Source: an archaeon (lineage in GTDB: Archaea; Nanobdellota; Nanobdellia; Pacearchaeales; GW2011-AR1). Taken from it: a stretch of DNA of 43,771 nt. The notes below the pieces were generated by a model. That model did not search any database, was not told where the DNA came from, and was given only the letters and a program-made list of their open reading frames with translations. Position numbers and translations under genes: made by a program. Shown here piece after piece: positions 1 to 43,771 of the stretch (position 1 is its first letter; each line of letters begins with the position of its first letter). The stretch spans positions 1-43,771 of the forward strand of contig JBAXEZ010000003.1 in the NCBI GenBank assembly GCA_037140195.1. Reading direction: 5' to 3'.

Positions 1-99
1 GTCCATATCATTAATAAAAAGTATAAACTATATAAATTTTACCTTTTTTTAAAAAAAATAGCTCGCAGATTTTATATCTTGTTTTTCTGTGTATTTATC

Positions 100-1257
100 A
101 TGGTAAAACAAAAAACAGCAATATATCCGCTATCTGCGGACCCAGTTCATAACGGGCACATGCAGACAGTAAGAAGAACTGTTGAATCTGGATTTTTCGA
201 CAAACTTTATGTTGCAATAGGCGTAAATCCTTTTAAAAAAACTCTTTTTAATTTAGACGAGAGATTATTTCTAACAAAAAAAGTTGTAGACTCGGCAGGA
301 TTCGGAGATAAAGTTGAAGTTGTATCTTTTGAAGGATTATTAAGAAATTATGCAAGATCACAAGGAATAAATTCTATTGTGCGAAGCTATCGAAACGGAA
401 CGGATGCTGAATATGAGTCTGGTTTAGCAAGCTTCAATGAAGAGTACGGAATAAAAACTTGGCTTCTTCCTGCAGAAAAAGGAAACGTAGAAATAAGCTC
501 TAGCATGGTTCGAGCGGTAGCTTCGGAATTTGGGTTTGTTCAGAATTTGGTTCATCCCGTGGTAAAACAAGCGCTTGAAGAAAAACTTCGCGGAGTAAGT
601 TTAGTCGGTGTAACTGGTTGTATGGGTGCAGGTAAATCTACATTTTGTAAAGGTTTAGTGGATTATTCAAAATCCCATGGAGATACTGAGGTAAGCCACA
701 TAGACTTCGATAAACTTGTTCATACTCTTTATTTTGAAGATACTCCTCTTGGTTTACAAGTCAAGGAAGAAATAAAAGAAAGCTTCGGAGAAGATGTTTT
801 CGCTGGAAAAGAATTGAACAGAAGAAAACTTGCCGGAATAGTCTTCGGAGATAAAGGCAAACGAGATGAACTTTCAAGAATACTTCAAGTGCCTTCAATG
901 ATAAAACTAGAAGAAGAACTGAGAAAAAGAAAAGGCTTCGTTCTAGTAGATGCAGCATATTTCACAGAATATAATATGCTTCCCCTTGTAAACAATAACG
1001 TTATACTAGTTAGTTGCAATGATGATGAAAGATTCAAAAGAGTTTTAGAAAGAGATGGTTTAACTAGAAGTGAAGTAGAAGCAAAAACAAAAGCACAGCA
1101 TAGCGAGGCGGAAAAACGAGAAATAATAAAAAAAGCGCAAGCAGAAAAGAATCATGGATTTTTCTACGAAGTGGACTCTGCAAAAGAAATAGATTATGAA
1201 AAAGTCTTAACTGAACTAAATAATTATTTTCCATTATTCAAACAGGAGGTAAAATAA
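100..1257 (+). CDS. coaD-coaE: Fused phosphopantetheine adenylyltransferase (CoaD) / dephospho-CoA kinase (CoaE)
   Basis: N-half has AIYPLSADPVHNGH (HxGH), NPFKKTLF and ISSSMVR, typical of bacterial CoaD. C-half has the P-loop VGVTGCMGAGKST, LNRRKLAGIVF and R..R..ERDG of CoaE. ATG at 100 is preferred over TTG at 79 (TTTTATAT at 70-77). Confidence 0.85.
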   Translation: MVKQKTAIYPLSADPVHNGHMQTVRRTVESGFFDKLYVAIGVNPFKKTLFNLDERLFLTKKVVDSAGFGDKVEVVSFEGLLRNYARSQGINSIVRSYRNGTDAEYESGLASFNEEYGIKTWLLPAEKGNVEISSSMVRAVASEFGFVQNLVHPVVKQALEEKLRGVSLVGVTGCMGAGKSTFCKGLVDYSKSHGDTEVSHIDFDKLVHTLYFEDTPLGLQVKEEIKESFGEDVFAGKELNRRKLAGIVFGDKGKRDELSRILQVPSMIKLEEELRKRKGFVLVDAAYFTEYNMLPLVNNNVILVSCNDDERFKRVLERDGLTRSEVEAKTKAQHSEAEKREIIKKAQAEKNHGFFYEVDSAKEIDYEKVLTELNNYFPLFKQEVK

Positions 1258-1932
1258 ATGCCTCCTCAATATCTTGCGGAATTTAAGGAACTTCATTTTA
1301 GATGGGATTCTCTAATGAGGGAATTAAAAGAAGGTTTATGCTACGATGCATTTAGTACGGGATACTCTGCTCGTGAAGAGGTTTTTTTAGATCTTTTCAA
1401 AAGCTATTCTGAAAGTCAGCGGTCTTATCATACTCCTACTCATTGGTTAAACTGTTGGAAAGAACTAGACACAGTATTGCCTTTAGTAGAAAATCCTTTC
1501 GCCCTAAAATGGGGATTAGCAGAACACGACTCTGTATACTTTCCAGAAAGAAAAGATAATGAAGAAAAAAGTGTGGAGCAGCTTGTAAAAGATTCAGTAA
1601 GAATAAAATTACCTCAAGATTTGATATTAGCTTCTAAAAAAATAGTCCAAGTAACCGATCACAAAACCCGGCCCTTAACTTTAGATGAATGTTTTGCAGT
1701 AGACATAGACTTATCTATCTTTGGGAAGTCAGAAGAAGTTTTTGATACATACGAAGTCGGAATAAAGAAAGAGTATTCATTTGTAGAAGAGCAGGCATTC
1801 AGATCAGGAAGAGCAAAAGTTCTAAAGTCATTTCTCGAAAGAAAAAGTGTTTACTATACTCCTATATTTAGAGAAAAATATGAAGTTGCGGCTAGAAAAA
1901 ATTTAGAAAGGTCGATTCAAAAACTGACTTAA
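1258..1932 (+). CDS. Predicted HD-superfamily metal-dependent phosphohydrolase (COG4339-like)
   Basis: RSYHTPTH, HDSVY...DNEEKS, DIDLSIFG and AR.NL motifs; GGAGGT upstream; abuts the coaD-coaE stop. Confidence 0.7.
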   Translation: MPPQYLAEFKELHFRWDSLMRELKEGLCYDAFSTGYSAREEVFLDLFKSYSESQRSYHTPTHWLNCWKELDTVLPLVENPFALKWGLAEHDSVYFPERKDNEEKSVEQLVKDSVRIKLPQDLILASKKIVQVTDHKTRPLTLDECFAVDIDLSIFGKSEEVFDTYEVGIKKEYSFVEEQAFRSGRAKVLKSFLERKSVYYTPIFREKYEVAARKNLERSIQKLT

Positions 1933-2013
1933 GGGCCTTTTTCACAAAATTTTCCGATTTTCAAGCAATCTAAGTGTTATGTCTTTCTTTCTATCTCTTC
2001 GATAAAGCAGGAC

Positions 2014-2034
2014 TTAGTGTATGTAAAACAATAT
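2014..2034. promoter_or_regulatory. Putative second NrtR operator
   Basis: TTAGTGTATGTAAAACAATAT has a GT-N7-AC core and aligns with the perfect palindrome at 2060. Confidence 0.55.
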
Positions 2035-2054
2035 AAACCAGCGTCATAGAAACA

Positions 2055-2080
2055 TTTAAATAGTGTATAGTATACACTAT
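2055..2080 (+). promoter_or_regulatory. Archaeal TATA box (TTTAAATA, 2055-2062) overlapped by a 21-bp palindromic NrtR-type operator (2060-2080)
   Basis: ATAGTGTATA-G-TATACACTAT is a perfect inverted repeat with a GT-N7-AC core, upstream of the NAD operon. Confidence 0.75.
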
Positions 2081-2116
2081 GTTAGATAAAACAAGAAATA
2101 AACTAAACAAAAACGA

Positions 2117-2404
2117 ATGAAAAAACAAAAAATGGTAATCACACCAAACCAAGCAAGAGAAAAACCCGGTAAGCAAGACCGAGCCCAATTCAGAGAGCTG
2201 GAAAAAGCAATCGATACTGCTCTTCACGAGGGGAACATGGTTGTTACAGTTATGGGTGGATTGAATCCTCGAGTAAAAGAACAAGTTTTAAACAGATATC
2301 AAGAAGCAGGATGGCAAGTTCAATACACTTTAGATCAGAAAGGCGGAAACTACTTTTACTTTCAGGAACAAAGGAGGCCAATAGGATTTTACAATGGTAA
2401 CTAA
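2117..2404 (+). CDS. Hypothetical protein, first gene after the putative NrtR operator
   Basis: 95-aa ORF downstream of the promoter; no recognised catalytic motif. Confidence 0.6.
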   Translation: MKKQKMVITPNQAREKPGKQDRAQFRELEKAIDTALHEGNMVVTVMGGLNPRVKEQVLNRYQEAGWQVQYTLDQKGGNYFYFQEQRRPIGFYNGN

Positions 2405-2478
2405 CTTTCTAACAGGCACAGGTTTAAATAATCTAGTTCTAAATAAATTTGAAGAGACGAAAAGGGGTACTCAATAAA

Positions 2479-3738
2479 ATGGAAATGCAATTACCCCTAG
2501 CACAAACAGAAGGACCTATAATCACTTCTTTATTAGACATAGACTTTTACAAATTTACAATGGGTCAGTTCGTTTTTCACAGATACGCTGACGTTCCTGT
2601 AAAATACGGATTCAACAACAGAACAAAAAAAGTTAAGTTGGCGGAATTTATAACTGAAGCAGATTTAAGAAAGGAACTAGGTGCGGTACAAGACTTAAGA
2701 CCGACTGAAGCAGAAATTGCTTTTTTACGAAGACAAAAAAATAATGGTCAGCAGTTATTTAATGAGAAATACTTGGACTTTTTCAAGAATGTTCGTTTAC
2801 CTGATTATAAACTTGCAAAGAGAGACGGGCAGTTCGAATTAGAATTTGAAGGTCCTTGGGCAAATACAATCTATTGGGAAACAATCGCACTTTCTGTAAT
2901 GAATGAGTTATACTATCGTGCTATCACTCATGGAATGGATAAGCAAGCAATATACGCCGAAGGAAAAAGAAGACTCGAAGATAAGTTGGAACTACTTGAA
3001 CAAAATCCCTTTGTACGATTCATGGAATTTGGAACTCGAAGAAGATGGGGTAAAGATTGGCAAGAGTATACTATTGTACAGGGCAAAAATAGAGTTCCGA
3101 ATCAGATGGTTGGAACATCAAATACTTATCAAGCAATGAAGCACGACTTAATACCTAAGGGAACAGAAGCTCACGAGCTTTTTATGATACTTGCTGCAAT
3201 AAACGATGGAGATGATGATAGTCTTCGTGCATCTCATCAAAAAGTTTTACGTGAATGGTGGGATGAATACGGTGCCGGCCTATCAATTGCTTTGACAGAT
3301 ACTTTCGGAACAAAATTCTTTTTCGAAGACATGCCTCAAGATTTGGCAGAACAGTATCTCGGATTGAGACAAGACTCTGGGAAGCCGAGAGCTTTTGCAA
3401 ATGGGCAGATTAATTTTTACAACCAAAGAGGGATTGATCCGACAAAAAAAGTATTTTGTCCAAGTGATGGGTTAGACGTCAAAAAAATTATAGACTTGCA
3501 GACTGAATATCGTGGAAGAATTTTGCAGACTGCCGGATGGGGAACAAACTACACAAACGATTTGGGTTTTGATTCTCTATCTTTGGTAATAAAAGCAACA
3601 GAGGCAAACGGACGTGGAACTGTAAAACTAAGCGATAATCCTGCAAAGAGCATGGGAAGTGAAAGAAATGTTGCAAGATACCAAAGAGTATTCGGTTATA
3701 ATCCTGCTGAATATGCGGCAGAGGAGTGTGTTTACTAA
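2479..3738 (+). CDS. pncB: Nicotinate phosphoribosyltransferase
   Basis: SLLDIDFYKFTMGQ, EFGTRRR, GTSN, GTEAHE (phospho-His), ALTDTFG, RQDSG, SDGL and VKLSDNPAK motifs. ATG 2479 preferred; TTTAAATA at 2423-2430. Confidence 0.93.
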   Translation: MEMQLPLAQTEGPIITSLLDIDFYKFTMGQFVFHRYADVPVKYGFNNRTKKVKLAEFITEADLRKELGAVQDLRPTEAEIAFLRRQKNNGQQLFNEKYLDFFKNVRLPDYKLAKRDGQFELEFEGPWANTIYWETIALSVMNELYYRAITHGMDKQAIYAEGKRRLEDKLELLEQNPFVRFMEFGTRRRWGKDWQEYTIVQGKNRVPNQMVGTSNTYQAMKHDLIPKGTEAHELFMILAAINDGDDDSLRASHQKVLREWWDEYGAGLSIALTDTFGTKFFFEDMPQDLAEQYLGLRQDSGKPRAFANGQINFYNQRGIDPTKKVFCPSDGLDVKKIIDLQTEYRGRILQTAGWGTNYTNDLGFDSLSLVIKATEANGRGTVKLSDNPAKSMGSERNVARYQRVFGYNPAEYAAEECVY

Positions 3739-3772
3739 TGGCAATCACAACTAAATTTTTACAGGAGGGAAA

Positions 3773-4513
3773 ATGGTAAAAAGAATAGCACTTTATGAAA
3801 CTGACATCCAGAATGATTTCTCTTTGAGAAGTGGTGCACTATTCGTTCGAGCAAACAAACCAAAAACACATTTGCCCTACGGAGCAGAGGAGAGACTTCC
3901 AAATGTTTTTGCTTTGCACGGACATGCAGATGCAAATAATTGGTTAATGCTTGGTTCTGTAGACAGACACTTTTACGAAGATATGGAGCTAATTCGAAAT
4001 GCTGGTGGTGTTTTTGAAGACCATTGTATGAATGGTACAAAAGGTCAACTAAGACTTCCAGAGCTCGAACCACAGAAAGACATTTACATGAGAAGTAAAG
4101 ATGGTCCGTTTTTAGGGGCAAAAGTTTACACTGAAGCAGAAATGAACACCTACTTAGATGCAGCAGAAAAAGGAATGCACATCATGTTTGAAAAACAAAG
4201 CTACGATGTTGGAACAAATCCTAACTTCGAACCGATGTTCAAAAAAGCAATTGATCTAGGATTAAGAGCCGTTGTTCTTGATGGCTTTGCAACAGACTAT
4301 TGCGACTTGGCAGCAGTTTTGAAGATGGCAGATGTAAAAGAAAAATACTGTCCAGAATTTGGAATATACGTAGTTACTGACGCAATTGAAGCAGTTAATA
4401 TTGATTTCACAGGAAAAGTTGATATGGACTTCGGAAAGAAAGCATTAGATCAAATGGTAGCTCGTGGTGCAAAACTTGTCACAACTAAAGACGTACTGGA
4501 GAACAGAATTTAA
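3773..4513 (+). CDS. pncA: Nicotinamidase (isochorismatase/cysteine hydrolase family)
   Basis: DIQNDF...GAL, DRH, HC..GTKG, FEK and GFATDYC catalytic motifs; adjacent to pncB; AGGAGG SD. Confidence 0.85.
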   Translation: MVKRIALYETDIQNDFSLRSGALFVRANKPKTHLPYGAEERLPNVFALHGHADANNWLMLGSVDRHFYEDMELIRNAGGVFEDHCMNGTKGQLRLPELEPQKDIYMRSKDGPFLGAKVYTEAEMNTYLDAAEKGMHIMFEKQSYDVGTNPNFEPMFKKAIDLGLRAVVLDGFATDYCDLAAVLKMADVKEKYCPEFGIYVVTDAIEAVNIDFTGKVDMDFGKKALDQMVARGAKLVTTKDVLENRI

Positions 4514-4574
4514 ATTAATTTAATATTTCCCTTTTATTTTTCAGGGAATAAAAACTAAACAAATAAAAAACAAA

Positions 4575-5444
4575 ATGAAAATACAAACATTCAATATCGT
4601 AGCAGGAACGACCGCATGTAATGCTAGTTGTCCATTTTGCATATCTAGAATGACTCCTAGCGACGGAGTTAACGAAAGATTACAAAAAATAAACTGGATA
4701 AATTTTAGAAAGGCATGCGAAATGGCAAAGACAAACGGAGTCAATACAGTTTTATTTACAGGAAAGGGTGAACCTCTTTTATTCCCAAATCAGATAACTG
4801 AATTCCTAAAAGAAATGGAGAAGTTCAATTTTCCAATAGTAGAATTACAAACAAATGCACTTGAATTGGGAAGAAACCCTAAAAAATTAAATCCCTACTT
4901 AAAAAAATGGAGAAATCTAGGACTGAATACTTTCGTCCTTTCTATAGTCCATTATAAAGATGATCAGAACAAAAAGATTTATTCGCCTAATACAGAATAT
5001 ATTAATTTAGAGAAGACAATAAAATATTTGCATGAAAAAGGTTTCTAGATTAGACTTAACTGTATAATGATCAAAGGTTTCATAGATAATATTGAGGAAG
5101 TGTTGAATATGGTTGATTTTTGTAAAAAAAATGAAGTTGAGCAATTAACACTAAAGCCGGTAGAAATGTTAAAGAATCAAAATACTCCTCAGGCAAAATG
5201 GGCATTTGAAAATCTAATTCCTATGAAAGTTCAAAAAAAGATTCAATTATTTTTGGAGAAAAAAGGAAATAGATTAAGAACTCTAGATTTTGGAGGAGTA
5301 GTTTATGATCTATATGGGCAAAATGTATGCTTTACCGATTGCCTAACTGGAAGACCTTTTACTGCAGACTTAAGACAGCTAATATTTTTCCCTGACGGAC
5401 ATTTAAGATATTATTGGCAATATCAAGGAGCAATATTACTATGA
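4575..5444 (+). pseudogene. Radical SAM protein interrupted by one in-frame TAG (5046-5048); pseudogene, readthrough or sequence error
   Basis: CNASCPFC (CxxxCxxC) and TGKGEPLL. ORFs 4575-5048 and 5067-5444 are in the same frame (HEKGF*IRLNCIMIKG), giving about 289 aa that ends in an ATGA overlap. Confidence 0.75.
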
Positions 5445-5830
5445 AAGTTGTTTATGTCGGCAATAAACTTGCAAAACAAGTAACTGATTATGGTGGAAAA
5501 ATGGCAGAATTAGAAAATTTATTTAGAGAGACAGATAGCTTGATTAGAATGGCTATGAGAAATAGGTATATCGATGAAAGAGGTGGGAGATTGGACATAA
5601 CTCCGATAGGCATTCCTGAACTGCCTTTTCAGCTAACGGGTAATCCTTGGAAATGTGATAAGGACAGACAGGTTGAAACATACCCTGTAAAAGAAATAAT
5701 TGAATATTTAAAATTACAAGGATGGAATTCAACATATGATTTCGAGGCAGTTAGTATTTCTGCGCCTTGTGAGAACGGAGTTAGAAAAAAGTTACATTAT
5801 CTTTATTTAACTAGCCGGAGGGTTGATTAA
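5441..5830 (+). CDS. Hypothetical protein
   Basis: ATG 5441 overlaps the upstream TGA (ATGA); GGAG upstream. Confidence 0.6.
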   Translation: MKVVYVGNKLAKQVTDYGGKMAELENLFRETDSLIRMAMRNRYIDERGGRLDITPIGIPELPFQLTGNPWKCDKDRQVETYPVKEIIEYLKLQGWNSTYDFEAVSISAPCENGVRKKLHYLYLTSRRVD

Positions 5831-5831
5831 T

Positions 5832-7841
5832 ATGAAAATAGCACTAGCACAAATGAAAGTTGTACCCGCAAGACCCACAATCAACGTAGCTAATATGCTG
5901 AAGAATATTGAAGAAGCAAAAAAACAAGGAGTAGAACTTTTAATATTCCCCGAAATGTGTGTTGGAGGATATCTACTTGGAGACAAATGGACTGATGAAA
6001 ATTTCTGTGAAAACTTAATGTCTTTTAATGAAACTTTAAGACTCGCAACAGATGGAATAGCGATTGCATATGGAAATGTTTTCGTAGATAAAGCGCTTGG
6101 AGAAAGAGTTCAAACTACCATGAGGCATCAAAATAAAGATGGAAGAGTCCGAAAGTATAATGTAGTCTATGTTTTCCAAAATCAAAAGCCGGCAGAAAGA
6201 ATTGTAGAAACTGTAATTTTACCAAAAGGAGTTCAACCAAAGATGCTTCTTCCAACTTATAGAATATTTGATGATGAAAGATATTTTTTATCTTTATCGG
6301 ACGTTGCCAAAGACTTTGGTGTACCTCTAGAAAATATTTCTTATCCATTCAAAATAAAAGCAAAAGAGGGAGAAAGAATAATCGGATTTGAGTTATGCGA
6401 AGATTTATGGTGTGAAGACTACAGAAGAAATAATGCTCCGCAAAATATTACTGAAATATTAATTGAAAACGGAGCAGAGTTAATTATGAATTTATCTTCT
6501 TCTCCCTGGACATATGGAAAGAATAAATCCAGGGATAAACGTGTAGAATTTTTAAGAATAGAGGCTGGAAATAAATTCGTTCCGTTTTTCTATGTAAATT
6601 GTACTGGTGTACAAAATAACGGAAAGAACATAGTCACCTTTGACGGAGGTTCAACCGTTTACAATAATGAAGGTATGCCGGTCTTATTTGCAAAAGCTCC
6701 GTACGAAGAAGAGCTAATTGTAGTAGAAGAAAAAGATTTGGGAAAAGAGGCCCTCCAAAGAGAAGAGAAATCAAAAATAGAACAAAAGTATTATGCCATA
6801 ATCGCTGGAATAAGAGCACTAAAAGAAATGTGGGGGGCAGAGAATTATCCTCCGGTTATAATTGGTTTGAGCGGCGGAATAGATAGTTCTCTAGTTGCAG
6901 CACTTTATGTAAAAGCATACGGCAAAGAAAATATAATCGGAATAAATATGCCTACAAGATATAATAGTAATAAAACAAAAAATGCTGCAAAATATGTAGC
7001 CGAAAAACTTGGGATTACTTACTATGTTTTACCAATTGAAGAACTTGTAGAAGTAAATAATAAACTCCTCCAAAATGCGGATATGCTTGGAAATGGAAAA
7101 AGTCTATCTCCCCTTAATTTAGAGAATATACAAGCAAAAATACGAGGGACATCTATTTTATCGAATGTTGCAGCAAAGTATAACGGAATTTTTACTAATA
7201 ACGGAAATAAACTAGAGACTGCACTAGGCTATGCTACCTTATATGGGGACGTTGGCGGAGAAAGAGCTCCAATTGCAGATTTAACAAAAATAGAAGTGGT
7301 AGAAATGGCAAAATTTGTGAACAAAGAAATATTCGGAGAAGAAATAATTCCAGAAGTTCTTTTGCCAGATGAACTTTGGAGATTCAGAGACGATCAGATC
7401 CAGCCAAGTGCAGAGTTAAAAGATAACCAGATTGATCCTATGAAATTTGTCTACCACTGTGCATTAATCGATATGTTCACAGATTATAAGAAAAAATCTG
7501 CAGAAGAAATAATGCAGGCCTTTATTGATGGTAATTTGCATAAGTTACTTGACTACTATCTGAAAGACATTGTTGAAAAAGAAATAGGCTTAGACTTAAT
7601 GAAAAGATGGAATGTGACCAGTCCAGCAGAGTTCATAAAAGATTTGGAATGGTTTGAACAAACTATTCTGAGAAATGTTTTCAAGAGAGTTCAGGCTCCT
7701 CCGATAATTATCACAAGCAAATCTGCATATGGTTATGATATTAGAGAAAGTATCCTTCCATACGAAGCAACTGCAAAGCATGAAGAGTTAAAGAAAAAGA
7801 TACTAAAAATGGAAAAATATATTCCACTAGGAGAAAAATGA
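5832..7841 (+). CDS. nadE: Glutamine-dependent NAD+ synthetase
   Basis: N-terminal nitrilase domain (FPEM, K.LLP.Y..FDDERYF, CEDLW) and C-terminal synthetase domain (GLSGGIDSS, ENIQAKIRG, NKLE..LGYATLYGD, PSAEL, FKRVQAPP). Confidence 0.95.
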   Translation: MKIALAQMKVVPARPTINVANMLKNIEEAKKQGVELLIFPEMCVGGYLLGDKWTDENFCENLMSFNETLRLATDGIAIAYGNVFVDKALGERVQTTMRHQNKDGRVRKYNVVYVFQNQKPAERIVETVILPKGVQPKMLLPTYRIFDDERYFLSLSDVAKDFGVPLENISYPFKIKAKEGERIIGFELCEDLWCEDYRRNNAPQNITEILIENGAELIMNLSSSPWTYGKNKSRDKRVEFLRIEAGNKFVPFFYVNCTGVQNNGKNIVTFDGGSTVYNNEGMPVLFAKAPYEEELIVVEEKDLGKEALQREEKSKIEQKYYAIIAGIRALKEMWGAENYPPVIIGLSGGIDSSLVAALYVKAYGKENIIGINMPTRYNSNKTKNAAKYVAEKLGITYYVLPIEELVEVNNKLLQNADMLGNGKSLSPLNLENIQAKIRGTSILSNVAAKYNGIFTNNGNKLETALGYATLYGDVGGERAPIADLTKIEVVEMAKFVNKEIFGEEIIPEVLLPDELWRFRDDQIQPSAELKDNQIDPMKFVYHCALIDMFTDYKKKSAEEIMQAFIDGNLHKLLDYYLKDIVEKEIGLDLMKRWNVTSPAEFIKDLEWFEQTILRNVFKRVQAPPIIITSKSAYGYDIRESILPYEATAKHEELKKKILKMEKYIPLGEK

Positions 7842-8599
7842 AAAATCTTAGAATAGATGGAAAGGATGGATGTGAAATAGACTTTGATGTTTTGAAAACT
7901 CTTGATGCAAATGAATGGCAAGAATGGATACATGGGAGACTATTTGGTAGAGATCCCTACGGATTTCCAGTTGGCGGGACTCATGCACATGTAGAACCTT
8001 CTGTATACTTTGGGGAAGTTGCAGATAAGATTCAAGAAGGAGACATTTTTCCAGAGGCTGAAAGAGCAGTTGAAGCTGTTATTGCAAAAGATGGAATGAA
8101 GAGCTCTTCTGGATACACTGATTCAGAATTATTCAGAATAGCTTGTGATGTTACAAGGCCTAATTTAGGCTACAATGCAACAACTGTTCGGGTGGCTAAT
8201 GCGGTTAGGGAAAATAAATATAAAATGATGCCTAAATTTTATAAGGAATCTTATTTAGAAAGTGCAATAGGGTTGCTCATGCACATGCAATCGTTCGAAG
8301 ACAAGCAGTTTAGAGATATTTATTCTAATTTTTTAATACCTGCTACAGAATTAGATAATCCCTTTGGAATTTCTTTAAATTCTTTTCTCGGGCTTCAAGT
8401 TTCATACGACCTTTTTAAGGTAGATGAATTAGCTGTCAAAACTATTTTAGATTCAAATAAAGGGAATGAAAGAAATTTAGAAATTACTTTTAGATGTCTC
8501 GGGGATGTTCTAAAAAGAAAATCTGATTTTTATTTTGATGGACTTAGAGAAAAGGCTAAAAAAAGAGAAGAAGAAAATCAGAGAGGTGATTCAAAATGA
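7838..8599 (+). CDS. Hypothetical protein
   Basis: 253-aa ORF coupled by ATGA overlaps on both sides. Confidence 0.65.
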   Translation: MKNLRIDGKDGCEIDFDVLKTLDANEWQEWIHGRLFGRDPYGFPVGGTHAHVEPSVYFGEVADKIQEGDIFPEAERAVEAVIAKDGMKSSSGYTDSELFRIACDVTRPNLGYNATTVRVANAVRENKYKMMPKFYKESYLESAIGLLMHMQSFEDKQFRDIYSNFLIPATELDNPFGISLNSFLGLQVSYDLFKVDELAVKTILDSNKGNERNLEITFRCLGDVLKRKSDFYFDGLREKAKKREEENQRGDSK

Positions 8600-9156
8600 A
8601 AATCGCACTATTCGGTGGAAGTTTCAATCCAATCCATAACGGGCATTTACAAATTGCAAATAAGTTAGTTGAGAAAAAAGTAGTGGATCAAGTTTGGTTA
8701 CTGCCTTGTGGAAATCACGCATTTAACAAGCAGCTAGAAAGCGGAAAAAATAGAATGGACATGATTTGTTTAGCTATAAAAAATAATCCTTCTGTTAAAG
8801 TGGTTGGAGTAGAGTTAAACGAAACGAAGAAAAGTTTTAGTTCTGAAACTATCTCTTGGTTCAAAAAAGAATTCAATCATGATTTCTTTTGGGTAATTGG
8901 TGCTGATAATTTAAAAGATTTAGACAAATGGCATGATTTTGAATACCTAAAAAATAGCGTTGAATTTATCTTAATTAATAGGCCAGGTTTCGAAATAAAT
9001 AATAATTTAGGAATTAAAATAAAAGAAATTGTTGAAATGCAAAGTGATATCTCTTCGACAAAAATAAGGGAAAATGTTGCGACAGGAAAAGATTTAGTAG
9101 GGCTTGTTCCTGAAGCGGTAGAATCTTTTATCAAAAAGGAGGGTTTATACAAATAA
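8596..9156 (+). CDS. nadD: Nicotinate-nucleotide adenylyltransferase
   Basis: FGGSFNPIHNGH, IGADNL..L.KW and ISSTKIR motifs. Confidence 0.93.
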   Translation: MKIALFGGSFNPIHNGHLQIANKLVEKKVVDQVWLLPCGNHAFNKQLESGKNRMDMICLAIKNNPSVKVVGVELNETKKSFSSETISWFKKEFNHDFFWVIGADNLKDLDKWHDFEYLKNSVEFILINRPGFEINNNLGIKIKEIVEMQSDISSTKIRENVATGKDLVGLVPEAVESFIKKEGLYK

Positions 9157-9587
9157 TGGCGAAAGAATATAAGAATCCTGCAGCGACGGCAACTTTAATT
9201 GTGCAGAGAGAAGATAAGCTTTTACTTATTCAAAGAAAAAATGAACCCTACAAAGATTTTTGGGCTCTGCCCGGCGGTTTTTTAGAATGTGGTAAAGAAA
9301 CTTTAGAAGAGGCAGGAGTTCGTGAACTAGGGGAGGAAACAGGGTTAGTCACAAAAGTAGAAGATTTAATTTTACTTAGGGTAGCTTCTGAACCCGATAG
9401 AGATCCTCGGGGTCACGTAATTGATCATGTCTATGTTGTTTCAAATTATTCTGGCACGGTTGAAGCAAAGGATGACGCAAAAGACTACAAATGGTTTAGT
9501 TTCAATAATTTACCTCCAATTGCCTTTGATCACATTAAAGCAATTAAAATTTACATGGAGAAAGGATACCATTATATTGAAAAATGA
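9156..9587 (+). CDS. Nudix hydrolase (ADP-ribose pyrophosphatase-like)
   Basis: WALPGGF, Nudix box E......RELGEETG, RDPRGH and AFDH. Confidence 0.85.
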   Translation: MAKEYKNPAATATLIVQREDKLLLIQRKNEPYKDFWALPGGFLECGKETLEEAGVRELGEETGLVTKVEDLILLRVASEPDRDPRGHVIDHVYVVSNYSGTVEAKDDAKDYKWFSFNNLPPIAFDHIKAIKIYMEKGYHYIEK

Positions 9588-10624
9588 AAGATAAATACCT
9601 CGCAACATTCATTGGAGGAGCAGACGGAGAAAGTTTAGGTATGTCTGTAGAAGGTTGGAAGCCAGCGCAGATACAGAAGCACGTAGGCAGAGTTACTGAA
9701 TTAATTGACCCAGTAATTGTACGAGATTCAGAGGGGAATGAACTCGATCACGATGAATTTGGTAAGTTAAAATATTGGACTCGAGACTTATCTGCAGGAG
9801 ATATTACAGATGATGGGATATTAACAATAGCAATTGCAGAGTCAATTGTTGCAAAAAATAAGTTAGACTTAAATGACATAATGAAAAAACAATTCGAAGC
9901 TTATAATGCATGTATTCAACCAGACGGGCATATTTTCGGAGGATTTGGAAAATCAACTATTGATGCTTTTGAAAATTTTAGAAAAGGAATTCCTCCAGAA
10001 AATTGCGGAGTATTTCCTGGAACAGGTACAGGTCCATGTATGAAAATGTCTCCGGTCGGATTATACATGCACGCAACAGGAAGAAAAGAAGATGGCAAAG
10101 AAATGGCCAGATTAATAGGCCGCGCAACACACTTAGATGAAAGAGCAATCGCTTGCGGAGTTGTCCAAGCAGAAGCAGTTTATAATTTATTAAATGGAGT
10201 TTCTAGAAGAGAATTTATTGATTCGGCAATCGAATGCTGCAAAAAAAATGAAAAAGTCAACTCTATGATTTTTCCAAATGCGGAAAAAGGCAACCTTTTA
10301 TCAAGATTAAATTGGATAAGAAATAATGAGAATGTTTCCAGCGATGAAGCTAAAAGAGTTTTGGGCTGTTCTTCACTTGCCATCGAAGCTTATCCTTTTA
10401 CCTTGTTTATGTTCCAGAAATATTGGGACAACCCTATTGAAGGTTTGATTGACACGATTAACTACGGCGGAGATTGCGACACGACCGGGGCAATGTATGG
10501 GGCATTATGCGGAGCAAAAAACGGAATGATATTTCCCGAAAGATGGACACAAAAATTAAAAGAGAAAGATAGATTGCAGAATCTTGGTGAGCAAATATAT
10601 TCACTAGGAGCACAAAATGTTTAA
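9584..10624 (+). CDS. ADP-ribosylglycohydrolase (ARH/DraG family)
   Basis: G..GESLGM..EG, ITDD, G.G..MKMSP, THLD and GGDCDTTGAMYGALCGA motifs. Confidence 0.88.
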   Translation: MKDKYLATFIGGADGESLGMSVEGWKPAQIQKHVGRVTELIDPVIVRDSEGNELDHDEFGKLKYWTRDLSAGDITDDGILTIAIAESIVAKNKLDLNDIMKKQFEAYNACIQPDGHIFGGFGKSTIDAFENFRKGIPPENCGVFPGTGTGPCMKMSPVGLYMHATGRKEDGKEMARLIGRATHLDERAIACGVVQAEAVYNLLNGVSRREFIDSAIECCKKNEKVNSMIFPNAEKGNLLSRLNWIRNNENVSSDEAKRVLGCSSLAIEAYPFTLFMFQKYWDNPIEGLIDTINYGGDCDTTGAMYGALCGAKNGMIFPERWTQKLKEKDRLQNLGEQIYSLGAQNV

Positions 10625-11396
10625 AAAAGTATTAGTAGTTTACAGCGATAAAAAAACAAAAAATCATCTAGAAACCGTTGAAAAAACAAAGAAAATTCTT
10701 CAAGAAAAGAAAGTAAATTTTAATTTTGTAGGTTTGCATAATTTAAATGAAAAAGATTATAATGAGGTAGATTTAGTTATTAGTCTCGGAGGAGACGGGA
10801 CGTTTGTTCGTGCTGCAAACTTGATAGTATCTCAGCCAATACTCGGAATAAATTCTGATCCTGAAACGAGTGAAGGTGCATTGAAAAGTTTGCTTGCAAA
10901 CGAAATTGAAAAGTTGAAAGAAATACTGGATGGAAAATATAAAACTATCAAAAGAGAGAGGGCCAAAGTTTTACTCAATGGAAAAGAAATTAGGGAGAGA
11001 GTTATAAACGTGGTTTTTGTTGGCGCGGCCTCGCAATTTCACTGTTCAAGATATATTATAAAATTTAAAGGTCAAAAAGAAGAACATAGAAGTTCTGGAA
11101 TATTAGTAAGTACTGGAAGCGGTTCGGCTGCGTGGTTTAAGTCTGCAGGTGGAAATGTTTTTAATTATGACGAAAAGAGATTGCAATTTATTGTTCGGGA
11201 GCCTTATGTGGGGAAAAGAATTTATCTTCCAAAATTGCTTTCTGGAGAAATTGTCGTTGGAGAATCAATAGAAATTGTTTCTATGAGAGATTATGGCGGG
11301 GTTATTGCCGTGGACGATTCTGTTTATGAATTAAAAAAAGGAGACAGAGTTGAAGTAGAAGTCTCTGAACTACCCTTGGAGGTAATTGTCTTATGA
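10617..11396 (+). CDS. nadK: NAD(+) kinase
   Basis: LGGDGT, ILGINSDP and STGSGSAAW..SAGG motifs. Confidence 0.88.
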   Translation: MFKKVLVVYSDKKTKNHLETVEKTKKILQEKKVNFNFVGLHNLNEKDYNEVDLVISLGGDGTFVRAANLIVSQPILGINSDPETSEGALKSLLANEIEKLKEILDGKYKTIKRERAKVLLNGKEIRERVINVVFVGAASQFHCSRYIIKFKGQKEEHRSSGILVSTGSGSAAWFKSAGGNVFNYDEKRLQFIVREPYVGKRIYLPKLLSGEIVVGESIEIVSMRDYGGVIAVDDSVYELKKGDRVEVEVSELPLEVIVL

Positions 11397-11842
11397 AGTA
11401 TATTGAATGTCCAAAAGTTTACGAAGGTAGAGAGGTTTCATTATTTCTAGCTGGAGGAATTAGCGGTTGCAAGATTTGGCAAAATGATTTGGTAAAATTA
11501 TTAGAAGACACTTCTTTAGTTTTAATAAATCCAAGAAGAAAAAACTTTGACATAAAGGATTTGACTCTAGAAAAAAAACAAATAACTTGGGAATATGAAC
11601 ACTTAGAAAGAGCAAGCGCTGTTTCGTTTTGGTTTCCTTCTGAAACAGTTTGTCCAATAACTTTATACGAACTCGGCAAGATATCTCAAACAGACAAACC
11701 TCTTTTTATAGGAATAGACAGAAATTATACGCGTATAAACGATATTAGTATTCAGACAAAACTTATTAGACCGGATGTAAAAGTAGTCTATTCACTTGAG
11801 GGATTAGCAGAACAAATTAAATGTTGGGAGAGAACATTATGA
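11393..11842 (+). CDS. Nucleoside 2-deoxyribosyltransferase-like protein
   Basis: SLFLAGGI...WQ, INPRR, QITWE..HL..A and PITLYELG motifs. Confidence 0.75.
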   Translation: MKYIECPKVYEGREVSLFLAGGISGCKIWQNDLVKLLEDTSLVLINPRRKNFDIKDLTLEKKQITWEYEHLERASAVSFWFPSETVCPITLYELGKISQTDKPLFIGIDRNYTRINDISIQTKLIRPDVKVVYSLEGLAEQIKCWERTL

Positions 11843-12312
11843 CTAAATATACTTTTTTTTGGAGAAAAGAGTCGCCCTTTTCACAACAACACCCAAGTAA
11901 CTTCCAAGTTCAAGGAGTTAGATTTAATTGTGCTGAGCAATTTATGATGTATCAAAAAGCATTACTATTTGGAGATAATTCTGTTATGGAAAAGATACTT
12001 AATTCAGTTGACCCTCAAGAACAGAAAGGATTCGGAAGAGAAATAAGGGGATATAGTGATCAAGTTTGGATTCCAGAAAGAGAGCAAGTAGTTTACAACG
12101 GGAATTATGCTAAGTTTACTCAAAATGATGATTTGTACAAAATCTTTATGCAAACTTCTGGAACAACTCTTGTTGAGGCAAGTCCAAAAGATACAATTTA
12201 TGGAATTGGGCTATCTGCAGATGATCCTAGGGCTTTAGATGAAAAAACCTGAAAGGGTCAGAATCTGCTTGGTAAAATCTTAACTAAATTAAGGGAGGAT
12301 TTAAAAAAATGA
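11839..12312 (+). pseudogene. NADAR/YbiA-family protein with an in-frame TGA (12250-12252) at the conserved Trp
   Basis: FSQ.HPS, CAEQFMMYQKALLFGD, KFTQN and LVEASPKD.IYGIG. The frame continues *KGQNLLGKILTKLREDLKK to an ATGA overlap with pnuC. Confidence 0.85.
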
Positions 12313-12995
12313 AAAATTACTTTAAGGATTGGAATACGTTTGAGAAAGTTTGGCTTTTAGCATTTACACTTGTAAACATTTACTTGTTTTTTGCTTGGCA
12401 CGACAGCATAACGGGATTAGTTGCTTCGATAAGCGGAATGTTGTGCGTAGTTTTGACAGCTAAGGGAAGAATAAGTAGCTTTTATTGGGGCTTGATAAAT
12501 ATCTTTGCATATTCCTGGGTAGCCTATCAAAGTGCATATTGGGGAGAAGTTCAATTGAACATGTTATTTTTTCTACCAATGACTTTCGTAGGAATATACT
12601 ACTGGAACAGAAATCAAAGAAAAGATAAACGACAAGCAGATATAAAAGTGCGAAGCCTTACAGCAACAGAAAAATTTGGCTGGATATTATTGTCTGCGAT
12701 TGCAATAGTAATCTATGGCTTTTTCCTAAAATATCTTAACGGTACTCTTCCATTTATGGATGCTACAACAACAATATTATCTATTGTGGCTACTATTATG
12801 TTAAACAAAAGATTAACAGACCAGTGGCTTTATTGGATCACTGTTGATGTTGTTACTATCATCATGTGGACATATATCTTTATAACAAAGGGTACGGATG
12901 TCAGTATGTTAGTAATGTGGTCTGCATTTTTAGTAAATGCAGTTTACGGATACTATAATTGGATAAAAATGGAGAGAAATCAGAATGGAAAATAA
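12309..12995 (+). CDS. pnuC: Nicotinamide riboside transporter PnuC
   Basis: Multi-TM protein with AKG, PFMDA.TT..S..A, QW.YW and N...GYYNW; directly upstream of nadR. Confidence 0.88.
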   Translation: MKNYFKDWNTFEKVWLLAFTLVNIYLFFAWHDSITGLVASISGMLCVVLTAKGRISSFYWGLINIFAYSWVAYQSAYWGEVQLNMLFFLPMTFVGIYYWNRNQRKDKRQADIKVRSLTATEKFGWILLSAIAIVIYGFFLKYLNGTLPFMDATTTILSIVATIMLNKRLTDQWLYWITVDVVTIIMWTYIFITKGTDVSMLVMWSAFLVNAVYGYYNWIKMERNQNGK

Positions 12996-14019
12996 GAAAA
13001 CTGTAGGATTCATAGGCGGCAAATTTTTACCTTTTCATCTTGGCCACGTCTATGTAATCTTAGCAGCATCAAACCTAGTGGATGAACTCTATGTAGTTTT
13101 ATCTTCTTCAAAGAATAGAGACAAAGAACTATGTGCTCGTGATGGGATAAAATACATGCCTGCAGAAGTTAGATTATCTTGGATTGGAGAATCTTTGAGT
13201 AATCTAGATAACATAAAAGTTATTCATATAGAAGATGACCACTGGGATTCGGACTATGATTGGGAAGAGGGCGCAAATATGATTAAGAAGGCAATTGGAA
13301 AACCAATAGACTTTGTTTTTAGTTCTGAAAATAGTTATAATGACTTCTTCAAAAAGTATTATCCGGATTCAAAACATATTGTTGTTGATGACAAAAGAAA
13401 AACAGTAACAATTTCTGCTACCGAAATGAGAAAAAATCTGTATGATCATTGGGACAAATTGCCAAATTGTGTCCGGTCTTTTTTTACCAAGAAAATAGCT
13501 ATTGTTGGAACAGAAAGCTGTGGGAAATCAACATTAGCTAAAAAATTGGCTAAGTTTTATAATACCGAGTTTGTACATGAAGTGGGAAGAGACTTTTGTG
13601 AGAAATATTCAAATCAACTTACAGCGGAGATGTTTAATTATATTGCCATGGAACATTTACTATTGCAGAGAAAAAAAGCAGAAGAATGTAACAAGCTTCT
13701 TTTTGTAGACAGCGATGCAGTAATCACACAATATTATTTGGATATGTATTTCAATGGGAAGAAATCTGAATTAATTGAGCACATAATAAAACTTCAAGAT
13801 TATGACTTAGTAATTTACTTAGAACCAGATGTTAAATGGGTTGCTGATGGCACAAGATTTGCTGGAGAAGAAGAAGTTCGTAAGAAGAACAATGAGAAAT
13901 TAAAGAAAATGTTCGGAGAGAGAGGAATAGAATTTGTTAGTATTAATGGGAGCTATGAGGAAAGATTTAACAAAGCAAGGCAGTTAGTAGATAAATTATT
14001 TGAAAAAGTAAATTCTTAA
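12985..14019 (+). CDS. nadR: NadR-type NMN adenylyltransferase / ribosylnicotinamide kinase without HTH
   Basis: GKFLPFHLGH, FSSE, ISATEMR, then P-loop GTESCGKST, EVGR and WVADG.R. Confidence 0.9.
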   Translation: MENKKTVGFIGGKFLPFHLGHVYVILAASNLVDELYVVLSSSKNRDKELCARDGIKYMPAEVRLSWIGESLSNLDNIKVIHIEDDHWDSDYDWEEGANMIKKAIGKPIDFVFSSENSYNDFFKKYYPDSKHIVVDDKRKTVTISATEMRKNLYDHWDKLPNCVRSFFTKKIAIVGTESCGKSTLAKKLAKFYNTEFVHEVGRDFCEKYSNQLTAEMFNYIAMEHLLLQRKKAEECNKLLFVDSDAVITQYYLDMYFNGKKSELIEHIIKLQDYDLVIYLEPDVKWVADGTRFAGEEEVRKKNNEKLKKMFGERGIEFVSINGSYEERFNKARQLVDKLFEKVNS

Positions 14020-14020
14020 A

Positions 14021-15679
14021 ATGGGCACTAAAAAAGAAATAGAAACTGACTGTGGAATAATCGGGGCTGGTTTGGCCGGATGCTCCGCCGCATTAGAACT
14101 AGCCGATGCTGGGAAGAAAGTAGATTTATTTATTAAAAAGAAATTAATTGAAGATTCTAACAGTTATCTTACTGCGGGAGGATTAACGGCAGTTCCTCTG
14201 AAAAATGGTCTACCTGTGAAAGGAGATTCTTTTGAAATGCATATTGAAGATACTTTAAAAGCAGGCAAATATCTTAATGATAAAAAAATAGTAGAACTTT
14301 GTGCAAAAAGATTTTTTCCAGATGTCATCGAATGGTTAGAAACAAAAGGCGTAAAATGGGATCGTGCCAATGGCGAGTATGATCTACACAGAGAAGGTGG
14401 ACATAGTGCAAACAGAATTTTCCATGTTAAGGATACAACTGGTAAAGCAATAATGGATGTACTAACTAGTCTAGTAAAAAAGCATCCGAATATTAGAGTT
14501 CACGAAGATCACATTGTAATAGACTTAATAACTAAACATAAATTTTTCAATAAAAAAGGAAAAGATTCCTGTTTAGGATTTTACGTTTATGATAACATAA
14601 ATGATTGCGTAAAAACCGTGTCTTGCAATGCAACCTTTGTTGCAACTGGCGGAATTGGAAAAATATTTATGTATACTTCAAATCAAGATATTGCAACAGG
14701 GGATGGTTTTGCAATGGCATCTCGTGTAGGGATTCCGTTAGTCAATATGGAGTTTGTTCAATTTCATCCGACAGTTTTTTATGATCCTTCTTTGAATTTA
14801 GAGTCAGAAAGAAGATTTTTATTAACTGAAGCCTTGCGAGGAGCCGGTGCAGTTTTAACTTTAGATAAAAATTCTCATGAAGATTTTGTTTTAAGATACG
14901 ACAAACTGGGATCAAAAGCAACAAGAGATGTCGTTTCTAGAGCCGAAGATGTCGAAATGAGAAAACTAGGGCTAAAGCACGTTTGGCTAGACTGCACAAA
15001 AATTGATCCCGACAAGTTAAGAAACGATTTTAAGAATTCTTACGACTTTTGTTTACTGAAAGGATTTGATTTGACTAAAGAGTCCGTACCGGTTGTTTAT
15101 GCGGAGCATTATTCTAATGGAGGAGTATTGGTGGATAAAAATAGCGAATCTAAAATAGAAAATTGTTTTTTTATTGGCGAGGTTTCATACACTGGATTAC
15201 ATGGGGCAACAAGACTTGCAAGTAACTCCGCACCAGAGTGTATACTATTCGGAAGAATGGCTGCAAAAAAGTTTATCTCTAAAAAATTAGAAAAAAATAA
15301 AATGAAAATCCCTTCCTGGAAAGAATACAATGCTAAAGAAATAAAAGACAAAACAACAATAACTTATTACTGGGAAACAGTAAGAAGAACAATGACTTCC
15401 TTGTGTGGCATTGCAAGGAACAAAGAAAGATTAAGCGCTGCAAGAGAAGTTCTACTTGCTCTGAAAAAAGATATAAATGATTTTTATTGGACTTACAAAG
15501 TAAATAAAGATTTTCTAGAGGTAAGAAATATTACTGATGCATCTTTACTAGTTGTCGAGTGCGCTCTTAAAAGAGAAGAAACGAGGGCGTGCCACTATCG
15601 GGAAGACTTCCCTAATGAAAACAAAAAATTCTTTGGTTTGACAATCTTTTTAAAGGCAAAAGCAGAGGTAAAAAAATGA
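14021..15679 (+). CDS. nadB: L-aspartate oxidase
   Basis: GAGLAG, REGGHS..RIFH..D.TG, ATGG, MEFVQFHPT, TEALRG.GA, RDVVSRA and GLHGATRLASNS motifs. Confidence 0.88.
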   Translation: MGTKKEIETDCGIIGAGLAGCSAALELADAGKKVDLFIKKKLIEDSNSYLTAGGLTAVPLKNGLPVKGDSFEMHIEDTLKAGKYLNDKKIVELCAKRFFPDVIEWLETKGVKWDRANGEYDLHREGGHSANRIFHVKDTTGKAIMDVLTSLVKKHPNIRVHEDHIVIDLITKHKFFNKKGKDSCLGFYVYDNINDCVKTVSCNATFVATGGIGKIFMYTSNQDIATGDGFAMASRVGIPLVNMEFVQFHPTVFYDPSLNLESERRFLLTEALRGAGAVLTLDKNSHEDFVLRYDKLGSKATRDVVSRAEDVEMRKLGLKHVWLDCTKIDPDKLRNDFKNSYDFCLLKGFDLTKESVPVVYAEHYSNGGVLVDKNSESKIENCFFIGEVSYTGLHGATRLASNSAPECILFGRMAAKKFISKKLEKNKMKIPSWKEYNAKEIKDKTTITYYWETVRRTMTSLCGIARNKERLSAAREVLLALKKDINDFYWTYKVNKDFLEVRNITDASLLVVECALKREETRACHYREDFPNENKKFFGLTIFLKAKAEVKK

Positions 15680-16053
15680 GCAGTAGACAAAGTGAAAGAT
15701 ATAGTGCCAAAAATCTTTATTTCTCAGCACCAATAATGTTGGATGTGGATGGAGTGCCTAGCACACAAGTAATTGTAATTTCTAAAGAGCAATGGGATTC
15801 TTATGGGGATTTAAACAGAGAAAAGGAAGAATGTCACGGTGTCCGAGAAAATTTGGGGAAACTTTTAATTGAGTCTGAGGAGGGAATCTTCGAACTAGAT
15901 CAACAGATGAGTTGTCAAGAATTAGTGGCAGAGCTATCTTCTAGAGGTTTAACTTATAATTCAGATTTGGATTCTATTTTAGAAGAGCGTGCAGCAGATT
16001 TGGGATATGTAGTTACTGAGCGAGTGAGTGTGATAGGCAACGGTTCTAAATGA
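15676..16053 (+). CDS. Hypothetical protein
   Basis: Acidic 125-aa ORF coupled by ATGA overlaps. Confidence 0.55.
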   Translation: MSSRQSERYSAKNLYFSAPIMLDVDGVPSTQVIVISKEQWDSYGDLNREKEECHGVRENLGKLLIESEEGIFELDQQMSCQELVAELSSRGLTYNSDLDSILEERAADLGYVVTERVSVIGNGSK

Positions 16054-17060
16054 AAAAACAATCAGAGTTAGTTTTAATGGTAGGAATACCTGGTTGCGGA
16101 AAGTCGACATTTAGAGAAAGATTTTTACCTTATCATTATCCTATAAATTTGGATTCTATTCATAATTTTTTAGCACAAGGAAAAGGTTTCGATCGAAAAA
16201 ATCTAACGCTTGGGAGAGACTTAGAACGCATAATGATCGAAGATAGACTCAGTCAAAATATTCCTACTGTAGTAGACAATACTAACATAAATGTTGAAAA
16301 AAGACAAAAATATTTCGAGTGGGCAAAAGAATATGGTGCACAAGTTATTGCAGTAAATTTCACTCCAAATGCTAAGACTGCAATTGCACAGAATAATCAG
16401 AGAGAAAGAAGAGTTCCGGAAGTGGCAATCAGAAAAATGCTAAAGGACTATCAAGCTCCTACTGCTTCAGAGGGTTTTGAAAAGATAATTGATGCTGCAA
16501 ATCCCATAGGTCTGACCGGCACAAAACCTGCAATATTCTTGGACCGAGATGGAGTTATTTTTGTAACTCATATAGACGGAAAATCTTATTTTGTAAATAA
16601 ACCGGAAGAAATAAGGTATCTTCCCAAAGTATTTGATGGACTTAGAGCTCTTTCCGCAAAAGGATACGGAATGTATCTAGTCTCTAATCAAGGTCCTGTA
16701 GGGCTAGGAAAGTTAAGCGAAGAGGAGCTTGGAAGAATTCACGCTAAGATGCTTGACGATTTTAAAGCAGAAGGGGTTTCTCTATCTGGAATTTATTGCT
16801 GTATTCATGCACCTAAAGATGGATGCGTCTGTAGAAAACCTTCTACCGGGCTAATTATTTTGGCTGCTAGGGAACATAACTTGGATGTTGCGAAATCTTT
16901 TATGATTGGTGACATGACTTCGGATATAGCGCTGGGAAGAAGATTAAAGATGAGCACAATTCTTCTAGAGACGGGTTATGGTGGAAAAGATGGGAAGTTT
17001 GATGTAAATTCGACCTACCTTGCAAAAGACTTACTAGTAGCTTCTTCCTTTATTAACTAA
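16050..17060 (+). CDS. P-loop kinase (AAA_33/polynucleotide-kinase-like) fused to a GmhB/HisB-type HAD phosphatase
   Basis: MVGIPGCGKST, VVDNTN and R..R.VPE; then FLDRDG, SNQ, CIH...CVCRKP and MIGD..SD. Confidence 0.85.
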   Translation: MKKQSELVLMVGIPGCGKSTFRERFLPYHYPINLDSIHNFLAQGKGFDRKNLTLGRDLERIMIEDRLSQNIPTVVDNTNINVEKRQKYFEWAKEYGAQVIAVNFTPNAKTAIAQNNQRERRVPEVAIRKMLKDYQAPTASEGFEKIIDAANPIGLTGTKPAIFLDRDGVIFVTHIDGKSYFVNKPEEIRYLPKVFDGLRALSAKGYGMYLVSNQGPVGLGKLSEEELGRIHAKMLDDFKAEGVSLSGIYCCIHAPKDGCVCRKPSTGLIILAAREHNLDVAKSFMIGDMTSDIALGRRLKMSTILLETGYGGKDGKFDVNSTYLAKDLLVASSFIN

Positions 17061-18543
17061 ATTTCTCTCCAGATAAAATCATATTTGTACAAGGATAATC
17101 TATTTCTTTTAGACCTTCCTTTTCTAGCTTGTAAAGTTTTGCTCGAGGTTTGTAAATTTTTTCAATAATATACTCGCTCTTAAATTCTTTAGAACCTTCA
17201 ACAATTCTAAATCCGACTTTCTCTAGTTCAGCCTTCCATTTATCAAAACTCCAGAAACCAAATTCCTCATGCATTTCACTTAACCAGTTGTCCACATAGG
17301 TCATTTTACTTAGAAATTCATAGGCATCTTGCATTCTTAATTCAATTAATTTTTTATCTTCTATAGTTTTTTCTTTGAATGTAATTTTTTTAGGGATAAA
17401 ATCTTTTACAAATCTAAAGAATTTAGCGTAAGTAGAAAGTTCTTTTATTTCACCTTTATCTTTTCCATCCTTTTCATTTAGCTCAAGTAAAACAGTATCA
17501 TTTGGATTTTTTGGACCTACAACATCTCGAATTATAATTCTTCCTCGATTGCACAGTTCATAATAGGTATGCTTCAAAACTTGAATTAAGGTTTTCTCAC
17601 TTATATAAGAATAAATTTCATGCAAAACGGAAGAGTAAATAAAAGTGTTAATTGTATTTTCCTTAAAATTCTGGTCAGTAATATTTCTTCGGTAAAAAAA
17701 CACAAACGCTCCGCCAAAATCCTGCATCTTGCAAAATTCATAGAATTTTCTAGTTGCTTCAATTCCGATAATATCTGACTCTTTATAGTTTTTTGCAAGT
17801 AAATTAATTAATGCTCCCGTACCGCACCCAGCATCGACTATTTTTCCTTCTACAACAAAAGGGGCGATGTCTTTGAATTTAAATTCCATGTTCTTATCCA
17901 TCCCAACTGCATAGGTATTGTAATCTCGGGTATCTGTTAAATCTGCATTGTCATTCAGTAAAGAGTCGGAGAATAACTCTTTGATTAAGTCTCCACTGCT
18001 ATACTCTAAATAAATATCCTGGGTTGCATCTGCGGCATACTGCTTCCAAGTTTCATCATGTTTCCAATTCTTTGACTTAACTATTAAATTAATTATTTCA
18101 AACGGCCTAAGTGCTAAATACTTTTGTGACTTTCCGTCTAAGAGCTCAACAGGTAGATTTTTGAATCCTAATTTTTCAAAAGACTTTATTACTTCGGGGG
18201 TGGAGCATGCAAGAATGGTATTTTTAGAAGTAAGCTTTTCTCCGCTTTGATAAAAGATTTGTTTAATTAAATAATCTGCAAACTTTTCACTTTGGGGGAT
18301 GTCGGGTATTGGATAAATCTTCACTTCACATTGTAAATCATGTACAAATTCTGTAATTGCCATCGTTCGTAAATATAAAGGAAGAGGATTACGGCGAGTG
18401 TTTGAATGGTCTGCTGAGGTAACTGCAAAAATTATTTTGTCAATCTTTTTCTTGTTTGCTTTATCATTTATTGGGTTTTTAAGATACTGATGTTGAAACT
18501 TAGTCAACATGTGATGTCTTCCTGGAAACAAAATACTAACCAT
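17053..18543 (-). CDS. Nucleotidyltransferase-like (HxGH/NadM-like fold) domain fused to a class I SAM methyltransferase
   Basis: N-terminal FPGRHH...QH and TSA....TRRNP; C-terminal VDAGCGTG, SSVLHE and GRIIIRD. Confidence 0.65.
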   Translation of the reverse strand: MVSILFPGRHHMLTKFQHQYLKNPINDKANKKKIDKIIFAVTSADHSNTRRNPLPLYLRTMAITEFVHDLQCEVKIYPIPDIPQSEKFADYLIKQIFYQSGEKLTSKNTILACSTPEVIKSFEKLGFKNLPVELLDGKSQKYLALRPFEIINLIVKSKNWKHDETWKQYAADATQDIYLEYSSGDLIKELFSDSLLNDNADLTDTRDYNTYAVGMDKNMEFKFKDIAPFVVEGKIVDAGCGTGALINLLAKNYKESDIIGIEATRKFYEFCKMQDFGGAFVFFYRRNITDQNFKENTINTFIYSSVLHEIYSYISEKTLIQVLKHTYYELCNRGRIIIRDVVGPKNPNDTVLLELNEKDGKDKGEIKELSTYAKFFRFVKDFIPKKITFKEKTIEDKKLIELRMQDAYEFLSKMTYVDNWLSEMHEEFGFWSFDKWKAELEKVGFRIVEGSKEFKSEYIIEKIYKPRAKLYKLEKEGLKEIDYPCTNMILSGEKFS

Positions 18544-18564
18544 AAAAACTAATAATTAAGAAGG

Positions 18565-18595
18565 TTTAAATATCTTATTGTCTTTTAAACAATAT
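18565..18595. promoter_or_regulatory. Bidirectional TATA box (18565-18572) plus an NrtR-type operator overlapping the nrtR start
   Basis: TTTAAATA lies 22 nt from both ATGs; TTATTGTCTTTTAAACAATAT (18575-18595) has TATTGT-N7-ACAATA symmetry. Confidence 0.65.
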
Positions 18596-19271
18596 GCCTG
18601 AAGAGACCTTTTATCCAAAGCCTTCCGTTACTGTAGATATACTAGTTTTTACAATTAAGAATAGTGATCTAAAAATTCTTTTAATTAAACGAGGTTTAGA
18701 ACCGTTCAAAGAAATGTGGGCAATTCCCGGTGGTTTTACCAGAATAGATGAATCTTTGGAGCTTGCCGCAAAAAGAGAACTAGAGGAAGAAACCGGAATA
18801 AAAGAGGTCTATCTTGAACAACTTTATACCTTTGGAGACGTTAATCGTGATCCTCGTGGAAGAGTAATTACCATCGCTTACATGGCACTAGTTAATTCAG
18901 AAGAAATTCATCTAAGCGCACAAACAGATGCTAAAGATGCTAACTGGTTTTCAGTTTCGAAAATACCTAAACTTGCTTTCGATCACAATAAAATTGTTGA
19001 CTATGCACTAAAGAGGCTGAAATGGAAGTTCGAGTATACTACTGTTGCATTTTCATTACTTCCCGAAAAATTTACTCTTACCCAACTTCAGGAATTGTAC
19101 GAAACAGTTTTTCAGAAAAAGTTAGATAAACGTAACTTTAGAAAAAAAATTCTTTCACTGAATATCTTAGAAGAAGAAGAAATAATGACTGACGTTTCTC
19201 ACAGGCCACCCCAACTATATTCTCTTAAAAAAAGAATTGGTGATGTTGTCGAAATTATGAAAATGAACTAA
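18594..19271 (+). CDS. nrtR: NrtR family transcriptional regulator (Nudix + winged HTH)
   Basis: WAIPGGF, RELEEETG, LEQLYTFG...RDPRGR and LAFDH; then LLPEKFTLTQLQ.LYE, DKRNFRKKI and HRP.QLY. Confidence 0.92.
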   Translation: MPEETFYPKPSVTVDILVFTIKNSDLKILLIKRGLEPFKEMWAIPGGFTRIDESLELAAKRELEEETGIKEVYLEQLYTFGDVNRDPRGRVITIAYMALVNSEEIHLSAQTDAKDANWFSVSKIPKLAFDHNKIVDYALKRLKWKFEYTTVAFSLLPEKFTLTQLQELYETVFQKKLDKRNFRKKILSLNILEEEEIMTDVSHRPPQLYSLKKRIGDVVEIMKMN

Positions 19272-19308
19272 TAGTCATCTTTTTATATCCCTCTAACAAT
19301 TAACTATT

Positions 19309-20541
19309 ATGGCAGAATCCTGTTTTAAAATTCTAAAGAAAGATAAAAAGACCAATGCAAGAGTTGGAGAAATTCAAACTAAAAAAGGAAAGCTAGAAAC
19401 TCCCTTCTTTATGCCCGTTGCAACAAAAACTTCTGTCAAACATATTTCTTCTCTAGATTTAAAAGAAATGGATGCAAAAGCCATAATTTCTAACACTCTA
19501 GTTCTACATTTACGCCCCGGAGAGGAATTAATTAAAAAAATGGGTGGAATTGGAAAATTTATGAATTACGACGGAATAAACGTAACCGACTCTGGAGGAT
19601 TCCAAATGTATTCAAAAGCACTCTATCAGAAATCCGAAGAAAAAGGTGTACATTTCAAAAATCCATATGATGGGCGAACTGTGTTCATTACTCCTGAAAA
19701 AGATATGAAAATCCAAATAGACTTGGGTTCTGAAATTGCCATGTGTTTAGATACTATGCCTTTAATGAATCATTCAAAAGAACAAATTGCTTTGGCAGTA
19801 GAGAGAACAACTTCGTGGGCAAAGCGTTGCAAAGAAGAGCACGACAAACTTCAGAAAAAACTTCCTAAAAATAAAAGGCAATTGCTCTGGGGAATTACTC
19901 AGGGAGGTATTTATCCAGACTTGAGAGAAAAGTCGGCTACAGAGCTAAAAGAAATAGATTTTGACGGCTATTCTTGCGGCGGGCTAGCTCTAGGAGAAAC
20001 TCTAGAAGAAGAAATGAAGATGATTAAAATTCACAAAAAGATTATCGGAGAGAACAAACCATGTTATCTAATGGGTGCAGGAAATCCAGTAGAATTACTT
20101 GAAGCAATTTCTTTAGGCGTAGACATGTTCGATTCTCGTTTTCCAACACAAAATGCAAGACGCGGAACAATATTCACAAGTAAAGGAAAATTGAGGTTAA
20201 CTAGAAAGAGATATAGTTTGGATAAAAAACCCCTAGACGAGAATTGTGATTGTTTTGTTTGCAAGACTTATACTCGTGCATACATTAAATATCAATTAAT
20301 GCAAGAAGAGGCTGTAGGTTATCGATTGGCAACTTTCCATAATCTTTATTATTTACAAAAGCTAATGAATCAAGTGAGAGAGTCAATAAAAAAAGGAAAA
20401 TTTAAAGAGTTCAAAACAAAAATAGAGAAGTTATATAAAAAAGCAGATTCTGACATTAGATTAGACAAACCTAAAAAGAAAAAGTCAAAACTTGAAAAAT
20501 ACAATGAGAGCAAAAATAAGATTAATAACTCAGCAGAATAA
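19309..20541 (+). CDS. tgt: Bacterial-type tRNA-guanine transglycosylase
   Basis: TPFFMPVAT, TDSGGFQ, QGG...DLR, GGLALGE, YLMG.G, GVDMFD and the CDCFVC...H Zn site; no PUA domain. Confidence 0.92.
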   Translation: MAESCFKILKKDKKTNARVGEIQTKKGKLETPFFMPVATKTSVKHISSLDLKEMDAKAIISNTLVLHLRPGEELIKKMGGIGKFMNYDGINVTDSGGFQMYSKALYQKSEEKGVHFKNPYDGRTVFITPEKDMKIQIDLGSEIAMCLDTMPLMNHSKEQIALAVERTTSWAKRCKEEHDKLQKKLPKNKRQLLWGITQGGIYPDLREKSATELKEIDFDGYSCGGLALGETLEEEMKMIKIHKKIIGENKPCYLMGAGNPVELLEAISLGVDMFDSRFPTQNARRGTIFTSKGKLRLTRKRYSLDKKPLDENCDCFVCKTYTRAYIKYQLMQEEAVGYRLATFHNLYYLQKLMNQVRESIKKGKFKEFKTKIEKLYKKADSDIRLDKPKKKKSKLEKYNESKNKINNSAE

Positions 20542-20959
20542 ATGGTATTGTGGACCAGCATCGGTAAAAATGGTTTTAGACAGTTATGGGATTCTAAAAA
20601 CACAAAGGGAGATTGGAAAAGTTTTAAGTGCAACAAAAGAAGATGGGTGCGATATTCCTAATAATTTGGGAGCATTTGAAACATTTGGAGTTAAAGCCAA
20701 ATACAAAAAAAATTCTTCATTGAAAATAGTTGGAGAACTAATTAAAAAGGGCATCTATCCCATTCTATATTGGAATAGAAAAAATTCTGGAGGGCATTAT
20801 TCTGTCTTCACAGGAATAGATGAAAAAAGAGTTTACATTGCAGATCCGGGGAACACCAAAAGAATTATAAGTTTCACACGTGAAAGATTTTTGGAAAGAT
20901 GGAAAGATCCTGAAAATCACAAAGATAAACACGAAATAATAGTTATCACGTATCCTTAG
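20504..20959 (+). CDS. C39-like cysteine peptidase
   Basis: QQ...YCGPAS, GHYSV..G.D and IADP (Cys-His-Asp); overlaps the tgt 3' end by 38 bp. Confidence 0.75.
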   Translation: MRAKIRLITQQNKWYCGPASVKMVLDSYGILKTQREIGKVLSATKEDGCDIPNNLGAFETFGVKAKYKKNSSLKIVGELIKKGIYPILYWNRKNSGGHYSVFTGIDEKRVYIADPGNTKRIISFTRERFLERWKDPENHKDKHEIIVITYP

Positions 20960-20986
20960 CGAACTTTGTTCGTTTTGGAGGCGAAG

Positions 20987-21093
20987 GCATCCTTAGTATA
21001 TCGGTAGTATGAAGCCTTCCCAAGAACTGCATGGCAGTCCATGTTTCCTAACGGAAAAAGGCTTAGAGCCGGGTTCAATTCCCGGAGGGTGCA
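20987..21093 (+). tRNA. tRNA-Gly(CCC) with a 36-nt intron (21023-21058) at position 37/38
   Basis: Acceptor GCATCCT/AGGGTGC+A, anticodon stem AAGCC/GGCTT, anticodon CCC at 21019-21021, T-arm CCGGG-TTCAATT-CCCGG. BHB formed by the TTCC/GGAA helix with CAA and AAA bulges; no encoded CCA. Confidence 0.93.
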
Positions 21094-21208
21094 TTTTGCG
21101 AAACTCTGAAAGAGTTCGCAAGGCAACGAGCGAGATAATTGTCGAGTTGCCGCTATCGGACTTTTTCGACCGAACTATGAGTTCGGAATTATACGAAAAA
21201 AGTCCTTT
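21092..21208. repeat. Structured intergenic repeat, copy 1 (three hairpins)
   Basis: CATTTTGCGAAACTC..GAGTTCGCAA-GGCAAC..GTTGCC-GCTATC-GGACTTTTTCG..CGAAAAAAGTCC. Confidence 0.8.
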
Positions 21209-21252
21209 CGTTTCTTTTTGCGAAACGCAAATTGCGAGCAGTAGGGTGTATT

Positions 21253-22851
21253 TTATTTTATACAAGCTTTCACAAATCCACTAAATAGCGGGGCAGGAGT
21301 CAATAAAGAGCTTTTGAATTCCGGATGTGCTTGAGTGGCAACAAAAAAGGGATGATTTTCTAACTCAATGAATTCGACTAACCGATTATCTGGGCTAAGT
21401 CCTGAAATAACTAGCCCTTTCTCTTGTAATATCTGGTGATAAGCAGGGTTAACTTCATATCTATGTCTATGTCTCTCAAATACTTCGGATGAGTTATACA
21501 ATGAATAAACTTTGCTATTTTCCTTTATTAGTGCTTTACAACTTCCAAGTCTCATTGTTCCACCCATGTCAACAACATTTTTCTGAGCATCCATTAGCGT
21601 AATTATTTTATTTTCAGTATTTGGATTCATCTCCGTTGAATTAGAATCCGCAAGTCCGCAAACATCTCTCGCATACTCCACGACGGCAGCTTGTAAACCT
21701 AAACATATCCCTAAAAATGGAATTTTATTTTCTCTTAAATATTTTATAACTTCTATTTTTCCTTCCCATCCTCTGTTTCCAAAACCTCCTGGGATAATTA
21801 TTCCATCAAATCCATCAATTGCATCTGCTACCGATTGTTCTGTCTCAATTAATTCGCTATCCAAAAATTTAATTTCTGCGTGTACATCAAAATTAGCTGC
21901 TGCGTGCTTTATTGCCTCGACAACGCTCGCGTAGGAATCTCCTAGGGCTGTATATTTTCCGCAAATACCAATTTTAATTTTCTTTTTTGAATCTTTTTCA
22001 ACCATTCTTCTTGCCAAGATATTCCAAGGTTCTAAAGTGTTTTTACTAATTTTTAAATTAAGCTTTCTCTCAAGTACTTCGACGAAATTTTGTTTTTCTA
22101 ATTCCTGCGGAATTAAGTAAATAGACTCGACATCTTTTCCCGTAAACACGCAGTCGTTGTCTACATTACAGAACAAAGCAATTTTATTTTTTATTTTTTC
22201 ATCTAAGTATTCTTCACATCGACAAACAATAATATCTGGCCAGATACCAATTTCATTTAAGAGTTTAACACTCATTTGTGTCGGCTTAGATTTCTGCTCG
22301 TTAACTCCTGTTGGTACAGGAACATAAGATAAATGGATAAATGCAACGTTCTCTCGTCCAACGTCATGTGCAAGTTGCCTCACTGCTTCCAAATATAAAG
22401 CATTCTCTAAATCTCCCACCGTTCCTCCAATTTCAATGAATAAAACATCTGCGTTTTCCTGTTCTCCAACTTTTTTTATTCTAGATTTAATCTCGTCAGT
22501 TACGTGCGGGACAAATTGAACTGTTTTTCCTAAGTATTCTCCATGTCTTTCTTTATCTAAAATGGATTTGAAAATTTTTCCCATTGTAAGATTCCAATTT
22601 CCCTTTGAAGAGGTTTGAATAAATCTCTCATAATGTCCAAAATCCATATCGCATTCTGTTCCATCATCTAAAACAAAAACTTCTCCGTGCTCAACAGGAT
22701 TCATAGTTCCCGGATCAATATTCAAATATCCATCGCACTTCACTGCCGCACATTTGCAATCCGAAGATAAAAGTTTTCCAATAGATGCTGCTAAGACTCC
22801 TTTACCTAAACCAGAAATCACACCCCCCGTAACAATAATATATTTTCGCAT
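21253..22851 (-). CDS. pyrG: CTP synthase
   Basis: TGGVISGLGKG, HGEVFVLDDG.E.D.D.GHYERF, GICLGLQ, RHRHRYE and QAHPEF motifs. Confidence 0.97.
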   Translation of the reverse strand: MRKYIIVTGGVISGLGKGVLAASIGKLLSSDCKCAAVKCDGYLNIDPGTMNPVEHGEVFVLDDGTECDMDFGHYERFIQTSSKGNWNLTMGKIFKSILDKERHGEYLGKTVQFVPHVTDEIKSRIKKVGEQENADVLFIEIGGTVGDLENALYLEAVRQLAHDVGRENVAFIHLSYVPVPTGVNEQKSKPTQMSVKLLNEIGIWPDIIVCRCEEYLDEKIKNKIALFCNVDNDCVFTGKDVESIYLIPQELEKQNFVEVLERKLNLKISKNTLEPWNILARRMVEKDSKKKIKIGICGKYTALGDSYASVVEAIKHAAANFDVHAEIKFLDSELIETEQSVADAIDGFDGIIIPGGFGNRGWEGKIEVIKYLRENKIPFLGICLGLQAAVVEYARDVCGLADSNSTEMNPNTENKIITLMDAQKNVVDMGGTMRLGSCKALIKENSKVYSLYNSSEVFERHRHRYEVNPAYHQILQEKGLVISGLSPDNRLVEFIELENHPFFVATQAHPEFKSSLLTPAPLFSGFVKACIK

Positions 22852-22978
22852 CAGTCAAAATGAATTTATCTGTTTATAAAACTTCACAGCCAAAAATATA
22901 TATTCTGAATCCGAAGGGTTATTAAATACTCAAAAGCTGTGATATTATACGCCCAAAACCGATTTATTTTTCTAAAGA

Positions 22979-23272
22979 TTATCGTTTTTGATCTCTTCTG
23001 TAAAAATCATTCAATGTAGAATATTGTGGAATTAAATGGTTTACTCTTTCAAAATCTTCTTCGGTCATAGGTCTGCAATTCATGCAGGGCCTATACTCTT
23101 GAACAACAGCGTCTTCCAATGTATGAAAGAATACTCTATTTGACTTCTTCATTCTCATTCCAGATTTACAATCTAATCTTCCAAATATTTTTCCTGGACT
23201 CCATCCCGCATATTCTCCGGGAGTAGAACTTTCTATAATTTTGCCTTCTTTCAAAATCTTATACATTTTCAT
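22979..23272 (-). CDS. Ada metal-binding-domain-like protein
   Basis: KIFGRLDCKSG, NRVFF and YRPCMNC motifs. Confidence 0.7.
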   Translation of the reverse strand: MKMYKILKEGKIIESSTPGEYAGWSPGKIFGRLDCKSGMRMKKSNRVFFHTLEDAVVQEYRPCMNCRPMTEEDFERVNHLIPQYSTLNDFYRRDQKR

Positions 23273-23298
23273 TAGAAAGAGTATTGTGGCATCTTTTA

Positions 23299-24153
23299 TT
23301 AATCTAACGCTAACATTATTTTATTAACTTCATCCACATTTTTTGTTGATGAGAGCTTATTTCTAATCTCCTTAGCGTTATTCATTCCTTTCGTAAAGTT
23401 AATCGCCTGATATTTTATTTGTCTAAAGAATAGTTTGTATTTTTCGGCTAGCTTTAAGTAATCTTCAAATTTAATTTTTTTATTTTTACCGAGTAGTTTA
23501 TAAAATATTCCCGGATTTCCAATAGCTTCGCGAGCAACCATAATAAAGTCGAAATTTTCTAATAATGTATTTATATTTCTTTCATTAACATTTCCCGAGT
23601 ATATAATAGGTAAATTTATTTCTTTTTTAATTCTTAAAGCAAACTCTAAATCCGGTTCTCCAGAATACCCTTGTTTTTGTGTTCTAGGATGAATTCCTAT
23701 CGCATCTACATATTTGCTAGCCATTTTAGCAATTTCTAGAGCCTTCTCAGACTTTCGCAGTTTAATAGTAATTGGTTTTTTTGTACTTTCTCGCATTACT
23801 TTTAAGATTTCTTCTATTGCCTTAATGTCTACATGCAAAAATGAACCAAAACCCAACTTTTCTGCCAAAGTAGATGGACAACCAAGATTAAAATCAAATA
23901 AAACAACTTTTTTTTCATGTTTTTTAATAAATTCTTTTATTCCTTTAGGCCTTGTACAAAATATTTGTACTGCAGGTTTATCATCGAAAATTATCTTTTG
24001 TTTACTCAAAGGGTTTATCATTCCAGTATAAGTCAAAGCACAACCCGCCTTTTTACAGAGAAGCCTGAATACAATATCGTTGGGTTCTAACATCGGAGCC
24101 AAAAAAAATCTATTTTTTGGTTTGAACTTTCCTATATTATATTTTAATTCCAT
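23299..24153 (-). CDS. dus: tRNA-dihydrouridine synthase family protein
   Basis: LAPM, NLGCP, GS.L, KLR, HPRT..QGYSG and AIGNP motifs. Confidence 0.88.
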   Translation of the reverse strand: MELKYNIGKFKPKNRFFLAPMLEPNDIVFRLLCKKAGCALTYTGMINPLSKQKIIFDDKPAVQIFCTRPKGIKEFIKKHEKKVVLFDFNLGCPSTLAEKLGFGSFLHVDIKAIEEILKVMRESTKKPITIKLRKSEKALEIAKMASKYVDAIGIHPRTQKQGYSGEPDLEFALRIKKEINLPIIYSGNVNERNINTLLENFDFIMVAREAIGNPGIFYKLLGKNKKIKFEDYLKLAEKYKLFFRQIKYQAINFTKGMNNAKEIRNKLSSTKNVDEVNKIMLALD

Positions 24154-24259
24154 TTTACCAAACTCCTCTGGAGTTGGTAAGGCAACAAACGAGTAAAGTT
24201 GCCGCTATCGGACTTTTTCGACCAGCTAACTGCTGGAAAGAATGCGAAAAAAGTCCTTT
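24151..24259. repeat. Structured intergenic repeat, copy 2
   Basis: CATTTTACCAAACTCC..GGAGTTGGTAA-GGCAAC..GTTGCC-GCTATC-GGACTTTTTCG..CGAAAAAAGTCC. Confidence 0.8.
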
Positions 24260-24272
24260 TATAAATCTCATT

Positions 24273-24731
24273 TTATATTTTAATCCCGTACTTTTGTGCA
24301 AGAGCAGTAAGTTCTTCCTTGCTTAATGAACCATTAGTAATACTCTCGTTTAATTTGTTTGGATTCTCACAATATATTCTTGCTTCGCTAAACTTTTTAT
24401 CAAAATCAGATTTCAACGCAGGTAATGTTTCACACTTTACAGGCACCTCTTTTATTTTTCCAATTGCTATTTTAATAACTGGATTTTTACATGCGCTAGC
24501 GACTTCCTTTTCTATTTTTTTAAAACTATTTTCAATCTCATTTAATTGTGTACAGTCTCTTTGTTCAGCTAGCAAACGAGAACTAGTTTCTATTTTTGCA
24601 CTTTCTTCTGTAACAACCGTGACTACTTTAGAAGCTTGGTAAGCACTAACTCCCAATATAACAAAAATAATAATTATCAAGGCCAAAACTCCCAGCAATA
24701 TTTTTCCAATCAACCCTTTTTTGTTCTTCAT
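24273..24731 (-). CDS. Membrane-anchored protein with a class III signal-peptide-like N-terminus
   Basis: MKNKKG followed by a long hydrophobic helix; 4 Cys in the C-terminal domain. Confidence 0.65.
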   Translation of the reverse strand: MKNKKGLIGKILLGVLALIIIIFVILGVSAYQASKVVTVVTEESAKIETSSRLLAEQRDCTQLNEIENSFKKIEKEVASACKNPVIKIAIGKIKEVPVKCETLPALKSDFDKKFSEARIYCENPNKLNESITNGSLSKEELTALAQKYGIKI

Positions 24732-24752
24732 TCCTTAGCTAGAACATTTAGG

Positions 24753-24760
24753 TTTATAAA
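24753..24760. promoter_or_regulatory. Palindromic bidirectional TATA box
   Basis: TTTATAAA lies 22 nt from both divergent ATGs (24731 and 24782). Confidence 0.6.
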
Positions 24761-24781
24761 TCTTAAAGTCCTTAATATTTT

Positions 24782-25234
24782 ATGAAAATTAGTAGTCCTG
24801 AGCTAAAAGAAAAGGAAAAATTTCCCGTTGTGTTTACGGGAGAGGGAGCAAATGTTTCTCCACCGTTAATAATTGAAGAAGTCCCTATAAATTCCAAGTC
24901 ATTGTTGCTAATTGTTGAAGATCCGGACGCAGAAAAAGTTAGCGGACATACTTGGATTCATTGGATTCTATACAATATTCCTGCAGAAAGAACAGTAGAG
25001 ATTAACAAAAATTCTTATTTAGGCCTTCGGGGAATAAATGACTATGGTAAACTGCAATATGCGGGGCCAATGCCTCCTCGTGCGGGCGGAACCCATCACT
25101 ATTATTTCAAAGTATTTGCATTAGACTGCGAGTTAGACTTGGGCGAAGGTGTAAATTTGGAAAAAATAAAAAAGAAGATCGACAAACACGTTATAGACAA
25201 AGCAGAATTTTATGGGGTTTACTGGAGAGATTAA
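24782..25234 (+). CDS. YbhB/YbcL (PEBP, Raf-kinase-inhibitor-like) protein
   Basis: NVSPPL, EDPDA, WIHW.LYNIP, Y.GP.PP and H.Y.F.V.ALD motifs. Confidence 0.9.
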   Translation: MKISSPELKEKEKFPVVFTGEGANVSPPLIIEEVPINSKSLLLIVEDPDAEKVSGHTWIHWILYNIPAERTVEINKNSYLGLRGINDYGKLQYAGPMPPRAGGTHHYYFKVFALDCELDLGEGVNLEKIKKKIDKHVIDKAEFYGVYWRD

Positions 25235-25812
25235 ACGTCTATCGTATACTCATAAACTTTATCATATGGAATATAAATTCCGCAAGTTTCTTCGACAGAT
25301 AACTTTTCCATTATTTTTCTAAACAATCTAATAGAATTTCCATGTGCCGAAATTGCAACATTAACTTTGTTCTTTTTCATATACTCTTTCAAGAATTTAA
25401 CAAAGTCCGAGACTCTTTTTTCAACGTCCTTAAAAGATTCTCCCTTTGGCGGTCGCACATCCCAACTTCTATGCCACAGATCATATTTTTCGACTCCAAA
25501 TTTTTTAACAACTTCTAAATGTGTTCTTCCGTTTAAATTACCATAGTTTCTTTCTCTCATTCTGTCGTCCTCAAAAACATGTAAACACTCTGGATGGAAC
25601 GCTATAACTTCTTTTAGTGTGTTTTTAGAACGAGAAAGAGAAGTATGAAAGGCAACTTCAAACTTTTTGTTTTTTAGTCTTTCAGCAACAATTTTTGCAT
25701 CTTCTATTCCTACTGTAGATAATCCTGCGTCAAACCAACCCGTAAATTTGCTATCTCTGTTAAAATCAGTCTGGCCGTGTCTAAAAATATAAATTTTCAA
25801 CCTACTTTTCAT
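25231..25812 (-). CDS. gpmA: Histidine phosphatase, cofactor-dependent phosphoglycerate mutase-like
   Basis: RHGQT..N....FTGW.D, ERNYG.L.G, PP.GES and AHGNS.R motifs. Confidence 0.8.
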   Translation of the reverse strand: MKSRLKIYIFRHGQTDFNRDSKFTGWFDAGLSTVGIEDAKIVAERLKNKKFEVAFHTSLSRSKNTLKEVIAFHPECLHVFEDDRMRERNYGNLNGRTHLEVVKKFGVEKYDLWHRSWDVRPPKGESFKDVEKRVSDFVKFLKEYMKKNKVNVAISAHGNSIRLFRKIMEKLSVEETCGIYIPYDKVYEYTIDV

Positions 25813-25872
25813 AGAGTTAACAATAAAGAAGACTATAAAAACATTTTTATATCTAGTTATCTTGATTTATTT

Positions 25873-26202
25873 ATGCTACTTATAATAATTGCCATAGTCC
25901 TGGTTGTCATGTTCATAATAACTATGTTCATTCATTTTGAGCATAAACTAAAAGCAGTGAAGGCTGTTGCTTTAATCTTAATTCTCTTAATTATCGGAAG
26001 CTCAGTTTATACCTGGATAAGGAACGATACTAACGACCTAAATTCTCCGAAAGGAGTTGTTAACTCTATATATATGTATACTGGTTGGATGGGTGAAATA
26101 GGGATAAAGCTGGTTTCCACACTCACCGAGAGCTTTAATGCCGTAGGGAATGTGGTAAAAGGAAACGAAACTAGGCAGAATCCCTCAGATGGGAGAAGAT
26201 AA
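25873..26202 (+). CDS. Small membrane protein (two TM helices)
   Basis: Hydrophobic N-terminus; ATG 25873 lies 22 nt after TTTTTATA. Confidence 0.65.
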   Translation: MLLIIIAIVLVVMFIITMFIHFEHKLKAVKAVALILILLIIGSSVYTWIRNDTNDLNSPKGVVNSIYMYTGWMGEIGIKLVSTLTESFNAVGNVVKGNETRQNPSDGRR

Positions 26203-26204
26203 TC

Positions 26205-26714
26205 TCAACTAGAGATTTTGACGCCTACATCAAGTCTTCCAAGCTCACAAATTTCTTGAACAACTCCTTCGTTTCTAACTGCCTTACAAATAGAAACAAA
26301 AGTCCCATATTCTACCACATTTGTCTGATTTGAGTTGTATACTTCGTAATAAGAACAATTTGCAGCAGGGCACCGTATATTTTTCACATTCATAGGAAAA
26401 ACTTTTCTCACTCTAATGGAAGCAACCGGCCAGAAGTTTTTATAGCTTTTAGATATCGTAGCGAAAGTGATTACTTTATCTTCATCAAGACACATAGTAC
26501 GCGAAGAATCACAATTCAACTCGGGCATATTGGAAATCGTTTCTACCGAAGATATTGCACTTTCTCGTTGAAGATTATTAAAATTTTCAGCAATTTTTCC
26601 AGATTGAATAGACAGAAAGAATAATCCTGCAAAAGTAAAAAATATAAACACAAACAGAATCATAAAAGTCATCTGCATAATCTTCATATCTGCTAATTTA
26701 TTCATCTCTACCAC
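26205..26714 (-). CDS. Membrane-anchored pilin-like Cys-containing protein
   Basis: NKLA/DMKIMQM followed by a hydrophobic helix (degenerate class III signal); paired Cys; GGAGG upstream of GTG. Confidence 0.6.
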   Translation of the reverse strand: MVEMNKLADMKIMQMTFMILFVFIFFTFAGLFFLSIQSGKIAENFNNLQRESAISSVETISNMPELNCDSSRTMCLDEDKVITFATISKSYKNFWPVASIRVRKVFPMNVKNIRCPAANCSYYEVYNSNQTNVVEYGTFVSICKAVRNEGVVQEICELGRLDVGVKISS

Positions 26715-27676
26715 AGTTTACATCCTCCTTCTCTTAGATTCTTCTTTTCCAAATCGTTTGCTAAATAGTAAACAGATTCCAAATCCTTAGCACTTGCATT
26801 TTGCAATATAATTGCAAACTTATCTAAATCAGTTTTTAATAAACTACTGCAGCCACGCATACTCATCAAATCTATTTTTCTAGATAAAATGTCTGCTACT
26901 CTAGATGAACGATAAAGTAATCTTTTAACATTACACTCATAAACATTTTTATCAGAAAGCAAAGCTGCATAGATTAAACTTCCAGAATAATAAGTTCGCG
27001 TTCCATTTTCATCAGTAATATATCCGAAGTCATAAGCGGAACTACATCTAGACTCGCTACACTCTCCTTTAACAGTAATTTCACATCCACTGGTCCCAAA
27101 ACAAATTTTCTTCGCACCATCCGAACAGGTGTTATTTCCCTCTTCCAATTGTAGCCCTATATTTGGTACATTCAAACCAGAAACTTCTTCCTCAATTTCC
27201 TTAGGTGGAAAAACAAAGCAGTAATCTTCTGTAGACATAAATATTAAATCAGTTACCTTATAGCCAGTATAAAATGGTTTAGAATAAACATAAAAAGTTT
27301 TTCCTTCCTGGAAATTTGAAAAAAGATATTTATTGAAGATTTTATATTCTCCAGGATTATCTGTCCAAGCCTGTCCGACGGAAGCCTTCGTCTGAACCGA
27401 AATAACATTTTCTCCAAATTTAGAATCGGTATCGCATTCGTTGTTTATTCTTGTGTCTCTCCTAAAAGTAATTCTAGAAGTAGAACCTTCTGCAAATCCT
27501 GCCTGTAGCGGATTCGTTATAATATCTAGAGATTTAGCCAGTTCGAATTCTGTTTGTTTTTGTAATCCGCTTCCAGCTTTAACTGCGCCATAAATTGCCA
27601 GAAGTAAAATCATTGAACCTGCAACAATTGCAAAAATTAAAACAAAATTAAACTCACCCTTCTTATTTAATTTCAT
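26708..27676 (-). CDS. Class III signal-peptide (pilin-like) Cys-rich protein
   Basis: MKLNKKG/EFNFVLIF. ATG 27676 preferred; the upstream MPTPEEFGK is translated repeat sequence. Confidence 0.7.
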   Translation of the reverse strand: MKLNKKGEFNFVLIFAIVAGSMILLLAIYGAVKAGSGLQKQTEFELAKSLDIITNPLQAGFAEGSTSRITFRRDTRINNECDTDSKFGENVISVQTKASVGQAWTDNPGEYKIFNKYLFSNFQEGKTFYVYSKPFYTGYKVTDLIFMSTEDYCFVFPPKEIEEEVSGLNVPNIGLQLEEGNNTCSDGAKKICFGTSGCEITVKGECSESRCSSAYDFGYITDENGTRTYYSGSLIYAALLSDKNVYECNVKRLLYRSSRVADILSRKIDLMSMRGCSSLLKTDLDKFAIILQNASAKDLESVYYLANDLEKKNLREGGCKLW

Positions 27677-27726
27677 TTTGCCAAACTCCTCGGGAGTTGG
27701 CAAGGTTGTTCAAAACAACCGCTATC
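27674..27726. repeat. Structured intergenic repeat, copy 3 (hairpins 1-2 and GCTATC)
   Basis: CATTTTGCCAAACTCC..GGAGTTGGCAA-GGTTGTT..AACAACC-GCTATC. Confidence 0.75.
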
Positions 27727-27764
27727 TTTCTTGGTAACTACGAACAAAGTGAGTAATCTGTTAA

Positions 27765-28268
27765 TCATTTTATAGTAACTCCTCTGTCATAATATCCTTT
27801 AACGATTCTTATAGTACTGCCGCCAGAAACATCAAAGCACAAGGGATTTTTAACTTGGGTAGTTTTACTTAGATTTAGATATTTAATCGTCTTGTATGGC
27901 ATATCGCAGGCTTTCTGCGTAGGTAGGATAAAGGTGTTAGCCGCGTAAACTGCGTACATGCTCAGCTCTTCATAGGCACTATTAGGCCCCGTAACTTTTT
28001 CAGTTAAATTAGCAAAACAGAGTTGTTTAATTCCTGGAATATTCACTTCCATTTCAAAATCAGAAGAAGAAGACCTGTAAGCCTCGCCTACCTTGTCTTG
28101 AAATGAATCATAAAATGCTCCAACTTGCGTACAGCTCTTGATATTCAAAAAAGCCTTTATACCATATATTGCAGTAAATATAAAAAATAAAATTAAGATA
28201 AGTGAGAAGATCCAACCAAAGGACATCCCTATTGCTCCGTCACCCTTTTTATTCAATATGCTTCTCAT
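27765..28268 (-). CDS. Class III signal-peptide (pilin-like) protein
   Basis: LNKKG...MSFGWIFSLIL hydrophobic helix; 4 Cys. Confidence 0.7.
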   Translation of the reverse strand: MRSILNKKGDGAIGMSFGWIFSLILILFFIFTAIYGIKAFLNIKSCTQVGAFYDSFQDKVGEAYRSSSSDFEMEVNIPGIKQLCFANLTEKVTGPNSAYEELSMYAVYAANTFILPTQKACDMPYKTIKYLNLSKTTQVKNPLCFDVSGGSTIRIVKGYYDRGVTIK

Positions 28269-28411
28269 TTTTTAACTCCTGCTACTGGAAAAGTTCCTTC
28301 GTAACCACAGTCTTTACATTTCATAGCATTGTTTGGTAATGCATCGGTCGCCCAAACTTGCCAATTAGAACCTTTGCATTTGGGACAAATATTCTTATTC
28401 TTAGCCGTCAC
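28265..28411 (-). CDS. Small zinc-ribbon protein (48 aa), absent from the ORF track
   Basis: GTG start; MTAKNKNICPKCKGSNW...MKCKDCGYEGTFP with two CxxC pairs; ends in an ATGA overlap; AGGAG upstream. Confidence 0.7.
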   Translation of the reverse strand: MTAKNKNICPKCKGSNWQVWATDALPNNAMKCKDCGYEGTFPVAGVKK

Positions 28412-28412
28412 T

Positions 28413-31400
28413 TTATACTCCTAAGAAATTTTCTGTAGGTCTTACAATCAAAGAGCAATCAACCGGTTCAGATCTATATTCGTCTCTACATTTAATAAAA
28501 TACTTTTTATCAGGGAACCATTCTGTTACGTGTGTTGTTGAATTAGCGTATGGCATTTGAGTTCCTTCACTGAATAAATAATCACAACTTTCAGAGTTGT
28601 ATACACATTCAGAATTTAATGGAGTTACGAGTTTCAAATATCCTTCTTCTTCGTAAGCTCTAGCAACTACCGGTGCATTTACATCAATACTTACTTTGAA
28701 TTTTGTCGTCGTATTAGCTACGTTTCCGCCCGCGTCTATACATCTAATGAAATAAGTATGTGTTCCGTCTCCCAAATCTAATCTTTGTGTATGCACTCCG
28801 TCTTGTTTGTCGGTATCAAAGAATTGTATAAAACTACTTGGAGAATTAGTTGTAGAATAATAACAAATTGCTTTGTTGTCTTCACATCCAAATAATGTTT
28901 CAGCATATAACTCAACTGGTGCAGGCCTAACTGCTCCGTATATTGTCTCATTTGGTCTTACAACCTTTAATTTCAATTGATTGCTTCCCCTTAAATTAAA
29001 TACATAACTTTCTTTGTTTGTGTTTCTCTTACTTTCATTTACTGTGCCGGAAGGTTGGTCCTTACATCTTACATAGAAGTTTGTTCCATCTCTTGCAATT
29101 CCATTTAATTTTGTTACACAAGTATAACTTTCTATCGCATTAATCTCTGCAGGATTTGTGCTACAAGTCATTTCAGTCTTCATTTGTTCATAATCTCTGT
29201 CTGTGAAATCCCATCTACACTGTGCTGGCTCATTTACATAAAATTCTACAGTTGCATTTTCAGCGTCTGCAGGAACACATCCTTTATTTTTGATTGAAGT
29301 TCCATGAACAACTGGTGCTGTGTTATCTGGAGAAGGATCTACACATAATTTAAGTGCATAATCTGCTTCATTTGCATTTCCTGCAGCATCCTTACATCTT
29401 ATATAGAACAATAATTCTTTTCCATTCTGTAATGTAATAGATGAATTCTTTATATCTGCAGATGAAGGCAAATTCAAAGACTCAGTATGGTTATAAGAAT
29501 ATAAGTTACTTCCTCCCATGAAAGTTGCCATTCTCGAATAATTTCCTTTAGCTTCAATATCAATCTTACATTGTGAAGGTTCATTCGTTGTGATTGCAAA
29601 TTTAAGTGGTGTGTAAGCAGGTATACATCCATTAGATTTACTACTCTCGATGTTAAATCCTGCTCCTGGTGGCATTTCTACAACATGAGTATAAGAATAT
29701 CCTTCAGTTATTTCAGATTCCAATGGTTTAATTACTGGGGGAGAAGAATCTCTTGGATTAATATTTACACATCTTTCTTCCTTAGTTCCTTTGTTCACAA
29801 TTGCACAAGATTGTCCTAATGATTTACATCTATATTCAGAACATGGAAGTGTTGCATCATTACATAACTCGCAATCTTTTCCACCCTGGGGTGCTTGCCA
29901 TGGTAAACAAGTAAATGTAACTGTTTCAGTGCTTGTTTTTTCTTTAGACCACATTGCATTATATATTAACCATGCTGATGCTGCGCCAATTGCTGCAGAT
30001 GTCCAAGGAGAAGATAGCCAGTTTCCACCAATATCTACTTTTTTACTCCCAAGTGTTGCTTCTCCAATTTTTCCGTCAAGCTTTCCATTGATACCGCCCC
30101 TCCCTAGAAAAGCATAAGCAGTTTTTCCAATTAAAATTCCTCCAACAATACCTGCAGTCATTGCTGCAACTTCTTGTTTATCTTTAATAAATAAACTTCC
30201 TAAAGTCATTGTTAATCCTGCCGCAATTCCTGCCCATTTTAGTCCTTCCATTACTTGTCCAACTCCAAAACTCCAATCAGTTCCGAAAACTTTCATTGTG
30301 CCTCTATCTAAAAATTTTCCGTTATTGTTATAGTTAGCTCCGCTAGGGGATACCCACTTTGTAGGATTGCCGGTTGCATCAAATTCAGTAGGTACAGATC
30401 CCTCAGGACCTACATATGGTGATTTTCTTAATAAACCATCGCTCCCCTGGACATAAACTTTTCCATTAATTTCTATATAGGCATTTTCTCCCTTATTTGA
30501 TATTACTCTCCCAATTCCTCCACTGAATGTTTTAGTTTTAGGGTCATATACAAATCCGTCAGGTAATTTATAACTTCCATCTGGGAGCGGTCGAATTTCT
30601 TCCCATGTGGTTCCCCCAGACGTGGAAGATAATATCTGGGTCGTTTCTCGCCCGTTATTCCCCACAATTGTTCTGGTTTTATATCCGGTCACTACATCTC
30701 CCTGAGTAGTATAACTAACTGCACTCTCTTTATATGCTAATTTACTTGGGTCAATTGTTCCGCCTACTAGAATTTTATTAGTTGATAACTCTCGATCTAA
30801 AAGAATGGTATTTCTTCCACTCATTACAAAATATTCCCCCTCCTCATTTTTTGAAAAAGTTTTTACTTGAATATTGTTCTTACCATCATAAACTTGGAAT
30901 GCATTTTGTACGGTGTATGTTTCTAGTGGTGCCTGAGCTATAATTGTTTCTGCAGTTTGAGCAATAGTTGGTGCACCATATTGGGAAGTTAATGTAGGAA
31001 TAGTAGTTACTGGTGCTACTTTGTAATCTAGGTTAGTAGAATAAAATCCTTCAGTACTTAGTTTAACATTGGGGGTAGGTGCTCTGTTCGCAGCAGCTTC
31101 TTGATTTGCAGTAACTTGCTCTTCTTGGCCAAGAGTTGATACGTCCGTTTGAGGCGTAGTGCTTGCTAATGTCAAGCTCGCAGTTTCCAGGTTATAAAGG
31201 CCCCCTATATCACTTGCAGTAAATGTCCTCTGATTGTAAGTTTGCCCACCAGTGACTACCCAAGTGTTCTCTCCGTATTTTTTAATGCTCTCACCATAAC
31301 CCCTATCTAAAATTGATCCGACGGGTGCGCTTTGTAAATCGTTAACATTAATCGCGCTAACAATCTTTGTCTCACTTCCAATCATATATGCAAAAGCAAA

Positions 31401-31460
31401 TGTAGAAATAATTAACATTAATGCAAAACTTACCGAAGTTATTTTTGCTGTTTTATTCAT
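28413..31460 (-). CDS. Large exported protein: Thr/Gly-rich N-region, Gly-rich hydrophobic core, Cys-rich beta-rich C-module
   Basis: N-terminal hydrophobic signal; CLPWQAPQGG.DCELCN...CSEYRCKSLGQSC; repeated Y.RC.D..GN units. Confidence 0.75.
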   Translation of the reverse strand: MNKTAKITSVSFALMLIISTFAFAYMIGSETKIVSAINVNDLQSAPVGSILDRGYGESIKKYGENTWVVTGGQTYNQRTFTASDIGGLYNLETASLTLASTTPQTDVSTLGQEEQVTANQEAAANRAPTPNVKLSTEGFYSTNLDYKVAPVTTIPTLTSQYGAPTIAQTAETIIAQAPLETYTVQNAFQVYDGKNNIQVKTFSKNEEGEYFVMSGRNTILLDRELSTNKILVGGTIDPSKLAYKESAVSYTTQGDVVTGYKTRTIVGNNGRETTQILSSTSGGTTWEEIRPLPDGSYKLPDGFVYDPKTKTFSGGIGRVISNKGENAYIEINGKVYVQGSDGLLRKSPYVGPEGSVPTEFDATGNPTKWVSPSGANYNNNGKFLDRGTMKVFGTDWSFGVGQVMEGLKWAGIAAGLTMTLGSLFIKDKQEVAAMTAGIVGGILIGKTAYAFLGRGGINGKLDGKIGEATLGSKKVDIGGNWLSSPWTSAAIGAASAWLIYNAMWSKEKTSTETVTFTCLPWQAPQGGKDCELCNDATLPCSEYRCKSLGQSCAIVNKGTKEERCVNINPRDSSPPVIKPLESEITEGYSYTHVVEMPPGAGFNIESSKSNGCIPAYTPLKFAITTNEPSQCKIDIEAKGNYSRMATFMGGSNLYSYNHTESLNLPSSADIKNSSITLQNGKELLFYIRCKDAAGNANEADYALKLCVDPSPDNTAPVVHGTSIKNKGCVPADAENATVEFYVNEPAQCRWDFTDRDYEQMKTEMTCSTNPAEINAIESYTCVTKLNGIARDGTNFYVRCKDQPSGTVNESKRNTNKESYVFNLRGSNQLKLKVVRPNETIYGAVRPAPVELYAETLFGCEDNKAICYYSTTNSPSSFIQFFDTDKQDGVHTQRLDLGDGTHTYFIRCIDAGGNVANTTTKFKVSIDVNAPVVARAYEEEGYLKLVTPLNSECVYNSESCDYLFSEGTQMPYANSTTHVTEWFPDKKYFIKCRDEYRSEPVDCSLIVRPTENFLGV

Positions 31461-31888
31461 TTTTTATCTCCTCTATCAATTAACTCAAACAGTAGTTTAA
31501 TTATCTTTTCAAAATCTTCTTTATTAGAATCTAAAAATTCTTTAGGCACATCTTCTCCATAATAATCTAAACGATTTCTAAAAAATGACATTTGTTGGAT
31601 TAAATATGCTTCTTTATCTAAAGATGGATTTTCCTTCAAAAAGTAACTAATTAAACACTGGTGATTTTTACTTCTCATTCCAAATTTAAGCATATATGCA
31701 GTTAGTAGTTCTTTAATAACTTCATAATAATCTTCTGTAGCAAAATCAACATCATTCAATTCTTTCCTTGCTCGAACAAGTCTTTTTTCTGCTTTCTTTT
31801 TTAGAGACTTAATTTTTTCTAAATCAGCATCTACTATTTTAATAAAATCTCTTTCACATAATGTCCAATTCATTATCTCATTTTTCAT
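31457..31888 (-). CDS. HEPN-domain protein (putative toxin)
   Basis: Helical 143-aa protein with YYE..KELL.A, SKNHQC and FRNRLDYYG (Rx4Y variant); coupled to the MNT gene. Confidence 0.7.
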   Translation of the reverse strand: MKNEIMNWTLCERDFIKIVDADLEKIKSLKKKAEKRLVRARKELNDVDFATEDYYEVIKELLTAYMLKFGMRSKNHQCLISYFLKENPSLDKEAYLIQQMSFFRNRLDYYGEDVPKEFLDSNKEDFEKIIKLLFELIDRGDKK

Positions 31889-32403
31889 TTTACTCTAAAA
31901 CTCCCATATAGCTTAATTCCATTAATTACATTATTAAAAAGATTTTCAGGAAGATTACTAATCTTAATTTCTGTAAAAATCTGTACTGGATGCTTAATAA
32001 TTTTTTCATACTTTGTAAAATCTAGTTCTTTTTTAATTACAGTTTCAACAAACAAATCTATATCGCTTTCTTTATCTGATTCGCCCTTTCTTATGCTTCC
32101 AAATAAGATTATACAAGAAGGATTAAGTTCTTCTATTATAAATTCAATCAATCCAGAACCAACAACTTCCTCAATAAAATAATTTGATTTTTTTATTTTA
32201 AAAAGCAAAGAATATTTATCTAAAAGCTTTAATTTTTTCATTTCTTTCAAATATTCTGAAATTGTGGCTCTTGGAAGTTTTGTTTGTTTCTCTATTTCTC
32301 TTACTGTAAAATCTTTCTGCGGATTCTCATAAATTAATTCCATTATCTTGTCCAGTTTTTCGGACTTAAGTCCAGTTTTTCGGACAGATTTTTTACTTAC
32401 CAT
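31885..32403 (-). CDS. HTH + minimal nucleotidyltransferase (MNT antitoxin)
   Basis: FTVREI....KLPRATIS.YL.EM (wHTH) and ILFGS..KGE....SDIDLFV; alternative start at ATG 32343. Confidence 0.85.
   Translation of the reverse strand: MVSKKSVRKTGLKSEKLDKIMELIYENPQKDFTVREIEKQTKLPRATISEYLKEMKKLKLLDKYSLLFKIKKSNYFIEEVVGSGLIEFIIEELNPSCIILFGSIRKGESDKESDIDLFVETVIKKELDFTKYEKIIKHPVQIFTEIKISNLPENLFNNVINGIKLYGSFRVK
32350..32385. promoter_or_regulatory. Tandem palindromic operator-like repeat
   Basis: GTCCAGTTTTTCGGAC occurs twice with a 20-bp period (GTCC-N8-GGAC). Confidence 0.6.
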
Positions 32404-32459
32404 TTTTTAAGCATACCATTTTTTGATATCTTTAAATAATTTAGTTACTTTTTTATTTC

Positions 32460-32846
32460 TCATCTTGAAAACCACGCTCTTATTTTATTTACTATTTTTT
32501 GAAAATTATTTAAATCTGTCTTCTCGATAGTCCCGCCAACAATTGCATTTCCAGTTATTGAACCTGCCCCAGAATTTCCAGTTGCAACAAATTCTTCACT
32601 AGCCGCAGATTCGACTCTTTTCAAAGAATCAAGATTCATTTTTTGTTTGATATATTCTGAGATAGTTAAACTCTCTGAAGGTTTAATCGTTATATTTGTA
32701 ACAACAATCTCATTTCCATTTTTGTCGACTATAATATCTCCTGTTTTCAAATCTTCTACTTTTACTACTTTTAATTCCACAGATGAAACTAAAGAAAACA
32801 TTAGTACAAATACAAACACCAAACTAATTATCTTATGCTTTAACAT
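32460..32846 (-). CDS. Exported small protein with a Hint-like fragment and an ITGNAI motif
   Basis: Signal peptide; KVEDLKTGDIIV; GSITGNAI. Confidence 0.6.
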   Translation of the reverse strand: MLKHKIISLVFVFVLMFSLVSSVELKVVKVEDLKTGDIIVDKNGNEIVVTNITIKPSESLTISEYIKQKMNLDSLKRVESAASEEFVATGNSGAGSITGNAIVGGTIEKTDLNNFQKIVNKIRAWFSR

Positions 32847-34809
32847 AAACTGTTTCTCCTTGTTTTAATTGATATTTACTATTAATAACATAATCGAGTA
32901 TTGCTTCACCAGTTCCGGGATTTAATCTTTGATTTAATACTCCTAAATCTGATTCAAGGAAATAATATGATCTATTTTTATATTTCCATTCGTAACCATC
33001 ATTTACAAATGCTTCGTTAAAGTTAAATCCTGCGCCACAATCCCCCATAGCCGAACAAACTGCATTTGCCTTAGCCGCCCATTCCGGTTTGACCTCAAAT
33101 TTAATTCCTTTCTGAGTTAAACATTCATTATCTCTCGCACTAACACTGTCTAATTCTTGAGAACCGGTAAGTAGATTTTTCTTATAAGTCTTTGTAACTT
33201 CAACTGTACATGTAGCTGTTGCCTGTCCACAAACTTGTGAACTGCTTCCACTTTGCCAGAAATCAAGTCCAGGCGAAACCATTGGAACACAAACACCATT
33301 GTCAACCGAAGATCTGTTTACTCTCCAAGCATTAGTCAATTCATTTTCTTCCCAAGGACCTACACCAGAACCAACAGTGGTTTTAATCACATCGCCAGTC
33401 AGTGAAGTAACTGCATTAGTTGTAGAGGTTAGCGCTGTAACTGAATCCTGTGCAGTTGTAGACGCTCCCGAAGAAGCCGAAGCAGAAGAAACTGGATTTG
33501 TAAATGGTTGTGTTGTTCCAACAGCATATTTTGGATTACCTAAACTAATTCCATCTACTGCTTCAGCCCAGATACAATCTCTCTGGTCTGTATTTTCACA
33601 ATCATCTTTATTTGTAACTGAAACGCAATCTTGCCATCTGTTTACTCTACATGCAGCAACCGAATATTCTCCTGCACTGGTTTGAATTCCAGAGTGTATA
33701 CAAATTTGATTTCTAAAATCATCACAAGCTTCAACCTGAACTCCACCATCTACACAAATTTCTCTATAATGTCTACTTCCTGCAGGATCTGCAGCATTTC
33801 CAACTTCTCCGTCATAAACACACCAAGATTCTCCATTTAATCTAACATTTCCATCCCGGTCTGCACATTTTGTAGTCTTACAATAATTATCGACATTTTT
33901 TGGTTTACCAATCCCAAGGCCACTAAGTAAAGAACTATCCCATGGTGCACATCTACTTCCGGCTAAATAATCACAATTTCCACATGTCTTACTATCTCCT
34001 GTCTTTGCACAAATAGTATCTGGATTAGTAACTCTTCCTTTATTCCAACTTAAATTTCCTTGATTAGAATAAACATTTTCTCTATTTCCTAAAGAATCAA
34101 ACCAATAAGTTTTTCCTTCATAACATTGTGTGGATGCTTGTCTCGCACAGTTAGGAACACCGAGTTCTTCAGCAGAACATAATAATCCTTTATAGAAATA
34201 TTTTCCAGATAAGTCATCGAGTGCAGAAGCATTTAATATTTCGCTACTTGTTGTAGTTGTTCCGCCGCATTGCTGTCTTGTTGTAAACTTACAAGTCTTT
34301 ACTCCCGCTTCGAAAGAAACACAAGCTCCCTCGTCTTGGGAATTCGCAGCAGCGACGCACGCAGTTTCGGAAGTTATCGAAGTTCTAAAATCAATTTTTA
34401 TTCCATAGAATGTAGATAAGCTTTTACATCTAGTCATCGTAACAAAAGAAGCTTGGTCTGCGAGTATACAACATCCAAGTTTACACTGTGCAAGTTCATT
34501 TGCTTTCTTATCACTCCAAGTTCCGCCATTTGTTTGGCAAACTCTCTGAGGAACATTTTCTAAACAAAGTCCTTCTTTAGAATCATAACAAGTTCCAAGT
34601 TTACAAAAAGAAGTTGACTCACAAGAAGTAGGAACTATTTTTCCAGTTTTATCACAAGTACTTTCAGCACCATTTAAACAGAATGCTCCCGAAATTGTTT
34701 TTTCACAGCAAACAGAAGAAGTTGATAAAACTGATTCAGCCGACACATTTCCAATTATAAAAATAAACATAAACGCTAAAACAGCGATGATACCTAATTT
34801 TTTAATCAT
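32833..34809 (-). CDS. Large secreted Cys-rich protein (N-module only)
   Basis: Signal peptide MIKKLGII...VSA; CCEKT.SGA.C, GCCIL, CGNCDY and NGESWC motifs; ATG 34809. Confidence 0.8.
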   Translation of the reverse strand: MIKKLGIIAVLAFMFIFIIGNVSAESVLSTSSVCCEKTISGAFCLNGAESTCDKTGKIVPTSCESTSFCKLGTCYDSKEGLCLENVPQRVCQTNGGTWSDKKANELAQCKLGCCILADQASFVTMTRCKSLSTFYGIKIDFRTSITSETACVAAANSQDEGACVSFEAGVKTCKFTTRQQCGGTTTTSSEILNASALDDLSGKYFYKGLLCSAEELGVPNCARQASTQCYEGKTYWFDSLGNRENVYSNQGNLSWNKGRVTNPDTICAKTGDSKTCGNCDYLAGSRCAPWDSSLLSGLGIGKPKNVDNYCKTTKCADRDGNVRLNGESWCVYDGEVGNAADPAGSRHYREICVDGGVQVEACDDFRNQICIHSGIQTSAGEYSVAACRVNRWQDCVSVTNKDDCENTDQRDCIWAEAVDGISLGNPKYAVGTTQPFTNPVSSASASSGASTTAQDSVTALTSTTNAVTSLTGDVIKTTVGSGVGPWEENELTNAWRVNRSSVDNGVCVPMVSPGLDFWQSGSSSQVCGQATATCTVEVTKTYKKNLLTGSQELDSVSARDNECLTQKGIKFEVKPEWAAKANAVCSAMGDCGAGFNFNEAFVNDGYEWKYKNRSYYFLESDLGVLNQRLNPGTGEAILDYVINSKYQLKQGETVYVKA

Positions 34810-35644
34810 ATGTATTTCCATATCCTGGTGGCCAAGCGTAACTTCTTGATGCAAACCTGTATTTAATATCATTCTTATCCGTGATTATATATAATTTAAC
34901 ACTATCATCTCTTCTTATTTTTTCAATTTTTAAGTCAGGATAATAAAACATAAAGCTAGAAACATCTGAGTCACCATAAGAAGACTCAAATTGCAAGATT
35001 GAATTAGCAACCATTATCACTGTGTATAAGTCTGAATAAACATTTACATCGATTGACTTTGAAAATGATGACGCTCCGTCTGCAGAACGTACTGTTGGCG
35101 CATTAATTTTAATGCTTACTCCGTCAGGATCAATAGAAAGATTAGTTTTAATTGTGCCCGGAGTAATTTCATTTCCCTGTGCTTGCAATTCTGCAATAGC
35201 TCCGTCGTAACATTCTTGTATCTTAGGTTTCATTGCGGCTGCTAAAGCTTTTTCAAAGCTATCCTTTAAGAAAGGCTGTTGAACAACACATGGTTTGTAA
35301 TATTCGTTAGTATAACAAATAAAAGTGTAATTTTCGTCCAGATATTGGCTGGTAAATGTAGGATTAACAACTCCTGCAGCCAAACTTAATTTTTCAATTT
35401 GTGGAGCCAGGCCACTTTCAATACATCTTTCCAAATATGGTTTTTTAGCATTTGTTGAAAATACGGTTGGTCCAAGATAATAAAAATAAAATAAAATAAT
35501 AGCAACAATCAGTATTGCAATTATAATAAAAATTGTTACCTGACCTCGTTTATCCAAAGAGAATATTTGACGAGGATCCCTGTGGGAACCACGCTTATTT
35601 AAATTAGTGGAACCTCTTTTTTGATTCATGTTGTTTTTAGCCAT
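34802..35644 (-). CDS. Class III signal-peptide (pilin-like) protein, paralog A
   Basis: KRG/QVTIFIIIAILIVAIIL; C..C.Y.PC.Q.P pattern. Confidence 0.8.
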   Translation of the reverse strand: MAKNNMNQKRGSTNLNKRGSHRDPRQIFSLDKRGQVTIFIIIAILIVAIILFYFYYLGPTVFSTNAKKPYLERCIESGLAPQIEKLSLAAGVVNPTFTSQYLDENYTFICYTNEYYKPCVVQQPFLKDSFEKALAAAMKPKIQECYDGAIAELQAQGNEITPGTIKTNLSIDPDGVSIKINAPTVRSADGASSFSKSIDVNVYSDLYTVIMVANSILQFESSYGDSDVSSFMFYYPDLKIEKIRRDDSVKLYIITDKNDIKYRFASRSYAWPPGYGNTYD

Positions 35645-35660
35645 TTCTCCTTTATAAAAG

Positions 35661-38600
35661 TTATTGTTGTATATCGGATAATTTTAGTTCAAGTGTACAT
35701 CCATCTAGCGGCATATTGCCTTTAGTATCTCTACATTTAATGAAATATTTATCATTTGCTTTTTCATTCAATTTTACTCCATGAGTATCGCTATAAACTC
35801 CCGAGGCCTTGTCAAATCCGAAGTCACAGCCAATAGATTCATTCAAAACAAACAAACATTCAGCATTTTCATTAGTTCTCAAAATTAAATTTCCTGTTTC
35901 AATGTAAGCTCTCGTGATTACTGGAGATTCACTATCAATGAAAACTGTGAAGTTAGTGTGTGCGCTTGCAACATTACCTGCTGTATCTTCGCAAACTACG
36001 TCAACGTCTTTGGTTCCTTGGCCTAAAGAGCTAAATGGTTGTATATGTGTTTTATTTCCAGTTGTTAACATTAATGAATAAACGTCTCCATAATAAGGCA
36101 ATCTGAAACTACACGAAGCATCTCCTCCGTTTATGCATCCTTCAGTTCTTACTCTTAAACTTACTGTTGCATTTGCATTAACTTCCACATTTCCTACCGG
36201 CTCTATTGAAGTAATAGCTAAACCAGTTTCACAAATCTGCGCACTATACTCTTTCTGTACAACATTTCTTTTAACGAGTCCTGCTTCAACGAGTCCTGGT
36301 TGGTCTTTACACTCAATATATAACTTTTTGTTTGTAGTATAATTTTCAATAAATGCCGCGCATAACCATTCACCATAATATCCCATAGAAGAACCAGTTA
36401 CACAAATAAGTGGAACTGAACCATTTCCAAAACTAAATGTTTGTACAGGTTTATACTCTCCAATTGTTACTTCATCACCTGTCTGCGTTATAGTCATAGG
36501 AATTATTTCAGAAGTGTTTTCCGTTCCCCAATTCATATTGTACGAGTCAAAAGAATATCTACACTCTGCCGGTTCATTCAAATATACAAATAGGTTTAAT
36601 CCTGTTGCATTATTTGCGAGATAAGCATTATTGTCTGGCGCAAATCTAGTAATTAGTGGTGGAGTTAAGTCTGGTCCTTCTGCTTGCTTGACCTGAACTG
36701 TGAAAGGAGCATCGTTAACCAATCCTGCATAGTTTTGACATCTAATATAGTATTCATTGTCTCCCTCTTCCATCGGAATAGTTGTTTCAAGGAGTTCATC
36801 ATGCTCTCCAATTGTTGCATGAGGGGACAAAGCAATTTTGTGATGTCGTCCATCTACTTTTCCAGTCGAGTAGTCGAGTGTTGACGCCATTACAAATCTC
36901 ATCTGATCAAAAGTCATCGAATGATTGATGTCAACTTTGCAAACTGCTTCTTTGTCGGTAATAATTCCAAATGTAACGGGTTCCCATGCGTTTACTGCTT
37001 TAGCTGTATTCTTTTTATTTTCAATTCTAAATCCAAAACTAGAAACATTTGTATAATCATTTCCGCTAGTAATTATTTCTTTCCAAGGATCAATCTTCGC
37101 AGCCCAAACATCAGAAAGGGTTGCACAATAACCTGGTTCACCATTCTCAATAAAATAATGACAATTATTTCCTATACTTCTACATTTATCTTCCGAGCAA
37201 GGTCTTACATCACTATTACATTCTTCACACTTTCCAATTAATGGCGGTTGCCAAGCTTCGCATTTAAATTCGGTAACATAATATTCATTGTCTGTTCCTT
37301 GTGCTGTCAACATATATACAATTGCTGCAATTGCTATAGCAATACATAGAAGCGGGATTGCACATACCGCAACACCAAACGAGGCAAACCCCGGAGCCGT
37401 TGCTCCAGAGACTACTGAGATTGATGTCCAAAAACTTCCTGCAATAATTGTGCTTGACAAAGTAGACGCATATACTGCAGCACCAATACCTACAGCTACT
37501 GCTCCTGCAGTTACTCCTCCTGCCCATGCTGCCGTAGTAACTGCTGCTTCTCCTGGGGGTTGTCCTTTTGACATCATCTTACCAATAAGAGAACCAACTG
37601 TAAATGCTATAGCTGCTAATGCAAATGTAGCTAATAAACTTGAGGCGGTAGTTCCGGCAAGAGCTTTAGATCCTGCGCCCATTGCAGCCAATCCCCCCAA
37701 AGCCCCCAAAACAGCTGTAGCTTGTGCAGTTCCCGATTCTGAAGGAGCACCGACACTTCCAGAAAACGCATTTGAAATCATTGAACCACTCGAACCAAAT
37801 TCGGAACCGAATTGAGTAAGCATTGAAGCCCCACTTTTCCATTTAGTCAAATCACTAAGTGTTTTTGTAGTGCCCATTTCATTTGCTTTTTGATCGTCTT
37901 TCAAATCCCCAGTTAGATAACTTTCAGAAATATTATATCCTTCCGTAGTATATCCTTGTTGTGCTTTACCTTTTTTGTCAATGTAAATTCTATTCACGTC
38001 AAAACCCGAACGACCCAAGTCTCCCTGAGTGTTATATTGAATCCCGCAACTTCCGAGTGAACGACATCGATCATTAAGTGCATCCATCATCAAACTAACT
38101 TGTTGTTTAGATTGAGAAACGGCCTGCATGTTACATTCTGGGTTTTCTTTATCTACTGCGGATGAACTTATCATTGAAGAAGTAGTTTGAATATGTGAAA
38201 CACAGGTAAATGTTCCCAAACCACAAAGACTATTTGTCTCGGACTGACTTCCACCATATCCTGCATTCGATTCTTGTTTTCCCGCACTGCTAAATGGATT
38301 TGACACAACACTTGAAGACCAGAATTGATAACCTGGAGTAAATCTTGGAACACAATGTGTGATAACCGTATTCATTCCCTTCCCAACCAATCCTGCCTTT
38401 CCCTGTTCCTCGTTAGCAATTTGTTTAAATCCGGGTAATTCACTGTACTTTTCATTTCCAGGAATTTCGTTAAACATTACACATTGTGGCAGAGCATCAC
38501 ATTTTGTTTTAACTTTATTATAACTATCTGCATCATTAGCATAGATACACGAACGCCAATCGTTAATAACACACATCGCATCGCTTCTCTTCAATGCAGT

Positions 38601-39746
38601 ATCTTTATTCTCAATACAAATTTCCTGATTAAAATCCGCACATCCATCCAATTTTATTTCACCTTCAAAACAAGTTGCTACATAACTTCTTGTTCCAACA
38701 GGATTAGAAATGTCTTGTGAATTAATTGCATCTGAAATACACCAACTTTCTCCATGCTTTCTTCCTCCCGCACAATCTAAATTTTTACAAACGTTATCTC
38801 CCATTTCGGGTTTTGGTAAATTTTGTCCAGCAATATATTTTGTACAAATACTTCCGGAAGTATATTGGCAATTTCCACAAAATTCGGCAGGTCCATTACA
38901 AGAAGCGCTAGGTGCAATTACCTTTTCCCAGTATGTTTGATCTTTTCCCTTGAATGAATCATAAACATTTGCCTTATTTCCACAACTATCTAAAAAGTAA
39001 ACTCTATCATCTCCACTCATACAAGAAGTTTTAGTAGTTTTTACACAGCTAGTATTCAACTCTTTTGAAGTACATAAATATCCTTTCTTAAATTCTTGAT
39101 TTGCCCTATTGCAATTTTCTTTTGTAGTAAATATACAGTTCTTCAAATCAGAATAATCCGTAGAAGAAGTAAGACATGCTCCCTCATCTTTTAAATCAGC
39201 ATAAGAATCACAGGAGTTTTTCGCGTCCAATGGCTTAAAGACTTTGAGTATATCGTATTCATTTGAAAGTTTAGTGCATTCTCGCGTAGTTGTCATTGCC
39301 GCACCATCGCCTAAAATACAACAGCCTACTTGACATTGTGGAATACTACATGTTGCACTTGCATCCCATTTTCCTCCGAATAAAGTACACGATTCTTTAG
39401 GCGCGTTTAGTGAACAAATACCTGAATCAGAATCATAGCAGCAACCTTTTTGACATTCGCTAACCGTATTGCAACTTGTACCAATCAAATCAGTTTTACA
39501 CAAAGCTTTATCCACAAGTAAAACATCTTGACAAGTTGCTCCGGTTATTGTTTCTTTACAACATCCCGCAGGAACATAATCACTCGCAGAAACGGTCGGA
39601 ATAATTGGTCTAGCTAAAAATTGTATAACTGAAGATTCTTTTTGAAATACATCTGGTAAATCAGTACTTACAAAATATGAAAATGAAATTACTGAAAGTA
39701 CAACTAGCATTAATTCAAATATTGAAATAAGTTTTCGATTTATCAT
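35661..39746 (-). CDS. Very large exported Cys-rich protein (N-module + Gly/Ala hydrophobic core + C-module), paralog A
   Basis: About 1360 aa; ATG 39746 in an ATGA overlap; motifs shared with both 32833-34809 and 28413-31460. Confidence 0.8.
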   Translation of the reverse strand: MINRKLISIFELMLVVLSVISFSYFVSTDLPDVFQKESSVIQFLARPIIPTVSASDYVPAGCCKETITGATCQDVLLVDKALCKTDLIGTSCNTVSECQKGCCYDSDSGICSLNAPKESCTLFGGKWDASATCSIPQCQVGCCILGDGAAMTTTRECTKLSNEYDILKVFKPLDAKNSCDSYADLKDEGACLTSSTDYSDLKNCIFTTKENCNRANQEFKKGYLCTSKELNTSCVKTTKTSCMSGDDRVYFLDSCGNKANVYDSFKGKDQTYWEKVIAPSASCNGPAEFCGNCQYTSGSICTKYIAGQNLPKPEMGDNVCKNLDCAGGRKHGESWCISDAINSQDISNPVGTRSYVATCFEGEIKLDGCADFNQEICIENKDTALKRSDAMCVINDWRSCIYANDADSYNKVKTKCDALPQCVMFNEIPGNEKYSELPGFKQIANEEQGKAGLVGKGMNTVITHCVPRFTPGYQFWSSSVVSNPFSSAGKQESNAGYGGSQSETNSLCGLGTFTCVSHIQTTSSMISSSAVDKENPECNMQAVSQSKQQVSLMMDALNDRCRSLGSCGIQYNTQGDLGRSGFDVNRIYIDKKGKAQQGYTTEGYNISESYLTGDLKDDQKANEMGTTKTLSDLTKWKSGASMLTQFGSEFGSSGSMISNAFSGSVGAPSESGTAQATAVLGALGGLAAMGAGSKALAGTTASSLLATFALAAIAFTVGSLIGKMMSKGQPPGEAAVTTAAWAGGVTAGAVAVGIGAAVYASTLSSTIIAGSFWTSISVVSGATAPGFASFGVAVCAIPLLCIAIAIAAIVYMLTAQGTDNEYYVTEFKCEAWQPPLIGKCEECNSDVRPCSEDKCRSIGNNCHYFIENGEPGYCATLSDVWAAKIDPWKEIITSGNDYTNVSSFGFRIENKKNTAKAVNAWEPVTFGIITDKEAVCKVDINHSMTFDQMRFVMASTLDYSTGKVDGRHHKIALSPHATIGEHDELLETTIPMEEGDNEYYIRCQNYAGLVNDAPFTVQVKQAEGPDLTPPLITRFAPDNNAYLANNATGLNLFVYLNEPAECRYSFDSYNMNWGTENTSEIIPMTITQTGDEVTIGEYKPVQTFSFGNGSVPLICVTGSSMGYYGEWLCAAFIENYTTNKKLYIECKDQPGLVEAGLVKRNVVQKEYSAQICETGLAITSIEPVGNVEVNANATVSLRVRTEGCINGGDASCSFRLPYYGDVYSLMLTTGNKTHIQPFSSLGQGTKDVDVVCEDTAGNVASAHTNFTVFIDSESPVITRAYIETGNLILRTNENAECLFVLNESIGCDFGFDKASGVYSDTHGVKLNEKANDKYFIKCRDTKGNMPLDGCTLELKLSDIQQ

Positions 39747-40552
39747 ATTCCTGCGGGCAACACGCACGTTTTAATTGCAAATTTAATTTCACGATCAGTC
39801 ATTCTATCCTTTAAAGTATAAATCTTTGTCTGATCAGAAGTTCTAGTGGTAGAAATTATTATATCATTATAAGATTTCATCCAATTAAGTTTGTTAAATT
39901 CACAAAGAGTCGATTCATAGTTTACAATCGTCTGTACAAGTTTTATCATATCATAAAATTTCGTCCCATAGGAATATTCAAAACCCGAAATTGTATATGC
40001 ATTATTATCTTTAGAAATATACATTGTTTCGTTTAGTTTAATATTTATTGAACCTTGAACAATATCTACACTAACTTCTCCGGGTTTATGTGTGACTTGA
40101 TAATTTTCATCTTCTAAGTCTTTGTATACTTGTGTCAGGCAAATCTTTGTGTCTCTTGTAACTTTGTTTTCCATTATTTGTTTAATTCTCATAAAGAATG
40201 CAGGATCCTGTGGAATACAAGCCTTGTAAAATTCGGATGCAATGCATAGGTAAGGAACTTTTTCTCTTTCAAATAAAACATAATTACTGGAATTAAAATT
40301 TGGATAAGTATTTTCTTTCAAAAGAATAGATTCGCTTTCCATCACCGAATTTCTCATACAATTTTCTATATACTGTTTTGGATTTGCAGTAGAACTTTGG
40401 CTAAATTTAAACCATCCGCCGAAATACACAATAGATAAAATAATAGCAACAATTAGTATTGCAATTATAATAAATATTGTTACTTGACCTCGTTTTCCGT
40501 AAAACGAGGATCCCTGGGTGGACCACCTGCTATTTATTCTTTTATTGTTCAT
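39743..40552 (-). CDS. Class III signal-peptide (pilin-like) protein, paralog B
   Basis: KRG/QVTIFIIIAILIVAIIL, identical to paralog A; ATGA coupling on both sides. Confidence 0.8.
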   Translation of the reverse strand: MNNKRINSRWSTQGSSFYGKRGQVTIFIIIAILIVAIILSIVYFGGWFKFSQSSTANPKQYIENCMRNSVMESESILLKENTYPNFNSSNYVLFEREKVPYLCIASEFYKACIPQDPAFFMRIKQIMENKVTRDTKICLTQVYKDLEDENYQVTHKPGEVSVDIVQGSINIKLNETMYISKDNNAYTISGFEYSYGTKFYDMIKLVQTIVNYESTLCEFNKLNWMKSYNDIIISTTRTSDQTKIYTLKDRMTDREIKFAIKTCVLPAGI

Positions 40553-43500
40553 TTCTTAAAGTCTATCAATTTAATTATTTGTGTGCAACCATTAGGTACA
40601 TTTCCTTTTTTATCTTCGCATCTTATATACAACGTTTGTTTTCTAGTTTTGTCTGTCAAAGTTATTGCGTGTTTCGTTATAAATGTGTTTGACTCCGATA
40701 TTTTAAATTCACATCCTTTAGTTTCATTAATATTAACTGCGCAATTTGCTTCTTCATTCGTTTCTATAACTAACTTTTCTCCTTCCCCATATGCTCTAAC
40801 TATTCCTGGAGCATTATCGTCATAAAACACAGTAAAGTTAACACTTGCATTTGCAACATTTCCTGCCAGGTCTTGGCATTCAACATTTACAGTTCTTTCT
40901 CCAATCCCTAGGCTTGTAAGTGGTTGTCTATGGACACTTTTTCCCGTATAAAAGAATGAGGAATAAGTGTCTCCATAATAGGGAAGTTTGTATGCGCATT
41001 CTGCTTCTCCATTGTTAATACACCCGGCGGTTTTTACTTCTAAAGTTACTTCTTGCGAGCTATTAACTTCGACAATTCCCTTTGGAGTTATTGAATTAAT
41101 CTCTAGCCCGGTTTGGCAAACAAAAAATTCATATTGGAAACTAAATGAGTTTTGATTTCTTTTTAGTATTTCAGTTTCAACTAAACCTGGCTGATCTTTA
41201 CATTTAACGTACAATTTATTGGTTTGCGTAATATTAGGGATAATGGCAATACAAGGCCATTCGCCATAGAATCCTTGATCTTTTCCAGTTAAACAAGAAA
41301 AGTTATTTGGCATTTCTTCAAAAAAGTTGTAATCATAATCAATAGAATATCTACATTCTGCAGGCTCATCTAAATATAACCACATCGTTAAATTAGTTGA
41401 ATTATATGCAATAAAAGATTTATCTAAAGGAGTAATTCTGACAATTTCTGCAGCGGTTAAATCTGGCCCTTCTGCCTGTTTAACACTAACAACAAATGGT
41501 GCTCCGTTCACTTGCCCTGCAAAGTTTTGACAGATTATATAATACTCATTCTCACCTTCGTTCATAGGCGGAGTAGTCATTCCTTGATCTAGCTCACTCT
41601 CGCCAATTGTTACGTGTGGAGAAAGTGAAATCCAGTGATGCATTCCATCTACTTTTCCGGTAGCGTAATTTTTTTCTGAGAGTAATGTGTATCTCATTTC
41701 GTCAAATTTCTTGGAGTGATTTGTGTCCATCTTACAAATTGCTTCTTTGTCAGTAATTATTCCGAACCTAACTGCTTTCCATGCATCAACTTCTTTAGCA
41801 TTAGTTTTGTTACTTATAATTCTAAATCCTGAAACGGAAATGTTTGTATACTTATTTCCAGGATTTAATTTTTCATTCCACGGACTTATCTTTGCGCTCC
41901 AAGTATCCATTAGGGTAGCACAATAACCTGGCTCTCCATTTTCTACAAAATAACGACAATTATTTCCAATACTTCTACATTTATCTTCCGAACAGGGTCG
42001 TACATCACTATTGCATTCTTCACACTTTCCAACTAGTGGCGGTTCCCAAGCTTTGCACTCGAAGGATGTTATAAAATATTCATTATCTTCTCCTGTAAAC
42101 GTAGAATATATCATCATTATAAGTGCTACTATTGCAACAACTACACAACACGGTACGCAAGCACATAGTCCTATTATACTAGAAAGCCATACCCCTCCTA
42201 GCATACCTAATCCGGACATAATACCTATAAATGCCGTAGATGTTCCGGGAGTCATTCCTGCAGATTTAGCAATCATCTTACCTACATAAGCGCCGATTAT
42301 TGCACAACCTGCCGCTACAACTGCTATGTGGGCTCCCATTACTAATCCTGTTCCTAATCCTGAAGCCGCACCAGATGCTGCTCCACTTGCCGCTCCACCG
42401 ACTGCTCCTGCTGCACCTCCCGTAGCTGCTCCGCTAGCAGCCGCACCAGATATTGCAGCCAGTGCACCAGATATTGCTCCTCCTATCACTCCTCCAGAAA
42501 CAGATCCAACAAGAGACAAGGCTGCCGTTTGAGTCCCATAGTCAATAGAACTTTTACCATCTGCACTATTAATTGCTCTTCCAGCCTCTCTAACTGTTTG
42601 ATTAAGTGGTTCCCCTCCAGGAGAATTAGAAATTATACTAGTTTGAATTCCATTTGTAGTGTCTAGAAGATATTGTCCTCCATTCAGAACTTCTGTTAAC
42701 TCATTAAGAGTTTTAATTTCTCCCATTTTAATTGGTGCTTGAGATTTTTTCAGCGTTTCATTAAGATATCCTTCTGTAACATTATATCCTTCAGTTGTAT
42801 ACTCGGTATGGCTCTTTCCCTTTTTATCTACATAAACTCTTTCTACTTTAAATCCTGCACTTCCCAGCTCACCTTGAGTATTATATTGAATACCGCAACT
42901 TCCCAGAGATCTGCACTTTTCATTCAGTCCTTCCATCATTAAAGAAACTTTTTGATTTGACTGTGAAATGGCCTGCATATTACATTCGGGATTTTCAGCA
43001 TCATGTGGGGTAGGATTAATCATCGGTTGAGTTGTTACAATATGTGAAACACATTTAAAGGTACCTAGTCCGCAGATTTGATTAGTTTCCTGTGTACTAC
43101 CTCCGTAATCTAAGCTAGAGCTGGTTTGTGTACCCAGATTACTCGAGAAAGGATTAGAATAAGAGTTAGTGGTCCAGAACTGATATCCGGGAGTAAATCT
43201 TGGAAGACACTGCATTACATAAACATTCATCCCCTTTCCAACAGCACCGGCCCTACCCTGATCATCATTTGACACTCCTTCCTTAAAACCGGGTAGTCCT
43301 TTGAATTTTTCATTTCCAGGAATATCATTAAACATAATGCATTGAGGTAGCTCATTACACTTCTTCTTTATTTTCGTATAATCATCAAAGTCATTTGCAT
43401 AAATACAGGAACGCCAGTCATTAACGATACAACTAGCTTCACTATATCCTACTGAAGAATCTTTATTTTCAACGCAAATTTCTTGATTGAAATCTGCGCA

Positions 43501-43770
43501 TCCTTCTATTTTTATTTCTCCTTCGAAGCAACTTGCAACATAATTTCTAGATCCTACTGCAGAAGTTGCAATTCCGCTAGAGTTTGCAGCATCTGAAACG
43601 CACCAACTTTCCCCATGTTTTTTTCCATTCGGGCAATTTAAATTTTTACAAACATAATCTCCTAAAGCAGGTTTGATTAAATCTCTTCCAGAAAAATATT
43701 TGGTACAAATGCTTCCAGTTAAGTAATTGCAATTCCCACAAACTTCTGGCGAACCAGAACAAGATTGGCT
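40549..43770 (-). CDS. Very large exported Cys-rich protein, paralog B (5' end beyond the window)
   Basis: The frame stays open to the window edge (SQSCSGSPEVCGNCNYLTGSICTKY...HGESWC) and is colinear with paralog A. Confidence 0.8.
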   Translation of the reverse strand, partial: SQSCSGSPEVCGNCNYLTGSICTKYFSGRDLIKPALGDYVCKNLNCPNGKKHGESWCVSDAANSSGIATSAVGSRNYVASCFEGEIKIEGCADFNQEICVENKDSSVGYSEASCIVNDWRSCIYANDFDDYTKIKKKCNELPQCIMFNDIPGNEKFKGLPGFKEGVSNDDQGRAGAVGKGMNVYVMQCLPRFTPGYQFWTTNSYSNPFSSNLGTQTSSSLDYGGSTQETNQICGLGTFKCVSHIVTTQPMINPTPHDAENPECNMQAISQSNQKVSLMMEGLNEKCRSLGSCGIQYNTQGELGSAGFKVERVYVDKKGKSHTEYTTEGYNVTEGYLNETLKKSQAPIKMGEIKTLNELTEVLNGGQYLLDTTNGIQTSIISNSPGGEPLNQTVREAGRAINSADGKSSIDYGTQTAALSLVGSVSGGVIGGAISGALAAISGAAASGAATGGAAGAVGGAASGAASGAASGLGTGLVMGAHIAVVAAGCAIIGAYVGKMIAKSAGMTPGTSTAFIGIMSGLGMLGGVWLSSIIGLCACVPCCVVVAIVALIMMIYSTFTGEDNEYFITSFECKAWEPPLVGKCEECNSDVRPCSEDKCRSIGNNCRYFVENGEPGYCATLMDTWSAKISPWNEKLNPGNKYTNISVSGFRIISNKTNAKEVDAWKAVRFGIITDKEAICKMDTNHSKKFDEMRYTLLSEKNYATGKVDGMHHWISLSPHVTIGESELDQGMTTPPMNEGENEYYIICQNFAGQVNGAPFVVSVKQAEGPDLTAAEIVRITPLDKSFIAYNSTNLTMWLYLDEPAECRYSIDYDYNFFEEMPNNFSCLTGKDQGFYGEWPCIAIIPNITQTNKLYVKCKDQPGLVETEILKRNQNSFSFQYEFFVCQTGLEINSITPKGIVEVNSSQEVTLEVKTAGCINNGEAECAYKLPYYGDTYSSFFYTGKSVHRQPLTSLGIGERTVNVECQDLAGNVANASVNFTVFYDDNAPGIVRAYGEGEKLVIETNEEANCAVNINETKGCEFKISESNTFITKHAITLTDKTRKQTLYIRCEDKKGNVPNGCTQIIKLIDFKK

Positions 43771-43771
43771 T

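Follow-up and report, generated by a model that had tools for sequence, protein, structure and literature searches.

A genus-restricted family of modular hairpin repeats at translation start codons of an archaeon

The stretch of archaeal DNA analysed here (the window, 43,771 nucleotides) holds three copies of a repeat whose stems covary, whose modules are combined as a mosaic and whose family is restricted to one genus, with variable copy number. Its sites stand empty in relatives, its junction falls exactly at an ATG, an open frame runs through it and the genes behind it are diverse. We consider it likely that this is a non-autonomous, modular (mosaic) mobile repeat that is tolerated through translational coupling. 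We reject a gene-specific regulatory RNA, since the downstream genes are unrelated, orthologous sites are empty and the modules are shuffled. The three copies were noticed in a sequence-only reading of the window, and that observation proves to be real and understated; it missed the two most telling features, namely the exact start-codon junction, reflecting insertion at that codon, and the small ORF threaded through the element.

Family size, modular structure and covariation

The search for further copies with a covariance model (R1), which the sequence-only reading had proposed, gives 34 matches at 33 loci in the genome concerned (an archaeon of 1.08 Mb, 83% complete; G000), of which 21 score at least 93 bits and are full length. 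Across eight species of the genus the matches per genome number 32, 24, 9, 4, 3, 2, 0 and 0; G000 has the most copies, its seven congeners have 0–24 each, and the 24-copy congener is the carrier of a Y1_Tnp gene (G004). The same model gives one weak hit only among 33 genomes of 31 other genera. Elements are about 60–190 nt long and mostly solitary, the exceptions being one tandem pair (G005) and one composite (contig C10), and kinship among copies means that every count over copies overstates independence. The suspicion that the motif belongs to no known Rfam family was borne out: there are zero gathering-score matches over the window, and only tRNA appears at E ≤ 1 over 20900–27900 (Rfam 15). 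Contigs from four public DNA runs, two of which may be the source of this DNA, cover all three window copies with zero differences, and an empty (polymorphic) allele was not seen in these four metagenome runs.

All three window copies share one orientation, as first described, and the model places them on the minus strand. Read on that strand, the element opens with a 5′ module, which is P1 (a hairpin enclosing a nested stem), P1′ or P1″, and continues with a G[AT]TAGC linker (family-wide, G[ATC]TA[GTA]C), the P2 and P3 hairpins and a terminal AAAATG. Copy 1 is a full element, P1-linker-P2-P3-AAAATG (21092–21206, minus strand; 113.8 bits), with P3 at 21096–21121, P2 at 21122–21151, the linker, GCTATC on the plus strand, at 21152–21157, and P1 with its nested stem at 21158–21205, all in plus-strand coordinates. 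Copy 2, also full (24151–24257, minus strand; 103.9 bits), has the corresponding parts at 24155–24180, 24181–24203, 24204–24209 and 24210–24256. Copy 3 (27674–27768 with its small ORF, minus strand; 38.6 bits for 27674–27750) has P3 at 27678–27703, P2 at 27704–27720 and the linker at 27721–27726, and instead of P1 it carries the alternative 5′ module P1′ (27727–27768), which is common to at least ten other copies. What was first read from the sequence is confirmed throughout, except that the extent given for copy 3 (27674–27726) was too short. The three copies fold better than chance, at z = −3.4 to −5.8 relative to dinucleotide shuffles (copy 1, −40.3 kcal/mol, z −5.75; copy 2, −38.1 kcal/mol, z −4.98).

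The compensatory changes that first drew attention to the copies are present in the sequence. P3 reads TTGCGAA/TTCGCAA, TTACCAA/TTGGTAA and TTGCCAA/TTGGCAA, in each case interrupted by a single bulged base and topped by CTC/GAG; P2 is GGCAAC/GTTGCC in two copies and GGTTGTT/AACAACC in the third; GCTATC follows P2 in all three; and P1 (GGACTTTTTCG/CGAAAAAAGTCC) is present in copies 1 and 2, enclosing a nested stem that differs between them, and absent from copy 3. Extended to 18 full copies from G000 in a MAFFT alignment, base pairing is seen in 99.1% of cells, and both sides have changed in 19 of 32 pairs; sliding the partners by 1–3 columns leaves 36–59% of cells pairing and double changes in 3–5 pairs. 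Likewise, 96.5% of cells are paired in the relatives and 29 of 32 pairs show double changes (43 matches), compared with 34–58% of cells for slid partners. These figures support, in part, the earlier suggestion of selection on structure, in the sense that selection or inheritance keeps the stems. The stems would be kept because propagation, as ssDNA or RNA, or coupling needs them. Modules recombine freely among copies, and the ends carry no terminal inverted repeats: the best local complementarity between left and right ends is 6.85, against 6.35 when shuffled, in 20 full copies.

Junctions at start codons and tRNA ends

The position of the element relative to genes is strict. At 30 of the 33 loci it ends in an AAAATG that is the start of an ORF (at least 90 aa long in 27 cases), and the remaining three abut the antisense 3′ ends of tRNA genes; two more tRNA-adjacent copies were judged by eye in relatives. 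Elements thus sit at the 5′ ends of genes, not the 3′ ends, with a same-direction ORF upstream at 26 of the 33 loci. An ATG invariably closes the left flank, preceded by a variable base (read at the presumed left ends, it is A in roughly half, T in about a third and G or C otherwise). A crude ORF call counts 198 intergenic AAAATG at non-start sites and 265 at predicted starts, and no copy lies at any of those 198; target preference and purifying selection alone may be insufficient to account for this absence.

The window copies illustrate both kinds of site, and in all three the CATTTT (AAAATG on the minus strand) pointed out earlier is present. In copy 2 the terminal ATG (24153–24151) is the start of a dihydrouridine synthase (Dus)-like gene directly behind the element (23299–24153, minus strand; PF01207, E 2.3e-32), and in copy 3 (27676–27674) it is the start of a pilin-like gene beginning MKLNKKGEFNFVLIF... 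(26708–27676, minus strand, from the ORF list, with the start set by comparison with relatives), for which a Pfam scan gave zero hits. The terminal ATG of copy 1 (21094–21092) overlaps, as had been noted, the last bases of a tRNA on the opposite strand. This tRNA-Gly(CCC) gene, with a 36-nt intron (20987–21093, plus strand), is found by ARAGORN with introns allowed and by Rfam RF00005 at 44.5 bits, and by neither default ARAGORN nor the Rfam gathering pass. Its CA-3′ end and the following T run together make AAAATG on the other strand, and this 3′ end with its T run is the target of copy 1. Upstream of copy 1 lies a gene (21253–22851, minus strand; from the ORF list, with orthologues in relatives) that its translation alone suggests to be CTP synthase-like. 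Between its stop and P1 the left flank (21207–21252, minus strand), compared with the empty site of a relative (G002), contains AAAATACACCCTAC, a diverged duplicate of AAAATGCACCCTCC at the right junction, as well as a remnant like the 3′ arm of P3 (GTTTCGCAAAAAG).

Empty sites, which the sequence-only reading had named as a thing to look for, exist in relatives for all six G000-filled sites compared (Dus, CTP synthase/tRNA, pilin-like, C12:17555, C10:2337 and C10:2786), and at one site the reverse holds, with the element present in G003 and absent from G000. Specifically, the Dus orthologues in G002, G003 and G006 have no element and overlap the upstream gene; in the same three genomes the genes that flank copy 3 are joined by a single ATGA; and in G002 the CTP synthase stop is followed by 3 nt and then the antisense tRNA end. 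Comparison of filled and empty sites puts each protein-gene insertion precisely on the start codon, the ATG being duplicated: at the five such sites readable base by base, the start ATG is immediately followed by the element, whose own terminal ATG then serves as the start. The duplicated stretch always includes the ATG, but the shared length varies (4, 6, 7 and 7 nt, with two further sites at an apparent 14 and 17 nt), and a duplication of no fixed length is a poor fit to a single transposase cut. Three sites carry the element in two species (SBDS, ABCE1-like and CoA-ligase), and these could be old, retained, perhaps useful insertions.

The small ORF and competing explanations

At 26 of the 30 protein-gene loci an ATG-started small ORF of 29–78 codons spans the whole element and, where an empty site is available, begins at the displaced original ATG. 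Its stop lies at −1 (13 loci), in ATGA (6), in ATGGTRR (4) or 14–19 nt downstream (3). In copy 2 the ORF (24155–24271, minus strand; 38 codons, MRFIKGLF...RGVW) starts 1 nt past the TAA of the upstream gene (24273–24731) and has its own TAA 1 nt ahead of the Dus-like ATG, so that both junctions read TAA-A-ATG. In copy 3 (27673–27768, minus strand; 31 codons, MINRLLTLFVV...RSLAK) the ORF begins with the ATG that opens P1′ (27768–27766), which overlaps the TGA of the upstream gene, and its own TGA overlaps the pilin-like ATG, both as ATGA; frame analysis finds no small ORF through copy 1. At least one sense frame is stop-free in 32 of 33 copies, compared with 19 of 33 for antisense (shuffles, mean 11.5, maximum 19). 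Relative to the host gene the frame is +1 or +2 in 26 of 26 loci, never 0, and since it varies between copies it is openness that is kept, not a peptide. In relatives, an ATG-started small ORF likewise runs through 25 of 41 copies. Such an ORF is lacking at four of the 30 loci in G000 and in 14 of 39 protein-adjacent copies in relatives, so translational coupling is not universal.

We infer from these arrangements that ribosomes translate the small ORF and that its translation is coupled to that of the host gene. The element would enter with the same orientation each time and precisely at a translation start codon, duplicating the ATG, and would also enter tRNA 3′ ends, where the CA end and a T run supply AAAATG on the other strand. 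The displaced original ATG would then open a stop-free short ORF through the element, finishing either in a TAA-A-ATG or ATGA junction or a few codons inside the gene. Because this ORF ends at the host start, the ribosome translating the element would melt P3, which often has GGAG 9 nt before the ATG (in copy 2, in its 3′ arm), and restart on the host gene. Insertion would in this way cost the host little and could persist even ahead of essential genes.

Several other explanations have to be weighed against this one. That the repeated unit is itself a small protein-coding gene (30–60 aa, in some cases beginning like a signal peptide, MTNKILTSFVVV...SGC), with incidental hairpins, is very improbable. 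The frequency of the ORF at G000 loci and the common N-terminal peptide of the P1′ class, of the MTNKI(L/F)TSFVVV type, speak for it, but copies read through the linker, P2 and P3 in different frames (..SDSG.. in some, ..SPIA.. in others), so that the peptides are unrelated past the first 12 residues of one subclass; furthermore, substitutions are paired across stems, not synonymous, and the loci without such an ORF have to be set against it. We also think it quite unlikely that the element is a cis-regulatory leader RNA (a translational switch, an RNA thermometer or a protein-binding site) in which P3 hides the Shine-Dalgarno sequence and the start, the family being a regulon assembled by mobility. 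Stems kept with many compensatory changes and a fixed position relative to the ATG are what it predicts, yet Rfam gives zero matches and the downstream genes have no function in common: 22 of 27 scanned downstream proteins have Pfam hits, each of different function (they include aRF1, aIF2-beta, ABCE1-like, RpoK, SBDS, Dus, peptidases M24 and M29, ERCC4, NUDIX, DnaJ and FtsX). Many copies hold GGAG in P3 9 nt ahead of the ATG, but about half of the P3 hairpins (type TTGCGATTTTTTC...GAAAAATATCGCAA) do not. Sense-strand G.U exceeds A.C by 12 to 2 in G000, but relatives show little of this excess (23 to 17); and although three sites are common to two species, sister-species orthologues lack the element, two congeners have none, and five copies lie antisense to tRNA genes, where there is nothing to regulate. 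The earlier suggestion of either an RNA motif or a REP/MITE-like element is thus best resolved towards mobility: copy numbers from 0 to 32, empty sites, shuffled modules and unrelated downstream proteins make a mobile repeat a better fit than an RNA switch, albeit not a classical REP or MITE.

One further explanation is a version of the mobile repeat that names a mechanism, namely an ssDNA element of the IS200/IS605 or REP kind (palindrome-associated), moved in trans by an HUH tyrosine transposase that recognises subterminal hairpins and inserts 3′ of (A)ATG. In that specific form we regard it as unlikely. Hairpins near both ends without terminal inverted repeats, the strict orientation, and a left flank ending in ATG beside a right end of AAAATG, as expected if the cleavage sites are alike, all point towards it, as does the tandem pair in G005, where the second element starts immediately after the AAAATG of the first. 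However, the base ahead of the left-end ATG is not fixed, and a three-base target alone cannot explain the exclusive use of true start codons. As for the enzyme, the one congener with 24 copies does have a Y1_Tnp gene, but it is the only one of the eight genomes that does, and its flanking hairpins are unlike the element (best R1 E-value 0.58). An HUH/RAYT gene (PF01797), linkage to which had been raised as a check, was not found in G000, which has the most copies and is 83% complete, or in six of the seven congeners; the TnpB zinc-ribbon domain (PF07282) was found in none of the eight genomes, copy number does not follow the distribution of RVT_1 or DDE_Tnp_1, and no transposase in these searches is linked to the element.

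Comparison with known repeat families

It is informative to set the element beside known mobile repeats. Like REP/BIME and pneumococcal BOX elements, it is a lineage-specific, hairpin-forming intergenic repeat of variable copy number with modules in varying combinations. REPs, however, are located behind genes and need RAYT (Y1) transposases, whereas the archaeal element lies at gene 5′ ends in a genome in which no RAYT was found, and the distribution of PF01797 and this position led us to reject a classical REP/BIME. BOX elements are not known to keep a fixed register with start codons. The 20 full copies without terminal inverted repeats likewise speak against a MITE. The subterminal hairpins, strict orientation and insertion beside a short fixed sequence recall palindrome-associated elements derived from IS200/IS605, but in seven of the eight genomes searches turned up no TnpA/TnpB partner, and the ends of the G004 Y1_Tnp are unrelated; a derived element with a matching partner is therefore not what is found. 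Elements of that kind insert 3′ of a fixed tetra- or pentanucleotide and duplicate nothing; by sequence, the ATG closing the left flank may be either a target or a duplicate.

The Rickettsia palindromic elements (RPEs) are described in passages of PMC10969869 as palindromic mobile repeats of about 100–150 bp with an open frame that is translated through, which is what lets them survive in a gene-dense, reduced genome; their insertions fall within genes, in frame, and end up in the protein product. On that description the archaeal element is likewise palindromic and probably mobile and keeps an open frame, but it forms a separate small ORF ahead of the gene in another frame, and the +1 or +2 offset led us to reject an RPE-like in-frame element.

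The nearest known analogue appears to be the mycobacterial MIRU. MIRUs are bacterial, 46–101 bp long and often in tandem arrays, and strong hairpins are not a known feature of them. A passage in PMC12548453, citing Supply et al. 1997 (Mol Microbiol 26:991), portrays them as short interspersed repeats, apparently mobile, at start codons or intercistronic junctions. As recounted there, a small ORF runs in the direction of the flanking genes and its end overlaps the downstream start, so that insertion leaves expression largely intact through translational coupling (PMC12548453). The archaeal element also lies at start codons and intercistronic junctions, and its small ORF adjoins or overlaps, at its two ends, the stop and start codons on either side. 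Compared in this way, by description and not by MIRU sequence, the functional class fits, and the tandem 46–101-bp arrays of the mycobacterial family do not. The archaeal element differs in its host, in being mostly solitary and 60–190 nt long, and in being a mosaic assembled from three or four covarying hairpins; besides ATGA it forms TAA-A-ATG junctions, and it targets tRNA 3′ ends as well.

A covarying hairpin family confined largely to one genus

Inspection of all three structured stretches in the window (copy 1, 21092-21206; copy 2, 24151-24257; copy 3, 27674-27750) agrees with the description given in the sequence-only reading. The element lies on the minus strand and is read here in that orientation, toward an ATG: it starts with RAGGAC, followed by a long hairpin with a variable nested stem (P1, GGACTTTTTTCG...CGAAAAAGTCC), a GATAGC linker, a second hairpin (P2), a third hairpin with a single bulged base (P3, TTRCNAACTCC...GGAGTTTGGYAA) and a 3′-terminal AATG. 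Copy 3 does not contain P1 and has a different 5′ module in its place. The folding energies of copies 1, 2 and 3 are -40.3, -38.1 and -23.4 kcal/mol, with z values of -5.75, -4.98 and -3.36 against shuffles; the opposite strand of the three copies folds as well as the minus strand, and the count of G.U versus A.C is 12:2 in this genome and 23:17 in its relatives. All three copies are covered, with zero differences, by contigs from four public lake-water metagenome runs, two of which may be the source of the window DNA; over 20800-28400 the contigs of these runs contain no flank joints, and no empty allele was seen. For 22900-25300 of the window, six DNA runs and no RNA run are listed. The element matches no known Rfam family, in that a search in E-value mode over 20900-27900 (E≤1) matched tRNA as the only family. 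Copy 1 terminates in the final bases of a tRNA-Gly(CCC) gene (20987-21093, plus strand) with a 36-nt intron after position 37, which is found by ARAGORN with introns allowed and by Rfam in E-value mode (44.5 bits); ARAGORN at default settings does not detect it, nor does Rfam run over the whole window at the gathering score.

Scanning the whole assembly (1.08 Mb, 116 contigs, 83% complete) with a simple motif yielded 18 full copies, for which RNAalifold, applied to a MAFFT alignment, predicts 32 pairs in four helices. Under this predicted structure 99.1% of the cells are paired and 19 of the 32 pairs show changes on both sides, values reached by none of 500 shuffles; when the 3′ partners were slid by 1-3 columns as a control, 36-59% of the cells were paired and just 3-5 pairs had double changes. 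The sequence-only reading had left open whether further copies exist, and they do: the covariance model built from this alignment gives 34 matches in the genome, 21 of full length (93-136 bits) and 13 shorter forms, which correspond to 33 loci as one of the short matches covers the P1 portion of a composite copy. The model was also searched in 40 relatives, whose genomes are 52-98% complete, such that a zero means not found. Within the genus the matches per genome number 32 (the present genome, under stricter filters), 24, 9, 4, 3, 2, 0 and 0; outside it there is a single weak match (E 8e-4) in one other genus and no further match in 33 genomes of 31 other genera. In the 43 matches from five congeners, 96.5% of the cells are paired and 29 of the 32 pairs show double changes, in an alignment that was made to the model and is hence structure-biased by construction; with slid partners the values are 34-58% and 6-13 pairs. 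An exact 18-nt pattern occurs at 24 loci in named public genomes, about the chance expectation and mostly in unrelated bacteria, with two loci in just one MAG, titled Candidatus Woesearchaeota archaeon.

In the shorter forms, one of two alternative modules takes the place of P1 (P1′, ATGACAAACAAAATACTCACTTCGTTCGTAGTTGTCA-like; P1″, CTCACAATAAACAAAATAAATTTTGAGTTCGCAAGG-like). Variants of P1, P2 and P3 are combined in many ways and some loops carry extra pieces, making the family a mosaic. One such piece, ...CCCACAGGGATCATCCTGTTGGAAGT..., is itself an inverted repeat and recurs within P3 loops (C73:519-671 of this genome, and loci L103 and L118 of the congeners G004 and G007) or between elements (L120 of G005, L102 of G004); it may be a second, smaller nested repeat. 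Between P1 and the linker, composite copies (C10:9384-9582 of this genome; L097 and L100 of G004) have an additional module, GAACTCACAAAATGCATTTCG...GTTTTGTTCACC, which holds another AAAATG, and these copies look as if elements were nested into one another.

Location at start codons, and empty sites

All copies terminate in ...AAAATG (AAAGTG in one), and at 30 of 33 loci the terminal ATG is the start of an ORF. This ORF has at least 90 aa at 27 of the 30 protein-adjacent loci; at two loci it has 37 and 45 aa, and the 45-aa gene has orthologues in relatives. Three of the 33 loci, copy 1 included, adjoin the antisense 3′ end of a tRNA gene, where the ...CA end and a T run give AAAATG when read on the other strand; two more tRNA-adjacent copies, judged by eye, occur in relatives. 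On a crude ORF call the nearest upstream ORF runs in the same direction at 26 of the 33 loci and is divergent at seven. Pfam domains were matched in 22 of 27 downstream proteins scanned, none with a common function: they include translation and transcription factors (aRF1, aIF2-beta, an ABCE1-like ATPase, RpoK, SBDS), enzymes (Dus, peptidases M24 and M29, an ERCC4 nuclease, NUDIX, a diphthine-synthase-like methylase, a CoA ligase) and others (OapB, a GTPase, DnaJ, an FtsX permease, a secretion ATPase). This lack of a shared function counts against a regulon, and the element is tolerated before genes that are probably essential. A promoter or terminator cassette was also considered and rejected: there are T5-T6 runs in P1 and TATA-like boxes at variable upstream distances, with no fixed promoter geometry by eye.

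Six filled sites were compared with their counterparts in congeners, and relatives do have the empty sites that the sequence-only reading proposed looking for. At the pilin-like gene (26708-27676, downstream of copy 3), a single ATGA joins two genes in G002, G003 and G006, and the filled site reads ...ATAAAATGA|TTAACAG...element...GGCAAAATGA|AATTAAAT. The site at C12:17555 is empty in G006 (GATAAAATGGCAAAAAAAG) and G003 (GGTAAATGGTTAAAAAAG) and filled here (GTAAAAATG|AGAAAT...GGTAAAATG|GTGAAAAAAG); that at C10:2337 is empty in G002 (GGAGGGGCAAGAATG|GTACAAATG) and filled here (CAACAATG|ACAAAC...TGTAAAATG|GTAAAAATG). At the Dus-like gene (23299-24153, downstream of copy 2), G002, G003 and G006 have no element and the upstream gene overlaps the Dus start; in the present genome the 17-nt overlap, ATGG[GA]ATTAAAATATAA, stands on each side of the element (24258-24290 and 24130-24153, minus strand), and in the left copy the old ATG is now ACG, a synonymous change for the upstream gene. 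The doubled stretch reflects either a long duplication produced by the insertion or an earlier separation of the two overlapping genes. At copy 1, the antisense tRNA end lies 3 nt past the CTP synthase stop in G002, and here the element stands between AAAATACACCCTAC and AAAATGCACCCTCC. The copy at C10:2786 (C10:2535-3038, L048), the only one off a pre-existing start codon, is part of a larger insertion of ~290 nt that also carries GGAGG and a 39-aa ORF (MEYKITYRTGRNCIRP...) 11 nt past the element end; G001 and G002 are without the entire piece. There is also a reciprocal case, in which a G003 copy precedes the orthologue of the gene at 26205-26714; in the present genome this gene has a GTG start that overlaps the stop of the pilin-like gene, and no element.

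Five protein-gene sites permit a base-by-base reading; in each of them the element is placed precisely at the start codon and is flanked by ATG left and right. The flanks have 4-7 nt in common, and at two sites the duplication is longer; this variation in length is unlike one fixed staggered cut. Because each of these sites is filled in a single one of the species compared, gain is more parsimonious than repeated precise loss. At the SBDS, ABCE1-like and CoA ligase sites an element is found in two species, with differing modules, and in G005 a second element begins immediately past the AAAATG of the first.

As a side observation, the minus-strand gene run at 26205-31460 encodes products with a short basic stretch and then a hydrophobic helix (MKLNKKGEF..., MRSILNKKGDGAIGMSF...) and adjoins the gene for a 1015-aa protein; the run resembles a cluster of pilin or surface-protein genes.

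A small reading frame through the element

At 26 of the 30 protein-adjacent loci (the last read by eye), an ATG-started ORF of 29-78 codons spans the whole element. Its stop is a TAA that precedes the gene's ATG by 1 nt (..GTAAAATG) at 13 loci, a TGA overlapping that ATG (ATGA) at six, part of ATGGTAA, ATGGTAG or ATGGTGA at four, and 14-19 nt inside the gene at three. The foot of P3 differs with the type of stop, reading ..GTAA in all 13 TAA cases and ..GCAA or ..TCAA in the 13 others. Of the small ORFs in the window, that of copy 2 (24271-24155) starts 1 nt past the upstream TAA and ends 1 nt before the Dus ATG, and that of copy 3 (27768-27673) forms ATGA with both the upstream stop and the pilin-like start; as judged from the empty sites, the latter ORF begins at the gene's original start codon. 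The empty sites also show that same-strand gene junctions in the genus are often TAAAATG, TAAATG or ATGA, usual coupling signals of the host that the element junctions mimic.

The ORF is open despite loop lengths and frames that vary between copies. The linker is read in different frames (..SDSG.. or ..SPIA..; the third contains TAG), hence what is conserved is not the peptide but only the openness of the frame. One or more stop-free sense frames are present in 32 of 33 copies, all except a tRNA-adjacent one, and a stop-free antisense frame in 19 of 33 (200 shuffles: mean 11.5, maximum 19), counts that overstate independence as the copies are related. Among relatives, 25 of 41 copies have such a small ORF. 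A bulge-helix-bulge intron, programmed frameshifting and translational bypass were dropped as explanations, given that each stem is a local hairpin and that the small ORF ends at a stop of its own.

These features make it plausible, on sequence grounds, that the small ORF is coupled to the host gene. The original ATG, together with its former ribosome-binding site or its link to upstream translation, would now open the small ORF; a ribosome translating it would unfold the hairpins, terminate at or beside the new ATG and restart there. P3 often carries a GGAG 9 nt upstream of the ATG, base-paired inside the hairpin, which would be exposed only when a ribosome translates through. For Haloferax there is experimental evidence of restart at spacings of -4 to +1 nt, according to the account in the review PMC12548453.

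Mobility, mechanism and relation to known repeats

The sequence-only reading offered either a structured RNA motif or a mobile repeat. The structure is real, but the family's behavior is that of mobile DNA and not of a dedicated regulatory RNA. The most economical account is a non-autonomous mobile repeat that inserts on start codons and persists as expression is barely disturbed. In a family that spreads, the covariation need not mean function at each locus: copies can differ by compensatory changes because successful source copies have evolved, their structure perhaps being needed for copying as single-stranded DNA or RNA. Many compensatory changes among repeat copies are, by themselves, no proof of a regulatory RNA.

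The linked HUH/RAYT transposase that the earlier reading suggested seeking was not found in this genome, and the element has no terminal inverted repeats. Among the eight genomes of the genus, a Y1 HUH transposase gene occurs in one congener only: G004 has an IS200-like gene (G004:C1:18460-18804; L080 1447-1875; 142-aa ORF), whose own end hairpins (CTCTGCTT..AAGCAGAG and ACCTCGCCCT..AGGGCGGGGT) are unrelated to the element, and it was rejected as an autonomous partner. The TnpB zinc-ribbon domain is found in none of the eight, and neither RVT_1 (reverse transcriptase) nor DDE_Tnp_1 tracks copy number.

A crude ORF call puts 198 AAAATG sites wholly in intergenic DNA versus 265 at predicted starts, and yet no copy lies at a non-start site. 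A short target combined with purifying selection may be insufficient for this exclusive use of true starts; either copies at starts are favored or the targeting has a specificity beyond what the sequence indicates. One possible route would be microhomology between the element's 3′ end, which resembles a ribosome-binding site (GGAG-N9-ATG), and host start regions, of which the empty site in G003, GGAGGGCAAAATG, is an example. More speculatively, and we would sooner bet against it, the element would home to true start codons, and to tRNA 3′ ends that mimic them, without an element-linked transposase, and would be kept by the host as a strict coupling device in which P3 hides the ribosome-binding site and the gene is translated only via the small ORF. 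If so, selfish DNA would have a novel mode of existence in a genome that is 90% coding, and the copies would be a natural set of ~30 termination-reinitiation junctions in a DPANN archaeon.

Returning to the repeat on start codons, its closest analogue is the mycobacterial interspersed repetitive unit (MIRU), as described in PMC12548453, which cites Supply et al. 1997. The present family works alike but is not a member: it is archaeal, longer, mostly solitary rather than tandem, and built from covarying hairpins in mosaic order. Rickettsia palindromic elements share the idea of a translated palindromic repeat but, unlike the present family, insert in frame within genes, going by what PMC10969869 says of them; REP/BIME and BOX repeats share hairpins and mosaicism but not position or enzyme. 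The phrase "start codon" does not occur in a 2024 MITE review, whose list of archaea includes no DPANN lineage, and a full-text literature search, with subscription journals outside its scope, returned no paper that describes such repeats for DPANN or Woesearchaeota. The family is a new archaeal, hairpin-built kind within a rare class of start-codon-inserting repeats. Interspersed repeats are hardly described in DPANN archaea, and the family illustrates how selfish DNA can spread in a ~90% coding genome by landing on start codons and, on the proposed mechanism, offsetting its cost through a read-through ORF and a restart site, a strategy earlier noted for mycobacterial MIRUs only. In practical terms, gene callers will misplace starts or miss small ORFs at ~3% of this organism's genes, and ~30 natural junctions (TAA-A-ATG, ATGA, ATGGTAA), with or without a hidden GGAG, could be used for the study of archaeal termination-reinitiation.

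Sites at which any 9-nt hairpin closes at ..AAAATG numbered 84 in a crude scan; most of them were noise, and the scan was set aside as it misses the bulged P3 type. A different perfect hairpin, TATATAGGTTACAACCTATATA, unrelated to the element family, lies immediately 5′ of an AAAATG at C55:7010-7050 (plus strand) of this genome, near a DDE_Tnp_1 gene (C55:6291-6818).

Follow-up and report, generated by a model that had tools for sequence, protein, structure and literature searches.

A conserved cassette of pilin-like and giant cysteine-rich proteins in Pace- and Woesearchaeota, a candidate type IV filament-related surface complex

Described filament systems and the locus

In bacteria, the tip of the type IVa pilus is made up of the minor pilins FimU-PilVWX together with PilY1, and the tip of the T2SS pseudopilus of GspH-I-J-K. 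The Epd (EppA-dependent) pili of Methanococcus maripaludis (type IV filament (T4F) 'system 1') are encoded by a multi-pilin operon, and we know of no giant Cys-rich partner for them. In Sulfolobus, sugar-binding proteins tethered by class III signals are the precedent for the bindosome, and the archaellum is anchored at the S-layer by ArlF/ArlG. Host contact is a requirement for DPANN archaea. Within the uncultured archaea, Pace- and Woesearchaeota belong to the most widespread groups; they are thought to be dependent on other cells, and no attachment apparatus is known to have been described for them. Passages of Makarova et al. 2016 (PMC4858521) describe archaeal type IV pilus (T4P) loci with minor pilins, a large Cys-bearing protein and an S-layer-like protein, and parts of a 2026 census (PMC13705601) give T4F systems as widespread except in Asgard and DPANN archaea.

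Here we describe a gene cassette of a very small and probably host-dependent archaeon, on a contig (C3) of 43,771 nucleotides, the whole of which is the window of this analysis. As stated in the initial annotation, the stretch from 26205 to 43771 is filled by a co-oriented array, consisting of 12 minus-strand ORFs (Table 1); its counts of five prepilin-like and four large Cys-rich proteins were borne out among these, and its view that the locus belongs to no named system still stands, as no cluster protein besides the inserted nucleotidyltransferase reached a Pfam/NCBIfam cut-off and no description of the cassette was found in the literature searched. Two protein types make up the modules, namely P (250-280 aa, with an archaeal class III (prepilin-type) signal) and G (about 1,250-1,400 aa, disulfide-rich, with a Cys-rich ectodomain of roughly 550 aa), the latter also occurring split into Gn and Gc. 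The window contains a truncated module (A, the 5' end of which is cut by the contig end), p269 with B, and p280 with the split copy C/D, followed by x, y and z. A 4-nt ATGA overlap is found at four junctions (A/p269, p269/B with the ATG start, NT172/HEPN143 and HEPN143/D); three further pairs overlap, and the gaps measure 16, 56, 61 and 144 bp. A scan of the window with sigma-70-type models, which are not suited to archaea, yielded promoters not above shuffled controls. Four lake-water DNA runs contained long contigs identical to the window and hence offered no usable strain variation.

Table 1. Genes and hydrophobic cores of the cassette in the window (slashes in motifs mark the predicted cleavage position)
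Feature	Description	Position	Strand	Remarks
A	giant Cys-rich protein of G type, 1073 aa or more	40549..43771 (ORF 43770..40549)	-	5' end lost at contig end
A, core	residues about 415-560, uncharged, G 17.5%, A 17%	about 42091-42528
p269	P1-type prepilin-like (KRG/QVTIFIII), directly upstream of B	39743..40552	-	P1 clade
B	full-length G, 1368 aa from GTG	35661..39767	-	likely start ATG at 39746, giving 1361 aa
B, core	residues about 683-822, uncharged, G 13%, A 19%	about 37302-37721
p280	P2-type prepilin-like, directly upstream of C	34802..35644	-	P2 clade
C (Gn)	679 aa, Cys-rich N-domain as separate exported protein	32833..34872	-	ordinary signal peptide; probable start ATG at 34809
s128	small secreted protein between Gn and Gc	32460..32846	-
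NT172 + HEPN143	inserted pair (31885-32403 and 31457-31888)	31457..32403	-
D (Gc)	1015 aa, own N-terminal helix	28413..31460	-
D, core	residues about 409-500, weaker, three segments of 15-17 aa	about 29961-30236
p167	x-family prepilin-like	27765..28268	-	conserved KRGQ..SFGxIFSIILI
p331	y-family prepilin-like (KKG/EFNFVLIFA)	26708..27703	-	probable start ATG at 27676
p169	z-family prepilin-like, degenerate site (A/DMKIMQMTFM)	26205..26714	-

Regarding filament machinery, the genome has a single Peptidase_A24 (prepilin peptidase) gene on contig C28, five PF00437 ATPase genes (six matches, two in one ORF) on contigs C23, C19, C34, C43 and C28, and T2SSF platform genes on contigs C23 and C90. A prepilin peptidase thus accompanies the prepilin-type signals, as had been expected (Peptidase_A24 occurs in 197 of 201 phylum genomes and is hence non-discriminating); a linkage to a T4P ATPase, TadC and PibD, put forward for checking, was not observed: none lies in the locus or in the annotated flanks of one relative, and the genes are on other contigs.

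With archaeal T4F loci, as portrayed in passages of PMC4858521 and PMC13705601, the locus shares class III signals, consecutive small pilin-like genes of several kinds, large exported proteins having conserved Cys, the association with an S-layer gene, and peptidase, ATPase and platform genes in the genome. Compared with the loci in those passages, the cassette differs in having no ATPase or platform gene and no proteins recognized at Pfam/NCBIfam level, in a polytopic G whose two ectodomains flank an internal bundle of Gly/Ala helices, and in its strict one-to-one P-G modules, which are duplicated in tandem with one G usually split. FimU-PilVWX/PilY1 and GspH-I-J-K resemble it in comprising four to five distinct low-copy pilin-like proteins along with a surface non-pilin of about 1,100 aa or more, and in that the mature helix of some members carries no acidic residue in its first part. 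The cassette is set apart from both by archaeal-type signals, a membrane-anchored G and no detected homology, and from PilY1 by no beta-propeller or vWA domain detected in G (no Pfam match to either in A-D; structural matches confined to the Ig-like part, model residues 748-1165).

Pilin-like proteins and their giant partners

The class III-like N-termini noted at first, including one degenerate site, are conserved family by family and so are not due to chance. The P motif is [KR]GQVTIFIII, the Q of which does not vary among 122 sequences. A conserved N-terminal motif of its own is found in each of the x, y, z and w families; the z consensus is K[GA]QMKIQQMAFM, the z of the window (p169) having Ala, not Gly, at -1. 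Judged by sequence, a basic residue, G/A/S at -1 and about 20 uncharged hydrophobic residues are present family-wide. Within the loci, 31 homologs of x, 30 of y and 29 of z were found. Gln at +1 (P, z, w) is a likeness to the Epd pili, from which P differs by having no Glu at +5 and the P, x, y and z proteins of the window by having no Pfam match at E <= 0.1; PF04021 (Class_IIIsignal/DUF361) was presumably part of the Pfam library searched. In Pfam and NCBIfam together, no family was matched at E <= 0.1 by p269, p280, p167 and p331, and p169 gave only an unrelated weak match and no pilin family.

The P profile reached just E 0.17, to the N-terminus of the 'Flagellin' chain 9v96_A. An AF2 model of p280 (pLDDT 88.1) predicts a TM helix at 32-57, a low-confidence linker and an alpha/beta domain at 70-270, i.e., a short TM helix with a linker and not a continuous pilin helix. 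Foldseek returned nothing for this model at E <= 1e-3, and its VIA matches are at noise level (best Z 5.6; pilin TTHA1218, Z 4.6; EpsI/J, Z 4.4). A limited search for P-G fusions among longer proteins gave 16 of 607-799 aa; the first six inspected consist of a P-like part and an extra C-terminal region, and BLAST found no match to G in any of the 16.

The G proteins are rich in Cys, with 46 residues in A (4.3%), 66 in B (4.8%), 40 in C (5.9%) and 23 in D (2.3%), and 42 of the 58 invariant columns in an alignment of 55 sequences are Cys. A and B are full-length paralogs (50% identity over 1115 columns). C corresponds to the N-terminal part (33% identity to B 46-414) and D to the C-terminal part (27% identity to B 718-1365) of a split third copy; this Gn/Gc form is the common state in relatives, and the alignment of the Gn family comprises 58 sequences. 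Domain borders in B were transferred from the model of a homolog (L033) via alignment A4: a helix at 14-35 is followed by the Cys-rich N-domain (about 68-647), and behind the hydrophobic core a juxtamembrane Cys knot (830-886) and four Ig/FN3-like domains (887-1364) are predicted. In D, the N-terminal helix is followed by about 350 Cys-poor residues, the weak core, a Cys knot and four Ig-like domains.

Both Foldseek (E down to 8e-13) and VIA (Z 8-9.6) show the C-terminal half of G to be tandem Ig/FN3-like over model residues 748-1165, an arrangement typical of ectodomains and adhesins, and the top 50 PDB matches of the whole G model in Foldseek are all tandem Ig/FN3-type ectodomains. No Pfam family reached its cut-off with A, B, C or D (a Big_13 match of D, 24.2 bits, lies under it), S-layer family models (PF05124-type) did not match A-D, and the Gn profile had 0 matches among PDB sequences at E <= 10. 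At 50% identity, the family of the N-domain counts 1,728 representatives in a library of 1.84 billion proteins, the domain beginning within the first 144 residues in the best 150 matches; matches in the ESM Atlas were only hypothetical Nanobdellota clusters. The N-terminal motif of G is carried by 116 of 175 sequences examined, and E/Q is conserved in 88% of the 115 that extend to that position. G is not a canonical prepilin, because there is no G/A at -1.

Co-occurrence of the pilin-like and Cys-rich genes, which had been set beforehand as a refutation test, is conserved in relatives. Of 74 full-length G genes (non-edge genes), 72 have a P gene immediately upstream, as do 58 of 59 Gn genes but just one of 41 Gc genes, a distribution that links P to the N-domain. 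In the P tree, two clades (support 0.996) match the two modules, p269 belonging to P1 (65 P genes located before a full-length G). For 47 loci, partial Mantel tests gave r = 0.46-0.56 (p = 0.001) for cognate P-G pairs and r = -0.01 to 0.08 (p = 0.08-0.52) for non-cognate pairs; the control, the two halves of one G, gave r = 0.64. Co-variation links each P to its own G but not to the G of the other module, although in adjacent genes this could alternatively stem from joint recombination or module transfer and not from binding.

Possibly, and this is the interpretation tentatively adopted here, the cassette encodes a type IV filament-related surface complex that displays giant adhesin-like proteins. 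We infer signal cleavage, filament assembly, P-G binding, adhesion and host contact along the following lines. The single A24 peptidase of the genome would cleave P, x, y and z after [KR][GA], and these would act like minor pilins or pseudopilins, building a short pilus-like stalk or priming complex that is rooted in the membrane; its assembly would fall to a type IV filament ATPase and platform with genes outside the locus. Each P would bind its own G, probably via the N-domain, the Gly/Ala core would anchor G in the archaeon's own membrane, and the complex would present both G ectodomains outside the S-layer, where they would serve in adhesion to partner cells or surfaces. The cassette may be the means of attachment to partners. 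In favour of this interpretation are the family-wide class III motifs, the synteny, the P clades and co-variation, the conserved Cys and the Ig/FN3-like domains; against it are the location of the ATPase, platform and peptidase genes outside the locus, the missing pilin-family matches of P, x, y and z, and the p280 model.

Occurrence in relatives and relation to the cell envelope

The window contains an expanded copy of a cell-surface cassette conserved over much of the Pace-/Woesearchaeota. The order P-G-P-Gn-Gc-x-y-z, usually followed by w and an S-layer gene, was found in 78 loci (those fetched of 565 matches), all of them titled Pace-, Woese- or Nanoarchaeota or plain 'archaeon', in agreement with the DPANN origin proposed from the sequence. 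The cassette is large, keeps its place in the genome and occurs in conserved form in many genera, and its surface proteins are without annotation.

Its genomic setting, which suits a housekeeping envelope role no less than adhesion, bears on a second explanation, somewhat unlikely yet a serious rival, namely a structural envelope complex in which the pilin-like proteins are membrane-rooted stalks and G is a constitutive spike, pillar or S-layer organiser and no host adhesin, after the model of ArlF/ArlG. Consistent with this is the position beside an S-layer gene: in relatives, w, an HTH gene and the gene of a PF05124 S_layer_C protein of about 850 aa (E 6.7e-7 in locus L050) come after the cassette, an order that recurs across loci, and in this genome the w-HTH-S-layer block is on contig C58, the S-layer match being in an 827-aa ORF. 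The fixed position in the core genome next to PCNA and primase-like genes and the attachment of G to the membrane by several helices also speak for an envelope part, as does the presence of a match (E <= 1e-10) in 79 of 201 sampled phylum genomes; the other 122 gave no match at that threshold, so that it is not a universal one. Moreover, the number of modules differs among genomes (three and a half in the window), a pattern seen more often in adhesins than in lattice proteins. Compared with the genome of locus L008, the identity is 89% for CTP synthase and only 66% for B, 71% for P2 and 75% for Gn; the cluster proteins thus diverge faster than a housekeeping enzyme, which argues against a structural envelope role. 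Even if it were only an envelope scaffold, the cassette would be a major, hitherto unrecognized part of the cell surface in DPANN archaea.

Hydrophobic core and inserted genes

The internal Gly/Ala-rich hydrophobic core reported earlier for three of the large proteins is present in A, B and D; in G it is probably a bundle of four membrane helices. Across 57 homologs, the cores contain 15% Gly, 14% Ala and many small-xxx-small motifs and share the conserved hairpin motif G..IG..IAK..SPG. Core length ranges from 96 to 325 aa; at the threshold used, the internal hydrophobic segment is absent from 7 of 94 homologs. The core resembles GlsB/YeaQ/YmgE-like glycine-zipper families, but membership in these was rejected, as a Pfam search at E <= 10 with the core segments of B, A, D and L033 gave nothing relevant. 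AF2 predicts plain helices at low confidence. A second locus, on contig C12, consists of a P-like gene and a G-like gene without the internal core, in which both Cys-rich halves are contiguous. Because this paralog joins the two halves, they are placed on the same, outer side, and because it is devoid of the core, the latter appears to be an optional anchor.

The proposal that the core is a membrane-inserting pore or translocon element gained no positive evidence; the Cys-rich flanks being contiguous in the core-less paralog, and the range in length together with the seven homologs without the segment, fit a simple anchor in the organism's own membrane, an outcome named in advance as contrary to insertion. 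Since length varies and the core is sometimes absent, the cores are more like own-membrane anchors than host-inserting elements. It is very unlikely that the Gly/Ala hairpins leave the archaeon and, delivered by a pilus-like stalk, insert in a partner membrane as a pore, fusion or translocation machine, even though Gly/Ala content, small-xxx-small motifs and the hairpin motif exceed the needs of a plain anchor and DPANN archaea are dependent on host contact. Against such a machine, several paralogs have no core or a reduced one but retain conserved ectodomains, and the basic inter-helix loop of the core agrees with the positive-inside rule as applied to the own membrane of the cell. The plain low-confidence helices without a Pfam match also argue against it. 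Among the 50 matches listed by each fold search with the whole G model, no fusogen or pore-former fold occurs, but these lists are filled by Ig/FN3 repeats. A general Pace-/Woesearchaeota host-attachment organelle, the glycine-zipper hairpins of which would exit or span the membrane of the archaeon upon contact and engage the partner membrane for metabolite or lipid transfer, is likewise highly improbable; if real, it would represent a new branch of type IV filaments in which each pilin-like protein carries a giant two-ectodomain protein. Least credible is bindosome-like nutrient capture, with class III signals tethering binding proteins to a short pseudopilus and G capturing substrates: class III signals do occur on non-pilin surface proteins of archaea (passages of PMC13705601), but no cassette member matches a substrate-binding-protein or transporter family, the genes next to the one annotated relative locus included no ABC transporter, and the tandem Ig and Cys-rich domains of G are more adhesin-like.

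Lodged between C and D, and unrelated to the surface cassette, is a gene pair that its sequence suggests to be an MNT/HEPN-type toxin-antitoxin-like module. As in MNT/HEPN (type VII-like) toxin-antitoxin systems, a nucleotidyltransferase and a HEPN-like gene are adjacent with a 4-nt overlap; unlike in these, the HEPN match of HEPN143 is 0.8 bit short of the cut-off (21.2 vs 22 bits) and NT172 (Polbeta, 32.5 bits, cut-off 26.9; NTP_transf_2, 32 bits, cut-off 21) has an N-terminal HTH. One low-depth contig in the lake-water data (X4) skips 31388-32487, the MNT/HEPN region, its shorter side of just 27 letters being too weak to rely on. Locus L022 has the same insert, but most loci have none between Gn/s and Gc. 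The neighbouring s128 has a weak PT-HINT match under the cut-off, and its homologs occur only in close relatives, at five loci (L008, L009, L011, L013 and L022).

Gene order and paralogy in the surface cluster

The genome of the window comprises 1.08 Mb in 116 contigs and is 83% complete; the window is the entire contig C3. A run of twelve consecutive minus-strand ORFs begins at 26205 and reaches the end of the contig. Four of their junctions are ATGA overlaps, three are overlaps of another kind and the rest are gaps of 16-144 bp, in agreement with the initial annotation, which had described a co-oriented, mostly overlapping or ATGA-coupled run. Its count of four large Cys-dense proteins (A, B, C and D), three of them with an internal hydrophobic Gly/Ala stretch, was likewise reproduced, the uncharged Gly/Ala-rich stretch being present in A, B and D.

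Products of the surface cluster in order of transcription, and regions of protein B mapped from the model of a 1165-aa homolog (locus L033)
Feature	Order	Strand	Length or residues	Cys	Remarks
A	1	minus	at least 1073 aa	46	5' end missing at contig end
p269	2	minus			P family
B	3	minus	1368 aa	66	1361 aa if ATG at 39746
p280	4	minus			P family
C	5	minus	679 aa	40	
s128	6	minus			between C and inserted pair
nucleotidyltransferase	7	minus	172 aa		inserted pair, 31457-32403
HEPN-like protein	8	minus	143 aa		inserted pair, 31457-32403
D	9	minus	1015 aa	23	
p167, p331, p169	10, 11, 12	minus			small pilin-like proteins
B, N-terminal helix			14-35		mapped from model
B, Cys-rich mixed alpha/beta domain			68-647		mapped from model; confident
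B, disordered linker			before the helices		mapped from model
B, helices			~700-822		mapped from model; low confidence
B, Cys knot			830-886		mapped from model; directly after last helix
B, four beta-sandwich domains			887-1364		mapped from model

A and B are 50% identical across the length common to both, and p269 and p280 share 27% identity. C aligns with residues 46-414 of B (33% identity, E 6e-56) and residues 414-1010 of D align with B 718-1365 (27% identity, E 2e-43), so that C plus D is a third copy of the B-type giant protein (G). This copy is split into Gn, a separate protein with the N-domain, and Gc, which has the anchor and the C-domain; either part carries an export signal of its own. 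The cluster is a three-and-a-half-module expansion of the P-G cassette.

The genes between s128 and D encode an HTH-nucleotidyltransferase (Polbeta and NTP_transf_2 over the Pfam cut-off) and a HEPN-like protein (0.8 bit under it), a pair of the MNT/HEPN type. The same insert occurs in locus L022, but in most relatives no such pair separates Gn from Gc; the pair is an insertion into the split G and resembles a toxin-antitoxin module. A single metagenome contig of low depth seems to leave it out, with support too weak for use.

Conservation in relatives and database standing

One genome per species was scanned for relatives (565 matching stretches, 78 loci kept), and gene order was determined by our own ORF calling and BLAST against the window proteins. 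All 78 loci belong to MAGs, whose titles give Pace-, Woese- or Nanoarchaeota or simply 'archaeon'. The recurrent order was PCNA, P, G, P, Gn, Gc, x, y, z (the last three represented in the window by p167, p331 and p169), w, an opposite-strand HTH gene and a gene for an ~850-aa protein, which in the one annotated locus (L050) matches S_layer_C (E 6.7e-7). Upstream in this locus, the opposite strand carries a gene for a primase-like protein and genes for two proteins that are exported. The exported proteins (L050:3401-6523; ~400 and ~620 aa) are conserved at the same place and on the opposite strand in L061 and L025, match no Pfam family and may be part of the same envelope neighbourhood. In the window genome, as in those most closely related to it (L008, L011, L018 and L059), a histidine phosphatase gene replaces w after z; the w, HTH and S-layer-like genes of the window genome lie together on contig C58.

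The conserved co-occurrence of pilin-like and Cys-rich genes, on which the initial annotation had made its reading depend, holds in the relatives. Among the 74 full-length G genes away from a locus edge, 72 have P immediately 5', as do 58 of 59 Gn genes and only one of 41 Gc genes. The recurrence of Gn and Gc in the gene order of relatives indicates that the split of the second G is the common, ancient condition, not a local accident. A tree of 130 P proteins has two clades (support 0.996), one with 65 P preceding full-length G plus p269, the other with 57 preceding Gn, six preceding an unsplit second G and p280. The clades match the two modules, so the duplication of the P-G module is ancient.

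None of the nine cassette proteins reached a Pfam or NCBIfam cut-off, sub-threshold Big_13 matches in B and D being the sole hints from these databases, and no account of the cassette turned up in searches of the literature; the earlier statement that no named system is recognised thus holds. The 94 homologs of B of 750-2400 aa are all hypothetical and, where a source is named, come from Pacearchaeota, Nanoarchaeota or Woesearchaeota; one bears a misleading TauE/SafE label, presumably due to its Gly/Ala core. The P profile retrieved 459 proteins, none of which has a name or a Pfam domain. In a library of 1.84 billion proteins the N-domain profile matched 1,728 representatives at E <= 1e-3 (1,057 at E <= 1e-30), with a bimodal length distribution (~500-690 aa and ~1,100-1,500 aa) whose peaks are the split and unsplit forms. 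Neither the Gn nor the P profile matched PDB sequences significantly. Among 201 sampled genomes of the phylum, 79 had a match at E <= 1e-10, and full-length matches cluster in certain families. A 2026 survey describes type IV filament (T4F) systems as widespread in archaea except Asgard and DPANN (PMC13705601).

Pilin-like proteins

The N-termini of P ([KR]GQVTIFIII, the Gln invariant across 122 sequences), x (KRGQ..SFGxIFSIILI), y (KKGFEFSFAWLFA), z (K[GA]QMKIQQMAFM) and w (KKGQQEMVGFVLIV) are strongly conserved, each in a manner particular to its family; ordinary Sec signals have no such conservation. Their pattern, in which a basic residue precedes G/A and Q or F and some 20 uncharged residues follow, is of the archaeal class III type, and the class III-like signals first noted on the small proteins are thus conserved family-wide. 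A confident AF2 model of p280 (pLDDT 88.1) has a membrane helix (32-57), an ill-defined linker and an alpha/beta domain (70-270) that gave no Foldseek match at E <= 1e-3; the best VIA Z was 5.6, under the stated noise level, with 4.4-4.6 for a pilin and a pseudopilin pair. The domain having no significant structural neighbour, the label 'pilin-like' is founded on the signal, not on the fold.

Linkage to a T4P ATPase, TadC or PibD did not materialise on C3: the one A24 prepilin peptidase, five PF00437 ATPase genes and the T2SSF platform genes of the genome are all on other contigs. Further pilin clusters lie on C10 (9728-15667, six successive pilin-like genes with N-terminus K[GA]|VSAVVATVLIIMITVAAVG), C43 (2468-4281, three near-identical pilin genes with the same N-terminus adjoining an ATPase gene) and C23 (7241-13707, a type IV pilus locus where pilin genes accompany a T2SSF platform gene and the gene for an ATPase of 552 aa). 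The C23 pilins have a bacterial-style site, KKG|FSLLE with Glu at +5, in an archaeal genome.

Sixteen longer P-like proteins (607-799 aa) were found, none with a BLAST match to G; the first six inspected have an additional C-terminal region. A 644-aa protein on contig C67 (1152-3086) combines a P-type signal, a P domain and an extra ~360-aa region, and belongs to a 607-651-aa family found in relatives.

Giant proteins, their membrane core and possible function

The G model (57 aligned sequences, pLDDT 81.6) was mapped onto B by alignment. Among the 50 matches listed for each structure search with the whole model, only its last part was matched, to tandem Ig/FN3 ectodomains (PTP-delta at E 8e-13, bacterial grappling-hook protein fragments, desmogleins, titin); VIA (Z 8-9.6, all inside model residues 748-1165) and a viral structure library gave the same picture. 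These predicted folds are generic ectodomain folds. Of 58 invariant alignment columns 42 are Cys, distributed over both halves. The N-terminal motif KK-x-I-[S/A]-x-F-[E/Q]-[I/L]...S-x-F-A-F-S-Y occurs in 116 of 175 full-length homologs; its E/Q position (E 74%, Q 14% in the 115 motif-bearing sequences reaching it) recalls the acidic residue of the pilin helix. G has no G/A at the expected -1 position and is therefore not a canonical prepilin.

The core between the two ectodomains measures 96-325 aa (median 200; 57 homologs), with 15.3% Gly and 13.8% Ala, and matches nothing in Pfam even at E <= 10. In its recognisable hairpin motif, G..IG..IAK..SPG, two helices of small residues are joined by a basic loop, and the core of B has four or five uncharged segments. 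A solitary further module on contig C12 of the same genome (9690-13866) encodes a 354-aa P-like protein with a His/Cys-rich C-terminal tail and a 1039-aa G-like protein (54 Cys) without any internal hydrophobic core, in which the Cys-rich N part continues directly into the Cys knot and Ig part. The conserved Cys on both flanks, the contiguity of these flanks in the C12 paralog and the seven of 94 homologs without an internal hydrophobic segment (Kyte-Doolittle, at a crude threshold that missed D itself at 1.6) argue for an even number of membrane passes, with the basic loop on the cytoplasmic side.

Co-variation was assessed in 47 loci holding P and G of the first module (P1, G1) and P and Gn of the second (P2, Gn), using pairwise distance matrices and partial Mantel correlations controlled for the other module. 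Cognate pairs gave partial r of 0.46 (P1 with the G1 N-domain), 0.56 (P1 with the G1 C-part) and 0.53-0.55 (P2 with Gn), and the two halves of one G, as control, 0.64 (permutation p 0.001 throughout), versus -0.01 to 0.08 (p 0.08-0.52) for non-cognate pairs. P thus tracks its own G almost like two domains of one protein. This fits physical pairing as support, not proof, because joint recombination or transfer of adjacent genes gives the same signal.

Taken as a whole, the evidence agrees with a relative of type IV filaments at the cell surface, a complex in which several distinct low-copy pilin-like proteins would help to place or display the large non-pilin proteins encoded alongside. In function it most resembles the minor-pilin/PilY1 or pseudopilus-tip complexes of bacteria and the archaeal T4P loci, described in a 2016 survey (PMC4858521), that combine minor pilins and large proteins bearing Cys. 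For such an organism the most attractive function, inferred only, is attachment to a partner cell. The main rival is a structural role in the envelope, for which the cassette's fixed place beside the S-layer gene speaks. Rates of change do not tell adhesin from scaffold: CTP synthase is 89% identical to that of the L008 genome (B 66%, P2 71%, Gn 75%) and 76% identical to that of L022 (B 67%, P2 57%, Gn 71%), so that the cassette changes faster than this conserved enzyme, in the manner of surface proteins. That the cores insert into the membrane of a host, as initially proposed, is an unlikely possibility for which no positive support was found. Length variation and the core-less C12 paralog make the simplest reading an anchor in the membrane of the cell itself, one that may self-associate via glycine zippers.

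Elsewhere in the window, a stand-alone 155-aa Peptidase_C39-like protein (20492-20959) adjoins a tRNA-guanine transglycosylase gene. The plus strand at 1-17060 and 18594-19271 holds a dense island of genes for the synthesis and salvage of NAD, which is unusual in a DPANN genome of 1 Mb; it has genes for NAPRTase, an isochorismatase-like protein, NAD synthase, two cytidylyltransferase-type NMNAT-like proteins, NUDIX, ADP-ribosylglycohydrolase, NAD kinase, a nucleoside 2-deoxyribosyltransferase-like protein, NADAR, a PnuC transporter, a NadR-like kinase and a NadB-like flavoprotein, with an NrtR-type regulator nearby.
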